Shown here: in pieces, positions 1 to 64,000 of the stretch | Layout: every line of letters begins with the position of its first letter | Numbering within the stretch: the stretch's first letter is position 1 | Virus record (IMG/VR): IMGVR_UViG_3300046660_000219 | Coordinates: 1 to 64,000 of that record | DNA length: 64,000 nucleotides | Direction: 5' to 3' (one strand) | Program-made: the position numbers and the translations under genes | Notes under the pieces: model-generated | Databases searched by the model: none | What the model was told of the DNA's origin: nothing | Seen by the model: only the letters and a program-made list of their open reading frames with translations

Positions 1-1913
1 GATTGCGGCGTAACCACCAACAGATTGTCGTAACCGTTGTCTAAAACAGTAGGCAACAACTCTGCTAGTGCATGACGATTAGACGCCTGCGAACCGGCCT
101 CGATTTCGTCCAGCACCAGTGTACGCAAGCGCGCGTCAATAGGCAAGCAGAGCTGTGTAGAAACGGCCATCAGCAACATGAACACCCGGCTCTCATGCCC
201 AGAAAAGGTAGATACGTTTGCGGCCGCACCTTTGCGGTTGGCGATCAACGCACCAGCTTGCCAATCAAACTCCACAGGATAACTGTAGAAATTCTGAGAG
301 TGTTCGTTGAGCATAGCCACAAGGTGCGCTCCTACCATTTCTAGGTATGGATTACGGGCGTTCTTGCTCTCAAGCGCCTTGAGCATTTCGCGGATCAGTT
401 CAACGTCTTCGGTTTCCGGCAGTTGATCTAACTCGCTGCTGACCGTAGCGAAACGCTTGGCAGACGCCGAGAACTCAAGCTGTTGCTCGCGGTAGTCTGA
501 CAGAGATCGGATATAATGCGATAGCTTCTCGTGGCTAGCCGCCAACGTGTCGTACTGTTTTTCAGCATCGTCTGTAGCCATGACGAAGCCCTTCTCGCGT
601 AGCGCTAGCTCATCCTTGGCGTCGTCTATGCGATTGACGTCGGGGCGCGCGGTCTTCGGTCGTTTTACCTTTTTAAGATTAAAATCGCATGTACGGTTAT
701 GCTGTGCGGCGTCCTCTAACTCGTCAAGGTCGCGCACCAGGGCCATAAAACCCTCCGGGCTAACTTTGAGCGATGCTTGAATGCTGTCGATCCTATTGGC
801 CGCAGTTGCAAGCTCGGCCGACATAACCGCTGCTGCTATTTCACCCTCGACGCGTCGTAATTCTTTGGACATGGTACGCAGCATGATATCGCGATTTATT
901 TTACCATTACATGTCGGGCATTTGTCGTTATCATGAGCGCCTTTGAGATGAGAAACGCTAACACGCAAGTGACTAAGCCTATCTTGCAGAGCCGTAGCAT
1001 GACGGAGAGCACGAGCGCGGTTACGCGGCGGCACGTGCTTACCGTAAACAACTTCCCAGATGTATGGCAGTTGGTGCGCGTTGAGTCGTGTGTAGATTTC
1101 ACGTGCCAGCTCTAGGCGTTTAACGTCGAGAGGGCGCGGTTTAGGCGCGGCTTCGTATTCGTCGAAGTCTTGCCACGCCTGGAGATCCGCTTCCCCATCT
1201 TTTACTATTTGCTTAAGAGCAGCATCGCTTTCATGGGCGAGCGGCCGCACGGTATCCAGTTGTTCGCCGAGACGTTCCGCTCGCTCACGAATGGTAGCCT
1301 TGCGGCTCTGCAACGTCGCCAGCTTTTCATCAATCTTCGGGATAACTCGGAAGCTGGAAACAGATGGCTGCAACGCGTCGATTTCAGTTTGCAACCGCGA
1401 ACGAATTTCCGCTGTCAGACCCTCGCGATCGTAGATGGCGGACATGGCCTTGCGCAGTGTATCGAAAACAGTAAGACCAACAATGTCAGCGAGCAACTCG
1501 TTGCATTGGGTTGCATTACCAGACAAGATCGTGCCGGAGCGCAGCGCCGAGATGTAGTTAACAGTAGAGAAAGCCGAGTACGACAACGGCATACGCTTCT
1601 TCAGCCAAGCCTTAGCCGTACCTTTAAGGCGAATCTCCTGGGCTTGATTGTCTTCCATGCACCGCCATGACGTCTTACCTTTAACGGCTTGGACGAAACA
1701 CGAAGCTGGGACGCCGTTGTTCTCCCACGATACGCCCAATGTAGAGCCAGCGGTCAGCTTGCTTTGATCGAAGAACACGTCAGGAATAGTCGCGGCCAAC
1801 ATGGATTTTCCCGCTGCGTTGTTACCAGTGACAATGGTAACTCCGTCACGCAGCGGGAGAGTCATGCGGTAGCCGAGATGACCGACACGCGAAACGCTGG
1901 TCAGCTTCGTCAT
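1..1913 (-). CDS. Rad50/SbcC (gp46-like) SMC-family ATPase, 3' end beyond left window edge
   Basis: Absent from the ORF track; translated by hand from ATG 1913: Walker A GNNAAGKS, coiled coil with CPTC zinc hook, signature FSGHE, Walker B LVLDE; frame open to the edge. Confidence 0.9.
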   Translation of the reverse strand, partial: MTKLTSVSRVGHLGYRMTLPLRDGVTIVTGNNAAGKSMLAATIPDVFFDQSKLTAGSTLGVSWENNGVPASCFVQAVKGKTSWRCMEDNQAQEIRLKGTAKAWLKKRMPLSYSAFSTVNYISALRSGTILSGNATQCNELLADIVGLTVFDTLRKAMSAIYDREGLTAEIRSRLQTEIDALQPSVSSFRVIPKIDEKLATLQSRKATIRERAERLGEQLDTVRPLAHESDAALKQIVKDGEADLQAWQDFDEYEAAPKPRPLDVKRLELAREIYTRLNAHQLPYIWEVVYGKHVPPRNRARALRHATALQDRLSHLRVSVSHLKGAHDNDKCPTCNGKINRDIMLRTMSKELRRVEGEIAAAVMSAELATAANRIDSIQASLKVSPEGFMALVRDLDELEDAAQHNRTCDFNLKKVKRPKTARPDVNRIDDAKDELALREKGFVMATDDAEKQYDTLAASHEKLSHYIRSLSDYREQQLEFSASAKRFATVSSELDQLPETEDVELIREMLKALESKNARNPYLEMVGAHLVAMLNEHSQNFYSYPVEFDWQAGALIANRKGAAANVSTFSGHESRVFMLLMAVSTQLCLPIDARLRTLVLDEIEAGSQASNRHALAELLPTVLDNGYDNLLVVTPQ

Positions 1914-1921
1914 GATTACTA

Positions 1922-3091
1922 TTACTTTCGTCTGTTGACCGTGTCACCGGCTTGAGGCAACTCCGCCTTCAACAAGCCTTCGGCAATGCCTGGGGTGAGT
2001 GCGTAGCCAAGAAGCACGTCAAAAAGAATGATAGGTGGAACGTTGCCAGCAGAGGCGTGCGTCAGGGCCATGCCGACCGCGCGTTGCAAACGCACAACGT
2101 CGCTGACGTTGAAATCACCGCGCTTCATACCCTTAGCTAAGGAATTGAATTGCTCGCGAGTGTCACCGTCAACCCACATGGACAGGCCAAGCAATGCTCG
2201 AAGGTATTTACCCATGGCCATAAGAGTAGACGTGGTGATTTGCTCGTACTTAGCGTTGCCATTGGTGTGGCCGCCGACAAGCAACGCGCCTAGCAGATGC
2301 AGCGCCCCGCGCTCATCCGCAACGTCTTCAATTGTAGTGGAACCACCTAGCGCAGTCAATACCTGCCTAGGATTGGCCAAGCTATGCAAAGCATTGTCGG
2401 ATAGCGTTGGCTTACCATAACGCTTGGCGTATTTATCCGCGAACTTACGCAGTGCTTGTGCATCCCATGATGGTGCACGGATAATAGTAAATCGATCCTT
2501 GAACGTAGCCAGCAGCTTGTTAGGCATGTTGGTACAAGCAATGAACAGCGCGCCGCCCGGTTTGGGGCGTTCCAGCGGGGTTAGCAGCGCAGACACCGCC
2601 TCTTCCGTCAGCTTATGAACTTCGTCTAGTAGATAGACCTTGCGCTTGCCGGGATGCGCCACCAACGGCATGTCGCACATCTCAACGATCTTGCGGATGT
2701 CTGCTACCTTACCATCAGTACCGCAATTGACTTCGTTCAGAAGCTTGTCGGGGATGTTACCGTTTTCGTCCATGACAAGTTCATTGGCGATGGCTTGCGC
2801 CAAAGTTGTCTTACCATTACCAGTAGGGCCGATGATCAGGATACCGCGCGAGGTTTGCGCCATCTCCGTGTAACTGTCGATCTGCGCAGGCGTGATGTTG
2901 TCCAGAGCTGCCAGGGAGCCTGGACGTGCGTCAATGTTCAGTTGGGTACGTGGAACGCGTACAGCGCCCCTGTCAGGCGTCCTTACGGGCTTGGTGGTCG
3001 TTGATGGAGCCACACCCCGATTGGGGCGCTCGCTACCAGTACGTCGCGTGGCAACAACCTTCTTGATAGGCTTGATGGGTGCTTTAGCCAT
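1922..3091 (-). CDS. AAA+ clamp-loader subunit, DnaX (gamma/tau)/RFC-like
   Basis: GPTGNGKTT; KVYLLDEVHKLTEEAVSALLTPLERP matches the DnaX DEVH...LLKTLEEP pattern; basic N-terminal extension, no Zn finger. Confidence 0.85.
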   Translation of the reverse strand: MAKAPIKPIKKVVATRRTGSERPNRGVAPSTTTKPVRTPDRGAVRVPRTQLNIDARPGSLAALDNITPAQIDSYTEMAQTSRGILIIGPTGNGKTTLAQAIANELVMDENGNIPDKLLNEVNCGTDGKVADIRKIVEMCDMPLVAHPGKRKVYLLDEVHKLTEEAVSALLTPLERPKPGGALFIACTNMPNKLLATFKDRFTIIRAPSWDAQALRKFADKYAKRYGKPTLSDNALHSLANPRQVLTALGGSTTIEDVADERGALHLLGALLVGGHTNGNAKYEQITTSTLMAMGKYLRALLGLSMWVDGDTREQFNSLAKGMKRGDFNVSDVVRLQRAVGMALTHASAGNVPPIILFDVLLGYALTPGIAEGLLKAELPQAGDTVNRRK

Positions 3092-3115
3092 AAAATGGTA
3101 TCCTGGGCTTGGCGC

Positions 3116-3157
3116 AAAGAAAAAGCCCCGCGACCTGTTGAGGGGCCACGGGGCTTT
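3116..3157 (-). terminator. Intrinsic terminator
   Basis: AAAGCCCCG...CGGGGCTTT stem with adjacent A-run (U-tract on minus strand). Confidence 0.7.
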
Positions 3158-3195
3158 GGTCGTCGTTAAACTAACGACGTGGAACCAGAGGTGTA

Positions 3196-4302
3196 TTAGC
3201 CTTCGATCGCGTCGGCCGGGACCGTCAAGGCCGGGATTGCTTCATCGTCGGCACGCACGTTCCCCAGTGCATCGCCATTGGCTTGCATGATGGCCGTGAG
3301 CACCTTGTTGAAATCGGCGGCTTCCAAGTTCTGCACGAACGCTTGGGCGTGCGCCGCTTCTTCCTCCGAAAAGGTAGAAACGTCGCCGACCATCTTGACG
3401 GCTTCGCGCACGATCTGACGCGTGTTCTTGGTGATCAGCGCGTCCTTAACGAACGGCGCGAGACCGTCGTACCACAGGCTGTCGAGGGTCGCCGCCGACG
3501 TCGTGATCAGGCCGATCAAGTTGTCGGTAGTCAGCAGGTTGTCGAGAGCTTCGCCGGGCGTCAAATCAGCGCTACCGTTTTCGATGGCGGCGTCCGCGAA
3601 GTCGTCTTCACCGCGCGGCGCGAGAACTTCGTCGTCCTCTTCCTCGCCGAAGACAACCACATCGTCGTCTTCACCATACACCGGCACGTCTTCCGCCGCG
3701 AGTTGATCTTCGCCTTCTTCGTGCAATTCCGGCAGATCATCGTCGTCATCGTCGTCGAAGTTGACGGCCGACATGTCGAAGTTGTTAGTACCATTATTTT
3801 CGTCATCGACGATCGTATCGTCGTCTTCGTCGTCAGCGTCTTCTTCGCTGTCGTCGCTTTGACCTTCCGTCGCGACCATCGCGTCGTCGTAGCGACCTTC
3901 CTTCAGGGCTTGCGCCATGTCGGCGGCAGCGGTGTAGATGATGGCCAAGCCAGCTTCCACGGCTTCTTCGATTTGACCCATACCGGTGCTGTTACCATTT
4001 CCGCCAGCACGCAGCGCGGCGACTTCGGCTTGCAGCTCGGCGTTCTCGGATTGCAGAGCGTCCAGGGCGGCTTGATTGGCCAGACGCTCTTGATTGAGTT
4101 CGTCTTGCAGGCGCTCGATGTCCTTGCGCGCGTCCTCCAGCAAGGTCTGAGCAGTGCGCGCGTCGGTCTGGTATTGCTTACCCAGCTCCTTCAGCCGCGC
4201 ACGCGACTCCATGGCTTCTTCGTAGGTCTTCGGCTTGGGGTTACCCTTTTTGACCGGGATAGCTTGTCCCGGCTTCACGGGCGGGCGAAGGATGGCGTTC
4301 AT
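3196..4302 (-). CDS. Hypothetical coiled-coil protein with long acidic region
   Basis: 368 aa; heptad-like N-terminal half, D/E-rich middle; own promoter and terminator. Confidence 0.8.
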   Translation of the reverse strand: MNAILRPPVKPGQAIPVKKGNPKPKTYEEAMESRARLKELGKQYQTDARTAQTLLEDARKDIERLQDELNQERLANQAALDALQSENAELQAEVAALRAGGNGNSTGMGQIEEAVEAGLAIIYTAAADMAQALKEGRYDDAMVATEGQSDDSEEDADDEDDDTIVDDENNGTNNFDMSAVNFDDDDDDDLPELHEEGEDQLAAEDVPVYGEDDDVVVFGEEEDDEVLAPRGEDDFADAAIENGSADLTPGEALDNLLTTDNLIGLITTSAATLDSLWYDGLAPFVKDALITKNTRQIVREAVKMVGDVSTFSEEEAAHAQAFVQNLEAADFNKVLTAIMQANGDALGNVRADDEAIPALTVPADAIEG

Positions 4303-4355
4303 GTAGTGATGTCCCTTTGCAAAGGTCCGGCAAGGTCGCCGGGTTGTGACCCCTT

Positions 4356-4384
4356 ATCTTAGCAGGTTAACGGGCCTTGCGCAA
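4356..4384 (-). promoter_or_regulatory. sigma70-like promoter TTGCGC-N17-TAAGAT
   Basis: Exact 17-bp spacer, GC just before the -10, upstream of the 4302 start. Confidence 0.5.
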
Positions 4385-4423
4385 ATATCCCGCCCTGTAA
4401 GGGGTTTAGATCAATTAGACGAG

Positions 4424-5029
4424 CTATTCCGCGAGCGCTATCACGTCTACGACATGACCGAAGTAGAGGTAGGTAAGACATGCTTGTCGATTAACGCCCA
4501 CGTCCGAATAGATGTTGTATGGGTTACCATTAATCAATCGCAAGACATGCGTAATGACCATGTTATTAGACGGATCATTCCAGTCCACGTCGATAGCTCG
4601 ACCCTCTAGAATAGCGTCCAAGCTGGCGCGCGGTAAACGGTAACTTACCAGCGCATGTAAGCGTCGATGAAAGGTAGCGCGCCCGGCGTTCAACGTAAGC
4701 ACCAGTTCCGCGTCATCCATGCTATACTTTACGCGGTTCAGTTCAGGGTGCGTGAAATCGTTAACATCTAGTGTCGGACGCACAATCGACAAGACGCTAG
4801 GGGCGTGCATGCCACGTGCCGTGATTACACCCGGCGCTATGCATTCAACCTCATAAAGGTATTCAACCTTGTCCTGGGCGCACAACAGCGCGTGATCGCC
4901 GACAGGATCTATACCTTTACTGGACCAACGTAGCTGGTTAATAGAACGTGGCGATAGCGTACACGCATGTACTGAGTTGTGTATAACGCCTCCACTGTAC
5001 ATGCGCGATAGATGTTTTTTACTAGCCAT
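4424..5029 (-). CDS. Hypothetical protein
   Basis: Track ORF 4424..5101; start moved to MASKK at 5029, abutting the upstream stop. Confidence 0.7.
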   Translation of the reverse strand: MASKKHLSRMYSGGVIHNSVHACTLSPRSINQLRWSSKGIDPVGDHALLCAQDKVEYLYEVECIAPGVITARGMHAPSVLSIVRPTLDVNDFTHPELNRVKYSMDDAELVLTLNAGRATFHRRLHALVSYRLPRASLDAILEGRAIDVDWNDPSNNMVITHVLRLINGNPYNIYSDVGVNRQACLTYLYFGHVVDVIALAE

Positions 5030-5030
5030 C

Positions 5031-5465
5031 TTAAGTCTTCCTACGAGAGCGCGACACCGGTATACGTACGTAGTCGTTGGCGTCATGAGGCGCGTAAACA
5101 ACAGTACCGGGTGTCATAGATTTTGTGATTTTAGCGTTGGTCGCTGGTTGAGCGCATGTGACGAAAGACACGTCGCGCATACGCAGATTGATCCAACGTA
5201 AATCAGTAGCTTGCCCATTGATGTAGACGGGTTCACGATCGGGAAGCTTACCGGTATGCAACCACTGCGCCAACCTTCCGGCGCTAAGTGCAATGCGTTC
5301 CCCGTTGAGCATAATACTGACAAATACCACACCGTCTACGTTCCAAGCTTGCAGACCAATCTTACCTTTTATACAGGATTCGTGGCGCTCACTAGACGGG
5401 ATAGTACTGATCTCACCTGTATGAGGATCATATTTGAGGTACAGGTTCCAGGCGATTGAAGACAT
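5031..5465 (-). CDS. Degenerate HNH_3-type endonuclease homologue
   Basis: YDPHTG...GRLAQWLHTGKLP...VYINGQATDLRWINLR versus canonical HRLAW...DHINGxxxDNRxxNLR. Confidence 0.65.
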   Translation of the reverse strand: MSSIAWNLYLKYDPHTGEISTIPSSERHESCIKGKIGLQAWNVDGVVFVSIMLNGERIALSAGRLAQWLHTGKLPDREPVYINGQATDLRWINLRMRDVSFVTCAQPATNAKITKSMTPGTVVYAPHDANDYVRIPVSRSRRKT

Positions 5466-5572
5466 CGCAGGCTCTCACAATAAATAGTAAATCCAGCGTG
5501 AGCCTCTGCGCGCACGGGTGGTTCTCGTCTAGCAAATTAGCAAAACCGTGTTTTGGCTGGAATCATGGCACG

Positions 5573-5602
5573 AAAAAAGCCCCCAGGAAATTCCTGGGGG
5601 CT
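5573..5602 (-). terminator. Intrinsic terminator after H1-like gene
   Basis: AGCCCCCAGGAA-A-TTCCTGGGGGCT with A6 run. Confidence 0.85.
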
Positions 5603-5637
5603 CTCTTCATTCAGAAACGGTAGCCGAAGCTAACGTC

Positions 5638-6309
5638 TTACTTCATCGAACGCGCGCGCGACTTCGGCTTAGCGGCAGCCTTGGCCGGAGCCTTGGCGGC
5701 GGGCTTCGACGGCTTCGCGGCCTTCGGCGCAGGCTTGGCAGCGCGTTGCGGCTTAGCCGGCGGCGTCGGAGCCTTAGCGGGCTTCTTCGGCGCGGCCTTG
5801 GCCGGAGCCTTAGCAGCAGGCTTGCTAGCCTTTTGCGGCTTAGCCGGAGCGGCAGCAGCGGGCTTCTTCTTCAGCTTGCTCGGATCGGTCTTCGAACCGG
5901 GCGGACGGCCAAGACGCTTGATCTTACGACCGCCCTTGGTCATGCCGGTCTTAATGGCACGCTTAACGGCAAGACCAATCTTCTTATTCCAAGCAGGCGT
6001 GCGGACTTGCTTGTGCGTCTTAGCAGCCTTCTTGGCGGCGACCGAAGCAGCCATATCCTTCTTACGCAGCTTGCCGGTACCCTTATCGACGATCATACCT
6101 TTCGGCACGTTCTTGACAGGGGCCTTGTTTTGCAGGACCGGCTTAGCCTTCGGCTTACGCGCGGCGACCGGTTCGGCCTTGTGCACCGGAGCCTTCTTCA
6201 CCGGCTTACCGGGCTTGGTCGGCTTCGCCGTGGTCGCGGTCGGGGTCTTCTTGGCGGGCTTCTGCGGCTTAGCCGGAGCGGCCGCCTTCTTAACGGGCTT
6301 ACGGGCCAT
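5638..6309 (-). CDS. Histone H1-like K/A/P-rich basic protein with AT-hook-like motif
   Basis: PAKPQK/KPAAKAPAK repeats; KRLGRPPGSK. Confidence 0.8.
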   Translation of the reverse strand: MARKPVKKAAAPAKPQKPAKKTPTATTAKPTKPGKPVKKAPVHKAEPVAARKPKAKPVLQNKAPVKNVPKGMIVDKGTGKLRKKDMAASVAAKKAAKTHKQVRTPAWNKKIGLAVKRAIKTGMTKGGRKIKRLGRPPGSKTDPSKLKKKPAAAAPAKPQKASKPAAKAPAKAAPKKPAKAPTPPAKPQRAAKPAPKAAKPSKPAAKAPAKAAAKPKSRARSMK

Positions 6310-6430
6310 GATTGGCTCTCCTATTCGAGTTGAGGACTTCCACTTGGTATCAACTCAACCCTTCGGAGGTCGGCGTCAATCCGTTGTGGCTTCGGACTTA
6401 ACAGTATTTAATTAGTAAGGTACGGTTAAG

Positions 6431-6459
6431 GGTATAGGCCTTTAGCATTTCACTGTCAA
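6431..6459 (-). promoter_or_regulatory. sigma70-like promoter TTGACA-N17-TATACC
   Basis: Consensus -35, 17-bp spacer, -10 lacking the last T as is common in Alphaproteobacteria. Confidence 0.6.
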
Positions 6460-6462
6460 CAC

Positions 6463-7836
6463 CTATCTCGTGCCTTGTCTGGGCTCGATACCCATAAACA
6501 ATTTCTGCGCCACAATCTTCTCTGCATACATGGGGAACAGCGTAGCTTCAATCTCAGACGGTCCAACCAATTTGGTCTGCGTAGATACCGATGTGACCCG
6601 AAGATCCTTGTCTGAGATGGTATCCAGATCAGTCACCCTCCACACTAAAGCATATTTGGCTTCAGCAATGATAGAGTTGTTGTCGATGATCCCGACTTCA
6701 GCAGGCAGGGTAACAGTAAGTGGGTTGGCCTTGACTACCTGATCGAGGCCAGCTTGCGCCGTATAGTTACTCACCTGACCCTTCAGCATTATATGGCGCA
6801 CAGTAAGATCAACGTGCGTAAGCTTTTGCGGCTGGTTTGAGATGTTGGTTACTTTTACCACTAAATCATCGAGCGGTGACTGTGCGAAATCTTTGAGATT
6901 AGGTGAAGGTGTACCATTGCTACCGATGGAGAAAGCAAACTGTAAGCCAGCCGCCGCGTCACGGTTGTTGCGTGCCAGGGTCCAGGCAACCGTGAAATAG
7001 CTAGGCAGTGAAGTTCGCCACGCCGCATAACCGCCCGGCTGAATAGTCCACACCGGAACCTTGGCGTTATCTTCGTCAAGGACAGCACCCTCTGCTTCAT
7101 ACGCATACTCGACCGGCAAGATACGATGCGTACCACCCCACAAAGAGTAACCACCGATGAAGCCGGTGTTTAGGCACAGCGGACAGGCGGTATGTGTCAT
7201 ACCTAAAAGGTATGCATTGTCGAGGAGCATCTGCTCCGGGTTCCAAGACTGCTCACCTTCGAAATCGGCGATTAGTTGATCGGAAAACAGACCATCCGTA
7301 TTATCCCATTCGTGGTCTAACGGGTTCTGACCTGGGCCACCCGGCGTCACACGACCGTAACCGTGCAGCGCCTCCAACGGATCAATGGTAGGCTCAACAT
7401 CACTATCTTTAGTAGCTTCGAAATGGTGAGCCGGTTCAGCGTCAGAAACCAACGGCTTTTCCCATTCGGTGTGACGATGCGCAGGCGACACGTCAACGGC
7501 GTGTACCTTAATACTGCTATAACCGTCGTTGACGCTCGGCACGTGAGGCGAGTCATCTATACTGACCACATTGGGATCGGTGTTGGGCTCATCTTCTGGT
7601 GCACCACCTCGACAAGGACACGTCTCCCCAGCGTACAGGCGTTGCCACAGAAAAAGAGTAACACCATCGATGTTGGAGATGGCTTCCTTCTGACGCCTAG
7701 CGCTGGCGGCGGCTAGGGCCGCTAACGTGTCGTTAGCATTATCACCAATACCTGTGTTGGCAGGCACAATACCGGGAGCAAGACCAACACCAGTCGGGTG
7801 TAGACTAACGCCCCCTTGTCGGGGTCCAAAGCGCAT
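6463..7836 (-). CDS. Putative virion (head-closure-like) protein
   Basis: CPC...CPLCLNTGFIGGY Zn-ribbon pattern recalled from jumbo myovirus structural proteins. Confidence 0.45.
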   Translation of the reverse strand: MRFGPRQGGVSLHPTGVGLAPGIVPANTGIGDNANDTLAALAAASARRQKEAISNIDGVTLFLWQRLYAGETCPCRGGAPEDEPNTDPNVVSIDDSPHVPSVNDGYSSIKVHAVDVSPAHRHTEWEKPLVSDAEPAHHFEATKDSDVEPTIDPLEALHGYGRVTPGGPGQNPLDHEWDNTDGLFSDQLIADFEGEQSWNPEQMLLDNAYLLGMTHTACPLCLNTGFIGGYSLWGGTHRILPVEYAYEAEGAVLDEDNAKVPVWTIQPGGYAAWRTSLPSYFTVAWTLARNNRDAAAGLQFAFSIGSNGTPSPNLKDFAQSPLDDLVVKVTNISNQPQKLTHVDLTVRHIMLKGQVSNYTAQAGLDQVVKANPLTVTLPAEVGIIDNNSIIAEAKYALVWRVTDLDTISDKDLRVTSVSTQTKLVGPSEIEATLFPMYAEKIVAQKLFMGIEPRQGTR

Positions 7837-7979
7837 GCGGCTCGTCCTTGTAAAAGGTAGTCATCAAGGGGCTGTTGCGCTAATTTGCTGATAACCGGGT
7901 CATCACGCGCGCCTGCCTACTCACAAGTAAATTAGCCCACGTGTCGAGTATGGGTATTAGAGTAAGCAGCGTCATAAGA

Positions 7980-8654
7980 ATGGAAAATCTCATGGCTAGC
8001 ACTCCTACAGTTGTATGGGAGGAAACAGTTTTAGGCCTGGACATGGGGACCAGCAATTTTGGCTGGTGCGTCATTCGTGTCAGGCTTATGACTGACGGAC
8101 GTTATCGTTTTCGCGTACTTGGTGGTGGCTTGATGGCTATGCCGCTGTCCAATCTCACGCATCAAGCTAAGGTGGAAAAAGTAACTGTCAGTCGCAAGAC
8201 CGGTAAGGCTAAAAAGACCAACGCCGGTAAGAGTGAGCCTCCGCTAGATGTGGGTGTGCATTTGTTCCTCGATGAGGTCTCCTACATATTCTCTACCTAT
8301 TATATAACGCGCGTAGTGGCAGAAAGGTTCATGTCACGGGGTAGGGGTGGAGACAGCACGATTGAGGCGATTAGCCTCATGATTGGCCTGATCCTCGCAG
8401 AGTGTAAAAAGCTATCTCTGCATTATACCGTTTTAGCGGCCGCCACGTGGAAGCTGACTTGTGCGCGGGCTGCAAATGACAAGGAAATTCTGCCTAAATT
8501 ATACGCCTATGCTAAGCGGCAATATGGTAAAGAGCCTCACGCTTTCGACGCTGCACTGATGGCGCTGTATACCGTTGTACCGACTGAGGCTATGCGCGAC
8601 GTTCTTAAAACCCAGTTCATCGATCACGTCGCTTCGCGACAAATAGAGATTTAG
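7980..8654 (+). CDS. RuvC-like Holliday junction resolvase
   Basis: VLGLDMG, VVAERF, TWK, HAFDA acidic-motif pattern. Confidence 0.75.
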   Translation: MENLMASTPTVVWEETVLGLDMGTSNFGWCVIRVRLMTDGRYRFRVLGGGLMAMPLSNLTHQAKVEKVTVSRKTGKAKKTNAGKSEPPLDVGVHLFLDEVSYIFSTYYITRVVAERFMSRGRGGDSTIEAISLMIGLILAECKKLSLHYTVLAAATWKLTCARAANDKEILPKLYAYAKRQYGKEPHAFDAALMALYTVVPTEAMRDVLKTQFIDHVASRQIEI

Positions 8655-8658
8655 AAAA

Positions 8659-8919
8659 ATGGCTACCAACAAACTGCGTTACCTTTCTATGCAGATACCG
8701 GCCGATCGGTTCCCGCCCAACATGAACCTCACACTAATTCCCGCCAATAGTCTCATAGGAAAACTATTGGCGGCCATTGATGGCACGGTAACTAAGAAGA
8801 TCGATAGTAAAGGAAATACTAGTGTACGTATTTCCGGCGCTTTGAAATCAGCAGGCGTCATCCCTGATGAATTTAAGCGCCGTAACAAGCTGGCCAGTAT
8901 TCCTAAGTGGGGTGAGTAG
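8659..8919 (+). CDS. Hypothetical protein
   Basis: 86-aa ORF tightly packed between neighbours. Confidence 0.65.
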   Translation: MATNKLRYLSMQIPADRFPPNMNLTLIPANSLIGKLLAAIDGTVTKKIDSKGNTSVRISGALKSAGVIPDEFKRRNKLASIPKWGE

Positions 8920-8920
8920 A

Positions 8921-9682
8921 ATGTTGATGGCTGATAATAGTACGAAAATACGCGTAGTTTGGGACGCTCGCTACAACTCCTTTGTGATGACGATTGACGG
9001 CAAAGAGCCAGAGTTTATCAGCGAGGCTACTGTTTCTGCACTAGGGCTTACGCCCGAGCAAATTCGCGAAGCAGATTCTTCCCTAAACACGCGAGACCGT
9101 CTTGCGGAAATGGGTATACCCGTCCGACCGTTAAAGTGGGAAGAGATTGCGAAAATCACGGGTGTAAGTTTAGAAGAAATGGTGGCTGAACTTACGAGTC
9201 TAAGCACCAAAGAACTCCCAACAGCGGTGCGATCTACCCCGGAGACACCCTCTCGCGGTTGTTGGATCGGCCCTCCGGCGATCGACAAACTAGACCTCGC
9301 CTGTAACCTAATCAATCGTGCGTTTGGTGAGGTCTGCTACTTGGTCGGTTCAGCCACACGTACGCGCGACTACCGCGACGTGGATGTGCGAATGATGATA
9401 CCGGATGAAAAGGTAAATCTCCTATTCGGCCCGATCCGACCTTTGGAGCACTACGCGCTGTTCAATCTGATCAACCTGTCTGTTACTATTTATCTGCGTG
9501 AACAGACAGGTCTACCGATTGACTTCCAAGTTCAATCACGTGAGCAGGCCAACAAGACCTATTCAGGCGAAGTGAAACACTCACGCCACCCGCTAGGCCT
9601 GCACTCGAAACTGTCGCGCGAACAACTCCCCGCGTGGATGACAATCGACTGGCCGGAGGACGTGGATGAGGACGACGATTAA
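8921..9682 (+). CDS. Pol-beta-superfamily nucleotidyltransferase-domain protein
   Basis: YLVGSATRTRDYRDVDV (GS..DxD) and downstream PIDFQ. Confidence 0.7.
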   Translation: MLMADNSTKIRVVWDARYNSFVMTIDGKEPEFISEATVSALGLTPEQIREADSSLNTRDRLAEMGIPVRPLKWEEIAKITGVSLEEMVAELTSLSTKELPTAVRSTPETPSRGCWIGPPAIDKLDLACNLINRAFGEVCYLVGSATRTRDYRDVDVRMMIPDEKVNLLFGPIRPLEHYALFNLINLSVTIYLREQTGLPIDFQVQSREQANKTYSGEVKHSRHPLGLHSKLSREQLPAWMTIDWPEDVDEDDD

Positions 9683-9741
9683 GTTCGTTTTTGTTTACCG
9701 TTAAATACGCCTACTATTGGGAAATCAACGGGGACGGATCA

Positions 9742-10200
9742 ATGAGATTAGCGACAACGCTGGTTCAGCAGCGTAATGATACAGATTGCGCGGTTTGCGC
9801 CGTCGCAATGGCCCTGGATTTGCCGTACGACCGGGTGATGGCAGCGGCAATGGCCGCCAAGTGCTACAGCCGGGAAAACGGTACATCAGCCGTGTACAAA
9901 GTACTGGAGAAGCTAGGGCTGTCGTATACCTTTCTCCAGGGTAAACCGATTGGTGATTTCACGACGCGCATGCGCGATTACGCGCTGTCTAACGACATAT
10001 TCCGCGACATGGTGTGGGGACGGCCGGCGATCATCACCGCCAAGTCGATCAACGGCGCATTCAGTCATGCCGTTTGGTACGACGGAGAGAAGGTGTACGA
10101 CCCCAGCGCACGTCAAGTGCATACGTCGCTGTGGACGATGGAGATCGAAGACACTATACTATTTGCACCAGGTTTTCGGAGTAGCGTAGAAAAGGTATAA
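9742..10200 (+). CDS. C39-like cysteine peptidase
   Basis: QQRNDTDCAVCAVAM...HAVWYDG..VYDP (Q, C, H, D residues). Confidence 0.7.
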   Translation: MRLATTLVQQRNDTDCAVCAVAMALDLPYDRVMAAAMAAKCYSRENGTSAVYKVLEKLGLSYTFLQGKPIGDFTTRMRDYALSNDIFRDMVWGRPAIITAKSINGAFSHAVWYDGEKVYDPSARQVHTSLWTMEIEDTILFAPGFRSSVEKV

Positions 10201-10205
10201 CTTCC

Positions 10206-10236
10206 AGGGTGTCGGCAATGCCGACACCCTTTCTTT
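10206..10236 (+). terminator. Intrinsic terminator
   Basis: AGGGTGTCGGCA-A-TGCCGACACCCT-TTCTTT. Confidence 0.85.
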
Positions 10237-10239
10237 GTG

Positions 10240-11320
10240 TCAAAATTCAGCAATGTTGCGTGTTTCGGAAGTATTTCTTGAAATATTGCCGGAAATTTCT
10301 CCGAAAACAGGCTAAACCGGAGGCCATAGAAGCATTGTAATTGTCTAGTGATCCAATGAGCTAGCCTAGTCTCCTCCTCTCCTTGGAATACACACTCCCT
10401 CCACTAATCTAGGGAGCTAGAGAGACAGCCTAATTCTTAATCACAGCCAAACAGGGTAACAGAGGCTAGACACACTAGACGCAGTCCTCTACGTCATTTT
10501 TCGGGCTCCCTACAAAAACGCCTATTTTCTACACTTTTCTTCAATTCTCCCCTCTACCCTCCCTACAGCTCAGCTTCAATACTCAAGCTTCCCATCTTTC
10601 GTACCTACCATTACGTGCTAAACGCTTTACAAACCTGAAGATTTTTCACACCTCGATTTTAGCTCCTAAAACGTACCCTAAAATCCGAACACCCTCTAAT
10701 CGCTTCTTTACGGTGCGCAGCACCTAATGCGCCAAGTCTACGCAAAGATTGGCCGTTTCTACACGTCTAAAATAAAAGGTATTTACCACTTTTACCAAGC
10801 GCCAGGTTTAGCAGACCTTTAGCTAAAATTTCCTAAAGCTCGCTAAACTTGAACGTTGCTTCTTTCTGGGGTCTAGACACGTCTAGACCCCTCCCACACG
10901 AGTAGTTCAAAATCACGTCTCTCGCTAACTTGGCACTTGGTAAAATTTGCTAAAGCACCTCCACGCTCCAAGTGCACTTACCATTGTAGCAATATTTCCG
11001 ACGATCCTGTGGATCACCCATGTCATGGCTAGATCGGGTGAGCCAGTGTCCTGTGTGACGTGACTACTCTTCAGAGCGTACGTACTGTGGACATCCTGCC
11101 TTGTCCATGGGTGTTGCCGTGGGACCTGTGGTGGTAATTTATTTTCAGGTTTGAGGGGCGTGGAGTGCGTAAAATGGTAAAGAAAACAGGACGTATTGTC
11201 CTCTGGGTGACAGGTGGTTTGGCTGTGTACGCGGTCCTGCTGTGGCTCGTCGGCATGGCGGGCTACTACTGGTTTGGACGTTGACAGTACTTGTGTGTTT
11301 GAAGTCGGGGACGAGTAGAG
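10240..11320. other. Large non-coding region, candidate replication origin or packaging site
   Basis: No credible ORF; top strand C-rich then G-rich; dyad-symmetric element 10849-10910. Confidence 0.45.
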
Positions 11321-11323
11321 ATA

Positions 11324-12196
11324 ATGGTAGGGTTTACGAAGCACGTAGAGTTGGTAGAGAGCGCCGGGGACGTGAGGCGCGTACAGGCCGTGGGGAAGCG
11401 GCGGTTTGGTCTGTTACGTCTGGTGCTCAACTACTTGCGCGCCGTGGGCTTGGTGACGGCCAAGGAAGCCAGGGGGCACTTGTCGGAGGTCAAAGCCTGG
11501 GTAGAGAAGTTCCGCCGTGCACCGGCCTTGTCAGCCTCGCTAGTGGAACTGTCTCGCATGGGTCGTAACGTCGTAACGTTGGCTGTTGATACCATTGTTG
11601 GCTTGCTGGAGACGCGGTTTACGGCCGAAGGCCTAGGGGCGTTTCCCAAGGTGGAGGTGAAGACTACCGTCATGCGTTTCTTCAGCAATCGACAGGCCTT
11701 GACGCGGCTACTTGATTGCCTGGGTGGTTCAGAAGTGCACGGGGTGGTGTATTGTCGTCGAAAAGGTAAGATGCGGGGTGTGGAAGTAGACTCCGTATTG
11801 GAGTGCTTGCGGGGCTTGGCTAGGCGTGAGGATCTTGCCTACATGCTGGACGTTGGGCCGGGCGGTGTGCACTTCCACTTCTTGTGCGCTAGAGAGGTAG
11901 CGAAAAAGGTAGAGGAACGGGTAAACAGGTTGGAGCTTGGTTTACAAGCCTCAGTGACGCCTAAAGTGGTGCGTGAGTATTGGCAAGAAGTCGCGCCTAG
12001 CAGAGACGTCCACACGTACTTGGCCTTGAAGTTGACGCCTGCCTTGCAGGGAGACGGGATTTCGCGTAGAGTGCGCCGTGAAGTAGGGACCGTGTTCCAC
12101 GACTCACGTGAGTTCGGCCGCGTCACCTGTCACCTCTCCCGTCATCGCAGTAGCTCTGAGTTAGGCGCGTCTTCGCGTCGGTCTCGTGCTGCCTAA
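11324..12196 (+). CDS. Hypothetical protein with HUH-endonuclease (Rep-like) motifs
   Basis: YMLDVGPGGVHFHFL and TYLALK. Confidence 0.45.
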   Translation: MVGFTKHVELVESAGDVRRVQAVGKRRFGLLRLVLNYLRAVGLVTAKEARGHLSEVKAWVEKFRRAPALSASLVELSRMGRNVVTLAVDTIVGLLETRFTAEGLGAFPKVEVKTTVMRFFSNRQALTRLLDCLGGSEVHGVVYCRRKGKMRGVEVDSVLECLRGLARREDLAYMLDVGPGGVHFHFLCAREVAKKVEERVNRLELGLQASVTPKVVREYWQEVAPSRDVHTYLALKLTPALQGDGISRRVRREVGTVFHDSREFGRVTCHLSRHRSSSELGASSRRSRAA

Positions 12197-12209
12197 AAGG
12201 TAAGGTATT

Positions 12210-12665
12210 ATGTCCACGCTCACGCACACTCACGTCACGCTGTCGCCGTCCTTTCCTGTTGAGCGTTCTTTGAACTTCAACGTACACATAGGTGAGGACG
12301 TCACGTTCAGCAGTACAGTGCTTGCGAGTGAGATACGTTTTCCCGGGCGCGTATCTTTTACCCTGTCGAAAGGGCGATTGACTCCTGACCTGTGGTGCGC
12401 GTGGATTCGCGCAACCAGTAAAGTTGATCGTGTTCGGGACGGACGTGTAATAGCGTTATTGAACGAGAATGGTGATCTATTTATTGCGCTACATCTGCGC
12501 CCGAATGGACAATTACTCTTTATGACACCCGAAGCTTGGGTCGTCCACTGTGCACTTGTCGGCGCGTTTGCTACGATGTTTGAACGTAGCGTTACGTTGA
12601 AAGGTGCAGAGCCCGTGCCGCTAGTGATCAGTGAACACATCAGGTTCATCTTCGATTTGAAATAA
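12210..12665 (+). CDS. Hypothetical protein, TPExW paralogue family
   Basis: LFIALHLRPNGQLLFMTPEAW. Confidence 0.7.
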   Translation: MSTLTHTHVTLSPSFPVERSLNFNVHIGEDVTFSSTVLASEIRFPGRVSFTLSKGRLTPDLWCAWIRATSKVDRVRDGRVIALLNENGDLFIALHLRPNGQLLFMTPEAWVVHCALVGAFATMFERSVTLKGAEPVPLVISEHIRFIFDLK

Positions 12666-12676
12666 AGGTACAAAAT

Positions 12677-13099
12677 ATGGAAAACGAAACCGTCATCACC
12701 TGTGGCGTCGGCGCGTACTCTGGCGGCACGTTGGACGTTACTTTTACCATCGACAAGGTGACTTTCTCCGAGCGCATCGATTACTTCGTGCTGCGTAACC
12801 ACGGTCGCCTGTACATCCATGTCGATCGTGACGTATTGACGCCGAAAGCCTACAAGAACTGGTGTGTCGTTACGCTTGGGCTAGTTGGTAAAAATATTAT
12901 GCTAGAGACCAGCACGGGTGAACCATTAACGGTAATGATCATCCGTTCGGATGAAGTGGCTTTCGTCACACCGGAATACTGGGGTGGCTACTGCGCGCTC
13001 TACGGTGCGCAAGAGATTGACGGCAAGGTGAGTTTGCCGGTTGGCGAAAAGACTATCGAAAAACTCTTCGGGTACCCTTTCACTTTTACACTGGTCTAG
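12677..13099 (+). CDS. Hypothetical protein, TPExW paralogue family
   Basis: PLTVMIIRSDEVAFVTPEYW. Confidence 0.7.
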   Translation: MENETVITCGVGAYSGGTLDVTFTIDKVTFSERIDYFVLRNHGRLYIHVDRDVLTPKAYKNWCVVTLGLVGKNIMLETSTGEPLTVMIIRSDEVAFVTPEYWGGYCALYGAQEIDGKVSLPVGEKTIEKLFGYPFTFTLV

Positions 13100-13103
13100 C
13101 GTC

Positions 13104-13304
13104 GTGCCTAGGTGGTTGCGCCTGTGGCGAGCGGCTTGGTACTTGCGGTGTAGGCGCGCTAGGATCTGTCACTGTTATTTCTGTGTCGGACGCACGGACA
13201 ACCGTCCGTGGTCGCCTAACGTCAGCCACGGCTTGTATTTGTGGGTCGGCAAAGACGGCGAACTGCACGGGCAGACAAAGAGCCGCATCGTGTCTCTGCA
13301 TTGA
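13104..13304 (+). CDS. Small hypothetical protein
   Basis: GTG-started part of track ORF 13041..13304 filling the gap between genes. Confidence 0.4.
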   Translation: MPRWLRLWRAAWYLRCRRARICHCYFCVGRTDNRPWSPNVSHGLYLWVGKDGELHGQTKSRIVSLH

Positions 13305-13318
13305 AAGGTTATAAGGGT

Positions 13319-13492
13319 ATGTCGAAAACAAAAGCCGCTTGGGCCAGTTTAGTGTACAATTTACGTGGTCTGCTCATGGACACACTATTGGCGTGGGCCA
13401 TGGAGGTAGCGCCGCCCGAAGACCAAGCCGCGCTCGCTGGTGCGTTATTACCTTTCCTTGAGCAACAACAGGAGAAGCTTGCTAATGGCTAA
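13319..13492 (+). CDS. Small hypothetical protein
   Basis: MSKTKAAW start; overlaps next start. Confidence 0.6.
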   Translation: MSKTKAAWASLVYNLRGLLMDTLLAWAMEVAPPEDQAALAGALLPFLEQQQEKLANG

Positions 13493-13736
13493 ATATCCGA
13501 CACCGGAAAAGGAAGGCCACTACTGGGCCAAGTTACGACTGCACGACGAGCCGGATCAGAATTCAACGGATTGGGAAGTCGTGCAAGTGTTCGACAACAT
13601 CTTGCGCCCGTGGTGCGAAGCCGACATTGAGACTGGTGAATGCATGATGGTGCATGTCCCAGGTCTTGGTGAAAGTCAGCCGATCGACCACTTCATCTGG
13701 GGTCCAGAAGTCGTCAAGCCGACAGAGCTTGGTTAA
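13485..13736 (+). CDS. Small hypothetical phage protein
   Basis: MAKYPTPEKEGHYWAKL..WEVVQV; AGGAG RBS. Confidence 0.7.
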   Translation: MAKYPTPEKEGHYWAKLRLHDEPDQNSTDWEVVQVFDNILRPWCEADIETGECMMVHVPGLGESQPIDHFIWGPEVVKPTELG

Positions 13737-13763
13737 TAATATTTCGTGAGGGGAGACAAGAAC

Positions 13764-14183
13764 ATGACAGAGCATTGGGCGGCAACGCAAAGCTTTGGGA
13801 TGACTTACCTAGAGTTAATGGTAAGATGGCGTGACGATAAGCGTACCGATTTCGCTTGCAAAGGCGTAGTGCCGTTAGACACACTAAGCCGCCTAGGCGT
13901 CGTGTGGTTGGATTTCGCTGTAGATGGTAAGACCCCAGCCTTCGGTAACCGCGCTCGTCAGCCGTACCTGCTGATGGATGAGCCGGGTGGTTTGCCACTG
14001 TGCGTCATGCAGTTGCGTGAAAACGGTAGAATCGCTTTCTTCACGCTAACGGCGTGGGCGGCTTTCTCATTGACGATTACTCTGGACGGCATGACGACGT
14101 TCGGTGTGACTGGGCCGCATTCCATTTGCACGAACACACTAACCACGATCGGCTTTGCGTTAACGAGGCAGGACCATGACTGA
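13764..14183 (+). CDS. Hypothetical protein, TPExW paralogue family
   Basis: PLCVMQLRENGRIAFFTLTAW; GGAG RBS. Confidence 0.7.
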   Translation: MTEHWAATQSFGMTYLELMVRWRDDKRTDFACKGVVPLDTLSRLGVVWLDFAVDGKTPAFGNRARQPYLLMDEPGGLPLCVMQLRENGRIAFFTLTAWAAFSLTITLDGMTTFGVTGPHSICTNTLTTIGFALTRQDHD

Positions 14184-14646
14184 AGAGTTCTTGCGTAATC
14201 GGACCATCGGCAGTGACAGCGAGTTTGAACTAGAAATAGTAATGGCTAGCGGTCAGCGCCATTCGCATTGGTTCACTTACGTGTCGTTACGCAACATGGG
14301 TGTCCTGACCGTCAGCATTGATCTAGAAAAGGTTTCAGATTACGAGCGGAGTCGCTTGCGGGAAACTGACTACCGGGCTGGGCAGATTGTCGGTGGTCAA
14401 TACGCCGCGCCATTTATGGTCGTGCAGATGTGCCGATCTGGCATATACCATTTGTTCACACCGGAGCGCTGGGCTGCTCAGCACATAATGCTTGGCGTGC
14501 CGCAATATCTTACTGCGACCGCGTCTTTGAACAACATTCGCTGCCAGGTTCCCGGTGACGAGCAAACACTCGTCACACAGTTATTGGTGCCTACGGATGC
14601 GATCAAGTCGGTTACCATTATTCATCATTCCCACAAGTTCGTGTGA
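14176..14646 (+). CDS. Hypothetical protein, TPExW paralogue family
   Basis: PFMVVQMCRSGIYHLFTPERW. Confidence 0.7.
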   Translation: MTEEFLRNRTIGSDSEFELEIVMASGQRHSHWFTYVSLRNMGVLTVSIDLEKVSDYERSRLRETDYRAGQIVGGQYAAPFMVVQMCRSGIYHLFTPERWAAQHIMLGVPQYLTATASLNNIRCQVPGDEQTLVTQLLVPTDAIKSVTIIHHSHKFV

Positions 14647-15392
14647 GTTCGTCCATGTCGCTACCATATTCCGCGTTTATGTCGCACAGTGGCAAGGCCT
14701 ACAGGCTCACTGAACTGTTCGTGGTCCTGGCGTTCTCTTCGCGGCCGGGTGAGGGTTACTCGCTAGGCTCGTACACGCTGCATGACTTGCACGCGGCTAG
14801 AGACGGCACGTTGCACGACTTCAACGCCGACGCGAAGCGGTTAGCCGACGCTAACGTTATTAAAGAAATCCCCTTCTACCGTTCGCATGAGTCGTACCTT
14901 TTATGGTACGACGGCATGCCGCTGGTTTTCGTCAAGATGTTGGACGACCACGTCGAACTGCATCACGTCATGGACTTGTTGGTGTCACGGCGGCTATCAG
15001 ATCGTCAAGAATCGCCATCGCGCTATCGTGACATCCTCGCCGAGCGTTTTAACGTCGCGCCAGCATCTATCACTACCATTACCAGCACCGACGGCGTGTT
15101 CTACAAGTCACCGCTGGGATCGCGCACATCGCCGCAACTACACCTTGCTATTCATCCTGTTGCGCGTCCGCCCGTGGATCCAGTCATATCCACGGCCATG
15201 CCACTGGACGCTGAAGAGAAGGCGGATTTACGGCTGGCGCTAGTTACTATTTCGGGTCTGATGTCTGTGCTCGAAAACCTAGAAAGAGAAGACGGCGATT
15301 ATGCGGTCCCTTCCATGGAGGATGTGCGCGAGTATACTCTGGCCCGCGCCTTCGTTGAGCGCATGAAGGCAAAGCACGGTATAAAGCTATAG
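14643..15392 (+). CDS. Hypothetical protein, possibly a divergent member of the same family
   Basis: GMPLVFVKMLDDHVELH segment; coupled start/stop overlap. Confidence 0.65.
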   Translation: MSSSMSLPYSAFMSHSGKAYRLTELFVVLAFSSRPGEGYSLGSYTLHDLHAARDGTLHDFNADAKRLADANVIKEIPFYRSHESYLLWYDGMPLVFVKMLDDHVELHHVMDLLVSRRLSDRQESPSRYRDILAERFNVAPASITTITSTDGVFYKSPLGSRTSPQLHLAIHPVARPPVDPVISTAMPLDAEEKADLRLALVTISGLMSVLENLEREDGDYAVPSMEDVREYTLARAFVERMKAKHGIKL

Positions 15393-15529
15393 TGAAGCTT
15401 CTGGGTCGGCTCCGCTAATTGAGATTCACACCCCGTGCATTTGCTTGCGCAGCCGTCCCGTGGTAGATTCCGACCACATTAGTCAGACGTGATGCGCAGG
15501 TTTGTGCTTACCTTTTGAGAGCACTCGCC

Positions 15530-16294
15530 ATGGCCCATGAAGACCGTGATTTCTTAGTCTGTTCTTTCCCGCCCTATCCGTCCTACCGCACCCACCCAGA
15601 CGGTACTAAGCGCAAGCGCCCCATTCTGGATTGGCTATATTACACAGCCAGTACGGTCATCGGCTTTAGCATCTGGCATAAAGGTAACCACGGGTGCGAA
15701 ACTTTCCCGCGTGGTCCTGGCGTATACGAAGCTGCTGCAAAGGCCGTGGCTAAAGACGAGCTGCTGCAAAAGATGGTGCAAGACAGTCTTGCGATGCATT
15801 CATTGTATAACAACGGTGCTATGCCGCTGTATTGCGGCGCAGTGGCTTTCCAGGCTATTGCACACCAGCTAGAGGTCGAGCGTTTTAGCTACCATTATCG
15901 TGTGACCGGTCGTTCGCTCAATCGCCGCAAACGTGAAGAACGTCTAGCTGTTGTCGCTGCCGAGGCCCTAAACCTAGCAACTAACCCGGTAGACAACCTG
16001 CTACACGTACATGAGTATGACGCTCTCGTTCGCATGATCGCTGCGTGTCTAAACCGACGTCTCATTCCATGGTGGAAGCATCCGCGTTGGCACGTACACC
16101 ACTGGCGTTTCAACTTCGAGTTGCCTAGGAACATCCGCCGCGCTTTCTTTGAAAAGTGTATCGTGTGCCGTACGGCCATTGGCTGGGGCAAGTCGCCGAC
16201 TGCGGACAGCCGTGGCTCCTACCATTGTGATTGCTATCCTTCCACGCCTGTTAATACCCCTGCTGTGGTGACTGCGGACCATGTCATCCACTGA
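15530..16294 (+). CDS. Hypothetical protein
   Basis: Long ORF; C-terminal Cys/His cluster. Confidence 0.65.
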   Translation: MAHEDRDFLVCSFPPYPSYRTHPDGTKRKRPILDWLYYTASTVIGFSIWHKGNHGCETFPRGPGVYEAAAKAVAKDELLQKMVQDSLAMHSLYNNGAMPLYCGAVAFQAIAHQLEVERFSYHYRVTGRSLNRRKREERLAVVAAEALNLATNPVDNLLHVHEYDALVRMIAACLNRRLIPWWKHPRWHVHHWRFNFELPRNIRRAFFEKCIVCRTAIGWGKSPTADSRGSYHCDCYPSTPVNTPAVVTADHVIH

Positions 16295-16589
16295 TCAGCC
16301 ACCCACCAAACCCGTCAAACCTAAGCGTTCACAGAGTAAAACCACCATGCACGCATCATCCTCCACTCAGGAAACGTTTACGGTTGTCAGTTATCCTAGC
16401 GGCAACCCAACTACCAGCGAAGAGACGCAGCATCCCGATTTCGACGCAGCTTTGGCGGCCTTCGCTATGCAGCAAGAAACGGTATCTATCGGAAAGGACG
16501 TCGTGCTGATGTACGATCATCCTGAGCTACGTGGACGTTGGGCTGACAGCCCAGAGTTCGAACACCTTTTCAGCGACACGAGGCACTGA
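16281..16589 (+). CDS. Hypothetical protein
   Basis: ORF track, operon packing. Confidence 0.55.
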   Translation: MSSTDQPPTKPVKPKRSQSKTTMHASSSTQETFTVVSYPSGNPTTSEETQHPDFDAALAAFAMQQETVSIGKDVVLMYDHPELRGRWADSPEFEHLFSDTRH

Positions 16590-16911
16590 TGAAACAATTA
16601 CTATTTCTTTCGCTGGCCGTAGTGCTAGTTGGTTGTGGATCAAAATCGCAGGAACCTTGAACGACGTCGTTCAAGGTGATGGCTTCACTATCCAACGTGA
16701 CTACTTGAACAATGTTGTCACGTGCAAGAGCGTGTACGGCGAAACATTCACGTTCACTGGTGCGGACGTCCGCACTGCTCACAGCGATTTTCTAGGCTCT
16801 GCCGGAGTTATTACCGTTAAGGACGATAAAGGCTTCGTCCGTAACATCCGCACCGACTCGGAAATCTGGTCGTGTGGCGGTGAAACAATAAAAGTAAAAC
16901 CACAGGAGTAA
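16531..16911 (+). CDS. Hypothetical protein (start uncertain)
   Basis: ORF track, operon packing. Confidence 0.55.
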   Translation: MDVGLTAQSSNTFSATRGTDETITISFAGRSASWLWIKIAGTLNDVVQGDGFTIQRDYLNNVVTCKSVYGETFTFTGADVRTAHSDFLGSAGVITVKDDKGFVRNIRTDSEIWSCGGETIKVKPQE

Positions 16912-16913
16912 TC

Positions 16914-17141
16914 ATGCCGAAAAAGTACACAGTGCGTGTTGAGCGCGTTATCAACAAACACATTTACGCCAAGGCTGGCGAAGTCGTCTATGACTATATG
17001 GGCTGCGACTATGGTCTCAGCGGTGACGACAGACGATTGACCGGAGACGAGCACACTTCGGTAACTAAACAGGCCGATGGGTCTGCACCGTCGTTTACCA
17101 TTCCCAAGCACCACTTGGAGGAAATCCAGGAGGACGCGTGA
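16914..17141 (+). CDS. Small hypothetical phage protein
   Basis: AGGAG RBS; YDYMGCDYGL...PSFTIP. Confidence 0.7.
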   Translation: MPKKYTVRVERVINKHIYAKAGEVVYDYMGCDYGLSGDDRRLTGDEHTSVTKQADGSAPSFTIPKHHLEEIQEDA

Positions 17142-17383
17142 TGCGGAAGTACAACAGTCCGTACCATGGCGGCTACGGTACGTGTAATGGTTTCGGAAGT
17201 GTATGGGTAGATGACGGGGTTGCGTCTAACTCTTACACTGGTGGCCCACCGTGTCCTAACTGCTTAACTATGCAAGACAAGCTAGCTAAAGCGATGGTTG
17301 CGACACCTAATCCGCCTGCGCAGCAACCCGTTCCCGTGGAACGTCCATGGCCATACTCGCACCACGTAATCATGGTTAAGTAA
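17138..17383 (+). CDS. Small hypothetical protein with CPNC motif
   Basis: AGGAGG RBS, coupled overlap. Confidence 0.6.
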   Translation: MMRKYNSPYHGGYGTCNGFGSVWVDDGVASNSYTGGPPCPNCLTMQDKLAKAMVATPNPPAQQPVPVERPWPYSHHVIMVK

Positions 17384-17408
17384 GTGTAGCGTAACGGAGT
17401 GCTCAACC

Positions 17409-17687
17409 GTGCGTAAATCATCAACGAAACGTGACGCCTTACTATACCGTTTAGGTATACTGCTGTTTCTGGTGAGTTGGCTTCTGGTCATGCAGGCTTT
17501 TGCACAGCTCGTGCAGCCTGCCTTGATCCCTAGCGAAGTGATCGGTGTCGTCAAACGTTGCACCAATTCCAAAGAAGATTTGGTGCAACTGTATGGTGGT
17601 ACGTTGGCGTTTCGCAAGGAGACGAAGACCGCTGTGGAAATTACACCGTTGCCTGCTGGAGATATAGGTAGTAACACCAGTTGTTAG
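17409..17687 (+). CDS. Small membrane-anchored hypothetical protein
   Basis: N-terminal hydrophobic segment; GGAG RBS. Confidence 0.55.
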   Translation: MRKSSTKRDALLYRLGILLFLVSWLLVMQAFAQLVQPALIPSEVIGVVKRCTNSKEDLVQLYGGTLAFRKETKTAVEITPLPAGDIGSNTSC

Positions 17688-18067
17688 GTATACTCATTTT
17701 GAGTATACCATTACAGAATAGGTAATTTAGACTCAACCAGAGGATGCTCACTCCTCGGTCGTCTATGTAAGGGTAAGATGATGATTAATCGCTCGCAATA
17801 TCTCCAGATGCTCGCTCACACCAGGGCTAGGTTGATGACTAACAAATAGTAATCTAGTGTGAACCAAGCTCCATACGATGCTGCCGAGATCAACGCTTTC
17901 CGCTTGCGTGCATTGCTAGCCTTCCACTATTGGAAGGAAATAATAGTGGTGGCGTTCTCGTCCATCGAGCCATACAACCTAATAGGTCATTGGCTGTACA
18001 CCGTGCTATTCGATCGTTGATCGCGCTAGCACAAAAACTGTAAGCTTTATAGTCGGGGGAATACACT

Positions 18068-18388
18068 ATGCACATTCTACACGCAGCTCCGCTGCAATCC
18101 GAAGCGATCATCAATGCCGCGCTTTGTTTGCGCGATTGCATCATGTCGTTCAGTACAAGTACTGACAGACCGTACGTCGCGGTGATTGTAAACACCGCCG
18201 ATATTGAACGCTTCGTCGATGATCAAGAACTGAAAGCGTTGAGTGGTGAAAGGGTAGTTGGCAATACGTTGCGGCTGACTTTCGCCGACATGAACGTCTA
18301 TCTAGATAAAGAGTATTTCGATCAACCTCTTCCGCCTGGACGTGCGTATATCGTCGCGGAGGATGCATTGGCGTCAGGCTATGCTTGA
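18068..18388 (+). CDS. Small protein resembling an isolated HK97-capsid A-domain segment
   Basis: VAVIVNTADIERF...TFADMNVYLD...LPPGRAYIVA. Confidence 0.45.
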   Translation: MHILHAAPLQSEAIINAALCLRDCIMSFSTSTDRPYVAVIVNTADIERFVDDQELKALSGERVVGNTLRLTFADMNVYLDKEYFDQPLPPGRAYIVAEDALASGYA

Positions 18389-19112
18389 CCCAGCCGAAAT
18401 TGATCTAACACCTGACGGTTCAATCGGTAACAGCGATGTCGTTCTGATAGATCGCTTTGCCGAACTTGCCGCGAGCTATCGCAAGCTTCACGAGGCGTAC
18501 ACTTACCGGATTGGTTCTGGTGATACCTCTTGTGCTGCGCGTGTACGCCAATACCCTATGCGTCAGCTAACCGTGGTCGAGAAGATCGGTGCTTTGCTGG
18601 ACTCAGCCGCGACGCATACCAAGATCGTAACGAAACTATACTACGCCCAAGAGCCAGTTTCCCGCCAAGAGCTTTGTGATATAGCGGGTATAATAGAGGC
18701 TTCATGGAACCCTACCATTGCTCGTATGCGGACGCTGACGAGCGTTAACATCACTTGTGTGAGTCGTTCGACGCACGTGTACGACGCCAAGACCGACACG
18801 GCGCAACGCGTGTCCTACTATGTTCTTGATGAAAGTGTACGGCAGCGGATTGACTTCGCTCTAGCACATAGCGTTGTAGCCTATGGTTCCGACGAAGCTA
18901 TTATTGCGGCGATCTTGGCGATGCTTCGTGTCAACCCTAGCATGTCAATAAATAGTATCGCTGATCGAACTGGCTATCGCGATATGCTGGATATCGTCAA
19001 GATCGTCGCCCGCCGGATGCTGATCAACGATTTGGTCAATCGTCGGGCCGGACTTTATCGCATCACCAGTGCCGGCTTAGCGCTTGTGCGCGCCGAAGGT
19101 AATTCGAATTGA
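18381..19112 (+). CDS. Putative winged-helix DNA-binding protein
   Basis: VSRQELCDIAGI and SMSINSIADRTG...LVNRRAGLYRITSAG wHTH-like segments. Confidence 0.55.
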   Translation: MLDPAEIDLTPDGSIGNSDVVLIDRFAELAASYRKLHEAYTYRIGSGDTSCAARVRQYPMRQLTVVEKIGALLDSAATHTKIVTKLYYAQEPVSRQELCDIAGIIEASWNPTIARMRTLTSVNITCVSRSTHVYDAKTDTAQRVSYYVLDESVRQRIDFALAHSVVAYGSDEAIIAAILAMLRVNPSMSINSIADRTGYRDMLDIVKIVARRMLINDLVNRRAGLYRITSAGLALVRAEGNSN

Positions 19113-19129
19113 AACCTAGGGAGGGCCTT

Positions 19130-19474
19130 ATGCAACACGACATCATCGCTATCATTCCGAAAGACGGGTTCACCGGTACGTACGTCGAGCCCGGCTCAAA
19201 AGCTGTTACCTTTAAAGAGGTAGATGAACACATCTGTAGGTTCCCTGTTGGCAGGATGAACCTGTTAAATCCGGAAGAGTCGCTTTGTTGTGGTGCTGGC
19301 GTCGTCAATCCGAAGGCCAAGCGCGGTCACGCTGCGTCCTATTGCTGCGAACATCTACCGCTGGTCGCCGTGAAGAACAAAGAGCCCAAAAAGAGCCGCC
19401 ACGGCACGCGCCAGCACTACCGCGAACAAGCGCCAGTTCTACAGTCCCGGTTCGAGGATTTCCTTGAAGGTTAA
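19130..19474 (+). CDS. GcrA C-terminal-domain-like protein
   Basis: EVDEHICRFPVG...CCG...SYCCEH matches the GcrA CxWPIGDP..FCG..PYCxxH pattern; no N-terminal HTH. Confidence 0.65.
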   Translation: MQHDIIAIIPKDGFTGTYVEPGSKAVTFKEVDEHICRFPVGRMNLLNPEESLCCGAGVVNPKAKRGHAASYCCEHLPLVAVKNKEPKKSRHGTRQHYREQAPVLQSRFEDFLEG

Positions 19475-19509
19475 AGGTACAAAATCACGTGGTCATTCAG
19501 CTAATAAGC

Positions 19510-19538
19510 TTGCGCCCGTGATACGGGATCGCTAGTTT
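19510..19538 (+). promoter_or_regulatory. sigma70-like promoter TTGCGC-N17-TAGTTT
   Basis: 17-bp spacer; same -35 as the 4379-4384 element. Confidence 0.45.
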
Positions 19539-19607
19539 AATCCAGTGAACCACAGAGGGCGGACTAGCTCTCGATTTTGACAATGAACCCACGAAAGGGA
19601 CTACCAC

Positions 19608-20477
19608 ATGAGCAAGGGTAACACCGCTCGCAAGTCGGCTGATGTCATCGACATCAAGACGCATCCGAAGGCCGCCAAGAACACCAAGGCCACCGCTCCG
19701 GCGAAGGCTGAGAAGACCACCAAGCAAGCTAAGCCGGAAAAGGCTAAGGCCGTTGCCGCTACCAAGCCCAGCACGAAGACCCCGGCCGTTGCGCCGAAGG
19801 CTCCCAAGGCTGCTGCCAAGCCCACTAAGGCTGTGGTTCGTACCGCGACGATCGTTGGCAAGGCTACCGACGCCAAGGCCCCGCGTGCGGCTAAGGGTCA
19901 CTTCCTGTTTGCGTTTGGTAAGAGTATCGCGCAACAAGCGCTGATCACCCGCGAAGTTCCGGCCGGTCTGCTGGTTTCGAATAAGGTTCCGGCTGTCGCC
20001 AAGCAACTGCTAACGGAGGGCGGTATCCTTTCGAAGGCTGTCGCTAAAGAAGCTGGCCTGGACTTCGCCGCCGTGGTCGCCAAGGTTTCGGAAAGCCGCA
20101 AGGCTCACGTGATCGCCAAGGCCACGTCGCTGTCGGTTACGCCGTATGCCGACAAGGCTAATCTGATCCTCCCGGTTACCGCTGCGGCCTTGGCTAAGGG
20201 CGTGTCGGCTCCGGGTGCTAAGGCCTCTTCGGCTAAGAACATCCCGGCCGCCGCCGTGAAGGTTCCGGCCAAGGTGTCGATCAAGGAAAAAGCTATCACT
20301 CACGCTAAGAACGTGAAGGCTGAAAAGGGTAAGACTCAAGCTGCTCCTAGCAAGCCGCAAAAGTCTGCTACCAAGGCCACCGCTCCGGCGAAGGCTGAGA
20401 AGACCACCAAGCCGGTGAAGTCCGGTAAGACGAGCGCCAAGGTTGAGGCTTCGGCCAAGCCGAAGCGCACGAAGTAA
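19608..20477 (+). CDS. Second histone H1-like basic protein
   Basis: K/A/P/T-rich tails around a small globular core. Confidence 0.75.
   Translation: MSKGNTARKSADVIDIKTHPKAAKNTKATAPAKAEKTTKQAKPEKAKAVAATKPSTKTPAVAPKAPKAAAKPTKAVVRTATIVGKATDAKAPRAAKGHFLFAFGKSIAQQALITREVPAGLLVSNKVPAVAKQLLTEGGILSKAVAKEAGLDFAAVVAKVSESRKAHVIAKATSLSVTPYADKANLILPVTAAALAKGVSAPGAKASSAKNIPAAAVKVPAKVSIKEKAITHAKNVKAEKGKTQAAPSKPQKSATKATAPAKAEKTTKPVKSGKTSAKVEASAKPKRTK
19683..20412 (+). repeat. 43-bp exact direct repeat (19683-19725 and 20370-20412)
   Basis: ACCAAGGCCACCGCTCCGGCGAAGGCTGAGAAGACCACCAAGC occurs twice. Confidence 0.9.
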
Positions 20478-20499
20478 ACCATTAAGCCGTAAGACGTCT

Positions 20500-20576
20500 A
20501 GCTAGGGGGTTATTCCTTCCCTTAGCTTTTCGCACGCTCGGAAACCCCGGCTCTCGTGATGGAGCCGGGGTTTTTC
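20500..20576 (+). terminator. Tandem intrinsic terminators
   Basis: AGCTAGGGGG..CCCTTAGCTTTT then AAACCCCGGCTC..GAGCCGGGGTTTTT. Confidence 0.8.
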
Positions 20577-20602
20577 TGTGTCTATGGGTCGGGAAATGGA
20601 CC

Positions 20603-21724
20603 ATGCGTAATACCTTTAAAGAGCGCTCTCATACACGTGACGATCGCCACACGGCGCGGCGCAAAGCACGCCAAGACAATCAAGCACGCATCATCGTTGT
20701 TGGCGATCTGCATCTTGATTGGAACCCGCGCTTTTTGCAGCAAGGCGAGCACGACAAGTACACCTTGGACGTTATGCGTCACGCTGTAGCGCGGGCCGTA
20801 TTTCATGACGCTCACGCGATAGTGTTTACTGGGGATGTCTTCGACACGCCACAACCCTCACAAGATGCGCGCGCCGTCTTATCTACCTTTCTTAACGAGG
20901 TAGCACAGAACCACCCCGAACTAACCCTGTGGTTTTACACGGGCAATCACGATACTGAGTCAGCGACAGTCTACAGCCTGCGTTGGTTGAAGCCGCTCTG
21001 CGGAAAAGGTAGAGTGTTGCACAACGTGCGTGTCACAAACCGGCCGCAACGGATCAAAATCAACGGCGCTAACGTCCTGATCTTGCCGTGGTTTGAAGCC
21101 AACGAACAGAACAACGAAAATGTAAAGAAACTGCTTATCGGCGGGCGGCAACTAGTGTTCGCTCACAACGAGGTGCGCGGTGCTCTAATGGATAATGGTT
21201 GGGTTGCCGATGGCCTCGACCTGTCCACTACGCAACACGCCTGGGTCATCGGACACTTGCACACTGCACAAGACCTCCACCAAGGCATGGTTACCTACGT
21301 TGGTACGCCCACCGCCCGTCACATGAACCATAAGACGCGGCGGATGCTGCTAGTGACTTTGACTCATGACGATGGTACAATGACGGCCGTCGAAAAGCAG
21401 GATATTCCTGTACCGCAGCCTTACGAATTAGTGGAAGGCTTACCTCCGAAAAGGTATGAGCCAAACACTTACTATAAGGTTCACCTTGAGCTAGGCGAAC
21501 CCGTTCCAAACAACCCGCAAGTGGTTGCTACCAAGCGGATCGGCGAGACGTCCACCAAGGACAAGAAGAAAGCTCACATAAAGGTACCGGCAACGCTCCT
21601 GCCCAATCCCACCGATTGGTTGGTTTCGCGTTTGGCTCCGGAAAAACAGGAGCGCGGCCGCGCACTGTTGATGCGGGCTATCTCCGAAAGTAAACAGCAG
21701 TCGTTACACGATCAAGACGCATAA
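20603..21724 (+). CDS. Mre11/SbcD (gp47-like) metallophosphoesterase nuclease
   Basis: GDLH, GDVFD, GNHD, AH, GHLH motifs. Confidence 0.85.
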   Translation: MRNTFKERSHTRDDRHTARRKARQDNQARIIVVGDLHLDWNPRFLQQGEHDKYTLDVMRHAVARAVFHDAHAIVFTGDVFDTPQPSQDARAVLSTFLNEVAQNHPELTLWFYTGNHDTESATVYSLRWLKPLCGKGRVLHNVRVTNRPQRIKINGANVLILPWFEANEQNNENVKKLLIGGRQLVFAHNEVRGALMDNGWVADGLDLSTTQHAWVIGHLHTAQDLHQGMVTYVGTPTARHMNHKTRRMLLVTLTHDDGTMTAVEKQDIPVPQPYELVEGLPPKRYEPNTYYKVHLELGEPVPNNPQVVATKRIGETSTKDKKKAHIKVPATLLPNPTDWLVSRLAPEKQERGRALLMRAISESKQQSLHDQDA

Positions 21725-21734
21725 AGGTAGAAGC

Positions 21735-22709
21735 ATGGCGCGCTACAATGGCGATGAGCGCATCACCAAGGAAGGCTCGGCGCAAGTCGAGTTTATCCTT
21801 TCGGAGCTGCGCGACAACGACATTCGGAACGAAGTAAAAGGCGAGCACGTTTGGGTGTCGTGCCCATTCCACGGTAATGGTACGGAAACAACCGCGTCAC
21901 GTCGCATCAATCTCAGTGATCCGCGCTATCCAACTGGCGAGTCTTTCTGTTTCGCGTGCTCGGAAGGCAAGGTCAAATCGTGGAATGCTCTTGCCGCCGC
22001 GCGAGGCCTCGCGCCTATGGACAACGGCGGCGGGGAGCGCAACGAAAACTGGCTCCGCATCCCTAGTGAAGCCGAGTTTTACGGTACGCGTTCGGCCGGA
22101 GAGGTTCTGCGCCTCTACAAGCGTCCCAAAGGCTCCTGGCGCAACATCGGGGCGCGTATGATGGAGCGTATGGAGACCCGTCTTATCCAGTCCAAGGACG
22201 GGACACGGGTTTATTTCCCAGTAAAGGTAGGTGGCATTGTAGTAGGCCACTGCGATGCCTGCCCAACTGGGGAGAGCAAGGACAAGTACCTGCTATCAGG
22301 ACCGTGGTCCAACAGCGTCATGTACCCTTACGATTACGTGTCGTTGATGTTGCGCAGCGGTAGTTATCGATACGTGGTCATTGTAGAGGGTTTGAGGGAC
22401 GCTCTTACCCTTATTCAGCGTGGCGTGCCAGCTCTGTGTATGTGGGGTACAGGTGCGTGGACGCGAGAGAAAACCAAAGCTATACGCGCTCTTGGTGCTA
22501 TGGTTGTCATCGCCACGGATGACGACGCGGCCGGGGACGGTGCACGTCGCAAGCTACGGGAAGTATTGACGGATCTTGATCCGGTTGATTTAGAGTTCCA
22601 CAACGGCGGCGACCCTGGTAAACTCAAGCGACACGAAGTGGACAAGATCAAGACTATGCTTGAGCGCACAGCGCGTACGCGTGGGTTCGTTAACCGTAGA
22701 GCCGCCTAA
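21735..22709 (+). CDS. DnaG-type DNA primase
   Basis: CPFH...CFAC Zn finger; TOPRIM VEGLRD and DDDAAG. Confidence 0.85.
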   Translation: MARYNGDERITKEGSAQVEFILSELRDNDIRNEVKGEHVWVSCPFHGNGTETTASRRINLSDPRYPTGESFCFACSEGKVKSWNALAAARGLAPMDNGGGERNENWLRIPSEAEFYGTRSAGEVLRLYKRPKGSWRNIGARMMERMETRLIQSKDGTRVYFPVKVGGIVVGHCDACPTGESKDKYLLSGPWSNSVMYPYDYVSLMLRSGSYRYVVIVEGLRDALTLIQRGVPALCMWGTGAWTREKTKAIRALGAMVVIATDDDAAGDGARRKLREVLTDLDPVDLEFHNGGDPGKLKRHEVDKIKTMLERTARTRGFVNRRAA

Positions 22710-22805
22710 TTTAGTTAGGAAGCGTTGCTTTATAAACAGTAACGTAATTGTTCTAGCTATGTGAACCGCAGACGTTGGTTCGCCCGTCTTCAGGAGTATC
22801 TATCA

Positions 22806-25800
22806 ATGGCCGACGTCGTCACAACTAAGAACTATAATTTGTCCGCTAAGTTCGACGAATTCAATGCTAAATACTTTGACGGTCGCTTGGACAAGATCCG
22901 CGTTGAGTGGGCCGATCTACCCGGTGCGCACGCGCTGTTCCAAGCTTACACTTACGGTAAGACGGGTGGCTATGTCGCCAGCAAAGCCAAGATCCTGATG
23001 GATAACCGTTATGAGCGGACGGAGCGTCTGCTTGACGGTAATCTTATTCACGAAATGGTACACCAATGGGTGGCTCAGGTATTGCGCAATCCGCAAGCAG
23101 AAAACGGTGGCCACAACGATCAATTCTACGCCAAGTGCGAAGAGATTCAGAAGCGCGCCGGGTTCAACATTCCGATCAACGAAGAGGATGCTAGCGACAC
23201 TCTAGGCGCGTCGGAAATCGAGCCCGTGTCTATGGTTCTTCTAGACTCGATCGGCGGTAATGCAGATCGGATTTACTTTGCTGTGATCGCCAATCGTGAG
23301 GCCGACGAGCTACAAAGTGATGGTCGGGATGTTGCGGATAGCACTCTTAAGAGTATGCTCCAACGCCTAAAGCGTACGGATGCTTCTGCCGTGATCGCTA
23401 CCATTCGTGATCCCGATATTGCGCTGTGGTGGCTAGAGGCGTCGCAGCGCGTGCGTGTGTATGACGGTCTGCACGAACTACAGACCAATAGCTTCTATTC
23501 GAGTTCAGAGCTAAGCGATAAACTGCGCGGATTTATGGCGGGTGGCCCTGGTGCTACTATTATAGCGCAGACTCTGTCCTCTACTCCAAATCAAATAACC
23601 CCTGTTGCTCCTGCGCCGGAAATCGATGCGCCAGCGCCTAGTGTTGGGGAGGCTGCGCCCAAGCGCGATCTGATGACGCCGTTCCCCAACCTACCTAGTG
23701 CTGAACAACCCAATAGCAGCAACGCACAGCGTTTCCTTTACCGTAATGTCTTTGGTCAAGGCTCTGGTGTTGAATATCCTTACGTACTGGCGGGTGTTAC
23801 ATCCGAAGGCTTACCCACCCTTCAGGCCACAGATGATCTTACGGAACTGGCGGAGACTGGTTCCGACTATTTCGTCAACATCACGGTGTTAGCTAAAGGT
23901 AGTGAATTAAAAGCTAATCGCGGTGCAGACTTCGCTCGTGCGTTGTCGCGTATTACTGTTACATCTGTGGCGCAGGGCAAGAGCCACAACTACTCCGGCC
24001 AAGACATCCGTACGTGTACGCAGTTGGCTATGGAAAACGGCTTGTTCGCGCAAGATCGCCTGACATCTATGTTGTCGTGGCTTAACGGTATGAACCCGGC
24101 TGTGTCGATCGACGTCTCCAAGTTGACAGCATCTAATATTATTCCGTGGTTCCGTGAGGCTGTTTATGATGCGACTAGCGGTGACCAAAAATTCACGGCG
24201 TTCGTCGCTTTGGCTTGTGGTCTAGGCTCCGCAGACGGCTCGTTGTATCTTGCGGATCGCGTGCTTATGATGCGGCCGGATTATCGGCCCGGTATGGCCA
24301 TGAACGCTATCCCGTTGCTGTCGTATCTGGTCGAAGTGTTCCCAGAGAAATTCTATACCAATATCGCTACCTCAGATTGGTCTGACGACGATTTTGATCG
24401 TGTGTTTTCCAACAAGGGTTTGCTGAAGAAATACAAGGCGCAAGGCGGGGACGCTGGTGTTGTAGAGGCACCACCTAAACCGGAAAAGGAAACAAGCCCG
24501 GTTGATGCACCGGTACCGGAAACTATCCTTTTGCACACCAATCCCGATGGCGATCCGTACGATCGATATTCTATCGTCGTGCTGGACAAGATTGAGAATG
24601 GTAAAGGCTTCATCAAGCAAGTTCAGGCGCAAGATGCAGCGGAATTAGAGCAATACCGCGAAGCAATGATTTTCGATCGTAACGATCCTAAATACCAAGT
24701 GCGATCGTTCGACATCAGTGTCTTACTACTGGAATTGGACGCCGTTCTCCGACGCTTCGACGTACGTATCACGAAAGAGATGTTGCTTACCTTTGTTGAT
24801 AGTGCGCTGGATCGTGACGATTTCGAGTTAGTCGATAGCACGCGTGTCAAGACGCTGGAACAATGGTTCTACCAATGGTTCGGCGAAACCTTCAAGTTCG
24901 ACACAGCCCTTCCTTACACCAAGGCTCTGTTGCAGCTCGCGGGCGCTATCACCAACGCCAAGCGTGATGACCCGGAGTTCAATCGCTACGTCTTGAAAGA
25001 GATGCGCATTGGCGACGGTAAGGACTCTCGCGTACACAACGCTGGACTCATGGCCCAGTTGATGTGGAATGGTAGATTCGGCTCCTCGACTGACTCGCTT
25101 GGTCTGTGGTTGTTGCGTTTGCTGCCTCCCGTTAGTACGGAGCTGATGGACGCCGGCCTCATCAACTATGAGGCTATTAGCTACACTTTCTCGCAGACGT
25201 CTGTTGCTACGTTGCGGGAACGTTGGTTGGAACTGCAAAAGCCTCCGACGCCATCGGTAATTGAGTACACGCAAGACGACGTCACGGAAAAGGGCTACAA
25301 GCCTACGCCGCGCATCTTTGACGAACGTCCGGATGCTGAAGACCTTCGTAAGGTGCAAGCGGATTACAGTATCAGTAAGGACGATTACACAGTGTTTTTG
25401 ATGCACGGTGGTCGTTGGCAAGTGTTCCTCAATCCTGGCGTTACTAGCCCTGTCCTTGAACCGGAGTCTACGGTGCGAGCACCCAAAGTCACTGCGCCCA
25501 CGGGTGCGCGATCTAATCTACAAATGGTACCGGATCCGGAAACCAAACGCCTCGTGCTTCGGGTGGAACCGGGCGACGAGCCGGAAGGTAAAAACCGTAT
25601 GGGTCAGGTTGGTAAACGTGAGGCTCGTCCGATCGCGGCGCTTCTTAACGTGGTTATGGCTAATGACCTCGACGCCGTCCTAGATTTGATCAAGGATGGG
25701 CGACGGAAAGAAGCGGCGCAGAAGGCGGCTCATATATCCGCACGCATGTTGCCGTACTTCAAAAGAACGGTAGAAGAGAAGCAACCGTTCGCGGGACTTC

Positions 25801-25967
25801 AACCGTGGATCGACGCCAACTTCGGCGAGGGTCTGCAAGGCCAGAAAGCGGCCATGTACGCCCTAGAGGGTCAACGGGCTAAGTTGACCACCAAACAGCG
25901 CCAGTACTTGACCCAAGAGAAGAACAAGCGAGAGATCTTCGGCCTGCTGGGCATCAAGTGGAAATAG
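22806..25967 (+). CDS. Large protein with N-terminal SprT-like metalloprotease domain
   Basis: FDEFNAKYFDGRL...HEMVH...GHNDQF; CAGGAG RBS before 22806. Confidence 0.8.
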   Translation: MADVVTTKNYNLSAKFDEFNAKYFDGRLDKIRVEWADLPGAHALFQAYTYGKTGGYVASKAKILMDNRYERTERLLDGNLIHEMVHQWVAQVLRNPQAENGGHNDQFYAKCEEIQKRAGFNIPINEEDASDTLGASEIEPVSMVLLDSIGGNADRIYFAVIANREADELQSDGRDVADSTLKSMLQRLKRTDASAVIATIRDPDIALWWLEASQRVRVYDGLHELQTNSFYSSSELSDKLRGFMAGGPGATIIAQTLSSTPNQITPVAPAPEIDAPAPSVGEAAPKRDLMTPFPNLPSAEQPNSSNAQRFLYRNVFGQGSGVEYPYVLAGVTSEGLPTLQATDDLTELAETGSDYFVNITVLAKGSELKANRGADFARALSRITVTSVAQGKSHNYSGQDIRTCTQLAMENGLFAQDRLTSMLSWLNGMNPAVSIDVSKLTASNIIPWFREAVYDATSGDQKFTAFVALACGLGSADGSLYLADRVLMMRPDYRPGMAMNAIPLLSYLVEVFPEKFYTNIATSDWSDDDFDRVFSNKGLLKKYKAQGGDAGVVEAPPKPEKETSPVDAPVPETILLHTNPDGDPYDRYSIVVLDKIENGKGFIKQVQAQDAAELEQYREAMIFDRNDPKYQVRSFDISVLLLELDAVLRRFDVRITKEMLLTFVDSALDRDDFELVDSTRVKTLEQWFYQWFGETFKFDTALPYTKALLQLAGAITNAKRDDPEFNRYVLKEMRIGDGKDSRVHNAGLMAQLMWNGRFGSSTDSLGLWLLRLLPPVSTELMDAGLINYEAISYTFSQTSVATLRERWLELQKPPTPSVIEYTQDDVTEKGYKPTPRIFDERPDAEDLRKVQADYSISKDDYTVFLMHGGRWQVFLNPGVTSPVLEPESTVRAPKVTAPTGARSNLQMVPDPETKRLVLRVEPGDEPEGKNRMGQVGKREARPIAALLNVVMANDLDAVLDLIKDGRRKEAAQKAAHISARMLPYFKRTVEEKQPFAGLQPWIDANFGEGLQGQKAAMYALEGQRAKLTTKQRQYLTQEKNKREIFGLLGIKWK

Positions 25968-25986
25968 ACAACACAGGGGGCGTAAC

Positions 25987-26205
25987 GTGTATGACGGAGA
26001 AACTGTAACCAGTACCCAAGAGCGTTGCGTAAGATCCTACGAGAAGACGGGCTTTCTCCGGTTGGTCGCGGCGGACTTAGAGCTGCCGTGGCAACTGGTA
26101 TATGTCCACCTTCGTGAGGCTGGTGTTAATGGTATTGCGTTCGACAACGACTTCACCCGTTGCGCCGCGCAGACCTATCGCACCGATCCACCGGACGATG
26201 ACTAA
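25987..26205 (+). CDS. Small HTH-like protein
   Basis: LRLVAADLELPWQLVYVHLREAGV. Confidence 0.5.
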   Translation: MYDGETVTSTQERCVRSYEKTGFLRLVAADLELPWQLVYVHLREAGVNGIAFDNDFTRCAAQTYRTDPPDDD

Positions 26206-26244
26206 AAGAAAGGGGATGGCACTGTAAACGCCATCCCCTTTCTT
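26206..26244. terminator. Bidirectional-type terminator hairpin
   Basis: AAGAAAGGGGATGGC / GCCATCCCCTTTCTT 15-bp stem. Confidence 0.8.
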
Positions 26245-26308
26245 CCGTTTGACGTGGTACAGTATTGTTAGTTTAGCTGAGACAATAACTCTTAGCTTAG
26301 GTGCTAAC

Positions 26309-26581
26309 ATGCAAGTCATCGCTACCATTCCCGAATTTTCTATCGCTGCTTTGGCTACCGCTTTAGACGAAGTGCCGCGCAGCGCTCACGCCTATATCCA
26401 AATGAACATGGCCGCTGAAACCTATGCTCGTATGGAACGTGATCCAAAATTCACTGACGTGTTCGATCCTATCTGCGCTGTTTCCGAAATCAATAAAGGT
26501 AACATGGGCTACCTATACGGTATGCTCGTGGTGCGTGTCGAGGGTCAAAATGTTGAGGCCCAGTTAATCACAAAACAATAG
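26309..26581 (+). CDS. Small protein resembling an isolated HK97-capsid A-domain segment
   Basis: MNMAAETYARMERDPKFTDVFDP...EINKGNMGYLYGMLVV. Confidence 0.55.
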   Translation: MQVIATIPEFSIAALATALDEVPRSAHAYIQMNMAAETYARMERDPKFTDVFDPICAVSEINKGNMGYLYGMLVVRVEGQNVEAQLITKQ

Positions 26582-26603
26582 TACTAAACCTGGGGAGGCC
26601 ACT

Positions 26604-27020
26604 GTGTTTGCTTTTTTCAAAGCGCGCCGATTAGCAACGCTTAAGTACTTCACCTTGCAGGATTACGAGAACGCATTTTACGAAGCCATGTTGCATATGG
26701 ATGGTACACAGCTAACGCCCTTCAACATGTACCTCGTGACCAACGACGACGGCCTTCTTACCCTCTCTAATCCGAGTATCTTCGGGTGGCTAAGCGCGAC
26801 TAGTCTAGGCGATGTAATGGCCGGCGAAGAAGGCAGCTTCTGCGGTTACCCCATTCGTTATGGTACCATTATGGATGGCGAGGGCGCTATCATGTTACGA
26901 TCTACCTTTTCACTATGGTGGCGTGGCATAGTGCAGGACTGGAAAGACGGTGTGTTCCCATTGTCAAGGTTGTTCCAGCGCCGCTATACAGCGCAGCTTG
27001 CGGAACCGCCCGCGAACTGA
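26604..27020 (+). CDS. Small protein resembling an isolated HK97-capsid A-domain segment
   Basis: MYLVTNDDGLLTLSNPSIF...DVMAGEEGSFCGYPIR; GGAGG RBS. Confidence 0.45.
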   Translation: MFAFFKARRLATLKYFTLQDYENAFYEAMLHMDGTQLTPFNMYLVTNDDGLLTLSNPSIFGWLSATSLGDVMAGEEGSFCGYPIRYGTIMDGEGAIMLRSTFSLWWRGIVQDWKDGVFPLSRLFQRRYTAQLAEPPAN

Positions 27021-27051
27021 TAGACTGACGGATCAATTTTCGGGGTCTACC

Positions 27052-27405
27052 ATGCCGCTGCAACGCTGCTTAAATGATAATACCTTGGGCTTCGACACAG
27101 CTAAGGGCTGCCCTACAAAAGGCTGCTACAGAAATGATAACGGACGCTGTGTCACGGTGACGCCGCCGTTGTCCACCAAACAGTTAACTGCGATAGCCGA
27201 CGTTGCTACCGAAATCACCACGGCTATCGACATTACACGGGACTGTACACCTACTATTACGGTTAACGCCCGCACTCAGCGGTTCTTCAACGCTAAGCGA
27301 CGTTTCTTTACCGAAGCCGATATAACCGCCGGGCAGGTAGAGTCTGCTCTGACACAAGGGATAGACTGGATAAGCATGGTGCACAGCTCTAAAGTTACTC
27401 TGTAA
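27052..27405 (+). CDS. Hypothetical protein, Cys-rich N-terminus
   Basis: ORF track; start moved to MPLQRC. Confidence 0.55.
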   Translation: MPLQRCLNDNTLGFDTAKGCPTKGCYRNDNGRCVTVTPPLSTKQLTAIADVATEITTAIDITRDCTPTITVNARTQRFFNAKRRFFTEADITAGQVESALTQGIDWISMVHSSKVTL

Positions 27406-27474
27406 TTGTGTACCACAACGTTAGTTTACTTGCGAACATAACCCCCTCGTTCTTTCGCTTTAGGAGCGACAACA

Positions 27475-28107
27475 ATGCAAGTGACTAACCCTATTCGCGG
27501 CAGCGCGAGCATGCAGACTTTTGCTGCTGAGCAAAAGCTTATCCAGGCTATCCGTGAATCCGAACATCCGGAACTCTTTGTAATCAACAATTCGGACCTG
27601 CCGGATCATCATAACCGGCCTACGGATCAGCAAGGCACTATCCTTATGCGGTGTTCGCAAAAAGGTATCAATGGCGATCACCGTATTCGTATACCGTCGT
27701 CGTTTGTGCCAATCCAACTTACCACACAGAGCCCGTGCACTAAGGACGATCTTCTAGCGTCGGCCGATCTGGCGCGCCTGCGCCAGACTAAGCGTATCAA
27801 GCTGATTAGCTATGAAGACGCTATGGACATCATCGATAAGGATGGTGAGTCCCGAGCTGAATACGATCGCGTCATGGCTATTGCTATGCGCATCGGTGAT
27901 TATACCGGTGCTGATACACAAGGTAACATTGGTGAGCCTACGGAGATTTCGCAAATCAACGGCCACCTGGAAACGGTTGTCGATGGCTATAAGAGCGGGG
28001 CTATGAGCCTGCCTCGCCTACGTGCCGAGGTGCGTCGCATGGAGCGTACGCTTAACCTTGAAGATATGGCTTACCTTAACCGGGAAGTTCCCGATTGGAA
28101 CAACTAA
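27475..28107 (+). CDS. Hypothetical protein, putative virion component
   Basis: AGGAG RBS; IPSSFVPIQLT pattern recalled from jumbo myovirus structural ORFs. Confidence 0.6.
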   Translation: MQVTNPIRGSASMQTFAAEQKLIQAIRESEHPELFVINNSDLPDHHNRPTDQQGTILMRCSQKGINGDHRIRIPSSFVPIQLTTQSPCTKDDLLASADLARLRQTKRIKLISYEDAMDIIDKDGESRAEYDRVMAIAMRIGDYTGADTQGNIGEPTEISQINGHLETVVDGYKSGAMSLPRLRAEVRRMERTLNLEDMAYLNREVPDWNN

Positions 28108-28116
28108 TTTAGTAGC

Positions 28117-28338
28117 GTGAGATACCTTAACGAGACCGTCCCTCTCGGTTTAAGGTAGTCGCTATCTTCGGATAGCGATTGGTTGATCGGTGGCTCAACC
28201 TCTCACCTTTTAGAGCGGCCAGTAAAGGCCGCTCGGACGACGCGTGAGTATGCAGCAGTAGGTCCACTTGCTTTCCCCTCAGCAGGTTCGGTATAACTGG
28301 TCTGGCGCTCGTGTAGCGCTTATACTCACGCGTCGTCT
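28117..28338 (+). ncRNA. Candidate structured non-coding RNA (four-way junction, hairpin, long-stem multibranch domain)
   Basis: Up to nine nested stems including a cUUCGg hairpin and a perfect 16-bp helix; no credible ORF; CTAATTTA upstream, terminator downstream. Confidence 0.75.
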
Positions 28339-28378
28339 TACAGTTAGTGTTCTAGTCTCCTGTGAAGTCCCTCACCTC

Positions 28379-28413
28379 AAAGCCCGTCAGGCCTCGTGCT
28401 TGGCGGGTTTTTT
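28379..28413 (+). terminator. Intrinsic terminator, near-identical copy at 62707
   Basis: AAGCCCGTCAGGC-CTCGT-GCTTGGCGGGTTTTTT. Confidence 0.85.
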
Positions 28414-28507
28414 CGTGTCCGTACACTTAGCATTTAGCTAATTTACTGTAGAACGGAACGCTACCCGCCGACGTTCCCACTGTTTTGTTATTCAAGGTTT
28501 CGAGCCT

Positions 28508-29530
28508 ATGAAGGACTCTCGTTCGTTTGAGGCTGTGACGCGTGAATTGCGTAGGCAAGAAGCCGTTGGCGAAAAGGTAATCGCTAGCATCAAGGCTTTC
28601 CGTCCAGCAGGCAAGGCCAAGATCACCTTGGCTAACGCTAGTATCATGCTCGGTAATGCCGAATCCGTGATGCGTGAAGTCTCCACGCTGCGCGACGAGC
28701 TACGCCTCAATGCGTTTGCGGTTGAGGCGCGCTATGTCCAGCGTAACGCGATTGATCTGGATACCCTTTACGACAATCTGTTGGCCGCCGCTAACGATCT
28801 AGTCGAAAAGGCCAGCCCGATAGCGCCACTGGGTGCGTGCACTGACGTTATCGATACCGTTACTGCGGCATTGGTAAACGGTGGTCAAAACTGGGCTGCG
28901 CGTACGTCGGCTTTTTCTGAAAGTCCGACGACATCGTTCATCATCGCTACCTATACACGTCAGCCTTATACGGATGGCGATAACAAGTTGGTGGTGATTG
29001 TGTCGGTCGAGTATCCAGACACCGGTTATGCCCCGACGTCGGCCCGCTACGCGCTCAGCGTCCTTTACGGACCACTTGAGGCCTATGTCTGGGAAGCCAA
29101 CGTTGTGCACCGTAGCTTCAGCGTCAACCTGGGTGCTGCTAGCAGCACTATTGGTACACGTGCCGCTGACATCATCGCTAGCCGCCTGGAACGTGATGAC
29201 GTGACTCTACGATTTAATCGTAGGTTCAAGCAACCACGTCGCGCTAACGAGATTCGTGCCGATGACATCTGCGGTATGAGCATTCTACCGTTAGCTATCA
29301 CCGATATGGACGAGGAGCGTTGTCTTCTTACTGTCGGTGTTGATCTGCCTGGATTGATCAGCCCTACGTCGCTAGTTGCACTAGGTAGCGAGATCAAGCG
29401 GCGCACGATTAACCAGCTTGGTATCCGCGATATCAACGTCACGGATGAAGCTACACTTGTTATCGGCTTTGTCCCAGAGACGGATATGTCGTTGGCGGCC
29501 GAGCGGATCAAGAAGCTAGCGCAACGATAG
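28508..29530 (+). CDS. Hypothetical protein, late cluster
   Basis: 340-aa ORF after CTAATTTA at 28438. Confidence 0.75.
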   Translation: MKDSRSFEAVTRELRRQEAVGEKVIASIKAFRPAGKAKITLANASIMLGNAESVMREVSTLRDELRLNAFAVEARYVQRNAIDLDTLYDNLLAAANDLVEKASPIAPLGACTDVIDTVTAALVNGGQNWAARTSAFSESPTTSFIIATYTRQPYTDGDNKLVVIVSVEYPDTGYAPTSARYALSVLYGPLEAYVWEANVVHRSFSVNLGAASSTIGTRAADIIASRLERDDVTLRFNRRFKQPRRANEIRADDICGMSILPLAITDMDEERCLLTVGVDLPGLISPTSLVALGSEIKRRTINQLGIRDINVTDEATLVIGFVPETDMSLAAERIKKLAQR

Positions 29531-29539
29531 GAGACGGCA

Positions 29540-30652
29540 ATGCTACTGTATCCGTCATCCAATACCGTTGTGTCGCAGTTTTTCGATCCCAGTGTGCTTA
29601 GCATCACGGTAGAAGCGCGAGATTTCAACGGTCTTAGCTTGCCAATCACACCGCCAACTAAAGCGGTTGATGGTACGTGGAGCGCTACGCTTACTATTCC
29701 TGCCGCCGCGCCATTGTGCACTGTTGCGACCGACTACTACACGCTGACGTGGATCAACGGCACTAGCCGCACTATCCTACAGTTTCAAGTAGTAGGTTAC
29801 AGTGAAGGTCAAGAAGAGCCACCGCCAGCCGCGCTAGGGATAATCAACCAAAACCTCTACGACCAAGTCATCCTACCGTCCAACACAGATACTATTTCTG
29901 TCTCACTGTTGGATTTGGCTGGCAACGTAGTGTTAACGGCTGATCCCAGTGATATCACGTTGGTCGGCGAGAATCCCGGAGGTAAACAGTATCACGTAAA
30001 GTTTGCACTGGGTAACAACGCACTGCCTGCTGGTGTGACGCTGTACATCGGTGAGTACATCATGCTTTGGGAGTTCGGTCAGGGTGCGTTACAGGCGCAA
30101 GAGTACCGGCAAACCTTCATGATCACGTCAATGACGGCAGCATTGGTAACTGGGCTGCGTAACTCTCTGAAGCAGGTTATGTCCGCTTGGTTGCCGCGTC
30201 ACCAGATGCACGACGTTGAGCTTATCGATTGTTTGTACCGGGCAGCAGATCGTATCAATACGGAGCCACCGCAAGCCTGGAACTTCACGCCCGATAGACT
30301 ACAAAAACTTGTACCGATGGCTTTGCGGGAGGCTGGTGTTTACGAGGTGTTGTCGCGACTCTATTTAGCTGAAGGTATGGCGGCGTTTGATTATCAAGGT
30401 GGTTCTATTTCCGCCAACATCGACCGCACACAATATCTTCAATCGCGTATGCAAGAGGCCACGTCGTGGTTGGATAGCCATCTGAAGCAAAACAAGCTCA
30501 TGGCCGCCCGCAAATCTGGTCTGTCGCCGATCGGTGCGCTGCGCATCACGGTTAGTCCGACCGGAAACAATAACAACTTCGCTGCTATTCGCCCAAGCAC
30601 GGCGGAAATGTTCGCGTTGAGCGGTGCTCGCTCTTACTTTTTTGCTTCCTAA
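29540..30652 (+). CDS. Putative neck/head-tail adaptor protein
   Basis: Ig-like N-terminal half; LYLAEGMAAFDYQGGSISANIDRT pattern. Confidence 0.5.
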   Translation: MLLYPSSNTVVSQFFDPSVLSITVEARDFNGLSLPITPPTKAVDGTWSATLTIPAAAPLCTVATDYYTLTWINGTSRTILQFQVVGYSEGQEEPPPAALGIINQNLYDQVILPSNTDTISVSLLDLAGNVVLTADPSDITLVGENPGGKQYHVKFALGNNALPAGVTLYIGEYIMLWEFGQGALQAQEYRQTFMITSMTAALVTGLRNSLKQVMSAWLPRHQMHDVELIDCLYRAADRINTEPPQAWNFTPDRLQKLVPMALREAGVYEVLSRLYLAEGMAAFDYQGGSISANIDRTQYLQSRMQEATSWLDSHLKQNKLMAARKSGLSPIGALRITVSPTGNNNNFAAIRPSTAEMFALSGARSYFFAS

Positions 30653-30680
30653 CCAAACATTTTCTTCGGAGTAACTTTCC

Positions 30681-31481
30681 ATGTCTAACATTCCTACCGT
30701 CGCTAACGTGCGTACTTTCGAAGTCGCTCGTGACAACACTGTCGCCAACGTTCTCGCCATCACTGGCGGTCGAGTGGAAACCGCTGCTGCGTACGACCAG
30801 AAGGTTCGCGACGTTACCGGCGGCAAGTTGGAACTGGTTCCCGGCTCGCTGCGAAAGGTTAAGACCGAAGTCGCCTCGGCGCTTCCGGCCGTAGCCTTCC
30901 ACGTGCGCGCCGTTCGTGAAAGCCTTCCTTACGAGGAAGCTGCGAATATGCGTACCGTTGTTGAGGCAAATGTTTTTGAAGACACGTCGGATTCCATCTG
31001 GCAAGTCGTCGAAGCTAACGGCGTGAAGCGTCTGCTGAAGAAGACCGACACGGATATCGGCGCTCTCCTCGCCAAGGTAGCTGCTACCAATGTGACCTTC
31101 GTTGCGGCTAGCACTTATGCTGCCAATGCGTTGGATCACTTCCAAAACGGTAACTTCATCGCTTACGCCAACGCTAATGGCGAGCTTGATCACGGTGTTG
31201 CCGTGCGCGGTGATGACGGTGCTATCCACGTCGTGTCGGTGTCTACCAATGAAATGGTAGCTATCGACGATGCGCAGGTCGTCGCCCATGCGCCGTTTAC
31301 GGCTGTCGCGGAAGAAGGTGATACGAGCGCTGAAGTGGCCAGTCTGAACGTCGTCACTGCTGCGCCGCTAGACAGCGGACAGCGTGTGCGTGTGAAAGAC
31401 TATTACCGTGTGCTCTATGAAAAGCGCGGTGAATTCTGGGCTATCCTGTCGACTCAAATCGACAACATGTTCAAGGCTTAA
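30681..31481 (+). CDS. Putative head/virion protein
   Basis: Strong codon bias, several ExA motifs, C-terminal DYYRVLY. Confidence 0.6.
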   Translation: MSNIPTVANVRTFEVARDNTVANVLAITGGRVETAAAYDQKVRDVTGGKLELVPGSLRKVKTEVASALPAVAFHVRAVRESLPYEEAANMRTVVEANVFEDTSDSIWQVVEANGVKRLLKKTDTDIGALLAKVAATNVTFVAASTYAANALDHFQNGNFIAYANANGELDHGVAVRGDDGAIHVVSVSTNEMVAIDDAQVVAHAPFTAVAEEGDTSAEVASLNVVTAAPLDSGQRVRVKDYYRVLYEKRGEFWAILSTQIDNMFKA

Positions 31482-31556
31482 TAGCTAAGAACGGTAAGAA
31501 ATCAGGGCGGGCCAATCTAGGTCCGCCCTTACTAACTGTATGTTTGAGGTGAACCG

Positions 31557-32375
31557 ATGCGAAACGCTCCGAAGGTGAGTGTCTTCCTTATGGACCAAAG
31601 CGCTCACAAGGCGCTGAACACGCTGGTGGATGCGTGGAGCACGGTGGTTAATCCCAACAGCGAAGAGGATATGGTAGAAACGCCGGAGCTTTCGCCAGAT
31701 AAACGCGCTGTGCTCATGCATGCCATTTTCGACAAGCTTTCTGAGATCGCGCCAGAACTAATGACTGGCGACATCGTCGATAACGGCGAAGATGACGAGC
31801 CTGATGAGGACTACGACGCAGACGAGTACGCTCGCGCCTTTGAGACGGCGGGTGACAAGGACATGTCAAAGTTCTACAAGGCCTTTATGGGTAAGATGCG
31901 TAATGGCGTTGCACCATGGCACAACAACGTGCAAGCTTTCCTGCGCTTCTGGGCTGATCTTGGCAATGCTACGGCTGCTAAATCCCCGGCGGTTGATGGT
32001 GAGATTGGTTACCGTTTATCCGTGGTTCCGGATGACGCTCTAGAGGTCGCGGGTGGCTCGTTGCCCACGCCGCTGTTGATGGCGTTGCAACGCTATGGTT
32101 TCCAGCGCAACCACAATGACTCTAGCCTCATCAAATACGAGTTGATGGGTGGCGGGGATTCGCTGCCTAGCGGTTTCCGCTTGGACGTGGTGCGCAATAC
32201 CAACGAACCTACGGGCCACTACGTAGTTACTCTTTTTGCTAACGTGAACACTACCCGCGATTTTGGTCGTCCTGTACGTGAGCGCACGTTAGACTCTAGT
32301 GTGAAGACTGACAAAATCATTGACGTTATCGGACAAATGATAACGCGCGCCAGTACACATGAAGTGGTGGGATAG
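31557..32375 (+). CDS. Hypothetical protein, putative internal head protein
   Basis: GAGGTG RBS; acidic linker followed by AFETA. Confidence 0.65.
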   Translation: MRNAPKVSVFLMDQSAHKALNTLVDAWSTVVNPNSEEDMVETPELSPDKRAVLMHAIFDKLSEIAPELMTGDIVDNGEDDEPDEDYDADEYARAFETAGDKDMSKFYKAFMGKMRNGVAPWHNNVQAFLRFWADLGNATAAKSPAVDGEIGYRLSVVPDDALEVAGGSLPTPLLMALQRYGFQRNHNDSSLIKYELMGGGDSLPSGFRLDVVRNTNEPTGHYVVTLFANVNTTRDFGRPVRERTLDSSVKTDKIIDVIGQMITRASTHEVVG

Positions 32376-32386
32376 GAGACGCGATT

Positions 32387-32710
32387 ATGGAAATCAAAGC
32401 AAGCGCGATGACCGCTGCTGGTATTGGTAGTTTGGTGGGAATGGTGCTAACCAGACCTACTTCGATTACCGAAGCAGTCCTGTCTCTGTTCACCGGTGGC
32501 GTTACAGCCTACTATTTAGGTGAAGAAGTCGCCAAACTCATCCACTTCAACAACGGTGCAGCAACCTTTCTCGTCGGTGCGCTAGGCATGGCGGCGTTGA
32601 AGATTCTGAATGCGTTGGTCACTAAGATGGCGTCCGATCCATTACTATTTGTTGATCGGTTGATCAGCACGTGGTTCAACCGTGGCGGTGCCGCCAAACA
32701 GGAGGCTTAG
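32387..32710 (+). CDS. Holin-like membrane protein
   Basis: 107 aa with about three hydrophobic segments. Confidence 0.55.
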   Translation: MEIKASAMTAAGIGSLVGMVLTRPTSITEAVLSLFTGGVTAYYLGEEVAKLIHFNNGAATFLVGALGMAALKILNALVTKMASDPLLFVDRLISTWFNRGGAAKQEA

Positions 32711-32717
32711 ACGCGCC

Positions 32718-33071
32718 ATGACATTTGACACTGTTGTAAACCTGCTAGCTGTTGTCTCTCTGGTCCTCACGAGTTTCGTGCTCGTGATGATACAGTTTCG
32801 TTACTACAGCTACAGCCGGTTCAATCCGCGCCGCCTCATGTATTTGACCGGTGCTGGAGCGTCTTTCACATTCGCAGTGCAAATTCTGGCGCGTACCTCG
32901 CCATTCTTCGATCCGCTGTTACGGTTTTTGCCGGTACAGCCGATCGAAAAGATTCTGGCGTTCATCGTCTTAGGTCTTGTACTGCACACGTGGTCACACC
33001 TATCGAGATCAGACCCGGATCACATCCGCAACACACCTATCATTCCTCACGAACTACTCCCCTGGAAATAG
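32718..33071 (+). CDS. Small multi-pass membrane protein
   Basis: Three hydrophobic segments; follows holin-like gene. Confidence 0.6.
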   Translation: MTFDTVVNLLAVVSLVLTSFVLVMIQFRYYSYSRFNPRRLMYLTGAGASFTFAVQILARTSPFFDPLLRFLPVQPIEKILAFIVLGLVLHTWSHLSRSDPDHIRNTPIIPHELLPWK

Positions 33072-33080
33072 ATAGCCGTC

Positions 33081-33776
33081 ATGCAAGGTCAACGGATGGG
33101 CAACAAGCGACGTGCGCGTACTGAAGACGCTGCACCTTGGGACGATGACGACAACACGTCCTTAACGGTATACTCTCACGACGTCAGCGCCGATACTAAG
33201 CCCCGCAAGAATGTGGTGCCTGGAAAAGGTAGCTTTCGCGGTGCACTGCCTGTTGCTGCTCCTACTGCTGATCTAGACGGCATTCAAGAGGGTCACGAAG
33301 CGTATGGTAAGGCCATGCGTCGGCTAGCCAAACGTGTTCGTGATCTCGATCGTCCGTATAACAGCGTCGCGATCAAGGAAGAGGCTACGCGCCAAGCGCT
33401 AGGCTCGATTATGCGCTTGGTGCAGTTGTCAGAACAACAGTACATTGAGACGCGTTCTGACAAATCGAGCTATGCGCACTCAAACCTTTTGTCTCAGCAG
33501 CAATCCTTGCTCGCTGAGATGGCTACGATGGTTACCACCGATGCTCAAGCTGAGCGGGTGATCGCCGAAGTCATGCGCCCGGCGTTTGCTGACGTTCTAC
33601 AGTTTGTAGTGGCAGAGATTGGCGCGATCCGCCAAGCTTTGACCAATGCTAAAGACATGGCCACGCTGCAACGCAATACTAATCAGTCTCTAGGTAACCT
33701 GTTGCGCTCTCTAGGGACGTACATGCAGGAAGCGTCAGACAAGGCTGAGAGTGAGACGGCACGTGCGCTAAAATAG
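33081..33776 (+). CDS. Alpha-helical hypothetical protein
   Basis: 231-aa ORF in operon. Confidence 0.7.
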   Translation: MQGQRMGNKRRARTEDAAPWDDDDNTSLTVYSHDVSADTKPRKNVVPGKGSFRGALPVAAPTADLDGIQEGHEAYGKAMRRLAKRVRDLDRPYNSVAIKEEATRQALGSIMRLVQLSEQQYIETRSDKSSYAHSNLLSQQQSLLAEMATMVTTDAQAERVIAEVMRPAFADVLQFVVAEIGAIRQALTNAKDMATLQRNTNQSLGNLLRSLGTYMQEASDKAESETARALK

Positions 33777-33788
33777 TAAGGTATCATC

Positions 33789-34151
33789 ATGCGGTACATG
33801 CGCGGTGCTCCCAACTACGGGCCACCTAAGATGGCAAAACCCCGTAGCGTGCTAACCAAACAGTACCGCATGCCTGATGCTTATGGTACGGCTGACGAAT
33901 GGGCGCAAACTCGCACGCATATCTTGCGGCGCGATAACTACACCTGTCAGTATAGGGGATGTGGTCTTTACCGCCCGCCTCCCAAGCATGGCGCTTTACA
34001 CGTGCATCACATCTTACCGTTATCTCGCGGCGGTACGAACGCGCACCACAACCTGATTACTCTGTGTCACCCTTGTCACGACAAGACGCACGAAGAGCTA
34101 GATCGGTCCCACGGTAAGACACCAAGGAAGCGCACTTATGGTCGCACCTAG
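33789..34151 (+). CDS. HNH endonuclease
   Basis: RDNYTCQ..C, VHHILPLSRGGTNAHHNLITLCHPCHDKTH. Confidence 0.9.
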   Translation: MRYMRGAPNYGPPKMAKPRSVLTKQYRMPDAYGTADEWAQTRTHILRRDNYTCQYRGCGLYRPPPKHGALHVHHILPLSRGGTNAHHNLITLCHPCHDKTHEELDRSHGKTPRKRTYGRT

Positions 34152-34605
34152 CCCACGCATCAAGCCGCTACCTTTTGGCAAGCCCACGCAGGTAACCAAG
34201 TTCGGTAGCGAGCGCTTCAGACCCGAGAACTTACCGCCGCTCAACATTCGTGAATGGGTGATGCTCAGTCCAGAAGGGCGCGCACATCTGTTCTCGTCTA
34301 CGTCAGATCAACAAGCCGCTGATACAAGCTTGAAACCTGTGTTCGGCAAGACCTTCGTGGAAATGCTGCAATTAGGATGGATGTCTATAAGTAATGGTAG
34401 CGTTCGTCTTCCGGTGATCACCATGTTGGCTGGTCACGATATGGGAATACGGCAGCTCGCGGCGTTTCGCGTAGTGCTGAACCGTTACCCTACGGATCTG
34501 ATTACTATTATCGTGCGTGCGTACAGCCCCCAAGATAAAGCCTACAACAACGTCGGTCAATTTCGTACAAAGATCGGTGCTGAAATGGGCGCGCGGGGTG
34601 GCTAA
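34138..34605 (+). CDS. Hypothetical protein
   Basis: 155-aa ORF overlapping HNH stop. Confidence 0.65.
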   Translation: MVAPSPRIKPLPFGKPTQVTKFGSERFRPENLPPLNIREWVMLSPEGRAHLFSSTSDQQAADTSLKPVFGKTFVEMLQLGWMSISNGSVRLPVITMLAGHDMGIRQLAAFRVVLNRYPTDLITIIVRAYSPQDKAYNNVGQFRTKIGAEMGARGG

Positions 34606-34635
34606 CTCGCTGCCGTCTAGTGGTGGGTTACTGTC

Positions 34636-35535
34636 ATGCTGCGACCGCGCCGCCAGCTATTGGTAGATTGCGACTTTAATCGGCCGTTCATGAATGGTTA
34701 CTATTATTGTCGCTACAACAAGATGCTGTTTCGTGCCTATCACCTGTTACTGCAAGATCCCAGGAGCGCCAAAGCACTACTAGGTCTGTTGCAGGACTTA
34801 ACGCCTAATTTTCGAGGCGTTGTGAACCGCACGCGTCATTCTATAGTTTTCACGCTATTCGCTGGTCGATTTATCGCGGCAACAGCTACCTACGATTTGT
34901 TTCACGACACGCTCATTGACGTGCGCTCGTATCAGCGCAGGAGTGGCCTTGCGCGTATGCTCGTAGGGTTCATTTGCCGACACTTCGGCCCCCGCCATAT
35001 CACAGCCCGCGCCAGCCTCGATGAGCCGGGTGCACCCACATATGTTCTGCTACCCTTTTACGCAAGTTTCGGGTACCAGATCATCCCCAACAGTGACAGG
35101 TTGATCCTAATGCCCCAACTCGCCGAAATCATCCGAGAAGACAAGGCCGACCTCGCGGAAGAGAGCGAGGAAATGGAAGGCAAGGATGGTGTTGAAGAAG
35201 CTGGCGCTGATCCGCTAGATAGTGATGAAACGCTAGCTTTGACGGCGGTCCGTGCGGCTGTTAGTCGCAACGATTCCGCCAAGCTGGCGCAGCTTTATCG
35301 CTTGCTTCACAAGCCCAATTCTGATACTGTTAACAGCTTGCTCGCCAGCCAAGATCGAACCCCGGCGGCACTGCTTACAGCTACCACTATCTACACGGTT
35401 GACTGGTTCGATAACCAGCCGTGGGCGGACTATCACAAATCGGAATTCGCTGCCGGTATGCTTCAGATGATCCATACTATTTTGGGTCAGACGAACATCG
35501 TCTGGGAACGCTACGCCAATCTGTCCGCCGACTAA
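34636..35535 (+). CDS. GNAT-like acetyltransferase domain fused to an acidic/helical domain
   Basis: VRSYQRRSGLARML and PFYASFGY. Confidence 0.55.
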   Translation: MLRPRRQLLVDCDFNRPFMNGYYYCRYNKMLFRAYHLLLQDPRSAKALLGLLQDLTPNFRGVVNRTRHSIVFTLFAGRFIAATATYDLFHDTLIDVRSYQRRSGLARMLVGFICRHFGPRHITARASLDEPGAPTYVLLPFYASFGYQIIPNSDRLILMPQLAEIIREDKADLAEESEEMEGKDGVEEAGADPLDSDETLALTAVRAAVSRNDSAKLAQLYRLLHKPNSDTVNSLLASQDRTPAALLTATTIYTVDWFDNQPWADYHKSEFAAGMLQMIHTILGQTNIVWERYANLSAD

Positions 35536-35563
35536 CATCAACCAGCGAACACCCGAGGACACT

Positions 35564-38500
35564 ATGTACGTTGACAAGCTTGGCGGTGATGTTTCGCACA
35601 CCGCGCTTTCGCTGGCTATGCCTGAGCATGCTCCGCTTCCCACGCGCGATAGGGAAATCGCCCTTACAAAGGGTAAGAACAAAACTCCGCGTACGGCTAT
35701 TGGTAAGGACATCGCAGCGAAGAACGAAGAGACGGCGCGCGAAGTCCATAACTCCTTGCGTCAGATTGGTCTTACCGTCGCCTATGCTAGCTTAACCGTG
35801 GCTACGTTCCTGCGTGGTGCTGGTTTACGTAGTCTAGATGATCGTGGTCAAGAAGTCGGTACGCTGCGACGTGAAACGGATCACGATCCGCAAAAGGCTA
35901 ACTCCATCGCGGCTGGCGCACTGTCTGCGGAAAGCTTGTTCAAGCACGCGGCATATGATGACGATACTATTACGTTCACGATGGGCAAGTTGAACGGCGC
36001 GGCGTCGATCATTATCGATCCCTATTCGGATAACTTCGAAACGGTAATCAAGCGTGTCCTCCCGGCGTACAACAAGCCGGTTGGTTACGAGAAAGCTGGT
36101 TACAGCTCGGTCAACCTCGATTTCGGTGACAAGACTGACGAAGATTTCGATCTTACCATTGCGTATGACGATCTAGTCAAGGCTATTCAAGGTACTGGTA
36201 TCGAACTGGACACGCCGCTGTTCTGTGGCAAAGCCAAGCTACCGAAAGGTGTGCGAATCGATATCAACCTGCAAGGGTCTATGCGCGCTAGTGTACAAAC
36301 GGTAACGTCATTCCCGTCGCTAGCGTCCCTGACTAATGGTAAGGGTAGCATAACGTCGAATATGTACGCCATCATGCCTGTCGTGGCCACCGTGAAGGTG
36401 ACTGTGCCAAAGGCCTGGGCGATGTGGGCGACGTACGCGGATAATGATTCCGAATTCGTCCCTACTCTGGCTATGTCGCACTTCTCTACTCTTCTGGCAA
36501 CCGCTGTCGGTACCAAAGGTGGTCGTAGCAACGGCATTACGAAGCGTGATCCGTTCGACAAGGAGAACGAAGCGAAGTTTGCGAACAACTTTGCCAAGAT
36601 CAGTGCGCGTATTAGTAACGTCGCCACGGCTAAGCGCCTAAATCAATCCCGTGCGAAGGTGCTGGGTTTTGAGGCTAAAATCCGTACCAATAAAGATGGC
36701 TACGCCATTCTTCCTAACGGCGAGTTGTGGTTCATTCCGCCGACCGACAATGTCGCGGAATTCGTCAAGCTTTCCAAGGAAGCTTCGGACGGCACGATTG
36801 ATGGTTCGCGCTTCGACTACCCGTCGCGTATCCTTTACGTCGATGCGGTCAACGAAGTCCTCGTGCACACTACGGCGTCATCTACCATTCATACGGTGGA
36901 CTTGCGCGGTAGTCGGCCGCTCGATGACATCTCGCAAGCTAAGTACAGCGCGACCTGGGCGTTAAACCCTACGGCGCTCAAGCACCTGTCGCTGTTTAAC
37001 GGTGCGGATCTTCCGGTCCCGGCTGCATTTATAGCTAGCCTTATCCGCAACAACAACAAAAACAACGAAGTACTAGCCAACGTCCCGTATTTCGCTGATC
37101 TCTGGCGACCTATTCCGGAGAACGGTTCACATGCGGGCGCATCTGCCATGCAAGCCGGTGACTGGTCGCAGCTCATCCGTCTAACAGACGGCAAGAATAC
37201 CTATATGATCAGTGACCCGGCAGAGCGTGAGCGTCTGTTGGGTATCTTGGCGCTTAAGCGTAGCAACGCTGATGTTGATCAAGAAACTGTATGGGCTGCG
37301 GAAAATCGTGTCATCGGTGCGATCCACGAAGCCGCCTTGGCCTTCACCACGGAAGCTCAAAAGTTTGCCGCTAGCGGTGGCCTAGAGCTGAACATGCCGG
37401 AAGGCGCACACAGCGTTTCGACCACGAACCAAGTGCGAATTGCGCTGTATGCGTTTACCCATTTGCTGTCGCGTTGGCCGGAATGTGAATCTAAGCGTCA
37501 GCGCAAGTTCTACGCCAACACACCCAAACCTCTTGATCGCATGGCTTTGAAAGACAAGCCTATTGCGATCCCAAACGTCGATATCGATACCGGTCTGTCG
37601 TACCTTTTCCCACACCAAGCGGAAGTGGTCCAGAACATCGATATCGCTGATCCGCCGGAAGCTGCGGTAATTGGTGGTGCGCCTGGTTTTGGTAAGACCA
37701 ACGTCATCATGGCGGACGTGTTGCTCTTGCTACAAAAAGGTAAGATCAAGCGCCCGCTGGTCGTTGTTCCGAACAAGTTGGAAGGCCAATTTATTAGCGA
37801 GATCAACCGCTTCACTCGCGGTCGGGTCAACGCTTACTGCGCCACCTTCCAAAACCTCAAGGACATGCAGTCGCCAGACGGCCTAAACTTCTCCTATGAA
37901 GAGACCGTCAAGTTCCTGCGCGATCTACCGCCGAATACCATTTTGGTTACCAACTACAACACGCTGACCAACAGCTTCTCGCAGTTCCCGCAACTGTATG
38001 ACTCGATGGCGGCGTACGATACGGTAGGCACGACGCAACAGCTCATGTCGTTCCCGTTCGTGGACATGTTCTATGCGGCGGGTGTGGACTACGTGTGCGG
38101 CGACGAGAGCCACAAGGTCAAAAACCTTAAGGCTGGTCGTGGTCAAGCGTTCTTAGCGCTTTGCGCCAAGGTCGATTACATCCGTCTGTCTTCCGGTACT
38201 ACCGTTAACAACGTGGTTTCTGACCTCGTTGGCCAGATGCAGAAGATCAATCCGCTGGCGCTGGGTGCATCGGTTGAGGCTTTCCAGAAAAGGTTCTTGG
38301 GCGGTGACAAGCAAGTCACTCGTGCAAGCCAAGCGGAAGACATCACCGAAGCCATGCGTGAATACGCTATGGTTATCCAAAAGGATAGTCGTAGCTGGGC
38401 GTACATGTTGCCGCCGTTGACGGAAATCTATCACCGCGTCGAGTTGACGACGCTGCAAGCTCGTTACTACGCCATTCTATTTTACAAGATGGCCGCGCTG

Positions 38501-41467
38501 ATCGAACGAGACGCTGCAAAGCGTAAGATCGATCTGCGTGAAGAGGACGATCTTGACAGCGGCGGACGTGGTAGGCGTCGGCGTCGTCCTAGTGACGATG
38601 AAATGGATGATGCTTCGCCGGAACAGTCGAAGCGCGACTCTATCATCGAAGCCATTTCGGCACGCCATTTCGGCGTGATCGATCGCTTCGTCAATTCGCC
38701 TGATACCTTTGTTGACTTCGTTGATGGTTCGTGGACCGCCGATGAAGAAGACGTGCGTCGGGCAAAGTTGAAGATGGATCCGCTTAGCCCAACTGAGCGC
38801 GCTTCTTGGCCGGCTATTGTTCCAAGTGACAACGACCTTGTATCGGTGAAGGCCAAGTGGGCGTATACCCTTATGTACGCCCACTTCAACATGCACGGTG
38901 CTCTTGCCGAAGTGCAGGCTAACCCTGGCTCGGCCAAGTTCCGCGCCGACCCTGAAAACAAGGTCATTACCCTTTCGCCGTACAAGGTTACCGGCACGCA
39001 CCTTTACGACAAGATGCCTGCTGACCTGAAAGCGATGACTGTCCGCTACCAAGCTGGTAACTTCGTGGAGGTTGAGCGCTTCAAACGCGACGACAAGATT
39101 AAGATTGTCGTCGCTGATGAGATCTCGATCACCGAAGGCCATAATCTACAAATGGCCTCGCGTACTATTCGTATGCAGGGCGTCTGGACGCCGGGCTCTG
39201 AAACTCAGGCCCTTGCGCGTACCCGTCGCCCCGATCCGGGTGGTAAGCGTCAACGATTGGGCTACGATCACATCGTGGCTACTCTTCCTGGCGCTAACGC
39301 TGGCGAAACCAAGCCTACCATTGACGATCTGCGTACTGCCCGTTTGTTAGCTAAGAAACTGTCTAACTCGCGTGTCGAGTTCGGTTACGAGCTGTCTTAT
39401 CAACGTGCGGTCGGTCAGGTTGTGTCGGCACTGCCGCCGGTCAAGATGAGCATGAAGAACATCGAGGAGTTCAAGACCGAACAACTTGCTGCTTACTTCG
39501 ATGCACTTACTCGCCTGAACAACTGGATGTACGACAGTTCGAAGGCGATGACCAAGCAAATTGGTAAGGAAATCTTCGAGGCTACAGGCGAACAGGTTAT
39601 CGATGAAAACGGTAATCCTATCGACCTCGGAAAGTTCGTCGCTGCTGCTGTCGTCAAGACCGCTGCTGCGCCGGAACTGCCCGGTTCGCGTCGCTCCTAC
39701 GTTCCGTGGGTTGGTGGTTCTGAACCTATCAACCCACTCGGCTTTGAAATGATACCGGTACGATCGGCCACACCGATTTCGCTGGAGGATGACGAAGACG
39801 ACGGTGACGAAGGCGATGACGATGATCTAGCCTATGAGCGTATTTCCAACAACGTCGAGATTGATATCGGCACTTATGTGATGACCGAATACGGTCCCGG
39901 TATCGTTTCGCGCGTTGGTCGCCGTAAACGTGGTTCTTGGGCTGCTGCGGATGACATGTCGCCCGATGCTTTCCACGACGCGTCGTTTTACTATATCTCG
40001 ATCCCGTCTATTCGTAATGGTAAAGAAGCGCTGAACGTCCGTCTTGCTGCCAACCGCATCTTCGTCCCCGTTGATGATAATGGTAAGAAGATGTTGCGTG
40101 ACGCGATTAAGAACCGCACAAGCACGATGGCTCCTGTGCCTAATCCCATCACGGGTAAGCAGGTAGAGGATGCGCGCGACCGTAAGGCCGGTCGCAAAGC
40201 GGAAGAAGATCGTCGCTCGAAAAATCCGTCTGATGATGGATCGTTCGCCGACTATTCCGCGCCGACCGCTGATGACTTCGACTTCGACGACGAAGACTTT
40301 GATTTCATCGTTGATGACGAAGACGAGGCAGCCGATCCCGTCGATATCCTCGCGGATATGCTTGATGAAAACGGTAACATTGACTTCAGCGATGAGGTTG
40401 ATGACGACGAAGACGAGACAGACGACCAAGCCGACGATGAAGAAGAGTTCTACGGTTTCGCTCTAGCCATCAACGGCCAACTGGCCTTGTTGGTGGACAG
40501 TGAAAGTCAGGAAGACAACGCCCTGGACGGTATTATTTCCGACTATGGCTTCAAACGCTTCCCGAACTTCACCCGTCTGCACATCAAAACCAAAGCGGCT
40601 CTAGACGCTGTGCTTACACGTCTGGCTAAGAAACGCTATGTCATTCCGCCCCAAAACATGGCTGAAATTCAAAGCCTTGCTAAGGGTTTGACGCAGCGTG
40701 GTGCGCTGAAGCAAACGGAACCGTTCAACTTCCGCGAAGTCACGAACTTCATGATGACGGAGCAACGTCGCGTGCCGGCTGGTACTAATGGTACGAAGCC
40801 GTTCCGTGTCTACGCTCTTGTTCAGCACGGGCTGTTCTATCTTGTCGCCTCTACGGACAAACATCCGTTCCGCGTCAAGCAAGCCTTTACTGATGCTGCC
40901 GCTGGTGTTGCTGGTGTCGGCAAAATCAAGGATTTCTACAACCAAGCTGTTATGTTCGTGAAAAACAAACGGCAAGCGCAAACCGTCGCGAATAACCTCA
41001 TTTCTGCTGGCCTGATCAGCAACGAAGAGGAGTTCCTGTCGGATCTAGCGGAATTCCGTGTCGGCGGTCCTGCTGCCGGCCTACTGAGTCCGCCGGAACG
41101 TGAAGAGCCGGCGGTACCTAAAACGGTACCGACGCCAAAGGCTCCCGTGCCTGCGCAAGTGACTAGCGATTACAGAGAAGGGCCTAACAACCCTGACGTG
41201 GAAAATCTCGCTGAGTTCCGTAACTTCCTGCAAGCCAATAAACCGGTCATGGTGCTCGTTAAGGGTACAATGCTGCCTACGGGCGTGCCTTACATGGTCA
41301 AGGGCTACAGTAACGGAGAGTTCGCGCTCTCGAATCGCAAGAACCAAGCGCGCGACGACTACGAGATGTTCCATGTCCCGGGTAAGGCCGACGTCAGGTT
41401 CGACAACACCAAGGGCCTGATGTACGTCGGAAAAACTGTATGGCGTCTGTCCTATACGGCGTCTTAA
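35564..41467 (+). CDS. SNF2-like (SF2) ATPase/helicase, 1967 aa
   Basis: APGFGKT, DESH, SGT, EGHNLQ, QALARTRR. Confidence 0.9.
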   Translation: MYVDKLGGDVSHTALSLAMPEHAPLPTRDREIALTKGKNKTPRTAIGKDIAAKNEETAREVHNSLRQIGLTVAYASLTVATFLRGAGLRSLDDRGQEVGTLRRETDHDPQKANSIAAGALSAESLFKHAAYDDDTITFTMGKLNGAASIIIDPYSDNFETVIKRVLPAYNKPVGYEKAGYSSVNLDFGDKTDEDFDLTIAYDDLVKAIQGTGIELDTPLFCGKAKLPKGVRIDINLQGSMRASVQTVTSFPSLASLTNGKGSITSNMYAIMPVVATVKVTVPKAWAMWATYADNDSEFVPTLAMSHFSTLLATAVGTKGGRSNGITKRDPFDKENEAKFANNFAKISARISNVATAKRLNQSRAKVLGFEAKIRTNKDGYAILPNGELWFIPPTDNVAEFVKLSKEASDGTIDGSRFDYPSRILYVDAVNEVLVHTTASSTIHTVDLRGSRPLDDISQAKYSATWALNPTALKHLSLFNGADLPVPAAFIASLIRNNNKNNEVLANVPYFADLWRPIPENGSHAGASAMQAGDWSQLIRLTDGKNTYMISDPAERERLLGILALKRSNADVDQETVWAAENRVIGAIHEAALAFTTEAQKFAASGGLELNMPEGAHSVSTTNQVRIALYAFTHLLSRWPECESKRQRKFYANTPKPLDRMALKDKPIAIPNVDIDTGLSYLFPHQAEVVQNIDIADPPEAAVIGGAPGFGKTNVIMADVLLLLQKGKIKRPLVVVPNKLEGQFISEINRFTRGRVNAYCATFQNLKDMQSPDGLNFSYEETVKFLRDLPPNTILVTNYNTLTNSFSQFPQLYDSMAAYDTVGTTQQLMSFPFVDMFYAAGVDYVCGDESHKVKNLKAGRGQAFLALCAKVDYIRLSSGTTVNNVVSDLVGQMQKINPLALGASVEAFQKRFLGGDKQVTRASQAEDITEAMREYAMVIQKDSRSWAYMLPPLTEIYHRVELTTLQARYYAILFYKMAALIERDAAKRKIDLREEDDLDSGGRGRRRRRPSDDEMDDASPEQSKRDSIIEAISARHFGVIDRFVNSPDTFVDFVDGSWTADEEDVRRAKLKMDPLSPTERASWPAIVPSDNDLVSVKAKWAYTLMYAHFNMHGALAEVQANPGSAKFRADPENKVITLSPYKVTGTHLYDKMPADLKAMTVRYQAGNFVEVERFKRDDKIKIVVADEISITEGHNLQMASRTIRMQGVWTPGSETQALARTRRPDPGGKRQRLGYDHIVATLPGANAGETKPTIDDLRTARLLAKKLSNSRVEFGYELSYQRAVGQVVSALPPVKMSMKNIEEFKTEQLAAYFDALTRLNNWMYDSSKAMTKQIGKEIFEATGEQVIDENGNPIDLGKFVAAAVVKTAAAPELPGSRRSYVPWVGGSEPINPLGFEMIPVRSATPISLEDDEDDGDEGDDDDLAYERISNNVEIDIGTYVMTEYGPGIVSRVGRRKRGSWAAADDMSPDAFHDASFYYISIPSIRNGKEALNVRLAANRIFVPVDDNGKKMLRDAIKNRTSTMAPVPNPITGKQVEDARDRKAGRKAEEDRRSKNPSDDGSFADYSAPTADDFDFDDEDFDFIVDDEDEAADPVDILADMLDENGNIDFSDEVDDDEDETDDQADDEEEFYGFALAINGQLALLVDSESQEDNALDGIISDYGFKRFPNFTRLHIKTKAALDAVLTRLAKKRYVIPPQNMAEIQSLAKGLTQRGALKQTEPFNFREVTNFMMTEQRRVPAGTNGTKPFRVYALVQHGLFYLVASTDKHPFRVKQAFTDAAAGVAGVGKIKDFYNQAVMFVKNKRQAQTVANNLISAGLISNEEEFLSDLAEFRVGGPAAGLLSPPEREEPAVPKTVPTPKAPVPAQVTSDYREGPNNPDVENLAEFRNFLQANKPVMVLVKGTMLPTGVPYMVKGYSNGEFALSNRKNQARDDYEMFHVPGKADVRFDNTKGLMYVGKTVWRLSYTAS

Positions 41468-41553
41468 GACGCTAGTTTAATGGAGAAGCGGTGGAGGTCT
41501 TAACGGGTCTCCACCGCATTACCATTTCAATCCAATCAAGGAACCATGCCGTC

Positions 41554-42303
41554 ATGAGTAAGAACAACCGCAACAATCGTGCGCAACCAGCCGCCGACAA
41601 GCCGACGACTGCGCCTGCTACCACTACCACGTTGGAAGAAGTGCTGAACAACTCCGCGTTCACCACCGGTACCAGCGATGATCAAACCAGCGCTGGCGGG
41701 GAACAGCAAGGTGGCGAGCAAAACAGTAACGCGTCAGAAGCTACTGAGCAGGGCTCAGACGGCAATAATGACTCCAATCAAAACGGTACTGACACTGGTT
41801 CTAACGGCGACGCTGCTGAGCTTGGCGCTGCTATTGGGGACAACAGTAATGGCGATCAGTCTAACAACGGCAATGTTGAGCAGGGTGCGCCAGTAGTAAC
41901 CGTCGCCACAACCATCGAAGACATACGCGCGGCATTGGTTGCGCAGTTAGCTCCGCCTACCTCCGCGCCGCCTGAATTGGTTACTGAAGATTCTGAGTTA
42001 GGCGCGGCTGCCGAAGAAGAAACGGTAGACGAGATCGTCGAAGTCGTCGAAGGTGACGAGTATCACCCGACTGACGAAGAACGTCTGCCGTGGCTGTTTA
42101 ACTACGGTAAAAACTGCCTGCCGAACATCCCGCAGAACACTACGTCTCTATGGGGTGCGTTCTGCATGGATTTCCCTGGTATGCTAGGTCACATCCGCTC
42201 GTCTCCGGATGTCAATCTGATCCAAAGCGCTTACAAGGAAATGTTCGAAGCTCGTACGGTTGATCCGGAAGAGTACGTGGCGGAAGCCCAAGGCGAACAA
42301 TAG
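41554..42303 (+). CDS. Acidic low-complexity hypothetical protein
   Basis: N/Q/D/E-rich N-terminal half; AAGGA RBS. Confidence 0.7.
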   Translation: MSKNNRNNRAQPAADKPTTAPATTTTLEEVLNNSAFTTGTSDDQTSAGGEQQGGEQNSNASEATEQGSDGNNDSNQNGTDTGSNGDAAELGAAIGDNSNGDQSNNGNVEQGAPVVTVATTIEDIRAALVAQLAPPTSAPPELVTEDSELGAAAEEETVDEIVEVVEGDEYHPTDEERLPWLFNYGKNCLPNIPQNTTSLWGAFCMDFPGMLGHIRSSPDVNLIQSAYKEMFEARTVDPEEYVAEAQGEQ

Positions 42304-42361
42304 TACTACGTGGCTAAAGCCCGGTGGCGCTTACCACCGGGCTTCCTTCCGTGAGGCTAAC

Positions 42362-42556
42362 ATGACTGTACCTTATCGTGATCCCTTCGAAGTGCATGAA
42401 GAAAACGCGACGCGCCTCCGCGAAGAAGCGGCGCGATCGCCTAGCCCTAACCTGAACGGTGATGAAATCGCCTGTGTGGTTGGTGGTTACGGTGAAGCCT
42501 CCATCCCTGCGTTGTTCGATCCCTCTACTCGTACTGTTTTTCCTGTCCGTAAGTAA
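42362..42556 (+). CDS. Small hypothetical protein
   Basis: GAGG RBS, MTVPYRDPF start. Confidence 0.55.
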   Translation: MTVPYRDPFEVHEENATRLREEAARSPSPNLNGDEIACVVGGYGEASIPALFDPSTRTVFPVRK

Positions 42557-42587
42557 TTCAATCGCGTGTCCTTGAAGGGTATTCGCC

Positions 42588-44417
42588 ATGATTCGAGGTT
42601 TTGGTAGCTACAGCGAGCGTGGCGGTGTTATTCAAGCTAGAGAAACCGCCTCTTCGCAACGGCGCGGCGCTGAGCTTGCCGTGCGTGGTCGCGCTGGTCG
42701 TAATGTTGAGACTGCTAGCGGTGGCGCTGCTGTTTCGTCCATGGGTTTTGGTGGTTTGACCGCCGACGATCTTAGCTTGAGCTACATCGGTGGTTCGGCT
42801 AGTCGTAACACCCAGAACACCTATAGCGCTCCGCCAGAAGTCTACAATTATTACGCTGCCATCTTCCGTGAAGATCATGTGTGTGGTGCGGCTGTGGAGC
42901 TGCGCTCTAACATTCCGTACGCGGCAGGCATGCGCCTGTCTGGTACCAAGGACGCTAGCCGTCTGAAGGTCTATCAAGATACCGTTTCCGCACTCCGCAT
43001 GGAGTCGATGATGGCGCGTATCTCGATCGAGCGTGACGCCATGGGTGCGTTCTTCGGCTCGTTGGATTTCAACGCAGAGAAGAAGACCTTCGACTCCATT
43101 CTACCCTTATCGCGTCTGGACATCACGAAGATCAAGTATCCGCCTGTACACGGTCTTGATCCTGTCGTGGACGTTAAGCCTAGCCAACTCATCATGGATT
43201 TGCTTGCGGATGCTAACGATCCGCGCGTCAAGCCGTTGCTAGACTGTGTTCCGGACTTCCTGAAGACCGCACAAGGCACAAACGGTGTAGCCGTCCCCTC
43301 TAAAAACCTCGTGTGGATCGCACGTCCGCACATCGATCCGCGCTACAATTCTATCTATCACCGCATCCTACCTATTTTCTTGATCGAACGTGCGTTGATG
43401 CGCGGTACCATTGAAGGCGCGCACCGCCGTCAAAAACCTATCCTACACCTAATGCTAGGACAGGGCGAAGAATGGGCTCCTACTCCGGAAGAATTTGACT
43501 TCGTCTCAGGCCTGTTCACTGATGCTGACGCCGACCCGCTTGGCGCTATCGTCGCGACGCGTGACAACATTAGCGTCAACGAAGTGCGCAGCCCACAAGA
43601 CTTCTGGAAAATCACGGACATCTCCGATCAGACGCTTACCTTTAAGCTACGTGCTCTAGGGATTAGCGAAGCCTTCCTGTCGGCCGACGCTTCATTCGCT
43701 AACGCGGACTCTGCCGTTACCGTTTTCATCGAAGGTCTGCGAGCTGAACGTAACCAAGTGGAAAAGCAAGTCTTCTATGACAAGTTGTTTCCGCAAATCG
43801 CCATGGCTAACTCGTTCTTCAAAGGTAAGAAGGGCGCTGCTGGCTCTAACATGTCGCTCAATTCGATTGATGACATCAGCAACCTCGACGTTCCTACCGT
43901 TGAATGGCGGCGTTCGCTCCAACCAGAAGGCGACGGCGCGTACATGGATCTGTTGGCCGCGCTAGAGGCTCACAATGTACCTATTCCGGTGCGTATGTTT
44001 GCTGCTGCGTCCGGCATCGATTTGAATACTCTTTTGGAAGCTTCCGAACAAGACGTCAAGGACCGTAAGGCCATTGCTGATTGGCGGGAGAAAATCAAGG
44101 AATTCCAGCCTGAAGATCCTGCGATGATGGGTGCTGAAGGTGGTGGAGAGTTTGCTAGAGCCTCGCTCTTCGATGCACTGGCGTCGCCTAACTCTCTGCG
44201 TCCGATTGGTGTTCTCAATCGTGATTACGGTGACGTAGAACGGTACGATCATGCACCGCTAGACGGTCGTGGTCATCGCCAACCGGCTTCGAAGAAATGG
44301 AAGCTTGAGAAGCGTGACGAAATACATCGTCTTCTGGCGCGCGTAACCGCGCAAGTGGCGCAAAAAGAGAACTACCACGCCCGCCAACGCGGGCTGTTGG
44401 TCGACGGTCAAGTGTAG
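42588..44417 (+). CDS. Probable portal protein
   Basis: 609 aa; IFREDHVCGAAVEL, KLRALGISEAFLSADASFANA, PTVEW patterns typical of portals; head-gene context. Confidence 0.65.
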   Translation: MIRGFGSYSERGGVIQARETASSQRRGAELAVRGRAGRNVETASGGAAVSSMGFGGLTADDLSLSYIGGSASRNTQNTYSAPPEVYNYYAAIFREDHVCGAAVELRSNIPYAAGMRLSGTKDASRLKVYQDTVSALRMESMMARISIERDAMGAFFGSLDFNAEKKTFDSILPLSRLDITKIKYPPVHGLDPVVDVKPSQLIMDLLADANDPRVKPLLDCVPDFLKTAQGTNGVAVPSKNLVWIARPHIDPRYNSIYHRILPIFLIERALMRGTIEGAHRRQKPILHLMLGQGEEWAPTPEEFDFVSGLFTDADADPLGAIVATRDNISVNEVRSPQDFWKITDISDQTLTFKLRALGISEAFLSADASFANADSAVTVFIEGLRAERNQVEKQVFYDKLFPQIAMANSFFKGKKGAAGSNMSLNSIDDISNLDVPTVEWRRSLQPEGDGAYMDLLAALEAHNVPIPVRMFAAASGIDLNTLLEASEQDVKDRKAIADWREKIKEFQPEDPAMMGAEGGGEFARASLFDALASPNSLRPIGVLNRDYGDVERYDHAPLDGRGHRQPASKKWKLEKRDEIHRLLARVTAQVAQKENYHARQRGLLVDGQV

Positions 44418-44430
44418 GAAGGGTAAGACC

Positions 44431-44700
44431 ATGTCAACCCCCGGTCCTATTCGCTACGTTCTGTTGGCCGATATAGACGCTATGGACGGGGACACTGTGC
44501 CAGTGTTTCTGTCTACCTTTATTAACGAGCACACGTGGGTAAAAGCTGATCGCTGGCAAGCGACGGCTGTACGCGATAAGGCGATGCTGTTCCACAACGA
44601 ATGGACCGCACGCTTCTTCTATTCGCATTGGCTTACTGCTGATGCGCAAGCCACCTTCCGTGTTGCTACCGTGCGACTGCCCGTTAAAGGCCGCGCTTAA
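44431..44700 (+). CDS. Small hypothetical protein
   Basis: 89-aa ORF in operon. Confidence 0.55.
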   Translation: MSTPGPIRYVLLADIDAMDGDTVPVFLSTFINEHTWVKADRWQATAVRDKAMLFHNEWTARFFYSHWLTADAQATFRVATVRLPVKGRA

Positions 44701-44718
44701 TCGCAAGGAAATAGTATT

Positions 44719-45084
44719 ATGAGTGTAGCTGTTCTGGTGTCTTCGGACCTAACTAATGCGGGTGGCGCGTTGGTCACTGATACCTTTTCTACTGTCACCG
44801 GTACGACGTATACAGTGCAGTCTACTGACGCCGGCAAGATCTTGCGCTTCACTTCGGCGACGGCTGTAACGGTAACTTTACCAGCATTGACTGCGGGCTT
44901 CAATTGTCTGTGGCGTCAAGTTGGTGCTGGTAAGATTAGTTTCGTCGTAGCTGTGACTGATCCTGTGCAAACCTTGCGCAACACGGACGCTTTTTCAAAG
45001 TCGTCTGGCCAGTACGCCGAGGGCAGTCTGTCCGTGGATCTGGTCACGACTGATTGGTACCTGTCAGGTTCGTGCGGCGCGTAG
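44719..45084 (+). CDS. Small fibre-type beta protein carrying the AVLxxxDLxxAGG tag
   Basis: MSVAVLVSSDLTNAGG; TYTVQSTDAGKILRFT...QVGAG. Confidence 0.7.
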   Translation: MSVAVLVSSDLTNAGGALVTDTFSTVTGTTYTVQSTDAGKILRFTSATAVTVTLPALTAGFNCLWRQVGAGKISFVVAVTDPVQTLRNTDAFSKSSGQYAEGSLSVDLVTTDWYLSGSCGA

Positions 45085-45103
45085 CTGTTATTAGGAAACA
45101 GTA

Positions 45104-45232
45104 ATGAGCAAGCTCGCTAGACGAACGGTGCTTAAGCGTGGTGTACCTGCAAACGCACTGTATAATCGTAGCGGTTCGTTGGTGCTGACCAACAAGACCG
45201 GCTCTCTAATCCTGACCAAAAAGGTAAGCTAA
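45104..45232 (+). CDS. 42-aa MSKLxRR peptide
   Basis: Hand translation MSKLARRTVLKRGVPANALYNRSGSLVLTNKTGSLILTKKVS; AGGA RBS; paralogue at 52124. Confidence 0.75.
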   Translation: MSKLARRTVLKRGVPANALYNRSGSLVLTNKTGSLILTKKVS

Positions 45233-45233
45233 C

Positions 45234-46898
45234 ATGGCGAACGCCCGTGGCTATTTGGCCGACTACATTAACGGCCTGACCGGTGACGAGCGTATCGAGG
45301 TTGGCAATGCGCTAGCTGCGATTATCTCCTACGATCCGGCGGCACTGGACCTCTATACCCGCTTCACTTCTGCACCCAATGAGGCGTACAAGCGTGCAAT
45401 CTCAAACCGTATCCGCCTGCTGAAAGAGGCGAGCATTTGGCCCACCATTGACGTCACCTACGCTCTTGCGGCTGCTGATAGCCAAGCAGCGGCGCGTAAC
45501 TGGGTAGCGGACACGAAAAACCTAACGGCTACTGGCTCACCTACCTTTACGGCCAACAAAGGCTTCACGGGTAATGGCACGAGCGCATACCTCGATACCG
45601 GCGTCAATCCTGGTGCTGGCGGCACGAAGGCTACGCAAAATTCAGCGTGCATAAGCTTCTGGTGTTTGTCGCTGCGTAACCCGGACGCTAGTATTACTGT
45701 TGGTGCACGTAACGCCGGCGCAACCTCGTTCATGGACATGAACCCGCGCTTGACGGGCGAGCTGATCCTAGGTCGCCTGAACAACGCTGGCGGTGGTTTA
45801 TTCAACAACACCGTCACGCTAGGCCATTTTACCATTAATCGTCCAAACTCAACGACGATTGAAATCTATCGCGACGGCCAATTGATCGGCTCTAGTACCG
45901 TAGCGTCAACCACGCCGCCTAACGCTAATCTGTTGATCCTGGCGCGACAAGTTGCCGGTGGCGCAGCAGAGTCTTTCTCGTCTGATCAGATCGCTATGGT
46001 TACAATTGGTTCGGCTCTGACCTCGCAACAGGTTGCCGCTCTCTACAAGGCCGATTGCGCCTACCTTGACGCTATTGCAGGTTCTAGCGACCTCATCGCG
46101 GCGTTTGGTGATAGCCTTACGGCTACCGGATCGAGCACCTATCTGGCTACGGCCGGTGGCTTGTTCAGTCCGACGCGTTCACCTGCTAACAATGGTATCG
46201 GTGGGCAGACCAGTACGCAGGTTGCCGCACGTCAAGGTGGTCTACCGGTAAAGCTAACGGTAACTAGCAATCAAATTCCGGCGTCGGGCACTGTTGCAGT
46301 GACAGCTAAGTCCATCGGTGACTACGGCGTCGACGATGGCCCAATCACGGTGAACGGCGCACAAAGTCTGGCTGGTACTTTGGCTGGTATTCCCGGTACG
46401 TTGGCGCGTGATGGTGCTGGCGCGTACACTTTCACGCGTACGGCTTCCGGCTCTATCACCGCATGTCCGCCGAACTCAGTCTTTACTGTCAGTCTTGCGA
46501 TTAACAGTAAGCAGATGACGCAGTGGCTTTGGGTTGGTACGAACTTCACGAGCCGTGCTTCTACCTTGGCTGATGCTGCCGCGATGATTGCGTTCCTGGG
46601 TCATAGTCGCTACCTTATCGTTGGTCCGTTGACCAAGACGACGGACAGTCCTTCCGTGGTCGCGGAAAAGGTTCAAACCAACACGGATCTAGCCGCCTTG
46701 TATGGCTCGAAATTCCGCAACATGTTGTCCATCCTGCAAGCCAGTAACGATGGTTCGGCGAACGACCTTGCGGACGTCGCCGCCGGCTATACGCCGCGTT
46801 CGCTTCGTGTGGATGAAGTTCACCTTACCACTACTGCTAATAACACTATCGTTGCCCCTACGATGTACAACGCGCATCTGGCCAACGGTTATGCTTAA
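45234..46898 (+). CDS. LamG/ConA-like lectin plus SGNH hydrolase, putative virion appendage protein
   Basis: FTGNGTSAYLDTG; GDSL, GIGGQ, GTN, DEVH. Confidence 0.75.
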   Translation: MANARGYLADYINGLTGDERIEVGNALAAIISYDPAALDLYTRFTSAPNEAYKRAISNRIRLLKEASIWPTIDVTYALAAADSQAAARNWVADTKNLTATGSPTFTANKGFTGNGTSAYLDTGVNPGAGGTKATQNSACISFWCLSLRNPDASITVGARNAGATSFMDMNPRLTGELILGRLNNAGGGLFNNTVTLGHFTINRPNSTTIEIYRDGQLIGSSTVASTTPPNANLLILARQVAGGAAESFSSDQIAMVTIGSALTSQQVAALYKADCAYLDAIAGSSDLIAAFGDSLTATGSSTYLATAGGLFSPTRSPANNGIGGQTSTQVAARQGGLPVKLTVTSNQIPASGTVAVTAKSIGDYGVDDGPITVNGAQSLAGTLAGIPGTLARDGAGAYTFTRTASGSITACPPNSVFTVSLAINSKQMTQWLWVGTNFTSRASTLADAAAMIAFLGHSRYLIVGPLTKTTDSPSVVAEKVQTNTDLAALYGSKFRNMLSILQASNDGSANDLADVAAGYTPRSLRVDEVHLTTTANNTIVAPTMYNAHLANGYA

Positions 46899-47016
46899 TA
46901 GTAGAATCGAGGTTGCACCAACCTTGGTAATTTAGTGCATGCAAGACGTGGCCCCGTTGCTTCATTGCTTCGGGGCCATTGTCGTATCCAGATTATCATT
47001 TGCGGTGGGACAACAC

Positions 47017-47790
47017 ATGGGGCGTAGGTCCAACTTCAAGCGCCATCCGCGCGACCTGTATAAGACGTGCGACATACGCGCCATCATACCTTTGTTGCCA
47101 CATATCAAACACGTTTCTGTTTACGCGGAAACGTGCGCAGGCGACTCCGATCTGGTGCGCCTGTTGCTACCACATGGCAAGCGACCAATTGCGCAGTACG
47201 ACATCGTTCCACTAAATAGAAGTGTAGAGCGACGGGACGCGTTCTCGCTTACTCGTGCTGATATGCGTGGCTGTGGTACTATTATCACCAATCCGCCGTG
47301 GGATAGGAAGCTGTTACATCCGCTGATAATGCACTTCCTGTCGCTGGGCGTGGACGTGTGGTTGCTGTTTGACGCGGCATGGTGTCAGACTTTGCAATCC
47401 GTGCCGTTTATGCCATACTGTCGCAAGGTGGTAGCAGTCGGTCGGGTCTGTTGGTTTCCCAAGACCAAACAGACCGGCAAAGAAGATGCTAGCTGGTACC
47501 ATTTCTCACCGTACAATGTCGGCGAAGACACCCTGTTCTTTGGCCGTATACCTTCCGACGCCATAAAGGGACAACATGGCTCGCACCTACAGTTTCAAGA
47601 CGAAAGCCGAGGCCGCAAGGTTCAAGCCCACGTACGAGGCGGCCAACAACGCCTTCCACAACGGCGACAGCATAATGCTGGACTCGGACTTCGAAGCCCT
47701 CAAAGAAGCGCTGCTGCCGTGGTATCCGGAAATAGAAAGCCACATCGGCGCAACGCAAAACGCTTCAGCACGCATGGTGCCTCTGCCTAA
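47017..47790 (+). CDS. DNA amino-methyltransferase (NPPW motif)
   Basis: MGRRSNF..RDLYKT, ETCAGDSDL, IITNPPW. Confidence 0.8.
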   Translation: MGRRSNFKRHPRDLYKTCDIRAIIPLLPHIKHVSVYAETCAGDSDLVRLLLPHGKRPIAQYDIVPLNRSVERRDAFSLTRADMRGCGTIITNPPWDRKLLHPLIMHFLSLGVDVWLLFDAAWCQTLQSVPFMPYCRKVVAVGRVCWFPKTKQTGKEDASWYHFSPYNVGEDTLFFGRIPSDAIKGQHGSHLQFQDESRGRKVQAHVRGGQQRLPQRRQHNAGLGLRSPQRSAAAVVSGNRKPHRRNAKRFSTHGASA

Positions 47791-49429
47791 TGCGATGACC
47801 AGTCAGGTTAAGGCGCGCAAAGATACGATTCACAAGTACGTGGATCGCATCGGACCTGACACCCACGGTTCAGCCAAAGCCGATGGCTCATCGTTGCAGA
47901 TCGTCAACGTCAAAGGCGTCAAGAAATTGTACTCTAGAGGTGACGCCAAGACCAATACCGGTCAAGACGTTAGCCATCTAATACCATTGTTGAAGATTGG
48001 TGAATGTCCGCCCGGTTACGCGATCCGCTTTGAGTGCGTGCTGACACGCGCGGCCTTTGAGCAAGTAAAAGTCATCACCAAGGGTAAGCGCATCAAGGAT
48101 TACACAGCGGCGCGTAACGTGGCGTCCAGTGGGATCGTCAACAACTCCCGCCCAGACCCTGCGATAGTTGCTCTCGCGTCTTGCCCGGCTTTTACTATTT
48201 ACAAGCCGAAGATGACGCCGCGCCAAGCCTTCGCCAGACTAGTTGAGCTGGGTTGGGAAGTGCCGCTCAATCAACCAATCACCGATCTGTCCCCTAGAGC
48301 ACTAACCCTATTGCTGAAGACGTGGGAGCGTACCGTTCCGTACGACATCGACGGTATCGTGCTGTCAAAGAACGTGCACGAAGCGCCAGTAGCCGGTAGC
48401 AATCCGCACCACAGCGTTGCGTTCAAGGTAGATAAGCCGCCACAAAAGGTAGTTGTCAGCAAGGTTGTTTGGGAGGCTTCACAATATGGTAGACTCAAAC
48501 CAGTCGCCCATTTCGTTACACCCGTCAACCTCAACGGAGCCGAGGTCAGTAAAGCCACCGCTCACGACGCAAGAATGGTTCGCACTAAACGTATTGGGCC
48601 AGGAGCAGAAATCTTCATTATTCGGTCCGGGGAAGTTATTCCGAAGATCGTCGGTGTAGCCAAGCCTGCACTTAAAGCGTCGTTCCCTAAAAAGGGTACG
48701 TACACGTGGAACGGTGCGAACATCGAGGCAGTGGGTGACAACTACCGGGCCGAGATCCTGACCCGTCAGCGTGTAGCGTTCTTCGCCGACATCGGCGTGC
48801 TTGGCCTAGGCGAGTCCGTGGCGTCCAAGCTGACGGCCCTGTCGATCCCAGAAATCGCCCGCAAGAGCCCGATTGAGCTACGGGCGCTGGGTGTGGGCCA
48901 AGCGGACTCAGTAAAGCTCCCAGCGGCCATTAAAAAGGCCCTGGAGACGACCTCCATGCCACGGCTCATGGCCGCGTCGTCGGTGTTTGGTTCTGGGTTC
49001 GGTCTGACCAAGGCCAATGCTGTGTGGGCTGTGCTAAAAGGTAACCCACCTAAAACCCGCGCGGAGCTTGTCGAACGCGTGGTCGCGCTGCATGGCTTCT
49101 CCAAGGTATCCGCTGAGTCGTTCGCCGCACGTTATGCGCAGTGGCTAAAGTTCCTCAAGGACTTACCCTTTAAACCGATCGTATCTGGCGGCTCTGGTAA
49201 ATTGGTCGGTAAGCTGTATGCGTTTTCCGAGTTCCGCGACAAGGAGCTGGAGAACTTCATCATAGACCAGGGTGGTCAAGTTAAAGGTAGCGTATCGAAA
49301 GCAACAACTGCTGTGTTCGCCCCTCCCGGTGCTAACAGCACTAAAGCGCAAAAGGCTAGATTGCTACAGGTGCCAATCGTACCGCCTAGCCAAGCGCGCG
49401 ACTTTATCGGGTATGAGCCTAAACCATAG
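47576..49429 (+). CDS. NAD+-dependent DNA ligase
   Basis: DSDFE, KADG, YDIDGIV, AFK, IRSGEVIPKI, HhH and BRCT-like tail. Confidence 0.9.
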   Translation: MARTYSFKTKAEAARFKPTYEAANNAFHNGDSIMLDSDFEALKEALLPWYPEIESHIGATQNASARMVPLPNAMTSQVKARKDTIHKYVDRIGPDTHGSAKADGSSLQIVNVKGVKKLYSRGDAKTNTGQDVSHLIPLLKIGECPPGYAIRFECVLTRAAFEQVKVITKGKRIKDYTAARNVASSGIVNNSRPDPAIVALASCPAFTIYKPKMTPRQAFARLVELGWEVPLNQPITDLSPRALTLLLKTWERTVPYDIDGIVLSKNVHEAPVAGSNPHHSVAFKVDKPPQKVVVSKVVWEASQYGRLKPVAHFVTPVNLNGAEVSKATAHDARMVRTKRIGPGAEIFIIRSGEVIPKIVGVAKPALKASFPKKGTYTWNGANIEAVGDNYRAEILTRQRVAFFADIGVLGLGESVASKLTALSIPEIARKSPIELRALGVGQADSVKLPAAIKKALETTSMPRLMAASSVFGSGFGLTKANAVWAVLKGNPPKTRAELVERVVALHGFSKVSAESFAARYAQWLKFLKDLPFKPIVSGGSGKLVGKLYAFSEFRDKELENFIIDQGGQVKGSVSKATTAVFAPPGANSTKAQKARLLQVPIVPPSQARDFIGYEPKP

Positions 49430-49458
49430 CCTAACCTTCGGCTAATTTACTATTGAGC

Positions 49459-49493
49459 AAGCGCGCTGGGTTCACCGCTCAGCGCGCTTTTTT
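49459..49493 (+). terminator. Intrinsic terminator
   Basis: AAGCGCGCTGGG..CTCAGCGCGCTTTTTT. Confidence 0.8.
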
Positions 49494-49581
49494 GTTGTCT
49501 AAATCACAGGCAAAATAGTATAGTGCTTGCTAGTCACGGCCAGACTGAGCCTATACTTAAGCCATCACTATGGGACGAATA

Positions 49582-50136
49582 ATGAGCTACGTAAGAGACA
49601 TAACAGAACGCACCATGCACGAGATAGCTGACCATTTTGGGCCTAAGCCCTTGACGCAAACTGATCTGGCTAACTATTGGAACGCCAGTGCTGTTGCGCC
49701 GCGAAAGGCTATGAAGCTGGACGTTACCGCGCGCCTAGCGCAAACAGGTGAGAAGGTCGTTACTACTATTAACGGTAAGGTGGAGACGGTAAATATCGCC
49801 AAGACTGAAAGCGTCGTAGTACGCAATCAAACAGGCGAAGAGTATATTCTGCCGTACTCTACCTTTAAAGATCAATACAGCGGACCACCAGTTAATGGAA
49901 CCTATCAGGAATACGAAAGCATCGGCTTCCGCTATGTCATGCCGTACGATGGCAACGCTACGCAGCTAGAGGCGTCGTGGGGTGAATTGCAGACGTTAGA
50001 GCCCGGCGACATGCTAGGTTGCCTGACTTCTGGTCCTAACGGTGACATCTACCGTATCGCCTACGACGCCTGGAAAGACGGTTACAGTTTCATCGATGAC
50101 GGAACTACCGACCCGCGCCTTAAGCTTACGGTCTAG
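49582..50136 (+). CDS. PGDYG-like domain protein with E14-x-A16 leader
   Basis: GEEYIL..F...Y, ASWGE, EPGDML, DIYRI. Confidence 0.6.
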   Translation: MSYVRDITERTMHEIADHFGPKPLTQTDLANYWNASAVAPRKAMKLDVTARLAQTGEKVVTTINGKVETVNIAKTESVVVRNQTGEEYILPYSTFKDQYSGPPVNGTYQEYESIGFRYVMPYDGNATQLEASWGELQTLEPGDMLGCLTSGPNGDIYRIAYDAWKDGYSFIDDGTTDPRLKLTV

Positions 50137-50147
50137 GAGCTTTATAG

Positions 50148-50663
50148 ATGAGCCACGTAGCTGCCAGACTCTCGCGCCTGTTTGCAGAATTCGCTCAACA
50201 AACCAGAGTTCAGCATGTGGTTATTGACGCCAAAAATGGTATGGGTGCGACGCCTAACGGCGCTGACATCGATTACTTTGGCGTCCAAGTTCGTATGAAG
50301 CCTCTTGTGTTTTTGGATCTAGCAGACAAGCTACGAGGCGGTGCACAACGCATTGCAGCTATAGCTAATAAAATCGAAGAAGGTGCTCCCATAGCACCAC
50401 CATTTCTTACTATTATGGTGCCGAGTAATTGGCGGGACGCTGATTTTTCCGGTGTGCTACCAAAGATCGTTGGACATGACGGTCGCCATAGAATGCGTGC
50501 TGTCGCGCAAGTATTTGGCCCAGAGCCTATACCAGTCAATCTTTTTCTAAAGTCGCCCGATCGTCAATGGCGGGGGTCTAACATTACGCCAGATGTTCTT
50601 GATCACCTTAGAAAGGGTATGATCGAGCAAGATGGTTCCCGTGTTGTACAAGATGCGTTCTAA
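50148..50663 (+). CDS. ParB/Srx-like domain protein with E14-x-A16 leader
   Basis: APPFL...IVGHDGRHRMRA. Confidence 0.65.
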   Translation: MSHVAARLSRLFAEFAQQTRVQHVVIDAKNGMGATPNGADIDYFGVQVRMKPLVFLDLADKLRGGAQRIAAIANKIEEGAPIAPPFLTIMVPSNWRDADFSGVLPKIVGHDGRHRMRAVAQVFGPEPIPVNLFLKSPDRQWRGSNITPDVLDHLRKGMIEQDGSRVVQDAF

Positions 50664-50674
50664 GGAAACAAGCC

Positions 50675-51202
50675 ATGAGCTTCGTCAAAGATATAGCAGA
50701 TAAAACCTTACGGGAAGTGGCTAATGCTTTTCCACTCGCGCACAGCCCGCACTACATCTATGACCCTGTAAATAGTTATCAGAGTGGCGCGGCTGCTGGT
50801 GCTTTTCTGTACTCGCAGGATCGCGGTAACTTCTGCCTTCTTCAACGTGGGCACGCCGGTGATCAATCCGGTACATGGGGCACGGCTGGCGGTTTATTAA
50901 ATCCAGGTGAATCAGAGGCCGATGCAATACCGCGTCTCCTGAAAAGCACTATTGGCTATATCGGTGAAATTGTAGCCCTGGTTCCCATCTACATTTACCA
51001 GCGTGCTGCTTTTACATACGAAACTTTCGCGGCTGTCGTGCGTGAAGAATTCGTACCAGATTTAACACCCGATATTACAGGTTTCCGGTGGGATAAATTC
51101 GGCCGCTGGCCTGATCCGTTGCACTACGGTTGGCAGGCGGTAATGGATGACAAAACTGCCTATGAGCGTGTGATGCAAGTAGACATCACTTACGGCCTGT
51201 AA
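50675..51202 (+). CDS. Nudix-fold protein, degenerate box, with E14-x-A16 leader
   Basis: LLQR...GTWGTAGGLLNPGES...RLLKSTIGY. Confidence 0.7.
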   Translation: MSFVKDIADKTLREVANAFPLAHSPHYIYDPVNSYQSGAAAGAFLYSQDRGNFCLLQRGHAGDQSGTWGTAGGLLNPGESEADAIPRLLKSTIGYIGEIVALVPIYIYQRAAFTYETFAAVVREEFVPDLTPDITGFRWDKFGRWPDPLHYGWQAVMDDKTAYERVMQVDITYGL

Positions 51203-51264
51203 CGATAATACTAGATCAGTATCCGCCTAATTTAAGTACTGAATAGCCCTAAGAGGAATACACC

Positions 51265-52113
51265 ATGGAACTCTGCCTTGCTATCATGCTGGCGGCTAAG
51301 AAGGCCGGTATCCTCGCTGGCGGTGACGGCAAGGACGGCACGCACGTCTATACCGTTGTTGACGCCCGTGATCCGGTTACCGTGGTCATTCGGCCGACTG
51401 GTCGTGCTACCCTTTCTACCGTTGAGAGTGACAAGGAACACCACTTCACGCTGAATGACGAGGATGACGTCGCTTCGCTGTTCGAGACCCTGGCCAAGAT
51501 GTTGATTGAGGAAAATCTCGACACCAAGGCTAACCGCTTGCTCAAGATTATCGAGTCAATGGGCGCTCAAGCCGACTCGGAGATTGAAGCGGACGGTGAC
51601 AATGCTACAGTTTCCGCCGATGACTCGGAAGAGGACGATACCAGTGAAGACGATGAAGAAGAGTACGAAGAGGAAGCTCGCGTGACCCAACCTTCTTTGC
51701 TGTCTAACAAGAGCGCCGCCTTAGACCTTTTTGAGCAAGAGTTAGCCACGGCGGCACAGCTTCCTATGCATATGCCTGCTGTGGATTTGGTTGTCGCTCC
51801 CGTTGAAACGGCGGCTAGCGCGTTAATGTCGTCGTGCGTTGATATGGTAGTGCTGACCAACATGACGAAGGGTGATTTCACGGTCTTTCAGATCATGGCA
51901 GCCTTAGCCGAAATGGTTGGTCATACCGACGCCGCGCGTATCTTCAACGCTGTGCAAACCTTCCACGAAGTAAATGGTATTCTGCCAGGCGGAGTAGGCG
52001 AACTGGCAGACCAGTGGATCTACAAGCTCATGGGCTATGTGGTTGACACGGCGGGTCCGATTACTGGTGCCGAGGTGCGCGGTACGCTCATCTCGTACAT
52101 GCCTATGATTTAG
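51265..52113 (+). CDS. Acidic hypothetical protein, putative head protein
   Basis: GAGGA RBS; acidic linker, EEA/ELA/ETA motifs. Confidence 0.7.
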   Translation: MELCLAIMLAAKKAGILAGGDGKDGTHVYTVVDARDPVTVVIRPTGRATLSTVESDKEHHFTLNDEDDVASLFETLAKMLIEENLDTKANRLLKIIESMGAQADSEIEADGDNATVSADDSEEDDTSEDDEEEYEEEARVTQPSLLSNKSAALDLFEQELATAAQLPMHMPAVDLVVAPVETAASALMSSCVDMVVLTNMTKGDFTVFQIMAALAEMVGHTDAARIFNAVQTFHEVNGILPGGVGELADQWIYKLMGYVVDTAGPITGAEVRGTLISYMPMI

Positions 52114-52123
52114 GAGCACCGTT

Positions 52124-52252
52124 ATGAGCAAACTCACTAGACGCTCTGTTGTGCATGGTAGCAGTGCTACCGTTTTACGCTCCGCTATTAATGGCGCAGT
52201 CCTTGTTTCTGCCATAAATGGTAAATTGTTGACTAGTGCTCGGAGCACCTAA
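52124..52252 (+). CDS. 42-aa MSKLxRR peptide
   Basis: Hand translation MSKLTRRSVVHGSSATVLRSAINGAVLVSAINGKLLTSARST; AGGAG RBS. Confidence 0.75.
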   Translation: MSKLTRRSVVHGSSATVLRSAINGAVLVSAINGKLLTSARST

Positions 52253-52253
52253 C

Positions 52254-53798
52254 ATGACCGTTCTAAACGAACTTGAATTGGCTTCTGCTGGTGGGGCTAC
52301 GGCTGCTAGTGTTCGTCAGCGGGCTATCTTGTCGGCACTACGGTTTACGCCTGGGGTATTGCCGCTGGCGGCTTCCGCTCCTACCGTAACGGTAGCTACT
52401 AACGGCACAGCGACAATCACCAGTACGGTTGACGTGTCAAAGACTACACCTAACACAACGATACCTGTAACGAATGCGAAAATCGCTACTGTTGGTACTC
52501 CGTTGAGAGCTGTGAATTCACAGCTTTTCATGGGTAATAGTATTCAACAAGATGCCGCTAACACCGCGACATCGCGTCGGTCCAATCGACAGCGTTATCG
52601 TTTTTTGTTTGACGGTCCAGTGTTTGAAGCCGCTTTTACCAATCGCCAGGGTCGCGTTTGCATCATGGTCGATGGTGAGATGGTGTTCAATGCTCAAACA
52701 GAGCCGCGTCTCCCTATACAGTTATTGAACGACCAAAATGCGTCATTGGTAAAGGTAGATTTCGGTACTAACACGCCGTCTCTTTACGCGTCCTTCGTTC
52801 AAAACAACGGCGCGCCCGCCGTTGGTGGTAGCGGTTACGTGGTAGGCGAAGTTATTACTATGACAGGTGGGACTTTTACTGCACCTGCAAAAATAAAGGT
52901 AACAGCGATAAATGCCGGTGCCGTGCTCTCGGGGCAGATCGTAGATCCTGGCATTTATTCAGTGTTCCCAAACAATAACGTCGCACAGGGATCAACCACA
53001 GGGTCTGGGACTGGTGCGACGTGGAACCTAGTCTCTAGTGCTAGACATTCGGTACGACGTATGCGCCGTATTGAAATTATAACGTCTGGCGATAACTATC
53101 AGCCATACGTGATAGGTATCAATGTTGGTGCACAAGATTGCGTGCAGCCGTGGCCCGTAGTTGGTCCGCGCATCCTGTTCCTTGGTGACAGTCTTGTCGC
53201 TAATACCTTTTCTGACTGGCCGACTGGTGGTTTTGCGGATCTATCTGGTCAGTTTCTTGGCCTGGATGACATCTGGATTTCTGGTCGCAGCGGCGAAGGG
53301 TATTTGCAGCAAGTTAGTGGCGTCAAGTTGCGTGATCGCCTAATCAACGATGTGTACGCATACACCCCGGACATCATTGTTACCTGCATGGGCTACAATG
53401 ATAAGGCGCAAGATCCTACGGCGCTACAAGCCGAGGTGCAGGCCTGTCATGCTGACCTTCTAACCAATCTGCCCAATGCATTCCATTTCGCGATGAACGC
53501 CCATCGTGATTACTTAACTAGCCTTACTCCTCCAGCTAACGTCACAAATGCTATCGCAGCCGGTATTAATGCGGCCTACGCATCTTATGCTAATCGGGCG
53601 CGATTTATCGACAGTGTAGCCTTGGGTTGGGATGTTGGTGGTAGTGGTACCGTAAAAGCACCGACTGGTGTTGGTACGAGTGATTTCTGGATATCCAGCG
53701 ATACACTGCACATGACGCAGGCTGGCCACGAGCGCCGCGCCTACTTGCTAGCGCAGGCTATCTACTCAGCTTCGCGGTCTATTCTGCTGAACATCTAG
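52254..53798 (+). CDS. SGNH hydrolase with fibre-like insert and variant tag
   Basis: MTVLNELELASAGG; GGSGYVVGE insert; GDSL, GYND, DTLH. Confidence 0.8.
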   Translation: MTVLNELELASAGGATAASVRQRAILSALRFTPGVLPLAASAPTVTVATNGTATITSTVDVSKTTPNTTIPVTNAKIATVGTPLRAVNSQLFMGNSIQQDAANTATSRRSNRQRYRFLFDGPVFEAAFTNRQGRVCIMVDGEMVFNAQTEPRLPIQLLNDQNASLVKVDFGTNTPSLYASFVQNNGAPAVGGSGYVVGEVITMTGGTFTAPAKIKVTAINAGAVLSGQIVDPGIYSVFPNNNVAQGSTTGSGTGATWNLVSSARHSVRRMRRIEIITSGDNYQPYVIGINVGAQDCVQPWPVVGPRILFLGDSLVANTFSDWPTGGFADLSGQFLGLDDIWISGRSGEGYLQQVSGVKLRDRLINDVYAYTPDIIVTCMGYNDKAQDPTALQAEVQACHADLLTNLPNAFHFAMNAHRDYLTSLTPPANVTNAIAAGINAAYASYANRARFIDSVALGWDVGGSGTVKAPTGVGTSDFWISSDTLHMTQAGHERRAYLLAQAIYSASRSILLNI

Positions 53799-53844
53799 TA
53801 GTGTAGATTACCATTACGCTCTAAACAATATAGGAGTTACAGCT

Positions 53845-54642
53845 ATGAGTGCGGAGCGTTTCATTGAGACCGCCGATTGTCATGGTTTCCAAGCCTATTC
53901 GCTGCATGATGTGCTAAACGGTAGAGAAGACGATGCCAAGCGCGCGTTAATCACTGCCGGTATGGAAGTCAGTGACGGTGCTAGCGGTGCAGCTCTGGGT
54001 ATGGGGTGGCTTGAAGCCGCCGCTAGTCACTACAATGTCTCGCGCGATCCGAAAGACTACGTCATTGCACCGGTTAGCATCCTCGTTTCGGGCATGCCTA
54101 ACCGCAATGGTGTAGCATTTCCTTTGCGCGAGCTTGCTGCGTTCGACGTCGAATACAAGCAAATGGCTTACGAGACGTGGACCCGCTCGCCGGTGTTCTA
54201 CGAACACGCCAACGAAGATCACACCAAAGCACTCGGCGTGATCTTCGACACGACGATGCGTCATGCGCCAGAATTCGCTGGAGACGTACTATTTCGTGTC
54301 AATGCGTTGTGTGGTGTTGACCGTACGCGTGCACCAATGCTGGCTAATCGTGTTTTGACAGGTAACCTTAAGACGTGGAGCATGGGTGCTAGCGTTGCGC
54401 AGTATCAGTGCTCGATCTGCGGTCACAAGCCGACCAAGACCAGCCGTCGCTGTGAGCATATGAGCCTGGACAACAGGCAAATGCGTACCTTTGTTGGTGC
54501 ATCCGGTCGCCCCCCTAAGCTCGCTCACTACACGTGCGCGGGCATTCGTGGTTTCGAGACTTCGATGGTTGAGATTCCCGCTTGGGCTTCAGCGCAAAAT
54601 GAGCCTAATCAGCTCATGTCGCTGTACTCCCCCGCCGACTAA
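53845..54642 (+). CDS. Prohead (capsid maturation) protease
   Basis: NRNGVAFP..EL, PVFYEH, GVIFD, WSMG..CSICG, SMVEIPA. Confidence 0.7.
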   Translation: MSAERFIETADCHGFQAYSLHDVLNGREDDAKRALITAGMEVSDGASGAALGMGWLEAAASHYNVSRDPKDYVIAPVSILVSGMPNRNGVAFPLRELAAFDVEYKQMAYETWTRSPVFYEHANEDHTKALGVIFDTTMRHAPEFAGDVLFRVNALCGVDRTRAPMLANRVLTGNLKTWSMGASVAQYQCSICGHKPTKTSRRCEHMSLDNRQMRTFVGASGRPPKLAHYTCAGIRGFETSMVEIPAWASAQNEPNQLMSLYSPAD

Positions 54643-54657
54643 TAAGGAAATAGTAAC

Positions 54658-56040
54658 ATGGCTACTGCCGTTTTGTCGGCTTCTGATCTCGCCACGGCGG
54701 GTGGTTCGATCAATCTTTCGACGCGTTTGCGTCGCCTTGCGGAAAGGGCTGCGCTAAGTAACCCTTTCGATACGCCGCCTTTGGTGGTTCCACCCGACTA
54801 CGCTAACTCTACGGCGCTCCTGCAAGGGCACGTCGTCAAGAGTGGCGGTAACATGTTCATGACGGTGACGGCTGGTACTACTGCATCTAGCGGTACGCCG
54901 TCTACAGCCAATGGTGACGCCAATACTAACGGTACGGCGGCCCTGGCTTTCATGGGACCTATACCGCGCACCGCCGACGATCCTAGCGCACCTACTGTTA
55001 CTTTCGTAACGAGTAACCCGGCGCTCGGCGTTGTCTGGGACCCGGTTGGTAATCCTACTCTTTATCGTGCACTAGGTGCTACGCCGCAAGCCTATCGTAC
55101 GTCTCTCTGGGAGCTGCGTTCTTTCGTCCCGGCTGCTAGTGCGGCTACTGTTTGTCGTAGCGCGGTCATTCAGACGATCGTGGACGATTTCAAGTTCGCT
55201 GTCTCCATCCCGTCGAATTCGCAAAGTGTGCGTATCGCTATTGACGGTCAATTCTACAGTGTGTCGAGCTGGAACCCTGGTGGTTCTGACTCCTGGGCTG
55301 TTTTTGACTACACCGGCAAAGCCGCGAAGAAGCATCGCCTCGTTAGTGTTTACACTAACAAGAGCACTAGCTATTTCGGTGGCGTGCAAACGACCACGGC
55401 TGGACAGATTCACACGCCACCCGTCTCTGACACCATCAGAATGGTAGAATGTGCTGACAGCCTTGGCGCTGGTGCTGGTCCTGGCCCGTGGGGTGCGGGT
55501 AACGCCCCGGCTGTCGCTTTCGGTTCGATGATCGGCGTCGAAGATGTGTGGGTGCTGTCTACCGGCTCGACCGGCGACATCGCTAACGCTACTAACACTG
55601 CGTACAATTACGCAGAGCGCGTTCCGCAGATCATTGCTCTCGCGCCGCATATCATTTGGATACCGACATCGACTAACGATCTCGTGTCCACTACGAGTGC
55701 GGTTACCGCCGCACGTGTCGCTACGCTGCAAGCGTTACGCGCTGGTTTGCCTAACGCAATCATCGTCAATGAAGGTATCTGGCCCGTTCTGAACGGTGGT
55801 AACACCGCTGCTGTGACGGCACTAGAGAACGCTGTAAAAGCGGCTCACGATACCGTTGTTGACGCGCGCATGTTCTGGGTTCCGCGTGCTACTGAAACGC
55901 CGCCGTGGATCACCAGCAACAACCGTGGTTGGAACATCGCGGCCGACGGCATTCACCCGCCTGACGCGGGTTCGTTGTACATCGCCCGTCAGCGTGCGCT
56001 CGCTTGGCGTCGCTACGTCCTACCGTTCTTGCAAGGCTAA
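54658..56040 (+). CDS. Tagged SGNH hydrolase
   Basis: MATAVLSASDLATAGG; ADSL, STND, DGIH. Confidence 0.8.
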   Translation: MATAVLSASDLATAGGSINLSTRLRRLAERAALSNPFDTPPLVVPPDYANSTALLQGHVVKSGGNMFMTVTAGTTASSGTPSTANGDANTNGTAALAFMGPIPRTADDPSAPTVTFVTSNPALGVVWDPVGNPTLYRALGATPQAYRTSLWELRSFVPAASAATVCRSAVIQTIVDDFKFAVSIPSNSQSVRIAIDGQFYSVSSWNPGGSDSWAVFDYTGKAAKKHRLVSVYTNKSTSYFGGVQTTTAGQIHTPPVSDTIRMVECADSLGAGAGPGPWGAGNAPAVAFGSMIGVEDVWVLSTGSTGDIANATNTAYNYAERVPQIIALAPHIIWIPTSTNDLVSTTSAVTAARVATLQALRAGLPNAIIVNEGIWPVLNGGNTAAVTALENAVKAAHDTVVDARMFWVPRATETPPWITSNNRGWNIAADGIHPPDAGSLYIARQRALAWRRYVLPFLQG

Positions 56041-56060
56041 CGCACAAAGGAAATACTATT

Positions 56061-57389
56061 ATGACAACTGCGGTCCTTGCTGCTTCAGATTTAGCCACGG
56101 CTGGTGGTGCGTTAGCTAACGGGTCGCGCTCGTTCACTGGTACGCGCGTCTATACGGGCATGGGTGTAACTGCGTCTACCGCCTATCCTGGCTACACTTG
56201 GCAACAAATGGTAGCTGCGCCTGGACCTTTTGACGCTGTGCGCTTGATTTTCGCCAACACTACCAACGCTGCCGTGACGATTGACGCGGTGTGTTGCGGC
56301 GCTACGTCTAGCATTGCCGCTTATGATAACGTCTCAGGTACGGGTGTCAGCGGTCGTGCGGCACAATGGGTGCTAGGGAAATTTACAGCACCGGGAGCGG
56401 CTAGCACAACGGCTGGTGTAATGCCTGCCAACACCAACGCTGACATTACGGTAGAAGCGCTGGCGGGTGGTGCTACCTTTGCTACCATTCCTTCGCTCTT
56501 CTATTCCGACTGGATGGCTTGTGAGAGTGTAGCGCGCACGGATGGCGGTACAAAGCCGTTGGTTTTGGTGCGCGCTTACATTTCCCAGGCTGGTGCTATT
56601 CCGCTGTTTGGTACGAACTCATCGATCCCGGATTGGGATGACGAGACCAAGATCGGACTGGTTATTCAGAACCGACAGAAGGTGAATGACTTCGTCACCG
56701 TTAACAACGGTAGCTACACTTTTGCCGGCGAATTCCCGAACAATCCCATTCTTGGCGTTGAGTTCGCCATGCGCGTTCCTACTATTACGATGGTAGGCAT
56801 TGGCGATAGTAAGGTGCGCGGTCAGGCCAGCACGCCTGACGGCTACAATTATATGGAGATTTTAGCTAACTCTGTCAGCACTTTGACGGCTCCTGTCATA
56901 CCGGCCATTTACGGATGGGGCGGCCAACAGACGTCGTACAATTTCTCGCGCTGGCAGAAGCTTATTGCGGCTGGTATCAAACCACAAATTGCGATCTTCT
57001 CGCCGTTCTCTCAGAACAACTGGACAGGTACGGCCAGCCAAGTGTCGTCGGCGCAATATGCTACTATTCAATTCGTACGCTCCTGTTGCGAACGCGGTAT
57101 CTTCCCTATCCTCGTGACCGGCGAACCTATTGGTGCGGTTGACGACAGCAGCCCTACTCTACAAGCAGATAATGCTAGAAAGCTGGTGAACACTTTCATC
57201 CGCAATCTTGAGAGCACTTACGTGGGTGTCTTCGACAACGCAACGGTTATGGGTGACGGTGCTACGCCAGAACGGTATAAGCCATCTATGGTTAGCTCTG
57301 ACCACGTGCACCCCAACCTTGTCGGTCATCAAGCTGCCGCTACAGCGGCGTTGCCGAAACTGCAAGCGATCCTCGCGCGTATTCGCTAG
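56061..57389 (+). CDS. Tagged SGNH hydrolase
   Basis: MTTAVLAASDLATAGG; GDSK, SQNN, DHVH. Confidence 0.8.
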   Translation: MTTAVLAASDLATAGGALANGSRSFTGTRVYTGMGVTASTAYPGYTWQQMVAAPGPFDAVRLIFANTTNAAVTIDAVCCGATSSIAAYDNVSGTGVSGRAAQWVLGKFTAPGAASTTAGVMPANTNADITVEALAGGATFATIPSLFYSDWMACESVARTDGGTKPLVLVRAYISQAGAIPLFGTNSSIPDWDDETKIGLVIQNRQKVNDFVTVNNGSYTFAGEFPNNPILGVEFAMRVPTITMVGIGDSKVRGQASTPDGYNYMEILANSVSTLTAPVIPAIYGWGGQQTSYNFSRWQKLIAAGIKPQIAIFSPFSQNNWTGTASQVSSAQYATIQFVRSCCERGIFPILVTGEPIGAVDDSSPTLQADNARKLVNTFIRNLESTYVGVFDNATVMGDGATPERYKPSMVSSDHVHPNLVGHQAAATAALPKLQAILARIR

Positions 57390-57410
57390 CACATTCAAGG
57401 AATAAATAGT

Positions 57411-58571
57411 ATGACCACAGCAGTTCTCGCCGCGACGGATCTATCTAAGGCAGGCGGCGCGCTAAGGCAGTTTCGCGCGGCGTTCTCCAAAACCGGTACG
57501 CTGGGAAATACCGATACTACCGGTATTTCGGATGGTGTGGCCACTTCAGAAACCAGTCGTGATGTCTTCATGTCGCCGCCGTATCAAGTTAGCGACATTC
57601 AACTGTGCTTCAGCAATATCTACATCAACTCATCCGGCGAAGCTGTCACTACTAACGACATAACGGTACAAGCGAACGTCGAGATCGCAGGTGTGTCTTA
57701 TCCGCTGTTCCAGGCCGGTCGCCGTAACATGGTGCTGGAGCCGGGTGCGGTTGACGTACCGTTTGATCCACTAGCCATCGACATTCCCGCTAACACTGCG
57801 ATGTACTATCGGGTCTACGTTAGTGTTTCGTCTGGTGGCGTGTGGCCGCGTGGGCGTTTCGGCCGCCATAATCGCGCAGGCGGTATTACTGCTGGCGCGA
57901 ACTCTACGGCGGCTATTGGTACGCTACCTAACGATCAAGGCCAGTACATTTACGGTCCCAGCCTAGTGCTAGGTCGTACCGTTGGTAACTCGGCTCCTAG
58001 TGTTCTTGTTGTTGGTGATAGCCTCGTGGCTGGGCAAGGTGACACTGGCGACGCTAACGGCGCAGTCGGCTTCGCGGAACGCGCACTGACTGGTGTAGTA
58101 GGTTACACTACCCTTACCAAGTCCGGCTATCTGATGACGTCGCTCACCAACTCGCACACGCGGTCGCTGGCGCGCTGCACGCAGTTCTGCTCATCGGCCA
58201 TCTTGGAGCTTGGCTCTAACGATATTTTCGGCTCGCACGTCAACCTTGCCACCATGCAAAGCCGTGCGGCGGCTGGTGCCGCGCTCCTGAAGAATCGTGG
58301 TCTCAAGGTCTTTATGACTACTATTATGCCACGTTCGAGTGGCGGTGTGTCGGCTAACCCTACCGATAGCGCAACCACGGCGGCGTACAATGATTGGCTG
58401 CGCCTAGGTCAGTCATTCATGGACGGTCTGTTCGACATTGCTGACATCTGTGAGACGACGCGGAATTCGGGTCTGTGGAAGCCGGCGCTGCAACCGGGTG
58501 ATGGCATTCACCCCAACGGTGCTGGTTACGCTACTATTTCTGCGGGCATAATCACCAGTCAATTGGTCTAG
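57411..58571 (+). CDS. Tagged SGNH hydrolase
   Basis: MTTAVLAATDLSKAGG; GDSL, GSND, DGIH. Confidence 0.85.
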   Translation: MTTAVLAATDLSKAGGALRQFRAAFSKTGTLGNTDTTGISDGVATSETSRDVFMSPPYQVSDIQLCFSNIYINSSGEAVTTNDITVQANVEIAGVSYPLFQAGRRNMVLEPGAVDVPFDPLAIDIPANTAMYYRVYVSVSSGGVWPRGRFGRHNRAGGITAGANSTAAIGTLPNDQGQYIYGPSLVLGRTVGNSAPSVLVVGDSLVAGQGDTGDANGAVGFAERALTGVVGYTTLTKSGYLMTSLTNSHTRSLARCTQFCSSAILELGSNDIFGSHVNLATMQSRAAAGAALLKNRGLKVFMTTIMPRSSGGVSANPTDSATTAAYNDWLRLGQSFMDGLFDIADICETTRNSGLWKPALQPGDGIHPNGAGYATISAGIITSQLV

Positions 58572-58594
58572 CCACACATAGAAAAGGTAGGATC

Positions 58595-58936
58595 ATGAAT
58601 GAGCGCCCGGTAATCCGCCGTTTGGCTAGTAAGGACGATCCAGAAGGCGTGACACGTTTTCGTTTCCCTTGTCCCGGCTGTGAGTATGGTCATTGGGTAC
58701 GTGTGAACGCAGCAGATTCTCCCAACTGGACGTGGAATGGCGACTTCGTGCGTCCTACCTTTTCTCCTAGCGTGCATGTCTTTCCTGGCGGCAGCCTGCA
58801 GACTAAAGCCGAAGGTGCGCGAGACGGCACGTGTCACAGTCACGTCATTGATGGCAACATACAGTTTCTTAGCGATTGCTGGCACGACCTCAAGAATCAG
58901 ACTGTGCCGCTACCGCCACTCGACTACGGAGATTGA
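58595..58936 (+). CDS. DUF6527-like Cys/His protein
   Basis: CPGC..H, WTWNGD..PTFSPSV, CHSHV.DG.IQFLSDC.H. Confidence 0.75.
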   Translation: MNERPVIRRLASKDDPEGVTRFRFPCPGCEYGHWVRVNAADSPNWTWNGDFVRPTFSPSVHVFPGGSLQTKAEGARDGTCHSHVIDGNIQFLSDCWHDLKNQTVPLPPLDYGD

Positions 58937-58939
58937 ACC

Positions 58940-59209
58940 ATGGCAGTTAAAGACGGCCGCACGCATAAGAGTAAAGCACATCGCAAAGCTATTTCAGACG
59001 GTCTACGCGCTTACCACGCCAACAAGAAGTTGGGTGCTTACTACAAGCTCGATTCTCCAAGTAAGTGGCGTAAAAACCTAAAGAGTTCTATGGCAAAGCT
59101 AGAGCGTGAGATTAAAAATAATTCCGCTAGAGGGCTGCCAGCAAATAGAGAAAAGGCTATGCTGGCCAGTTATGCCAAGCTGCTGGCTAAAGGCCCTCCT
59201 AGCAATTAA
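58940..59209 (+). CDS. Small basic protein
   Basis: K/R-rich 89 aa. Confidence 0.65.
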   Translation: MAVKDGRTHKSKAHRKAISDGLRAYHANKKLGAYYKLDSPSKWRKNLKSSMAKLEREIKNNSARGLPANREKAMLASYAKLLAKGPPSN

Positions 59210-59227
59210 TAATAGGATTAGCAAATT

Positions 59228-59623
59228 ATGCCTAGCAGCAAGTGGTTCAACAGCCTGTCGCCACAGCGCAGGAAAGCTTACCTTAAACAGCACAAGAAAT
59301 CCAAGTTCCACGGCAAGCCTGTCAGTGGAGCCAAACCGGTGATTGGCGCACGCCCTAGCCTGGGTGGTGCTATCCAACCGTCCACGGCGGTTAAACCCGG
59401 CCAAAAGGCCGCTGTAAAGCCGCCTGGGAGCCACTTACAGGGCGTGAAGCCCGGTGCGCCTAACCCCGAGGCCGAAAAGCCGATCAAGCTTGTCCCCAAG
59501 GCTCCTAGCGATCACGACGGCAAGGCCGCGCCCGCTAGAGACGTCAAGAAACCTGACCCGGCGCGGGTAAAGGGTTTCACCAACAAGGTCGGCGACGCGA
59601 TCCGTCGTGCGCTCAAGTCGTAA
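59228..59623 (+). CDS. Basic protein with WxxxxSP..Y...H..SK motif
   Basis: WFNSLSPQRRKAYLKQHKKSK. Confidence 0.7.
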   Translation: MPSSKWFNSLSPQRRKAYLKQHKKSKFHGKPVSGAKPVIGARPSLGGAIQPSTAVKPGQKAAVKPPGSHLQGVKPGAPNPEAEKPIKLVPKAPSDHDGKAAPARDVKKPDPARVKGFTNKVGDAIRRALKS

Positions 59624-59635
59624 GGAAATAGTAAC

Positions 59636-60880
59636 ATGGTAACTGCGGTCCTTGCTTCTACGGACATTGCTACGGCTGGTGGTTCACTAAAAGAGTATGT
59701 ACCACGTCGCTTGATTCACGTTGGGACGCGCTCTGGTAACAACGGTGTTGGACAATCAAACGGTACGAACCTTCAATTCAATACCGTTACCAACCATTAT
59801 GTGCCGATCGCCGCTCGCGGTTTGCGTTTGATGTACGTTAACTTTCAAGTAGCGCAGGGCGCTGCCGAGGCTGATCAAACGGCTGACATTACCTTGAAAG
59901 TTGGCGCACGTCCCGCTGGTGCGTCGCCCGGTAAAACCCAACCTGACGCGCCGTCAATTGGTACCTGCCGCCGTGTTACTTGGGGCGGTGCTGTGTCCAC
60001 GACACTGTTAGGATCAGTGTCCGCTGTCGTCGGTAGCACCAACGCAATATCGGATCCACTACCTTTTTATCTGCCCGGCAACACTCTGCTATCAGTGCAG
60101 ACGTACGCTACCTTGACGTCTGGTCAGTACTGGCGAGGGCGTGGCGTAATTAGTGGCCCCGGCGAACGTAACGAAGAAGGCGTTACCGTTACCGATCGCT
60201 CGATTTCTGGTGGTGCGGCTGGTACGGCTGCGTGGTCCATCGGGCCTAACCTTATTTTAGGTATCCCTGATAACCCTAATGCTAGATCTGTGGCCATTAT
60301 CGGTGACAGTATCGCTACCGATACCGGAGACACGGCCGATACTTCGACTGGTATTGTTGGTTACGTTGAGCGCGGGCTAGGTATTTCTGTACCTAACGCC
60401 AAATTCACGCGTGGTGGTACTAAACTCGCGCACTGGACCACGCGTAGCTATTCGCAAATGGATCTAATCGCGGCGTACTTCACCGATGCTATTATCGAAC
60501 TTGGCATTAACGACGTTGGCACGCCGTCTAGTCTTTCGACCATGCAGGCAGATGTTGGTGCGATCATCAACAAACTCCGAGCCCAAGGTCTGCGTATCTA
60601 TCTTGCTACGCTGACGCCGTGGACTACGTCCACTGACAGTTGGGTTACGACTACCAATCAAACGGTAACAGCTAACGAAGCTCTACGTGTTGCGTACAAC
60701 ACGTGGGTCCGCACTATGCCTTTGGGGATTGCTGGCGTGATCGAGGCGGCGGACATCGCTGAAACCGCCCGCAATTCTGGCATCTGGAAAGCAAATAGTA
60801 CGGCAGACGGTGTTCACCCTAACGCCGCTATGCACTTGCTGTTGTCCGCGTCTGTTACTCCTGCCATGTTTGGCTACTAA
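59636..60880 (+). CDS. Tagged SGNH hydrolase
   Basis: MVTAVLASTDIATAGG; GDSI, GIND, DGVH. Confidence 0.85.
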   Translation: MVTAVLASTDIATAGGSLKEYVPRRLIHVGTRSGNNGVGQSNGTNLQFNTVTNHYVPIAARGLRLMYVNFQVAQGAAEADQTADITLKVGARPAGASPGKTQPDAPSIGTCRRVTWGGAVSTTLLGSVSAVVGSTNAISDPLPFYLPGNTLLSVQTYATLTSGQYWRGRGVISGPGERNEEGVTVTDRSISGGAAGTAAWSIGPNLILGIPDNPNARSVAIIGDSIATDTGDTADTSTGIVGYVERGLGISVPNAKFTRGGTKLAHWTTRSYSQMDLIAAYFTDAIIELGINDVGTPSSLSTMQADVGAIINKLRAQGLRIYLATLTPWTTSTDSWVTTTNQTVTANEALRVAYNTWVRTMPLGIAGVIEAADIAETARNSGIWKANSTADGVHPNAAMHLLLSASVTPAMFGY

Positions 60881-60881
60881 G

Positions 60882-61112
60882 GTGGCGAAGGTTGTCAGCA
60901 AGAAAGGTAGCACGCAGAAAGATTGGTGGCACAGAATGTCACCGGAAGCGCGTGCTACCTATTTCCACAGCCACCCCAACAGCAAGCTACGCAAGGTGTC
61001 TGGCGTCAAGAAACCACTAGCCATTGGCGAGCTGTTGACCCTGCAAGACAAGCGGTTGCGCAAGCGTCGCGCCAAGTGGCACGACAGTAAAACCCGGCCT
61101 ATCCAGATCTAG
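60882..61112 (+). CDS. Basic protein with WxxxxSP..Y...H..SK motif
   Basis: WWHRMSPEARATYFHSHPNSK; GTG start right after upstream stop. Confidence 0.65.
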   Translation: MAKVVSKKGSTQKDWWHRMSPEARATYFHSHPNSKLRKVSGVKKPLAIGELLTLQDKRLRKRRAKWHDSKTRPIQI

Positions 61113-61124
61113 AAGGTTATGTAA

Positions 61125-61511
61125 ATGGTAGCCTTAGAGAACCCGTTCCGCACAATCCGTCTTAGCGCCAAGCTAATGCGCCGTGAGGGTTACCACTACG
61201 TGCCAACCTATGCACATTGGTGTCCTGGCTGTGAAGAGCTGCATGATTATGCCGTAGATCAACCATTTCGTAACGGCGCGCGTTGGTCGTTTTCTGGACC
61301 TCCGGATAGACCTAGCTTTTCACCTTCCATGAACATCTCGATCGGTGAGCCTGTCGAAGAGCGCTGTCATTATTACCTGACTGTTGGTGTCTTACAATTC
61401 TGTCCCGATAGCACGCATGCTTTAGCCGGACAATCTGTGCCACTTCCCGATATCCCACAACATATTTGGCTACGCGCCGGTATTAACCTTTCTTCGGAGA
61501 CGTCAACATGA
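61125..61511 (+). CDS. DUF6527-like Cys/His protein
   Basis: WCPGCEELH, WSFSG..PSFSPSM, RCHY..G.LQFC.DSTH. Confidence 0.75.
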   Translation: MVALENPFRTIRLSAKLMRREGYHYVPTYAHWCPGCEELHDYAVDQPFRNGARWSFSGPPDRPSFSPSMNISIGEPVEERCHYYLTVGVLQFCPDSTHALAGQSVPLPDIPQHIWLRAGINLSSETST

Positions 61512-62689
61512 CGACCGCTGTACTTAATGCTAATGATCTTGCTACGGCAGGCGGTCCGCGTCGCGTCATGCAAGTTGGTACTCGCTGCCAGATTCTGGGT
61601 ACGCCGGTGGCCTCAAAGAATAGTACCAACACGCTTACCCGTCACATCATTCCCATCGCCGCGCGCAACATTCAACTGGGTTATTGTAACTGGGCCGTCA
61701 CCTCAGTTAATAACACGCAAGGTGGCGAAACTGACGGCCCGGCGCAATACTCTCGAATGTCAGCAGGCTTCCTACCGGACTTTGCTGTAGCTAATGTTAT
61801 AGCCGCGCAATTCAGCGGTAAGACTACTCCGACGTTGGATGTTGGTGGTACTTTTATTTCTGATCCTATCGGTGTGTACATACCGGCCGGAACCGCTATT
61901 GGTGTTCGCAGCTCTATGGCTACGGCCACGGACGTTAACTGGTTCGGTGGTCTGACTACCGTTAGTGGTCTTACGGAGCGCACGGAATACGGTACGGTAG
62001 CCAGCCCGGTGACTGACAAGTCGCTCAGTGGTTCCATCGCTAATGGCCTTGGTGCTAGCTTCACGCCTACTCTTATTCTGGGTGTTCCTGTAAACCCATT
62101 GGCGCGCTCTGTTGCGATCATTGGCGACAGTATTCCCACGGGTACGGGCGACACGGCTGACGCCAGTACTGGCGCTATCGGTTATATCGAACGCGGCCTG
62201 ACCATGGCTGTACCTGCGTCTAAGTTTACTCGCGGTTCCGATCGCTTGAGTTATTGGGCGGTGCGTCGCTATTGCCGCATGTCTTTGATCACGAAGTATT
62301 TTACGGACGTGATCATCGAACTCGGTGTTAACGACTACCAATTGACGTTGTCTACCGCTTCGCAAATGCAGACCAACTTTATGGCTCTGCGTGATGAATT
62401 GCTTAGCGCCGGTATACGTGTTTGGGCGTGTACCGTTACGCCCGTTACCACGGGTACGGCTGGAGCCCAAACGCCAAGCACTTATGTGGCTGTACAGCAA
62501 GCCTATAACACTTGGTTACGCGCTGGTGTGGCTGGTGTAAGCGGGCTTATCGATGCTGCGCTTATAGCTGAAGGCGGTCTCAATACGGGTGTATGGGTGC
62601 AAGCTTATTTCGGTGATGGTACTCACCCTAATCAAGCTGGTTCTATTGCTATGTCGGCTGCACTTAACCCGGCTATGTTTGGATACTAA
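61508..62689 (+). CDS. Tagged SGNH hydrolase
   Basis: MTTAVLNANDLATAGG; GDSI, GVND, DGTH. Confidence 0.85.
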   Translation: MTTAVLNANDLATAGGPRRVMQVGTRCQILGTPVASKNSTNTLTRHIIPIAARNIQLGYCNWAVTSVNNTQGGETDGPAQYSRMSAGFLPDFAVANVIAAQFSGKTTPTLDVGGTFISDPIGVYIPAGTAIGVRSSMATATDVNWFGGLTTVSGLTERTEYGTVASPVTDKSLSGSIANGLGASFTPTLILGVPVNPLARSVAIIGDSIPTGTGDTADASTGAIGYIERGLTMAVPASKFTRGSDRLSYWAVRRYCRMSLITKYFTDVIIELGVNDYQLTLSTASQMQTNFMALRDELLSAGIRVWACTVTPVTTGTAGAQTPSTYVAVQQAYNTWLRAGVAGVSGLIDAALIAEGGLNTGVWVQAYFGDGTHPNQAGSIAMSAALNPAMFGY

Positions 62690-62706
62690 ACGCTAACTTT
62701 GGATTT

Positions 62707-62740
62707 AAGCCCGTCAGGCCTCGTGCTTGGCGGGCTTTTT
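62707..62740 (+). terminator. Intrinsic terminator, copy of 28380
   Basis: AAGCCCGTCAGGCCTCGTGCTTGGCGGGCTTTTT. Confidence 0.85.
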
Positions 62741-62862
62741 AGTGCCTATACCGTAAGCTATAACGCAATTATGCCGAAAAGCTAACCGTATAAGTCTAAT
62801 TCAATATAGCAAAGAACGCTAGCGGTATAGCTAGCCCGGTTAAACTCGCAAGGAGGCGGCTA

Positions 62863-64000
62863 ATGCCTAAGCCGAATAGCCTGCGTGGGAACGTGAACGC
62901 GGCCAATGGTCCCGCAGGCGCGCCGATGATCATTGGCGTCGCTTCGGGGGCTCGACCGCGAACCATTTCCACCGCCACCTATCAAGACGCAGTGGAAAAT
63001 CCTACTATTTCCCTGCGCACCAACCATTTCGGTATCGGCCAAGAGGTCGCTTCTCCGGTGGATGGTACGCCACTAACCCGCGTCGAAGAGCCGCAAGACG
63101 TCTCGGCCGCCGACCTTTTCGCCACTACGGCGAAAGTCGGTAGCTGTGAATTCTGCGCTACCGATCTTTACGCTGACAAACAAGTCGCGTCGCTGATCGA
63201 CGGCCATCAAGGCCACTGTGTGATGTGCGGTCACGGCGTCGCGTTCAAGGCGGAAACCAATCCGGTTACTGCTGAAACCCCTGCCGCCAATGTTGAAGCT
63301 ATCGAAACGGTACCCGGTGTTGCTCTCGCGAGCGATAACACTAACCGTTTCGCTTTCGACGACATGACCTTCGTTAACGAAGAGGGCGGCGAACCTAACC
63401 AAGAGGAAGCTGCCATGACGGATCGCGATAAGGACCGCGACGCTATCGTTTCGGCTCTTCGGCCGACTGTGATCGCATCCGATGCGAAGACCATGGACGG
63501 CGAGCCGGAAGGCGACGAAGACGAAGACGACACCGAAGAAGAGGACGAAGAACCGGAAGGCGAATCGTCTGAAGGTGGCGAAGAGAACACCGATGACGCT
63601 GCTGGCGATGCTTTCGCTGACGACGTTGAGAACGATGAAGAATCGGAAGGTGACGACGAAGGCGAAGACGACGATGACGAGGAAGAAAACGACGAGGAAG
63701 CTAATGCTAACCTCGACGCTCCTCCGGTTGTTGAACCTGTAGAACCTAGCGTTGACACGCCGCCTGCTGAAGTGGCTACCACGGAAGAGGCTCCGGCTCC
63801 TGTCGTGCCTACGGAAGTCATTGCGCAGCCTCCCGAGGCTGTTGCGGAACCTGTTACCGTTGTTGCTAACACGGAAGAACAGACGCCACCGGTTGAAGAG
63901 GCTCCTACGCCTACGCCGGATGCTACTGTTACGGCTGCTGACGTCGCCATCGATGATTATCAAGCCGTTGACATCAATACCGTTGATCTGACGAGCGCGG
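62863..64000 (+). CDS. Acidic scaffold/prohead-core-like protein, runs off right edge
   Basis: Absent from ORF track; AGGAGG RBS, MPKPNSLRG, CEFC..CVMC Zn ribbon, long D/E then P/V/E/T tract; frame open to the edge. Confidence 0.75.
   Translation, partial: MPKPNSLRGNVNAANGPAGAPMIIGVASGARPRTISTATYQDAVENPTISLRTNHFGIGQEVASPVDGTPLTRVEEPQDVSAADLFATTAKVGSCEFCATDLYADKQVASLIDGHQGHCVMCGHGVAFKAETNPVTAETPAANVEAIETVPGVALASDNTNRFAFDDMTFVNEEGGEPNQEEAAMTDRDKDRDAIVSALRPTVIASDAKTMDGEPEGDEDEDDTEEEDEEPEGESSEGGEENTDDAAGDAFADDVENDEESEGDDEGEDDDDEEENDEEANANLDAPPVVEPVEPSVDTPPAEVATTEEAPAPVVPTEVIAQPPEAVAEPVTVVANTEEQTPPVEEAPTPTPDATVTAADVAIDDYQAVDINTVDLTSA

Follow-up and report, generated by a model that had tools for sequence, protein, structure and literature searches.

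Why would a phage genome carry one short DNA word at ten times the number expected from its base composition, and what could such a word be used for? This question was raised by a 64,000-nucleotide stretch of the IMG/VR virus record IMGVR_UViG_3300046660_000219 (here the window), part of the 205,908-bp genome of a rhizosphere jumbo phage. The initial annotation of the window reported about 60 copies of the heptamer TACCTTT/AAAGGTA against about 6 expected, in both orientations and both inside and between genes, with Shine-Dalgarno use explaining only a few. It was proposed that the heptamer is a genome-wide binding or marking site, for instance for a DNA-organising protein, a Chi-like signal for the Rad50/Mre11 complex, or a self-recognition mark.

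Abundance and definition of the site

The over-representation is real and had been understated. TACCTTT was found at every coordinate listed in the initial annotation, while dinucleotide shuffles of the window (51-55% GC) gave 5.72 +/- 2.49 copies with a maximum of 12. The whole genome holds 247 copies (157 on + and 90 on -), against 35.5 +/- 4.4 in third-order Markov simulations, and the reversed control word occurs 14 times on each strand. The heptamer is only one of six variants of a sharply defined site, TACCNTT plus TACTRTT, usually followed by T or A. Every single mismatch at a fixed position lowers the count from 247 to 7-32. Only position 5 is free and position 4 accepts C or T. No longer motif was found around the heptamer, beyond a T/A preference at position 8 and a weak pyrimidine preference at position 9. 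The full site occurs 953 times in the genome (523 on + and 430 on -), against 190 +/- 8 under a third-order Markov model.

Disappearance of the excess under codon-preserving shuffles had been named in advance as the outcome that would overturn the observation, but the excess persisted. With protein sequences kept and synonymous codons permuted, 96 sense and 121 antisense copies were observed against 14.8 and 24.4 expected (z = 22). Permutation of whole codons gave about 8 and 12 expected copies (z = 30-34), and over the synonymous and whole-codon shuffles z was 22-46. Copies lie in sense and antisense, in all three frames and between genes, although with frame preferences and a 3-bp periodicity in their distances. 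About 48 of 280 genes have the AANRGTA form 6-15 nt upstream of the start codon, and Shine-Dalgarno-like placement accounts for only about 5% of the sites. An independent Logan assembly of the same sample is 100% identical. This contig and a second rhizosphere run hold the identical phage, and thus gave no information on site conservation within this lineage. No DNA similarity to known phages was found, and an exact-peptide search of IMG/VR with the portal protein returned nothing.

Table 1 Sites and candidate genes in the 64,000-nucleotide window
Position	Strand	Feature	Observations
45..63984		Full site family, 287 copies (148 on +, 139 on -)	TACCTTT 65, TACCGTT 63, TACCATT 58, TACTATT 48, TACCCTT 29, TACTGTT 24; mean gap 223.5 bp; coefficient of variation (CV) of gaps 0.69 against 0.995 +/- 0.058 for random placement; gaps under 50 bp: 17 against 57 expected
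204..60909		Exact TACCTTT/AAAGGTA copies reported in the initial annotation	65 copies (30 on +, 35 on -)
1619..1682	+	Two same-strand copies 57 bp apart (1619-1625 and 1676-1682)	One of the rare close pairs
4855..4918		Two opposite-strand copies 57 bp apart (4855-4861 on -, 4912-4918 on +)	
29985..30952		Longest stretch between consecutive sites in the window	968 bp from the site at 29985 to the next site; longest in the whole genome 1081 bp
21735..22709	+	DnaG/T7-type DNA primase	324 aa; Toprim_2, phrog_47; candidate reader only under the primase hypothesis; homologues in all relatives, including those without a motif
20603..21724	+	SbcD/Mre11-like metallophosphoesterase	373 aa; the nuclease meant in the initial annotation; conserved in relatives with and without a motif
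19608..20477	+	H1-like protein rich in lysine, alanine and proline	289 aa, pI 10.6, 49% K+A+P; no family match; possible general DNA-coating protein, no link to the motif shown
5638..6309	-	Second H1-like open reading frame	223 aa, 64% K+A+P
47017..47577	+	Small DNA methyltransferase-like gene with an NPPW motif	phrog_799, E 7e-24; 38.7% identical over 142 aa to the RHEph12 'putative DNA methyltransferase', E 6e-25; not called in the source annotation; tested as the possible writer of the mark and found unlikely

Even spacing and the same layout with other words

The sites are evenly spaced over the genome. The mean gap is 216 bp and the CV of the gaps is 0.676, against 0.998 +/- 0.031 for random placement. 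Gaps under 50 bp are four-fold depleted (46 against 197 expected), and gaps over 600 bp are also rare (19 against 59 expected). Among 136 other words of similar abundance the lowest CV was 0.92, and codon-driven words in other phages cluster, with CV above 1. Each variant alone has a CV of about 1, indicating that the variants are interchangeable. Orientation does not matter either. A null model with independent strands gave a CV of 0.850 +/- 0.023, with a minimum of 0.697 in 2000 trials (z = -7.5 for the observed value), and pair depletion at 8-40 bp is 0.20 for the same strand and 0.17 for opposite strands. At 40-100 bp same-strand pairs are slightly more depleted than opposite-strand pairs (0.52 against 0.72), and a minor strand-specific component can therefore not be excluded. 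Orientation is random along the genome, with 492 strand switches against 471 expected, and shows only a mild, uniform 55:45 strand bias that does not flip anywhere. No 10-11 bp helical phasing was found, only the 3-bp periodicity, and the pair correlation is flat beyond about 180 bp; a wrapped, nucleosome-like array is thus not indicated.

Two other lineages show the same layout with different words. The cultured Rhizobium phages RHEph12 and RHph_N46 (N46) use TNNTACC(A), with 1316 TNNTACC sites and a CV of 0.655 in RHEph12 and a CV of 0.648 in N46. The cultured Rhizobium phages RHph_I42, RHph_N28_1 and RHph_N42 show the same layout. An IMG/VR relative, here G001, has 909 TANTAA sites with a CV of 0.706. 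Among about 65 terminase relatives from IMG/VR only G001 shows the layout; in two others, G002 and G003, TACCT is enriched but randomly spaced. Each word is private to its genome, with densities of 4.6, 3.6 and 8.7 sites per kb in the home genome against 0.08-2.1 elsewhere. For the word of the present phage this amounts to 4.63 sites per kb against 0.24-1.2 in eight other sequences.

Comparison of RHEph12 with N46 indicated that the sites are under selection. The core mismatch rate is 0.039 against 0.090 in the flanks (p = 1e-28), while TACC lacking both the T three bases upstream and the A that follows shows no conservation (0.092). Of the sites 87% are kept, against 63% expected under neutrality. 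Of the lost sites 44% have a new site within 100 bp, against 10% near kept sites (p = 2e-22). The word is not enriched in a host-type replicon, being about 25-fold rarer there: Rhizobium etli p42d holds 57 TNNTACCA in 371 kb, against 700 in 194 kb of phage. The host of the present phage is not known, and the contrast between self and host was measured only for the Rhizobium relatives.

A private recognition site as tentative explanation, and its rivals

The interpretation given in the initial annotation is partly supported. A genome-wide binding or marking site, possibly a self-recognition mark, fits everything found, but the specific suggestion of a Chi-like signal for Rad50/Mre11 is not supported, and the equivalent variants, the regular spacing and the different words of related phages had been missed. 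The reading preferred here, which is held tentatively, is that TACCNTT/TACTRTT is a private recognition site, for docking or marking, kept at roughly one copy per 200 bp over the whole genome, in either orientation, under stabilising selection for coverage of the whole genome. The analysis itself demonstrates a discrete 6-of-7-base recognition sequence, maintained at the DNA level against coding constraints, whose six variants and two strands count as equivalent and whose copies are spread far more evenly than chance allows, a second copy within about 40-150 bp of a first being disfavoured and long empty stretches avoided; the conservation and local replacement of sites in the Rhizobium jumbo phages belong to this part as well. 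The remainder is deduction. The site would be read on double-stranded DNA by one sequence-specific protein, most likely phage-encoded, that binds or modifies it. The effect of this protein would reach about 75-100 bp to either side, so that full coverage of the chromosome needs a site every 150-250 bp. As the same word is about 20-fold rarer in host-type DNA, the system would label phage DNA and not host DNA. Possible uses are shielding or organising the phage's own DNA, or exempting it from a nuclease or silencer that acts on unmarked DNA. Specificity would have changed repeatedly (TACYNTT, TANTAA, TNNTACCA), each genome being rewritten to match.

Neither the reader protein nor the downstream effect was identified. 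No protein was shown to bind or modify the site and no gene was found that tracks the trait. Profiling the presence of this phage's proteins in RHEph12, G001, PaBG, Yoloswag, RSL1 and G003 showed that the only genes shared solely by the three trait-bearing genomes are structural. A DUF6011 zinc-ribbon-like protein is shared with RHEph12 only, but it carries a short motif domain and was not found in G001. No link to the H1-like or wHTH proteins, which the initial annotation had put forward for binding tests, could be shown, and lysine/alanine/proline-rich H1-like proteins also occur in relatives that lack any such motif.

Several other explanations have been weighed, all of which appear unlikely. 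The phage primase might require 5'-AANRGTA-3' on the template, with dense sites selected for lagging-strand priming because a 7-mer is rare by chance. GTA would be analogous to GTC of T7 and GTT of T4, giving a primer that starts pppAC. The other strand of the site indeed ends in GTA, resembling the GT-plus-cryptic-base sites of the T7 and T4 primases, the density would give fragments of a few hundred nucleotides, and the RHEph12 word also contains GGTA. However, priming acts on the lagging-strand template only, so that each strand's set would be selected independently, whereas the spacing regularity is a property of both strands pooled. Furthermore, of five relatives with homologous primases, PaBG, Yoloswag, RSL1 and Ep026 have no enriched word, the extended primase sites of T7 itself are at most 2-fold enriched, and the G001 word has no GT; priming at the word in vitro was not assayed. 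Alternatively, a modified base rather than a bound protein could be the self-mark. A short asymmetric word with a degenerate centre is typical of methyltransferase targets, a homologue of the methyltransferase-like gene occurs in RHEph12 and N46, and the genome also encodes a ThyX-like protein, a dCMP deaminase and a P-loop nucleotide kinase of family PF18751. The methyltransferase is however absent from the syntenic portal-ligase interval and from the rest of the 141 kb (68%) of G001 that could be searched, and five unrelated alphaproteobacterial phages that carry it (GB2A, RHph_Y60, HMSP1-Susan, RcXuper and Atu_ph07) have no evenly spaced enriched word (lowest CV 0.91). Whether a cognate enzyme accompanies the word is not settled by this distribution. 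Only assembled contigs were examined, and neither base modification nor nicks in virion DNA were measured. No other DNA methyltransferase or base-exchange enzyme was seen in a Pfam tiling of the genome, and known modification targets are not over-represented or evenly spaced.

Less likely still is a Chi-like or other polar signal for a translocating nuclease or recombination machine, either host RecBCD/AddAB or the phage Mre11/Rad50. The word is over-represented, short and rare in host-type DNA, the phage encodes SbcD/Mre11-like, RecA/UvsX-like and PD-(D/E)XK nucleases, and alignment block ends between RHEph12 and N46 lie within 10 bp of a site in 25% of cases, against 14% for random positions. 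But polar signals are read on one strand, and their orientations should be independent or skewed with replication, while here they are interchangeable and mutually exclusive at short range; attenuation of a helicase-nuclease was not assayed. The mild enrichment of block ends near sites is also compatible with a molecular drive without cellular function, in which repair or gene conversion between co-infecting genomes favours the allele carrying the word, or a context-specific mutation or repair bias acts, as proposed for DNA uptake sequences and very-short-patch repair. Even spacing and turnover could in principle arise from such a recombination-linked drive. The one-mismatch neighbours TGCCTTT and TCCCTTT are depleted to 0.3x, and uptake sequences, for which a drive has been proposed, show similar statistics (PMC1939737; PMC7811141). 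However, a point-mutation bias from one or two neighbours cannot give a 5- to 12-fold excess at six fixed positions, the replacement of lost sites and avoidance of long gaps are what selection for coverage predicts, and a drive still needs a sequence-specific protein, differing from the preferred reading only in what that protein is for. Recruitment or titration of a host protein, such as a nucleoid-associated protein or silencer, is similarly doubtful. All three words are A/T-rich with TA steps in genomes of 51-54% GC, and the methyltransferase homologues and GANTC depletion point to an alphaproteobacterial host, but the closest relative uses a quite different word, each word is private to its own phage, the word is not enriched in the host-type replicon, and other phages of the same hosts lack any such word. 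A by-product of codon, codon-pair or amino-acid usage, or an assembly artefact, was tested and rejected: codon-driven words in other phages can exceed zero-order expectations about 9-fold, but the shuffles, the independent assembly and the separately sequenced cultured phages speak against it.

It is possible, though less likely than not, that some jumbo phages of soil alphaproteobacteria carry a previously undescribed self-marking system, in which a phage protein with a short, fast-evolving DNA specificity reads a private word kept by selection at one copy per 150-220 bp. Phage DNA would then be coated, protected or exempted as self, and switches of specificity would be followed by rewriting of about a thousand sites. 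If this holds, it is a new principle of phage genome organisation, with about 1,000 sites per genome maintained by stabilising selection purely for coverage, using a word that differs even between close relatives. Literature searches for a described equivalent found none. It would add a sequence-based way for a virus to tell its own DNA from that of the host, alongside base modification and the phage nucleus, and would explain part of the synonymous-site constraint in these genomes. The word is also a sensitive marker for binning and for recognising related phages, and any recoding or engineering of such phages would have to respect it.

Comparison with known dispersed sequence words

Stoperators of cluster A mycobacteriophages are likewise asymmetric protein-binding sites dispersed over a whole phage genome, but they are about 13 bp long, number about 25-35, lie mostly between genes, are oriented with transcription and serve repression in lysogeny. 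The localised single-strand nicks of phages T5, phiKMV and tf occur at phage-specific short consensus sequences acted on by a phage enzyme, and the tf consensus (5'-TACT/RTGMC-3') begins with TACTRT like the TACTRTT variant (PMC3517423). These phages have 4-14 sites, all on one strand (14 on the top strand in tf), against about 950 on both strands here. Targets of orphan or restriction-modification methyltransferases are normally avoided or neutral, not enriched and evenly spaced. Primase sites of T7 (5'-GTC-3', with GGGTC/TGGTC/GTGTC) and T4 (5'-GTT-3') differ in that priming is strand-specific, whereas the spacing rule here couples the two strands. Chi sites and other polar chromosome words (KOPS, SRS) are also over-represented short words that tell a DNA-processing machine that the DNA is self, but they are strongly skewed with replication direction.

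The closest match in anatomy is provided by the DNA uptake sequences of Pasteurellaceae (USS) and Neisseriaceae (DUS). These are short asymmetric words with hundreds to thousands of copies on both strands, inside genes and between them, with lineage-specific dialects and rare in foreign DNA. They are reported to be more evenly spaced than chance (Karlin et al., as cited in PMC1939737) and are read on duplex DNA as a self-label (PMC7811141). The phage site shares the strong over-representation in its own genome with rarity in others, the use of both orientations and the even spacing. Uptake sequences however belong to bacterial chromosomes and are read by the competence machinery, while the present sequence is a complete virus genome with portal, terminase and tail genes; a lytic phage has no DNA uptake step, and no reader of its site is known. 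The phage word is shorter, and its density is about 5-fold higher, with one site per 150-220 bp against about one per kb.

Definition, excess and spacing of the site

The over-representation of TACCTTT/AAAGGTA described in the initial annotation was confirmed. The heptamer occurs 65 times in the 64-kb window (30 on +, 35 on -), and every copy that had been located individually was recovered, whereas dinucleotide-preserving shuffles give 5.72 +/- 2.49 copies with a maximum of 12. GC content is 51-55% along the window. The window is the first 64 kb of a complete virus record of 205,908 bp, and this record holds 247 copies of the heptamer against 28 of the reversed control word. Markov-corrected k-mer scores placed six related words at the top, namely AAAGGTA, AATGGTA, AATAGTA, AACGGTA, AAGGGTA and AACAGTA. 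Enumeration of TACNNTT showed a 4- to 13-fold excess for TACC[ACGT]TT and TACT[AG]TT, while all other centres, including TACTTTT and TACTCTT, are at background. Every single substitution at a fixed position of TACCTTT drops the count from 247 to 7-32. The flanks carry no information except T/A at position 8 and a weak pyrimidine preference at position 9. The heptamer is one face of a wider, sharply defined site. This family has 953 copies (523+/430-), about one per 216 bp and spread over the whole genome, where third-order Markov simulations give 190 +/- 8, and the window holds 287 of them. For TACYNTT, the + orientation makes up 55% of cases (559 against 455). This bias is the same in the rightward and leftward gene blocks and follows neither transcription nor an obvious replication switch.

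Sites occur in the sense and antisense strands of genes, in all three frames (with preferences) and between genes, the frames being taken from longest-ORF gene calls made for this analysis. It had been proposed in advance that loss of the enrichment under shuffles preserving amino acids or codon pairs would disprove the observation, but the enrichment was retained. With every protein sequence kept and synonymous codons permuted within genes, using the same longest-ORF gene calls, the expected counts are 14.8 sense and 24.4 antisense for TACCTTT, and 102 and 144 for the TACYNTT family. The observed counts are 96, 121, 466 and 403, respectively (z = 22-40), and whole-codon permutation gives z = 30-46. 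The site is a DNA-level signal. In about 48 of 280 genes the AANRGTA form is found 6-15 nt upstream of the start codon, between an AAGGA-type Shine-Dalgarno sequence and the start codon (for example before 21735). This is an 8-fold local peak and represents a real but minor subset of the sites.

The sites are evenly spaced, irrespective of strand. Gaps between consecutive sites, with strand ignored, have a coefficient of variation (CV) of 0.676 against 0.998 +/- 0.031 for random placement. Gaps under 50 bp number 46 against 197 expected, gaps over 600 bp number 19 against 59 expected, and the largest gap is 1081 bp. The pair correlation is 0.18 below 40 bp, rises smoothly to 1 by about 150-180 bp and is flat beyond. 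Each strand taken alone (CV 0.82 and 0.83) looks like a random thinning of the pooled set, while independent strands would give a pooled CV of 0.850 +/- 0.023, with a minimum of 0.697 in 2000 trials. Pair depletion at 8-40 bp is 0.20 for same-strand pairs and 0.17 for opposite-strand pairs, and orientation along the genome is random, with 492 switches against 471 expected. Each single variant alone has a CV of about 1, so only the union is regular and the six variants are functionally equivalent. Among 136 other 5- and 6-mers of similar abundance the lowest CV is 0.92, and codon-driven frequent words in other phages have CVs of 1.2-1.5. A 10-11 bp phasing was sought and is absent; only the 3-bp codon signal is present.

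The phage genome and related phages

The source is a rhizosphere metagenome in which the phage is abundant (word depth about 315), and a second rhizosphere sample holds the identical phage at trace depth. A Logan assembly of the same sample is 100% identical and closes the circle through a 127-bp overlap. The 'direct terminal repeat' is this overlap, and the true ends are not known. Pfam tiling and PHROG scans show a jumbo myovirus-type phage with portal, large terminase, tail tube/sheath and baseplate genes. Its replication and repair genes encode a DnaG-type primase, an SbcD/Mre11-like nuclease, a SprT-like protein of 1053 aa, an SNF2 protein of 1967 aa, an NAD-dependent ligase, a DnaB-like helicase, PolA, a RecA/UvsX-like protein and type II topoisomerase. 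Genes for nucleotide metabolism and nucleases encode dCMP deaminase, a ThyX-like protein, ribonucleotide reductase and a PD-(D/E)XK nuclease. The large terminase as called is about 100 aa shorter than its relatives (about 750-830 aa), and its open frame extends upstream, while the DnaB-like helicase is unusually long. The portal is only about 31% identical to those of Rhizobium phage RHEph12, Pseudomonas phage PaBG and Erwinia phage Yoloswag.

Coordinates of the genes and regions discussed in the text
Feature	Position	Strand	Remarks
Histone H1-like protein	window 5638-6309	-	Rich in lysine, alanine and proline
Histone H1-like protein	window 19608-20477	+	Rich in lysine, alanine and proline
SbcD/Mre11-like nuclease	20603-21724		
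DnaG-type primase	21735-22709		
Stretch listed for the methyltransferase-like gene	window 46899-47577		No gene called here in the source annotation
Open frame of the methyltransferase-like gene	46939-47790		Overlaps the start of the ligase ORF by about 215 bp
Methyltransferase-like gene	47017-47577		NPPW motif; phrog_799
NAD-dependent ligase ORF	47576-49429		Either starts later or overlaps the preceding gene
Run of at least six paralogous proteins with GDSL/SGNH lipase-like domains	window 52530-62689		265-460 aa; interleaved with two BubE-domain proteins, in the structural module
Further GDSL/SGNH lipase-like protein	genome 83281-84516		
Large terminase and DnaB-like helicase	genome 108754-111174 and 111719-114616	- and -	Terminase 690 aa as called; helicase 965 aa

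The same layout, with other words, was found in two other lineages. The Rhizobium jumbo phage RHEph12 uses TNNTACC(A), and TNNTACCA occurs 700 times in it against 106 for the reversed control. The 1316 TNNTACC sites have a mean gap of 147 bp and a CV of 0.655, where the independent-strand null gives 0.866 +/- 0.021, and gaps under 40 bp number 76 against 314 expected. RHph_N46 behaves in the same way. The closest relative found in IMG/VR, here designated G001 (terminase 51% identical, 141 kb, 68% complete), uses TANTAA, with the palindrome TTANTAA 10-fold enriched. It has 909 sites with a mean gap of 154 bp and a CV of 0.706 against 0.999 +/- 0.033. Each word is private to its genome, with densities of 4.63, 3.62 and 8.74 sites per kb at home against 0.08-2.06 in the other genomes. 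PaBG, Yoloswag, RSL1, Xanthomonas Ep026, Vibrio GR11A, Pseudomonas phage Lauda, T7 and about 65 further terminase relatives show only codon-periodic words, although the screen of relatives used about 20 kb per genome and could miss weaker cases. In two further relatives, G002 and G003, TACCT/AGGTA is 2.5- to 5-fold enriched but randomly spaced (CV 1.0), which may be a remnant or a weaker form of the same core. In T7 the most over-represented 7-mers form a family CTNNAAG/CTTNNAG (CCTTGAG, CTCTAAG, CGCTAAG, CCTAAAG, CTTAAAG, CTTCAAG), each about 5-6-fold above composition.

Conservation in Rhizobium phages and comparison with host-type DNA

Selection was measured in the cultured pair RHEph12 and RHph_N46, and not in the lineage of the present phage. 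These two genomes align over 175 kb with 8.7% mismatches. In TNNTACCA sites the core mismatch rate is 0.039 against 0.090 in the flanks (p = 1e-28). TACC with neither the T three bases upstream nor the following A, which serves as an internal control, is not conserved (0.092 against 0.085). Of 1173 sites, 1023 (87%) are kept, against 63% expected under neutrality. Furthermore, of the 150 lost sites 44% have an N46-specific site within 100 bp, against 10% near kept sites (Fisher p = 2e-22). The first 50 kb, analyzed separately, gave the same picture. This is stabilising selection on local coverage, not on individual positions. Ends of alignment blocks between the two phages lie within 10 bp of a TNNTACC site in 25% of cases, against 14% for random positions, which could be a recombination link or merely alignment extension stopping at conserved sites.

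A 371-kb replicon of the host genus (R. etli p42d) holds 57 copies of TNNTACCA against 133 of the reversed control, which per kb is about 25-fold fewer than in the phage. The word is therefore not a host-type signal copied by the phage. The host of the present phage is not known, but two observations point to an alphaproteobacterium. Homologues of its small methyltransferase occur almost only in phages of Alphaproteobacteria, and GANTC is depleted in its genome, at 307 against 795 expected. GANTC is also depleted in Caulobacter phage GB2A and Sinorhizobium phage HMSP1-Susan, consistent with an alphaproteobacterial (CcrM-type) host. In contrast, GATC is over-represented in the present genome (1236 against 795), as is TGATCA (122 against 42).

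Candidate readers and interpretation

No reader of the site was identified among the candidates examined. Read on the other strand, the site ends in GTA, which recalls the primase sites GTC of T7 and GTT of T4. However, priming is strand-specific, homologous primases occur in relatives without a word, and T7's own sites are at most 2-fold enriched. The methyltransferase-like gene, which was not called in the source annotation, matches phrog_799 and the RHEph12 'putative DNA methyltransferase'. It is missing from the available 68% of G001, including the syntenic portal-ligase interval, and five unrelated phages that carry it have no regular word. The two H1-like proteins have counterparts in relatives without the trait. 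Similar proteins occur in RHEph12, PaBG and Yoloswag. Presence/absence profiling gave only structural proteins and a DUF6011-motif protein shared with RHEph12.

The excess, the sharp definition and the even spacing of the sites, as well as their conservation in the Rhizobium pair, are read directly from the sequences, while the protein that reads them, its reach and its effect are inferred. The data fit a site read on duplex DNA by one sequence-specific protein. In this view each site would serve roughly 75-100 bp on either side, a second site nearby would add little, and an uncovered stretch would be costly. Such a reading explains the soft-core pair correlation, the interchangeability of strands and variants, the compensatory turnover, the high, uniform density and the privacy of the word. 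Whether the protein coats, blocks, recruits or modifies, and what it protects against, is inference. There is no experimental or read-level evidence. Strand-specific machines such as primase and Chi-type nucleases fit poorly, and a purely mutational origin cannot give the observed excess. A recombination-linked drive is not excluded, but it too needs a specific protein. The interpretation in the initial annotation, a genome-wide binding or marking site with a Chi-like signal for Rad50/Mre11 among the examples, is partly supported, the Chi-like example being the part that fits poorly.

Among known systems, the uptake sequences of Pasteurellaceae and Neisseriaceae are the nearest in anatomy. They are over-represented, occur on both strands, sit inside genes, have dialects and are reported as evenly spaced (PMC1939737, PMC7811141). 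A phage, however, has no uptake step, and the density found here is about 5-fold higher. No description of this layout in phages was found in the literature, in a search that was limited and is not proof of absence. Stoperators, Chi, KOPS and methyltransferase targets were each judged to fail a defining feature, although for methyltransferase targets the test of whether a cognate enzyme co-occurs with the word had no clear outcome. The nick sites of phage tf (5'-TACT/RTGMC-3', 14 sites, one strand) share a few letters with one variant of the site, but not the numbers or the strand pattern.

What the first reader, a model, noticed from the sequence alone, without database searches (positions are those of the whole stretch)
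10790..11040. Dyad-symmetric element near a C-to-G skew switch in a 1.1-kb non-coding region
Seen: GGGGTCTAGAC-AC-GTCTAGACCCC (10868-91) flanked exactly symmetrically by TTGAAC (10849) and GTTCAA (10905), each 13 nt out. There is an outer imperfect inverted repeat (TTTTACCAAGCGCCAGGTTTAGC ~10790; GCTAACTTGGCACTTGGTAAAA ~10924) and a direct repeat TAAAATTT(C/G)CTAAAGC (10824, 10941). The top strand is C-rich before and G-rich after about 11.0 kb. Inference: replication origin, or packaging/resolution site.
Basis: partly seen in the sequence, partly recalled or inferred. Interest (0 to 1): 0.6.

Follow-up and report, generated by a model that had tools for sequence, protein, structure and literature searches.

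The report
Dyad-rich control region of jumbo phage
The largest gene-free stretch of an uncultured 206-kb soil phage holds the genome's most self-complementary DNA and its sharpest strand-composition flip; it looks like a protein-binding control site, perhaps the replication origin, but no data available here can say which.

Summary

The window is the first 64 kb of a circularly assembled 205.9-kb jumbo phage from rhizosphere metagenomes. The phage is only about 30% related in protein sequence to cultured jumbo phages.

The region 10201-11173 is the largest ORF-free, tRNA-free gap in the genome. It contains:
- the most negative and, next to it, the most positive local GC skew of the whole genome, with the switch at 11019;
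- the lowest-GC 600-nt window;
- the best-folding 160-nt window (10788-10947) on both strands;
- clusters of two hexamers, CTAGAC (7 copies against 0.37 expected) and GCTAAA (8 against 0.42).

The central dyad is two copies of the 8-bp palindrome GTCTAGAC, one helical turn apart. A degenerate tandem copy lies 406 bp upstream.

There is no Rfam match, no credible ORF, no U-tract, no homologue anywhere, no protelomerase or recombinase, no iterons and no DnaA-box cluster. Whole-genome skew does not point to this place.

The best reading is a DNA-level protein-binding hub, most likely a replication origin (0.33). A transcription boundary with operator is nearly as likely (0.30). A packaging or resolution site has no support. 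Raw reads or wet-lab work are needed to decide.

The parts
10206..10237 (+). Intrinsic terminator of the upstream operon: a 12-bp G+C-rich stem followed by a T-run.
   Evidence: (I10)
10263..10306 (.). Imperfect dyad. It contains a 12-of-16 match to the palindrome that lies upstream of the TTGACA-type promoters elsewhere in this genome.
   Evidence: (I3, I12); read directly from the sequence
10331..10730 (.). Tract that is G-poor, C-rich and pyrimidine-rich on the top strand (GC skew -0.39). It includes the genome's most negative skew and its joint-lowest purine content.
10464..10481 (.). Site A: a tandem pair of CTAGAC hexamers 9 nt apart, 406 bp upstream of the central dyad. It is one of only two such pairs in the genome.
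   Evidence: (D4)
10766..10865 (.). AT-rich stretch with 36% G+C, joint-lowest 100-nt window of the genome, directly left of the central dyad.
10790..10812 (.). Left arm of the outer imperfect inverted repeat.
   Evidence: (I2)
10806..10848 (.). Second dyad, axis about 10827.5. It is made of nested head-to-head GCTAAA-type hexamers around a 10-nt AT-rich centre. That centre holds the left copy of the direct repeat (10824-10839).
   Evidence: (D5)
10849..10910 (.). Central dyad unit: TTGAAC, 13 nt, the perfect 24-bp dyad 10868-10891, 13 nt, GTTCAA. The 24-bp dyad is two copies of the 8-bp palindrome GTCTAGAC, 10 bp apart.
   Evidence: (I19)
10924..10956 (.). Right arm of the outer inverted repeat (10924-10945), overlapping the right copy of the direct repeat (10941-10956). 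It includes a TGG-TAAAAT match to an extended -10 element at 10938-10946.
   Evidence: (I2, D5); the -10 match is read directly from the sequence
11007..11131 (+). Three same-strand CTGTGG copies, with a fourth at 11240. The skew switch lies at 11019. One DnaA box with a single mismatch lies at 11008-11016.
11133..11141 (+). Copy of the phage's own intergenic promoter-like motif G(C/G)TAATTTA, 32 nt before the next start codon.
11174..11284 (+). Probable 36-aa single-helix membrane ORF with a GGAG ribosome-binding site. It is the first gene of the downstream orphan operon.
11324..12196 (+). 290-aa orphan ORF with codon usage like a real gene. It has the highest coding-strand GC skew (0.21) of all 216 ORFs of at least 100 aa.

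Best explanation
The element is a DNA-level protein-binding hub in the phage's largest non-coding region, and it most likely serves as a replication origin.

What is shown:
- Two hexamer families are clustered here, CTAGAC and GCTAAA.
- They are arranged as two dyads about five helical turns apart (axes about 10827.5 and 10879.5), enclosed by a longer inverted repeat.
- The central dyad sits next to the least stable DNA of the genome.
- The flanks on both sides are G-rich and purine-rich on the outward-reading strand.

What is inferred:
- A dimer-of-dimers or double-ring initiator binds the double palindrome.
- The AT-rich stretch at 10766-10865 melts.
- Outward transcripts form stable RNA-DNA hybrids, as at T4 oriF/oriG or ColE1. 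These hybrids prime synthesis or give entry to the phage's DnaB-like helicase and primase.
For: - It is the largest ORF-free, tRNA-free gap in the genome.
- It holds the extreme skew of both signs, side by side, with origin-type polarity, and the purine content flips in the same way.
- It holds the lowest-GC 600-nt window and a joint-lowest 100-nt window that abuts the dyad.
- It is the top-ranked fold on both strands. Nearly all pairs are Watson-Crick on either strand, which points to DNA rather than RNA.
- CTAGAC occurs 7 times against 0.37 expected and GCTAAA 8 times against 0.42. Both survive Bonferroni correction.
- Inverted-repeat content of the window is among the three highest in the genome.
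- It lies 3 kb from the divergence point of the gene arms at 7837-7940.
- Replication and recombination genes are present: resolvase, clamp loader, SbcCD-like proteins, primase, a DnaB-like helicase and a RecA-like protein.
Against: - Whole-genome cumulative skew peaks near 53 kb and bottoms at 127-156 kb, not here.
- Direct-repeat content of the window is average, so there are no iterons.
- Only two weak DnaA boxes are present, 370 nt apart.
- No initiator gene was recognised nearby. All flanking genes are orphans.
- The block is absent from the corresponding junction of a related phage.
- No leftward promoter or terminator could be identified.
- There are no RNA, terminus or coverage data.
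Confidence: 0.33

Rival explanations
1. A transcription boundary and control region.

- Read-through from the upstream operon is stopped by the intrinsic terminator.
- Any remaining read-through is stopped by a long C-rich, G-poor untranslated tract that loads Rho.
- The double palindrome and site A are operators for a dimer-of-dimers repressor, possibly looping the 406 bp between them.
- This repressor controls promoters for the downstream orphan operon, which looks like a host-takeover gene block.
For: - A strong terminator lies at 10206-10230.
- The C-over-G tract is of the kind Rho uses (the rule itself is general knowledge).
- The phage's promoter-like motif lies at 11133-11141, just before the next ORF.
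- There is an extended -10-like match at 10938-10946 and a partial copy of the promoter-upstream palindrome at 10290-10306.
- Tandem 8-bp palindromes one turn apart are typical of repressor operators such as MetJ or Arc (general knowledge).
- Orphan genes on both sides and absence of the block at the related phage's corresponding junction suit an accessory regulatory block.
Against: - No regulator gene (helix-turn-helix or ribbon-helix-helix) was found among the neighbours.
- The consensus scan found no good sigma-70 promoter inside the region.
- A 650-nt Rho tract behind an efficient intrinsic terminator would be redundant.
- This reading does not explain why the right flank and its first long gene carry the genome's most positive skew.
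Confidence: 0.3
2. A structured non-coding RNA of about 160 nt (10790-10950) with a three-helix T shape, or an RNase III-type processing site within a longer transcript.
For: - The fold z-score is -7.3 on the + strand, the best in the genome.
- A near-copy of the promoter motif (GGTATTTA) lies at 10778-10785, just before the structure (read directly from the sequence).
Against: - There is no Rfam match at E up to 1.
- The - strand folds equally well, and the helices are almost all Watson-Crick on both strands.
- There is no U-tract after any stem.
- There is no homologue, so covariation cannot be tested.
- The upstream terminator blocks read-through.
Confidence: 0.1
3. A packaging site, a genome terminus, an injection-stop site or a concatemer or telomere resolution site.
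For: - It is dyad-rich non-coding DNA. Phage T5's injection-stop region and the telRL site of phage N15 are also dyad-rich (general knowledge).
- A RuvC-like resolvase gene lies 2.2 kb upstream.
Against: - No protelomerase or tyrosine recombinase was found.
- The palindrome is only 24 bp.
- The contig closes on itself with a 127-bp overlap inside a gene.
- A separate Logan assembly contig from the probable source sample (run X1) runs straight through the site.
- The resolvase gene is present in related phages that lack this region next to it.
Confidence: 0.08
4. A remnant of a small mobile element bounded by inverted repeats (MITE-like), or repeats with no function.
For: The roughly 156-bp unit is bounded by 19-22 nt inverted repeats.
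Against: - It is present once in the genome.
- No other copy was found in viral, metagenome or genome collections. All pattern hits lie in unrelated contexts and occur at about the chance rate.
- No target-site duplication is visible.
- It coincides with genome-wide extremes of composition.
Confidence: 0.04

Closest known systems
Dyad-type viral origins (polyomavirus core origin; HSV-1 oriS)
   Same: A perfect central palindrome is built from short recognition units placed head to head. It is flanked by easily melted AT-rich DNA and an imperfect inverted repeat. An auxiliary tandem site lies nearby, and the whole sits in non-coding DNA between transcription units.
   Different: Those origins belong to eukaryotic viruses with known initiator helicases (large T antigen, UL9). 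Here there is no sequence similarity, no initiator has been identified, and function is untested.
R-loop origins (T4 oriF/oriG, ColE1)
   Same: The phage has a T4-like set of replication and recombination genes. An AT-rich unwinding stretch is present. The outward strands are G-rich and purine-rich, which would stabilise RNA-DNA hybrids.
   Different: No promoter has been mapped. T4 origins have no large dyad. The skew here is far stronger than anything described for those origins (from memory, not tested).
Iteron and DnaA-box origins (lambda, P1, many plasmids)
   Same: A non-coding, AT-rich region with clustered short motifs.
   Different: Direct-repeat content is average. Only two weak DnaA boxes are present. 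There is no adjacent rep gene.
Operators of dimer-of-dimers repressors (MetJ met boxes, Arc/Mnt)
   Same: Tandem 8-bp palindromes lie about one helical turn apart. Tandem met boxes even spell GTCTAGAC across their junction.
   Different: The spacing is 10 bp rather than 8. No cognate regulator gene was found. The motif is not enriched in bacterial genomes.
Protelomerase telRL sites and poxvirus concatemer junctions
   Same: A central palindrome with symmetric flanking repeats, and a RuvC-like resolvase gene nearby.
   Different: There is no protelomerase. The palindrome is much shorter, and the assembly is circular.

Membership tests
Iteron/DnaA-box replication origin | Three or more direct repeats (iterons) of about 17-22 bp | tested here: not met
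   Direct 7-9-mer repeat content of the 1-kb window is average (61 against a mean of 52.5, sd 27). TRF finds nothing.
Iteron/DnaA-box replication origin | A cluster of DnaA boxes | tested here: not met
   One relaxed box at 10642 and one single-mismatch box at 11008. This is not more than chance.
Iteron/DnaA-box replication origin | An adjacent initiator (rep) gene | tested here: not met
   The neighbours have no Pfam or PHROG replication-initiator hit and are orphans.
Origin of replication (any type) | An AT-rich unwinding element next to the binding sites | tested here: met
   10766-10865 has 36% G+C, joint-lowest in the genome. The lowest 600-nt window is 10230-10829.
Origin of replication (any type) | The genome-wide cumulative GC skew turns at the site | tested here: not met
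   The maximum is near 53 kb and the minimum at 127-156 kb. Only a local switch occurs at 11019.
Origin of replication (any type) | Autonomous or infection-dependent replication of the cloned fragment; a coverage or nascent-strand peak | not testable with these tools
   Only Logan contigs were available and no raw reads.
R-loop origin (T4 oriF/G type) | A promoter directing transcription into an unwinding element | tested here: inconclusive
   Only motif-level candidates exist (10938-10946 and 11133-11141). No RNA runs hold this phage.
Intrinsic terminator | A G+C-rich hairpin followed by a U-tract | tested here: not met
   The central dyad has no T-run on either strand. The true terminator is at 10206-10237.
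Known RNA family (Rfam 15) | A covariance-model match | tested here: not met
   No match at E up to 1 across 9500-12000. No tRNA in the window.
Protelomerase or recombinase resolution site | A cognate enzyme encoded in the genome | tested here: not met
   PF16684 and PF00589 are absent from the genome.
ParB/KorB centromere-like site | A ParB-family protein encoded in the genome | tested here: not met
   PF02195 is absent. The resemblance of the half-site TTTAGC to the KorB operator is recalled from memory only.
Repressor operator | The palindrome overlaps a promoter, and a cognate regulator gene is present | tested here: inconclusive
   TTGAAC lies 17 nt before TCTAGA on both strands, a poor match to promoter consensus (read directly from the sequence; no site in the consensus scan). 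No regulator domain was found nearby.
MITE / mobile element | Multiple copies and a target-site duplication | tested here: not met
   It is single-copy. No related copies exist in any collection.

The most novel reading that the evidence does not exclude
A jumbo phage uses a dyad-type, bidirectional origin.

- A double palindrome of four CTAGAC units recruits a still unknown phage initiator next to the genome's weakest duplex.
- Sequence-encoded G-rich and purine-rich flanks stabilise outward R-loops that prime both forks.

This would combine the polyomavirus/herpesvirus origin layout with T4/ColE1-type priming. I know of no described example of this in a tailed phage.
Probability: 0.2. Interest if true: 0.65.

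Novelty: new member of a known kind. Interest (0 to 1): 0.4.

Why it matters
As far as I know, origins of replication and early control regions of jumbo phages are almost entirely unmapped. This locus gives a sharply defined, testable candidate. It is a roughly 170-bp nest of dyads with two specific hexamer motifs, set between the two most skewed stretches of the genome.

If it is an origin, it would show how a large lytic phage starts replication, and it would provide a motif with which to fish for the initiator. If it is an operator and insulator, it marks the switch for a block of orphan genes that look like host-takeover genes.

Either way it is a single uncultured genome with no relatives carrying the element, so for now the wider impact is modest.

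Tried and rejected
- **Homology of the region:** blastn against phages and plasmids found nothing.
- **Flanking proteins:** both are orphans among 5.8 billion proteins and in IMG/VR. The ESM Atlas gave nothing for the 290-aa protein.
- **Pattern scans for the double palindrome:**
  - Viral contigs gave 1 hit, upstream of a P2 gpA-like gene in an unrelated AT-rich contig.
  - Metagenome contigs gave 4 hits, 3 of them distinct, all in unrelated contexts.
  - Genome contigs gave 8 hits in unrelated taxa, about the chance expectation.
- **Relatives by portal protein:**
  - The closest have 68% and 54% identity but sit on contigs of only 3-4 kb.
  - A group at 41-46% identity was walked. The resolvase junction is conserved there but inverted, and it lacks this block.
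  - The 205,604-bp relative could not be searched as a whole.
  - The cultured relatives Peetri and RHEph12 show no comparable gap in the stretches I inspected.
- **Reads:** only two DNA runs hold the phage, both kept as contigs. No termini, depth profile, variants or RNA could be obtained.
- **Gene searches:** the terminase could not be located with three Pfam models. ParB, PolB, protelomerase and integrase are all absent.
- **Other checks:**
  - The sigma-70 consensus scan found nothing inside the region.
  - The second GTCTAGAC locus at 108747 is a chance hit beside a tRNA cluster.
  - Two folding scans timed out before a coarser one succeeded.
- **Readings rejected:** intrinsic terminator, known RNA family, MITE, telomere-resolution site and iteron origin.

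Full report
**Source of the window.** The window is bases 1-64000 of a 205,908-bp IMG/VR virus record.
- The two ends of the record share an exact 127-bp overlap, and base 1 falls inside an SbcC-like gene. The start is therefore an assembly artefact and not a physical end.
- PHROG hits include a portal protein, a clamp loader, SbcCD-like nuclease subunits, a primase, a large SNF2-type helicase, an NAD-dependent ligase and a RuvC-like resolvase. A DnaB-like and a RecA-like gene lie elsewhere in the genome. Together these identify a tailed jumbo phage.
- The nearest cultured relatives share only about 30% protein identity. They include Rhizobium phage RHEph12, Pseudomonas phages PaBG and Peetri, and Erwinia and Dickeya jumbo phages.
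- The phage is abundant in one rhizosphere metagenome (k-mer depth about 326). It is present, with identical sequence, at low depth in a second rhizosphere study.

**Check of the observation.** All the listed features are present at the stated coordinates.
- The perfect 11+2+11 dyad is at 10868-10891.
- TTGAAC and GTTCAA lie exactly 13 nt out on either side and share the dyad's axis (10879.5).
- The outer imperfect inverted repeat is 10790-10812 with 10924-10945. Its axis is 12 nt to the left, so it is not concentric with the dyad.
- The 16-nt direct repeat is at 10824 and 10941.
- Two details add to the description. GTCTAGAC is itself an 8-bp palindrome, so the dyad is two copies of it spaced 10 bp apart, one helical turn. 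The stretch 10806-10848 forms a second dyad (axis about 10827.5, roughly five helical turns from the first) made of head-to-head GCTAAA-type hexamers around an AT-rich centre.

**How unusual the locus is.**
- 10201-10924 is the longest stretch of the genome without any ORF of at least 75 aa. The only comparable gap, at 107.9-108.5 kb, holds three of the four tRNA genes found at 107.1-108.5 kb.
- No ORF of 20 aa or more inside the region looks real. The 139-aa reverse-strand ORF scores as non-coding by codon usage.
- The most negative 300-nt GC skew in the genome is -0.48 at 10505. The most positive is +0.45 at 11109. They lie side by side (genome sd 0.076), with the switch at 11019.
- Purine content flips in the same way.
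- The lowest-GC 600-nt window (10230-10829) and a joint-lowest 100-nt window (10766-10865) are both here.
- In a composition-corrected folding scan of 2572 windows, 10788-10947 ranks first on both strands. The caveat is that the window grid was set to frame the element.
- Hexamer enrichment against the rest of the genome puts GCTAAA/TTTAGC first (8 against 0.42, P 1.7e-8) and CTAGAC/GTCTAG second (7 against 0.37, P 1.3e-7). Both survive correction for 2076 tests.
- The only two tandem CTAGAC pairs in the genome are the central dyad and a degenerate copy at 10464-10481, 406 bp upstream.
- Inverted-repeat content is among the three highest in the genome, while direct-repeat content is average.
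- The dyad on its own is not unique. The genome has 36 perfect inverted repeats with arms of 10 or more, most of them terminator-like. This one lacks a T-run on either strand.

**Surroundings.**
- A strong intrinsic terminator at 10206-10237 ends the upstream operon.
- An intergenic motif, G(C/G)TAATTTA, occurs 21 times in the genome, always on the sense strand. Where it lies close to a gene it sits about 25-35 nt before the start codon. It is also present in a related phage, so it is probably a phage promoter.
- One copy of that motif, at 11133-11141, precedes a 36-aa membrane ORF and then a run of orphan genes.
- The two arms of gene orientation diverge at 7837-7940, 3 kb to the left of the dyad.
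- The genes flanking the region have no homologue among 5.8 billion proteins.
- In a related phage (portal identity 41%), the resolvase and 457-aa gene pair is conserved but inverted. It is followed directly by homologues of genes that lie at 29.5 kb in this phage. The block that holds the element therefore does not lie at the corresponding junction there; the rest of that genome was not examined.

**What the element is not.**
- It has no Rfam match and is not a tRNA.
- It has no terminator tail.
- It has no iterons and no DnaA-box cluster.
- The genome encodes no protelomerase, tyrosine recombinase or ParB.
- There is no second copy in the genome and no relative in any collection. All pattern hits are unrelated palindromes at about the chance rate.

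**Interpretation.**
- Nearly all predicted pairs are Watson-Crick on both strands, and both strands fold equally well. Two short motifs are clustered in symmetric arrays. I therefore read the element as double-stranded DNA bound by proteins, not as an RNA gene.
- *Origin reading.* The extreme outward G-rich and purine-rich flanks, the AT-rich stretch beside the dyad, and the position near the arm divergence and the replication genes make a replication origin the single most likely function (0.33). I picture a layout like dyad-type viral origins, with R-loop help as in T4 oriF/oriG or ColE1. The rule that purine-rich RNA forms especially stable hybrids is general knowledge and was not computed here.
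- *Against that reading.* The genome-wide skew does not turn here, no initiator was found, and the block is lineage-specific.
- *Main rival.* A transcription boundary is almost as likely (0.30). It would consist of the intrinsic terminator, a Rho-loading C-rich tract, an operator pair and a promoter for the orphan operon.
- *Other readings.* A structured RNA (0.10), a packaging, terminus or resolution site (0.08) and a mobile remnant (0.04) are less likely. About 0.15 remains for functions I have not thought of.

**Limits.**
- There are no raw reads, no RNA data and no relatives carrying the element, so nothing here is a functional test.
- The dyad sequence rests on one sample, assembled twice with identical results. 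The second study's contigs do not cover 10364-11151.

Noticed in passing
whole genome; window copies at 7880(+), 7935(-), 11135, 17723, 22706, 28104, 28438, 46928, 49442, 51227: The motif G(C/G)TAATTTA occurs 21 times, always on the sense strand of the local genes and mostly in intergenic DNA. Copies close to a gene lie about 25-35 nt before the start codon. A related phage (L015, positions 4450 and 5020) also has it. It is probably a phage-specific promoter, perhaps late, analogous to T4's TATAAATA. Two copies face away from each other at the arm divergence point, 7837-7940.
   Followed up: partly
G000 146252, 166069, 173620, 188531 (- strand); partial copy at 202444: A second conserved promoter-like class has an AATTTTTCCGAC-type element, then TTGACA, 15 nt, then TnTACAAGGGTG. 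At 173621-173648 the upstream element is a perfect palindrome with 13-bp arms. A 12-of-16 match to it lies at 10290-10306 in the focal region.
   Followed up: partly
window 16654-16677: A perfect 24-bp palindrome lies inside a lipoprotein-like ORF that starts at 16590. It contains TTGAAC and GTTCAA 6 nt apart, the same hexamer pair that flanks the central dyad.
   Followed up: no
window 5638-6309 (- strand): This window is rich in direct repeats because the reverse-strand ORF appears to encode a low-complexity Ala/Lys/Pro repeat protein (histone H1-like), judged from the repeat DNA and not translated. A similar Ala/Lys-rich C-terminal tail, read by eye, ends the 184-aa gene before a 658-nt gap in the related phage L015.
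   Followed up: partly
window 11324-12196: This 290-aa orphan ORF has the highest coding-strand GC skew (0.21, about 3.6 sd above the mean) of all 216 ORFs of at least 100 aa. Its codon usage is gene-like. The ESM Atlas model has low confidence (pLDDT 0.46).
   Followed up: partly
G000 107.1-108.5 kb (L003 3120-4497): Four tRNA genes lie on the - strand: Leu-TAG, Met-CAT, Leu-TAA and Arg-TCT. Three of them lie in the second-largest ORF-free gap of the genome.
   Followed up: yes
L015 201-2895 compared with window 6463-8654: The divergent pair formed by the RuvC-like resolvase and the 457-aa protein is conserved in a related phage but inverted relative to the rest of the genome. Window genes from 8.6 to 29.5 kb are missing from that junction.
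   Followed up: partly
L004 1985-2012: An unrelated AT-rich IMG/VR contig has a similar double GTCTAGAC palindrome in the intergenic DNA about 260 nt upstream of the listed start of a P2 gpA-like rolling-circle replication gene. This is probably coincidence but was not examined further.
   Followed up: no
G000 92537-92570: A perfect hairpin with 14-bp arms, with A-runs and T-runs on both sides, lies where the + and - gene arms converge. It looks like a bidirectional terminator.
   Followed up: no

What the first reader, a model, noticed from the sequence alone, without database searches (positions are those of the whole stretch)
18068..27020. Three stand-alone mini-proteins resembling the major-capsid A-domain
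Seen: 26309 (90 aa), 26604 (138 aa) and 18068 (106 aa) share the order helix, hydrophobic strand, helix, then a G-x-x-G-x-h-x-G-h-x-V-like segment (clearest in 26309: KGNMGYLYGMLVV; weakest in 18068, which ends LPPGRAYIVA). Known: this pattern is characteristic of the A-domain of HK97-fold capsid proteins. They are far too short to be capsids and lie outside the head operon. Inference: capsid-mimic decoys against capsid-sensing immunity, or assembly modulators.
Basis: inference. Interest (0 to 1): 0.65.

Follow-up and report, generated by a model that had tools for sequence, protein, structure and literature searches.

The report
Stand-alone capsid A-domain mini-protein
A 206-kb jumbo phage carries, among its DNA-replication genes, a 90-residue protein that is a free-standing copy of the axial (A) domain of its own capsid protein; a second small protein probably has the same fold and a third is unresolved, and such a fragment could act as a capsid mimic.

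Summary
The three ORFs exist as described and all look like real genes (best coding frame, Shine-Dalgarno-like sites). They are not equally supported.

- **ORF B (26309-26581, 90 aa): confirmed.** It belongs to a rare family of 9 small-protein clusters (90-164 aa). The family profile matches the phage's own major capsid protein (MCP, genome 65652-66731) at residues about 219-293: HMMER E 1.5e-9, hhalign probability 97%, E 5.7e-11. It also matches the MCP of all 9 related jumbo phages tested, and its best hit in the PDB is the phage G capsid protein.
- **ORF A (18068-18388, 106 aa): probable.** It has no sequence similarity to the MCP. Its ESM Atlas model (pTM 0.71) has mostly capsid-protein clusters as structural neighbours (TM 0.55-0.63).
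- **ORF C (26604-27020, 138 aa): unresolved.** No homologues were found, the AlphaFold2 model is useless (pLDDT 35), and only weak language-model leads point to HK97-fold families.

In a tree the mini-proteins sit on one side of a single well-supported branch, apart from the MCPs, so they look like an old paralogue, not a recent fragment. They always lie among replication or recombination genes and are missing from most relatives. Function is untested. Decoy and assembly-modulator roles both remain inference. A co-fold of B with the MCP gave only weak support.

The parts
26309..26581 (+). ORF B, 90 aa (an alternative TTG start at 26249 would give 110 aa): stand-alone homologue of the MCP A-domain
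   Evidence: - Member of a 9-cluster small-protein family.
- The family profile hits the phage's own MCP at E 1.5e-9.
- hhalign against the MCP family gives probability 97.1, E 5.7e-11.
- The coding score is highest in this frame, and AGGTG lies before the ATG at 26309. The 26249-26308 extension scores about 0.
- The gene caller on the identical Logan contig also called the 90-aa form.
26333..26557 (+). Core of ORF B (residues 9-83) that aligns with MCP residues 219-293. It includes the motif F-x-D-x-FDP-[IV]...I..G..G...GM.V.
   Evidence: - hhalign alignment.
- Block alignment of 9 mini-proteins with 10 MCP segments.
- The same region aligns with residues 144-226 of the solved phage G MCP 6wkk_A.
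18068..18388 (+). ORF A, 106 aa: orphan by sequence, probably an A-domain-like fold. Its stop overlaps an ATG at 18381 of the downstream winged-helix gene.
   Evidence: - The ESM Atlas holds the sequence with a model of pTM 0.71.
- Its structural neighbours carry GP7, Gp13-like, SU10_MCP, Phage_capsid and Phage_capsid_2, at TM by query 0.55-0.63 over 77-96 residues.
- No hit to the MCP or mini-protein profiles.
- Coding score +0.18 to +0.24, with GGGGGAA upstream.
- Sequence of the overlap read.
26604..27020 (+). ORF C, 138 aa: orphan directly downstream of B. An A-domain relationship is not established.
   Evidence: - Only itself found in the word search, no phage tblastn hit, no Pfam or PHROG family.
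- Not reported by the MCP or mini-protein HMMs.
- AlphaFold2 single-sequence model has pLDDT 34.8.
- Language-model leads at 0.88 point to SU10_MCP, Phage_cap_P2 and SrpI-like clusters, with low recognition.
- It shares the G..G.h.Gh.[VIL] motif with B alone in the proteome.
- GGGGAGG lies before the GTG start.

Best explanation
**Shown.**
- The window is the first 64 kb of a complete 205.9-kb jumbo myovirus from a rhizosphere metagenome. Its MCP belongs to the phage G gp27 / phiRSL1 type of HK97-fold capsid proteins.
- ORF B is a free-standing paralogue of the contiguous A-domain stretch of that MCP (MCP residues about 219-293: helix, strand, helix, beta-hairpin).
- It is too short to hold the rest of an MCP. 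By the known order of the HK97 fold, the missing parts are the N-arm, E-loop, spine helix and P-domain, which build the capsid lattice.
- It belongs to a rare family that lies on one side of a well-supported branch, apart from all sampled MCPs.
- The family is always encoded among replication or recombination genes, never in the head module.

**Probable.** ORF A has the same fold.

**Open.** ORF C, possibly a diverged tandem copy of B.

**Inferred mechanism.** The protein presents the capsomer-forming A-domain surface but cannot polymerise. It therefore acts as a competitive binder of whatever recognises that surface. I judge the most likely target to be a host capsid sensor (decoy or inhibitor), probably present before the late MCP burst. 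The second most likely target is the MCP itself.
For: **Identity of B.**
- BLASTP against the MCP gives E 5e-5.
- The big HMMER search finds 9 small-protein clusters of 90-164 aa.
- The family profile hits the phage's own MCP at E 1.5e-9 and 3.1e-9. The MCP profile hits B at E 1.9e-4 with nothing else below E 1.
- hhalign gives probability 97.1, E 5.7e-11.
- The profile's best PDB hit is the phage G MCP 6wkk_A, E 0.0074, residues 144-226 of 280.
- The profile hits the MCP of 9 of 9 related jumbo phages.
- P0012 finds an MCP in a 250-kb metagenome contig at 33% identity.

**Old paralogue, not a recent fragment.** Mini-proteins and MCPs are split by one branch with support 97/99.

**Context.**
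- Here: SbcD-like nuclease, primase and a SprT-like 1068-aa protein.
- Elsewhere: between a ResIII helicase and DnaB, or after a RecA-domain protein.

**ORF A.** Structural neighbours of its model are MCP families.

**Mechanism (literature and weak modelling only).**
- Avs7, Avs8 and Avs10 bind the penton/hexon-forming face of the A-domain; Dsr1 shares the Avs7-type sensor domain (bioRxiv 10.64898/2026.01.04.697583).
- The co-fold of B with the MCP scored 0.39 against a best control of 0.06. That mark was reached by 58 of 80 solved complexes and 2 of 110 mismatched pairs, but at 0.60 or under by only 7 of those 80 and by both mismatches. The runs agree in at least 72% of contacts, and the partner's pLDDT is at least 83.
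Against: - No functional data of any kind, and no RNA run holds the sequence. Early expression is inferred from neighbouring genes only.
- No capsid-mimic decoy was found in the literature searches.
- A free A-domain might trigger a sensor rather than block it.
- The host and its defence repertoire are unknown.
- The structural test of B failed: AlphaFold2 pLDDT 53.8, and fold searches on that model returned random matches.
- A and C have no sequence support.
- The co-fold pass is weak. It may reflect the model's memory of A-domain contacts in solved capsomers.
- The tree rests on about 85 homologous positions, and B sits on a long branch.
Confidence: 0.4

Rival explanations
1. B (and perhaps A and C) binds the phage's own MCP, or that of a co-infecting relative. 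It would dock like a neighbouring subunit's A-domain and act as an assembly chaperone, a cap, a timing brake or a poison subunit.
For: - The co-fold of MCP with B gave weak support: ipSAE median 0.39 (runs 0.39, 0.60, 0.38), best control 0.06, partner pLDDT at least 83, at least 72% of contacts shared between runs. The calibration counts are those given.
- B keeps the residues conserved across the MCP A-domain core.
Against: - The gene is never in the head module.
- A stand-alone gene was found in only 2 of 9 relatives that have the same MCP type, so it is not a core assembly factor.
- The co-fold pass lies in the range where passes are more often wrong than right unless the guess was likely beforehand. 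It may also come from memory of solved capsomers.
Confidence: 0.25
2. The A-domain fold was exapted for a job unrelated to capsids, for example as an accessory of the replication or recombination machinery. The resemblance to the MCP would then be only historical.
For: - In three unrelated contexts the gene sits next to helicase, RecA-domain, DnaB or primase genes.
- In L023 its start lies 2 nt after the stop of a ResIII helicase gene.
- The mini-protein branch is old and separate from the MCPs.
Against: - The neighbours are not homologous between phages, so there is no conserved partner gene.
- Gene order in jumbo phages is a weak guide to function.
- The residues retained are the MCP core motif.
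Confidence: 0.2
3. Only B is capsid-related. A and C are unrelated orphan small proteins, and the shared 'helix, strand, helix, glycine-rich segment' pattern is a by-eye coincidence for them.
For: - No pairwise similarity among the three.
- No hit of A or C to the MCP, mini-protein or combined profiles. A ranks 6th to 19th of 150 small proteins at about 0 bits, and C is not reported at all.
- No similarity to HK97 gp5.
- The AlphaFold2 model of C is useless.
Against: - **A:** most of the named structural neighbours of its Atlas model are MCP families, at TM 0.55-0.63. A poor model (B's AlphaFold2 model) returned only random non-capsid rows in the same library.
- **C:** all three named family sets among its language-model neighbours are HK97-fold families (SrpI-like being encapsulins, from my own knowledge), but at 0.88, which is 'lead only'.
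- **C:** the motif is shared only with the adjacent B, though it was defined after the fact.
Confidence: 0.3
4. B is a decaying remnant of a partial MCP duplication and has no function.
For: It is short, and it is absent from most relatives.
Against: - Intact family members at 15-52% mutual identity occur in several divergent phages and metagenomes.
- The mini-proteins are separated from the MCPs by one branch with 97/99 support.
- B has the highest coding score of the local small ORFs.
Confidence: 0.03

Closest known systems
HK97-fold major capsid proteins of the phage G gp27 / phiRSL1 ORF136 type (PDB 6wkk; phrog_2522)
   Same: B and its family share the A-domain core with these MCPs, motif by motif: helix, hydrophobic strand, helix, then F-x-D-x-FDP-[IV]..I..G..G...GM.V.
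   Different: - The mini-proteins are 90-164 aa against about 360 aa.
- They align only with MCP 219-293. By the known order of the HK97 fold, the N-arm, E-loop, spine helix and P-domain are missing.
- They are encoded among replication genes, not in the head module.
- They sit on their own side of a single tree branch.
Full-length MCP paralogues with specialised roles, such as the T4 gp24 vertex protein (from my own knowledge, not tested here)
   Same: A duplicate of the capsid gene kept for a second role.
   Different: Those paralogues keep the whole HK97 fold and are built into the shell. The proteins here are a single domain and cannot form a lattice.
Capsid-sensing defence systems whose sensors bind the A-domain: Avs7, Avs8, Avs10, and Dsr1, which shares the Avs7-type sensor domain (bioRxiv 10.64898/2026.01.04.697583). 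Also CapRel and Lit, which read short MCP motifs.
   Same: The surface reported to be recognised, the penton/hexon-forming face of the A-domain, is in the domain that B copies.
   Different: These are host sensors, not phage proteins. No phage-encoded capsid mimic that blocks them turned up in my searches. Binding of B to any of them is untested.
Capsid-assembly redirecting proteins of satellites, such as P4 Sid and SaPI CpmB (from my own knowledge)
   Same: Small proteins that act on MCP assembly by binding MCP.
   Different: As far as I know they are not homologous to the MCP. They belong to satellites, not to the phage itself.

Membership tests
HK97-fold major capsid protein (phage G gp27 / phiRSL1 type) | Significant sequence homology to family members | tested here: met
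   Met for B only, and only over the A-domain segment. Not met for A or C.
HK97-fold major capsid protein (phage G gp27 / phiRSL1 type) | Complete architecture: N-arm, E-loop, spine helix and P-domain as well as the A-domain | tested here: not met
   B is 90 aa and aligns only with MCP residues 219-293 of 359. A is 106 aa and C is 138 aa. None of the three can be a capsid subunit.
HK97-fold major capsid protein (phage G gp27 / phiRSL1 type) | A-domain fold shown by structure comparison | tested here: inconclusive
   - **A:** the neighbours of its Atlas model are MCP families, TM 0.55-0.63.
- **B:** AlphaFold2 pLDDT 53.8 and random fold matches, although ESMFold2 gave the B chain a pLDDT of 84 in the co-fold with the MCP.
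- **C:** pLDDT 34.8.
Stand-alone A-domain mini-protein family (9 clusters, P0003 and P0006-P0013) | Profile match over the conserved core, with a length of 90-164 aa | tested here: met
   B (identical to P0003) matches at E 5e-32 in the 1.84-billion-protein search. A and C do not match the family profile.
Phage anti-defence decoy or inhibitor of capsid sensors | Binds a capsid-sensing defence protein and suppresses its activation | not testable with these tools
   The host and its defence systems are unknown, and no sensor sequence was available to test. The idea is inference.
Capsid assembly modulator | Binds the MCP | tested here: inconclusive
   The co-fold gave weak support: 0.39 against a best control of 0.06, with the calibration counts given.

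The most novel reading that the evidence does not exclude
Jumbo phages encode free-standing copies of the capsid A-domain, one proven and up to three in this genome. Made before the capsid protein, they would occupy the A-domain-binding pocket of host capsid sensors (Avs7/8/10- or Dsr1-like) without triggering them. This would be the first capsid-mimic anti-defence proteins.
Probability: 0.2. Interest if true: 0.85.

Novelty: new variant of a known kind. Interest (0 to 1): 0.62.

Why it matters
The HK97 fold is known as a whole-protein building block of capsids and encapsulins. A conserved family made of its A-domain alone, kept outside the head module, would be a new use of that fold.

It also gives a concrete, testable candidate for how phages might deal with the many defence systems now known to sense the capsid A-domain. 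Alternatively, it may show how phages control or sabotage capsid assembly.

Homologues exist in culturable Erwinia phages of the pEa_SNUABM series, for example QYW05602.1 in pEa_SNUABM_25, so experiments are feasible.

Tried and rejected
**Searches that found nothing**
- Megablast of the region against phage records: no match.
- Pfam and PHROGs for A, B and C: nothing usable. The MCP itself has no Pfam hit, and PF05065 finds nothing in the genome.
- Word-index protein search: each of A, B and C found only itself.
- tblastn against phages for A and C: nothing.
- IMG/VR scans with A, C, the 210-aa neighbour and the MCP: nothing.
- Metagenome scans: the first found nothing. The second found only an MCP in a 250-kb contig, not a new mini-protein. 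The full family alignment was too divergent to build search patterns from.
- phmmer of A and C against the PDB: no capsid hits.
- BLASTP of A, B and C against HK97 gp5: nothing. This comparison has no power, because B, a proven homologue of an HK97-fold MCP, also fails it.

**Structure attempts that failed**
- AlphaFold2 of B with 9 sequences: pLDDT 53.8.
- VIA-align, BFVD and Atlas searches on that model: only weak, unrelated rows.
- AlphaFold2 of C from a single sequence: pLDDT 34.8.

**Context and comparative checks**
- The Logan contig that carries C is 100% identical to the window, so it gives no comparative signal.
- Neighbours of the mini-protein gene are not homologous between phages.
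- The promoter and terminator scan was uninformative.
- 'Relatives' cannot be drawn for a virus record.
- Only the source rhizosphere metagenome holds the DNA and no RNA run does.

**Idea rejected:** that each mini-protein arose recently from its own phage's MCP. The tree puts all mini-proteins on one side of a branch with 97/99 support.
Full report
**What the window is.** The window is bases 1-64000 of a 205,908-bp IMG/VR virus record with direct terminal repeats, rated complete. Only one sequencing run holds the DNA. It is a rhizosphere metagenome and probably the source.

The genome encodes these recognisable proteins:
- a portal at 42588-44417;
- a tail sheath and a baseplate wedge;
- a 359-aa major head protein at genome 65652-66731, matching phrog_2522 at E 4.9e-58.

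That MCP is 32-37% identical to the MCPs of jumbo myoviruses: phiRSL1, RHEph12, vB_PpuM-Peetri, BcepSauron, Motura and the Erwinia pEa_SNUABM phages. It matches the solved phage G capsid protein gp27 (6wkk_A) at E 1.1e-13.

**The observation.** The quoted motifs are present.
- Each ORF has its best codon-usage score in its own frame and an SD-like site upstream. For B the ATG at 26309 is the likelier start; the extension back to the TTG at 26249 scores about zero.
- An independent gene call on an identical Logan contig gives the same 90-aa and 138-aa products.
- The neighbours are replication genes, not head genes: an SbcD-like nuclease, a primase and a 1068-aa protein with an SprT-like domain.
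- None of the three ORFs has a Pfam or PHROG family.
- They show no pairwise similarity to each other.

**ORF B is a stand-alone copy of the MCP A-domain.**
- BLASTP of B against the phage's own MCP gives E 5e-5, B 48-75 against MCP 258-285.
- tblastn finds 127-140-aa hypothetical proteins in Erwinia jumbo phages.
- A profile of B plus two such homologues, searched against 1.84 billion representative proteins, returned only nine clusters, all 90-164 aa.
- The nine-member profile hits this genome twice: B itself, and the MCP at 66375-66539 with E 1.5e-9.
- In a filter-free hmmsearch over all 2601 stop-to-stop ORFs, the mini-protein profile finds B and the MCP (E 3.1e-9) and nothing else below E 5. 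A profile of ten jumbo-phage MCPs finds the MCP and B (E 1.9e-4) and nothing else below E 1.
- Profile-profile comparison gives probability 97.1%, E 5.7e-11, over 75 columns. B residues 9-83 align with MCP residues 219-293.
- Against the whole PDB, the mini-protein profile's best hit is the phage G capsid protein, residues 144-226 of 280, at E 0.0074.
- The profile also hits the MCP of every one of nine related jumbo phages, at E 7e-10 to 4.5e-5.
- One family member, P0012, finds an MCP in a 250-kb metagenome contig at 33% identity.

The block alignment shows the shared order: helix, hydrophobic strand, helix, then F-x-D-x-FDP-[IV]..I..G..G...GM.V. In P0012 and P0013 the similarity continues into TDAY.HP.

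By the known order of the HK97 fold, the segment after the long spine helix and before the returning P-domain strands is the A-domain. This assignment comes from established knowledge of HK97 gp5. It was not verified on coordinates here.

[quoted passage not shown] The mini-proteins therefore did not arise recently from each phage's own MCP. The caveats are that the tree rests on about 85 homologous positions and that B sits on a long branch.

A stand-alone gene was found only here and in the two Erwinia-type genomes. It is absent from seven other relatives that have the same MCP type.

The gene's context differs between phages but is always replication or recombination:
- between a ResIII helicase and a DnaB helicase in L023, starting 2 nt after the helicase stop;
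- after an 841-aa RecA-domain protein in L025, L012 and L013.

The neighbours themselves are not homologous between phages.

**ORF A.** No sequence method links A to the MCP, to the mini-protein family or to HK97 gp5.

The ESM Atlas holds A letter for letter, with a model of pTM 0.71. Of the ten structural-neighbour rows, five carry MCP families (Gp13-like, GP7, SU10_MCP, Phage_capsid, Phage_capsid_2). TM by query across the rows is 0.55-0.63, over 77-96 of 106 residues. The remaining rows are mostly viral proteins without a capsid family name.

As a contrast, the poor AlphaFold2 model of B, searched in the same library, returned only unrelated cellular families at TM 0.41 or lower. I take A as probably A-domain-like, at about 0.75. 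The aligned part of the MCPs was not reported, so 'A-domain' specifically is inference. By eye, A shows the classic order 'hhhN..D' strand-helix and a late 'P.G..hhh' strand.

**ORF C.** C has no homologues and no profile signal. The AlphaFold2 model has pLDDT 34.8. Two leads remain:
- Among its language-model neighbours, the only named sets are SU10_MCP, Phage_cap_P2 and SrpI-like. All are HK97-fold families (for SrpI-like, encapsulins, this is from my own knowledge). The scores are 0.88 with low recognition, which the tool rates as a lead only.

I put C at about even odds.

**Mechanism.** Nothing here measures function.
- A single A-domain lacks the parts that build the capsid lattice, so it cannot be a shell subunit. 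It could, however, occupy partners of the A-domain surface.
- A 2026 preprint reports that Avs7, Avs8 and Avs10 bind the penton/hexon-forming face of the MCP A-domain, and that Dsr1 shares the Avs7-type sensor domain. CapRel and Lit read short MCP motifs (bioRxiv 10.64898/2026.01.04.697583).
- I found no report of a phage-encoded capsid mimic.
- A co-fold of the MCP with B gave weak support: ipSAE 0.39, 0.60 and 0.38 against a best control of 0.06, at least 72% of contacts shared between runs, and partner pLDDT at least 83. That mark was reached by 58 of 80 solved complexes and 2 of 110 mismatched pairs, but at 0.60 or under by only 7 of those 80 and by both mismatches. The result may reflect the model's memory of capsomer contacts.
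- Placement among replication genes and absence from most relatives argue against a core assembly role. They fit an accessory, conflict-related role, but this is inference.

My rough split for the function of B:

| Reading | Weight |
|---|---|
| Decoy or inhibitor of a capsid sensor | about 0.35-0.4 |
| Binder of the MCP (modulator or poison) | 0.25 |
| Exapted to an unrelated function | 0.2 |
| Other explanations | the rest |

**Verdict.** I found no description of a stand-alone A-domain family, so I rate this a new variant of a known kind.

Noticed in passing
window 22761-25967 (+): A 1068-aa protein whose first 140 residues or so are an SprT-like zinc metalloprotease domain (PF10263, E 1.1e-6). 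The remaining 900 or so residues have no family. It sits between the primase and ORF B.
   Followed up: partly
window 19608-20477 (+): A 289-aa protein that is very rich in lysine, alanine and proline (AKP-rich repeats, histone H1- or AlgP-like in composition). It has no Pfam or PHROG family.
   Followed up: no
window 57411-58571, 59636-60880, 61508-62689 (+): Three paralogous SGNH/GDSL 'lysophospholipase L1-like esterase' genes in a row (phrog_8480, E 4e-37 to 6e-50), just upstream of the MCP region.
   Followed up: no
window 18342-19112 and 19109-19474 (+): Downstream of ORF A lies a roughly 243-256-aa protein with weak winged-helix (MarR/AsnC-like) matches. Its likely ATG at 18381 overlaps the stop of ORF A by 8 nt. 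After it comes a 121-aa protein with a weak GcrA-like match (E 0.006).
   Followed up: partly
window 47576-49429 (+) and 35564-41467 (+): An NAD-dependent DNA ligase gene sits between tail-fibre-like and head-decoration-like genes. Further left lies a 1967-aa SNF2/ResIII helicase.
   Followed up: no
L025:4269-5291 and the corresponding 340-354-aa genes in L010-L013: In the Erwinia-type phages the mini-protein gene is followed, two genes downstream, by a protein with an AcrVA2-like Pfam hit (PF26125). The 340-aa protein at window 28508-29530 is not detectably related to it.
   Followed up: partly
L012:3197-5746, L013:3189-5714: The 841-849-aa RecA-domain protein upstream of the Erwinia mini-protein gene is much longer than RecA or UvsX. 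It may carry a large insertion, and its middle part differs between the two phages.
   Followed up: no
ESM Atlas rows for ORF A: One structural neighbour of ORF A is a cluster of 113-aa viral proteins that carry the GP7 capsid Pfam family (64 members). These are either gene fragments or further stand-alone capsid-domain proteins. The top feature hits for ORF A are unnamed clusters of 96-113-aa phage or Pseudomonadota proteins sharing 193-197 of 256 features, so A may belong to a wider unnamed family.
   Followed up: no
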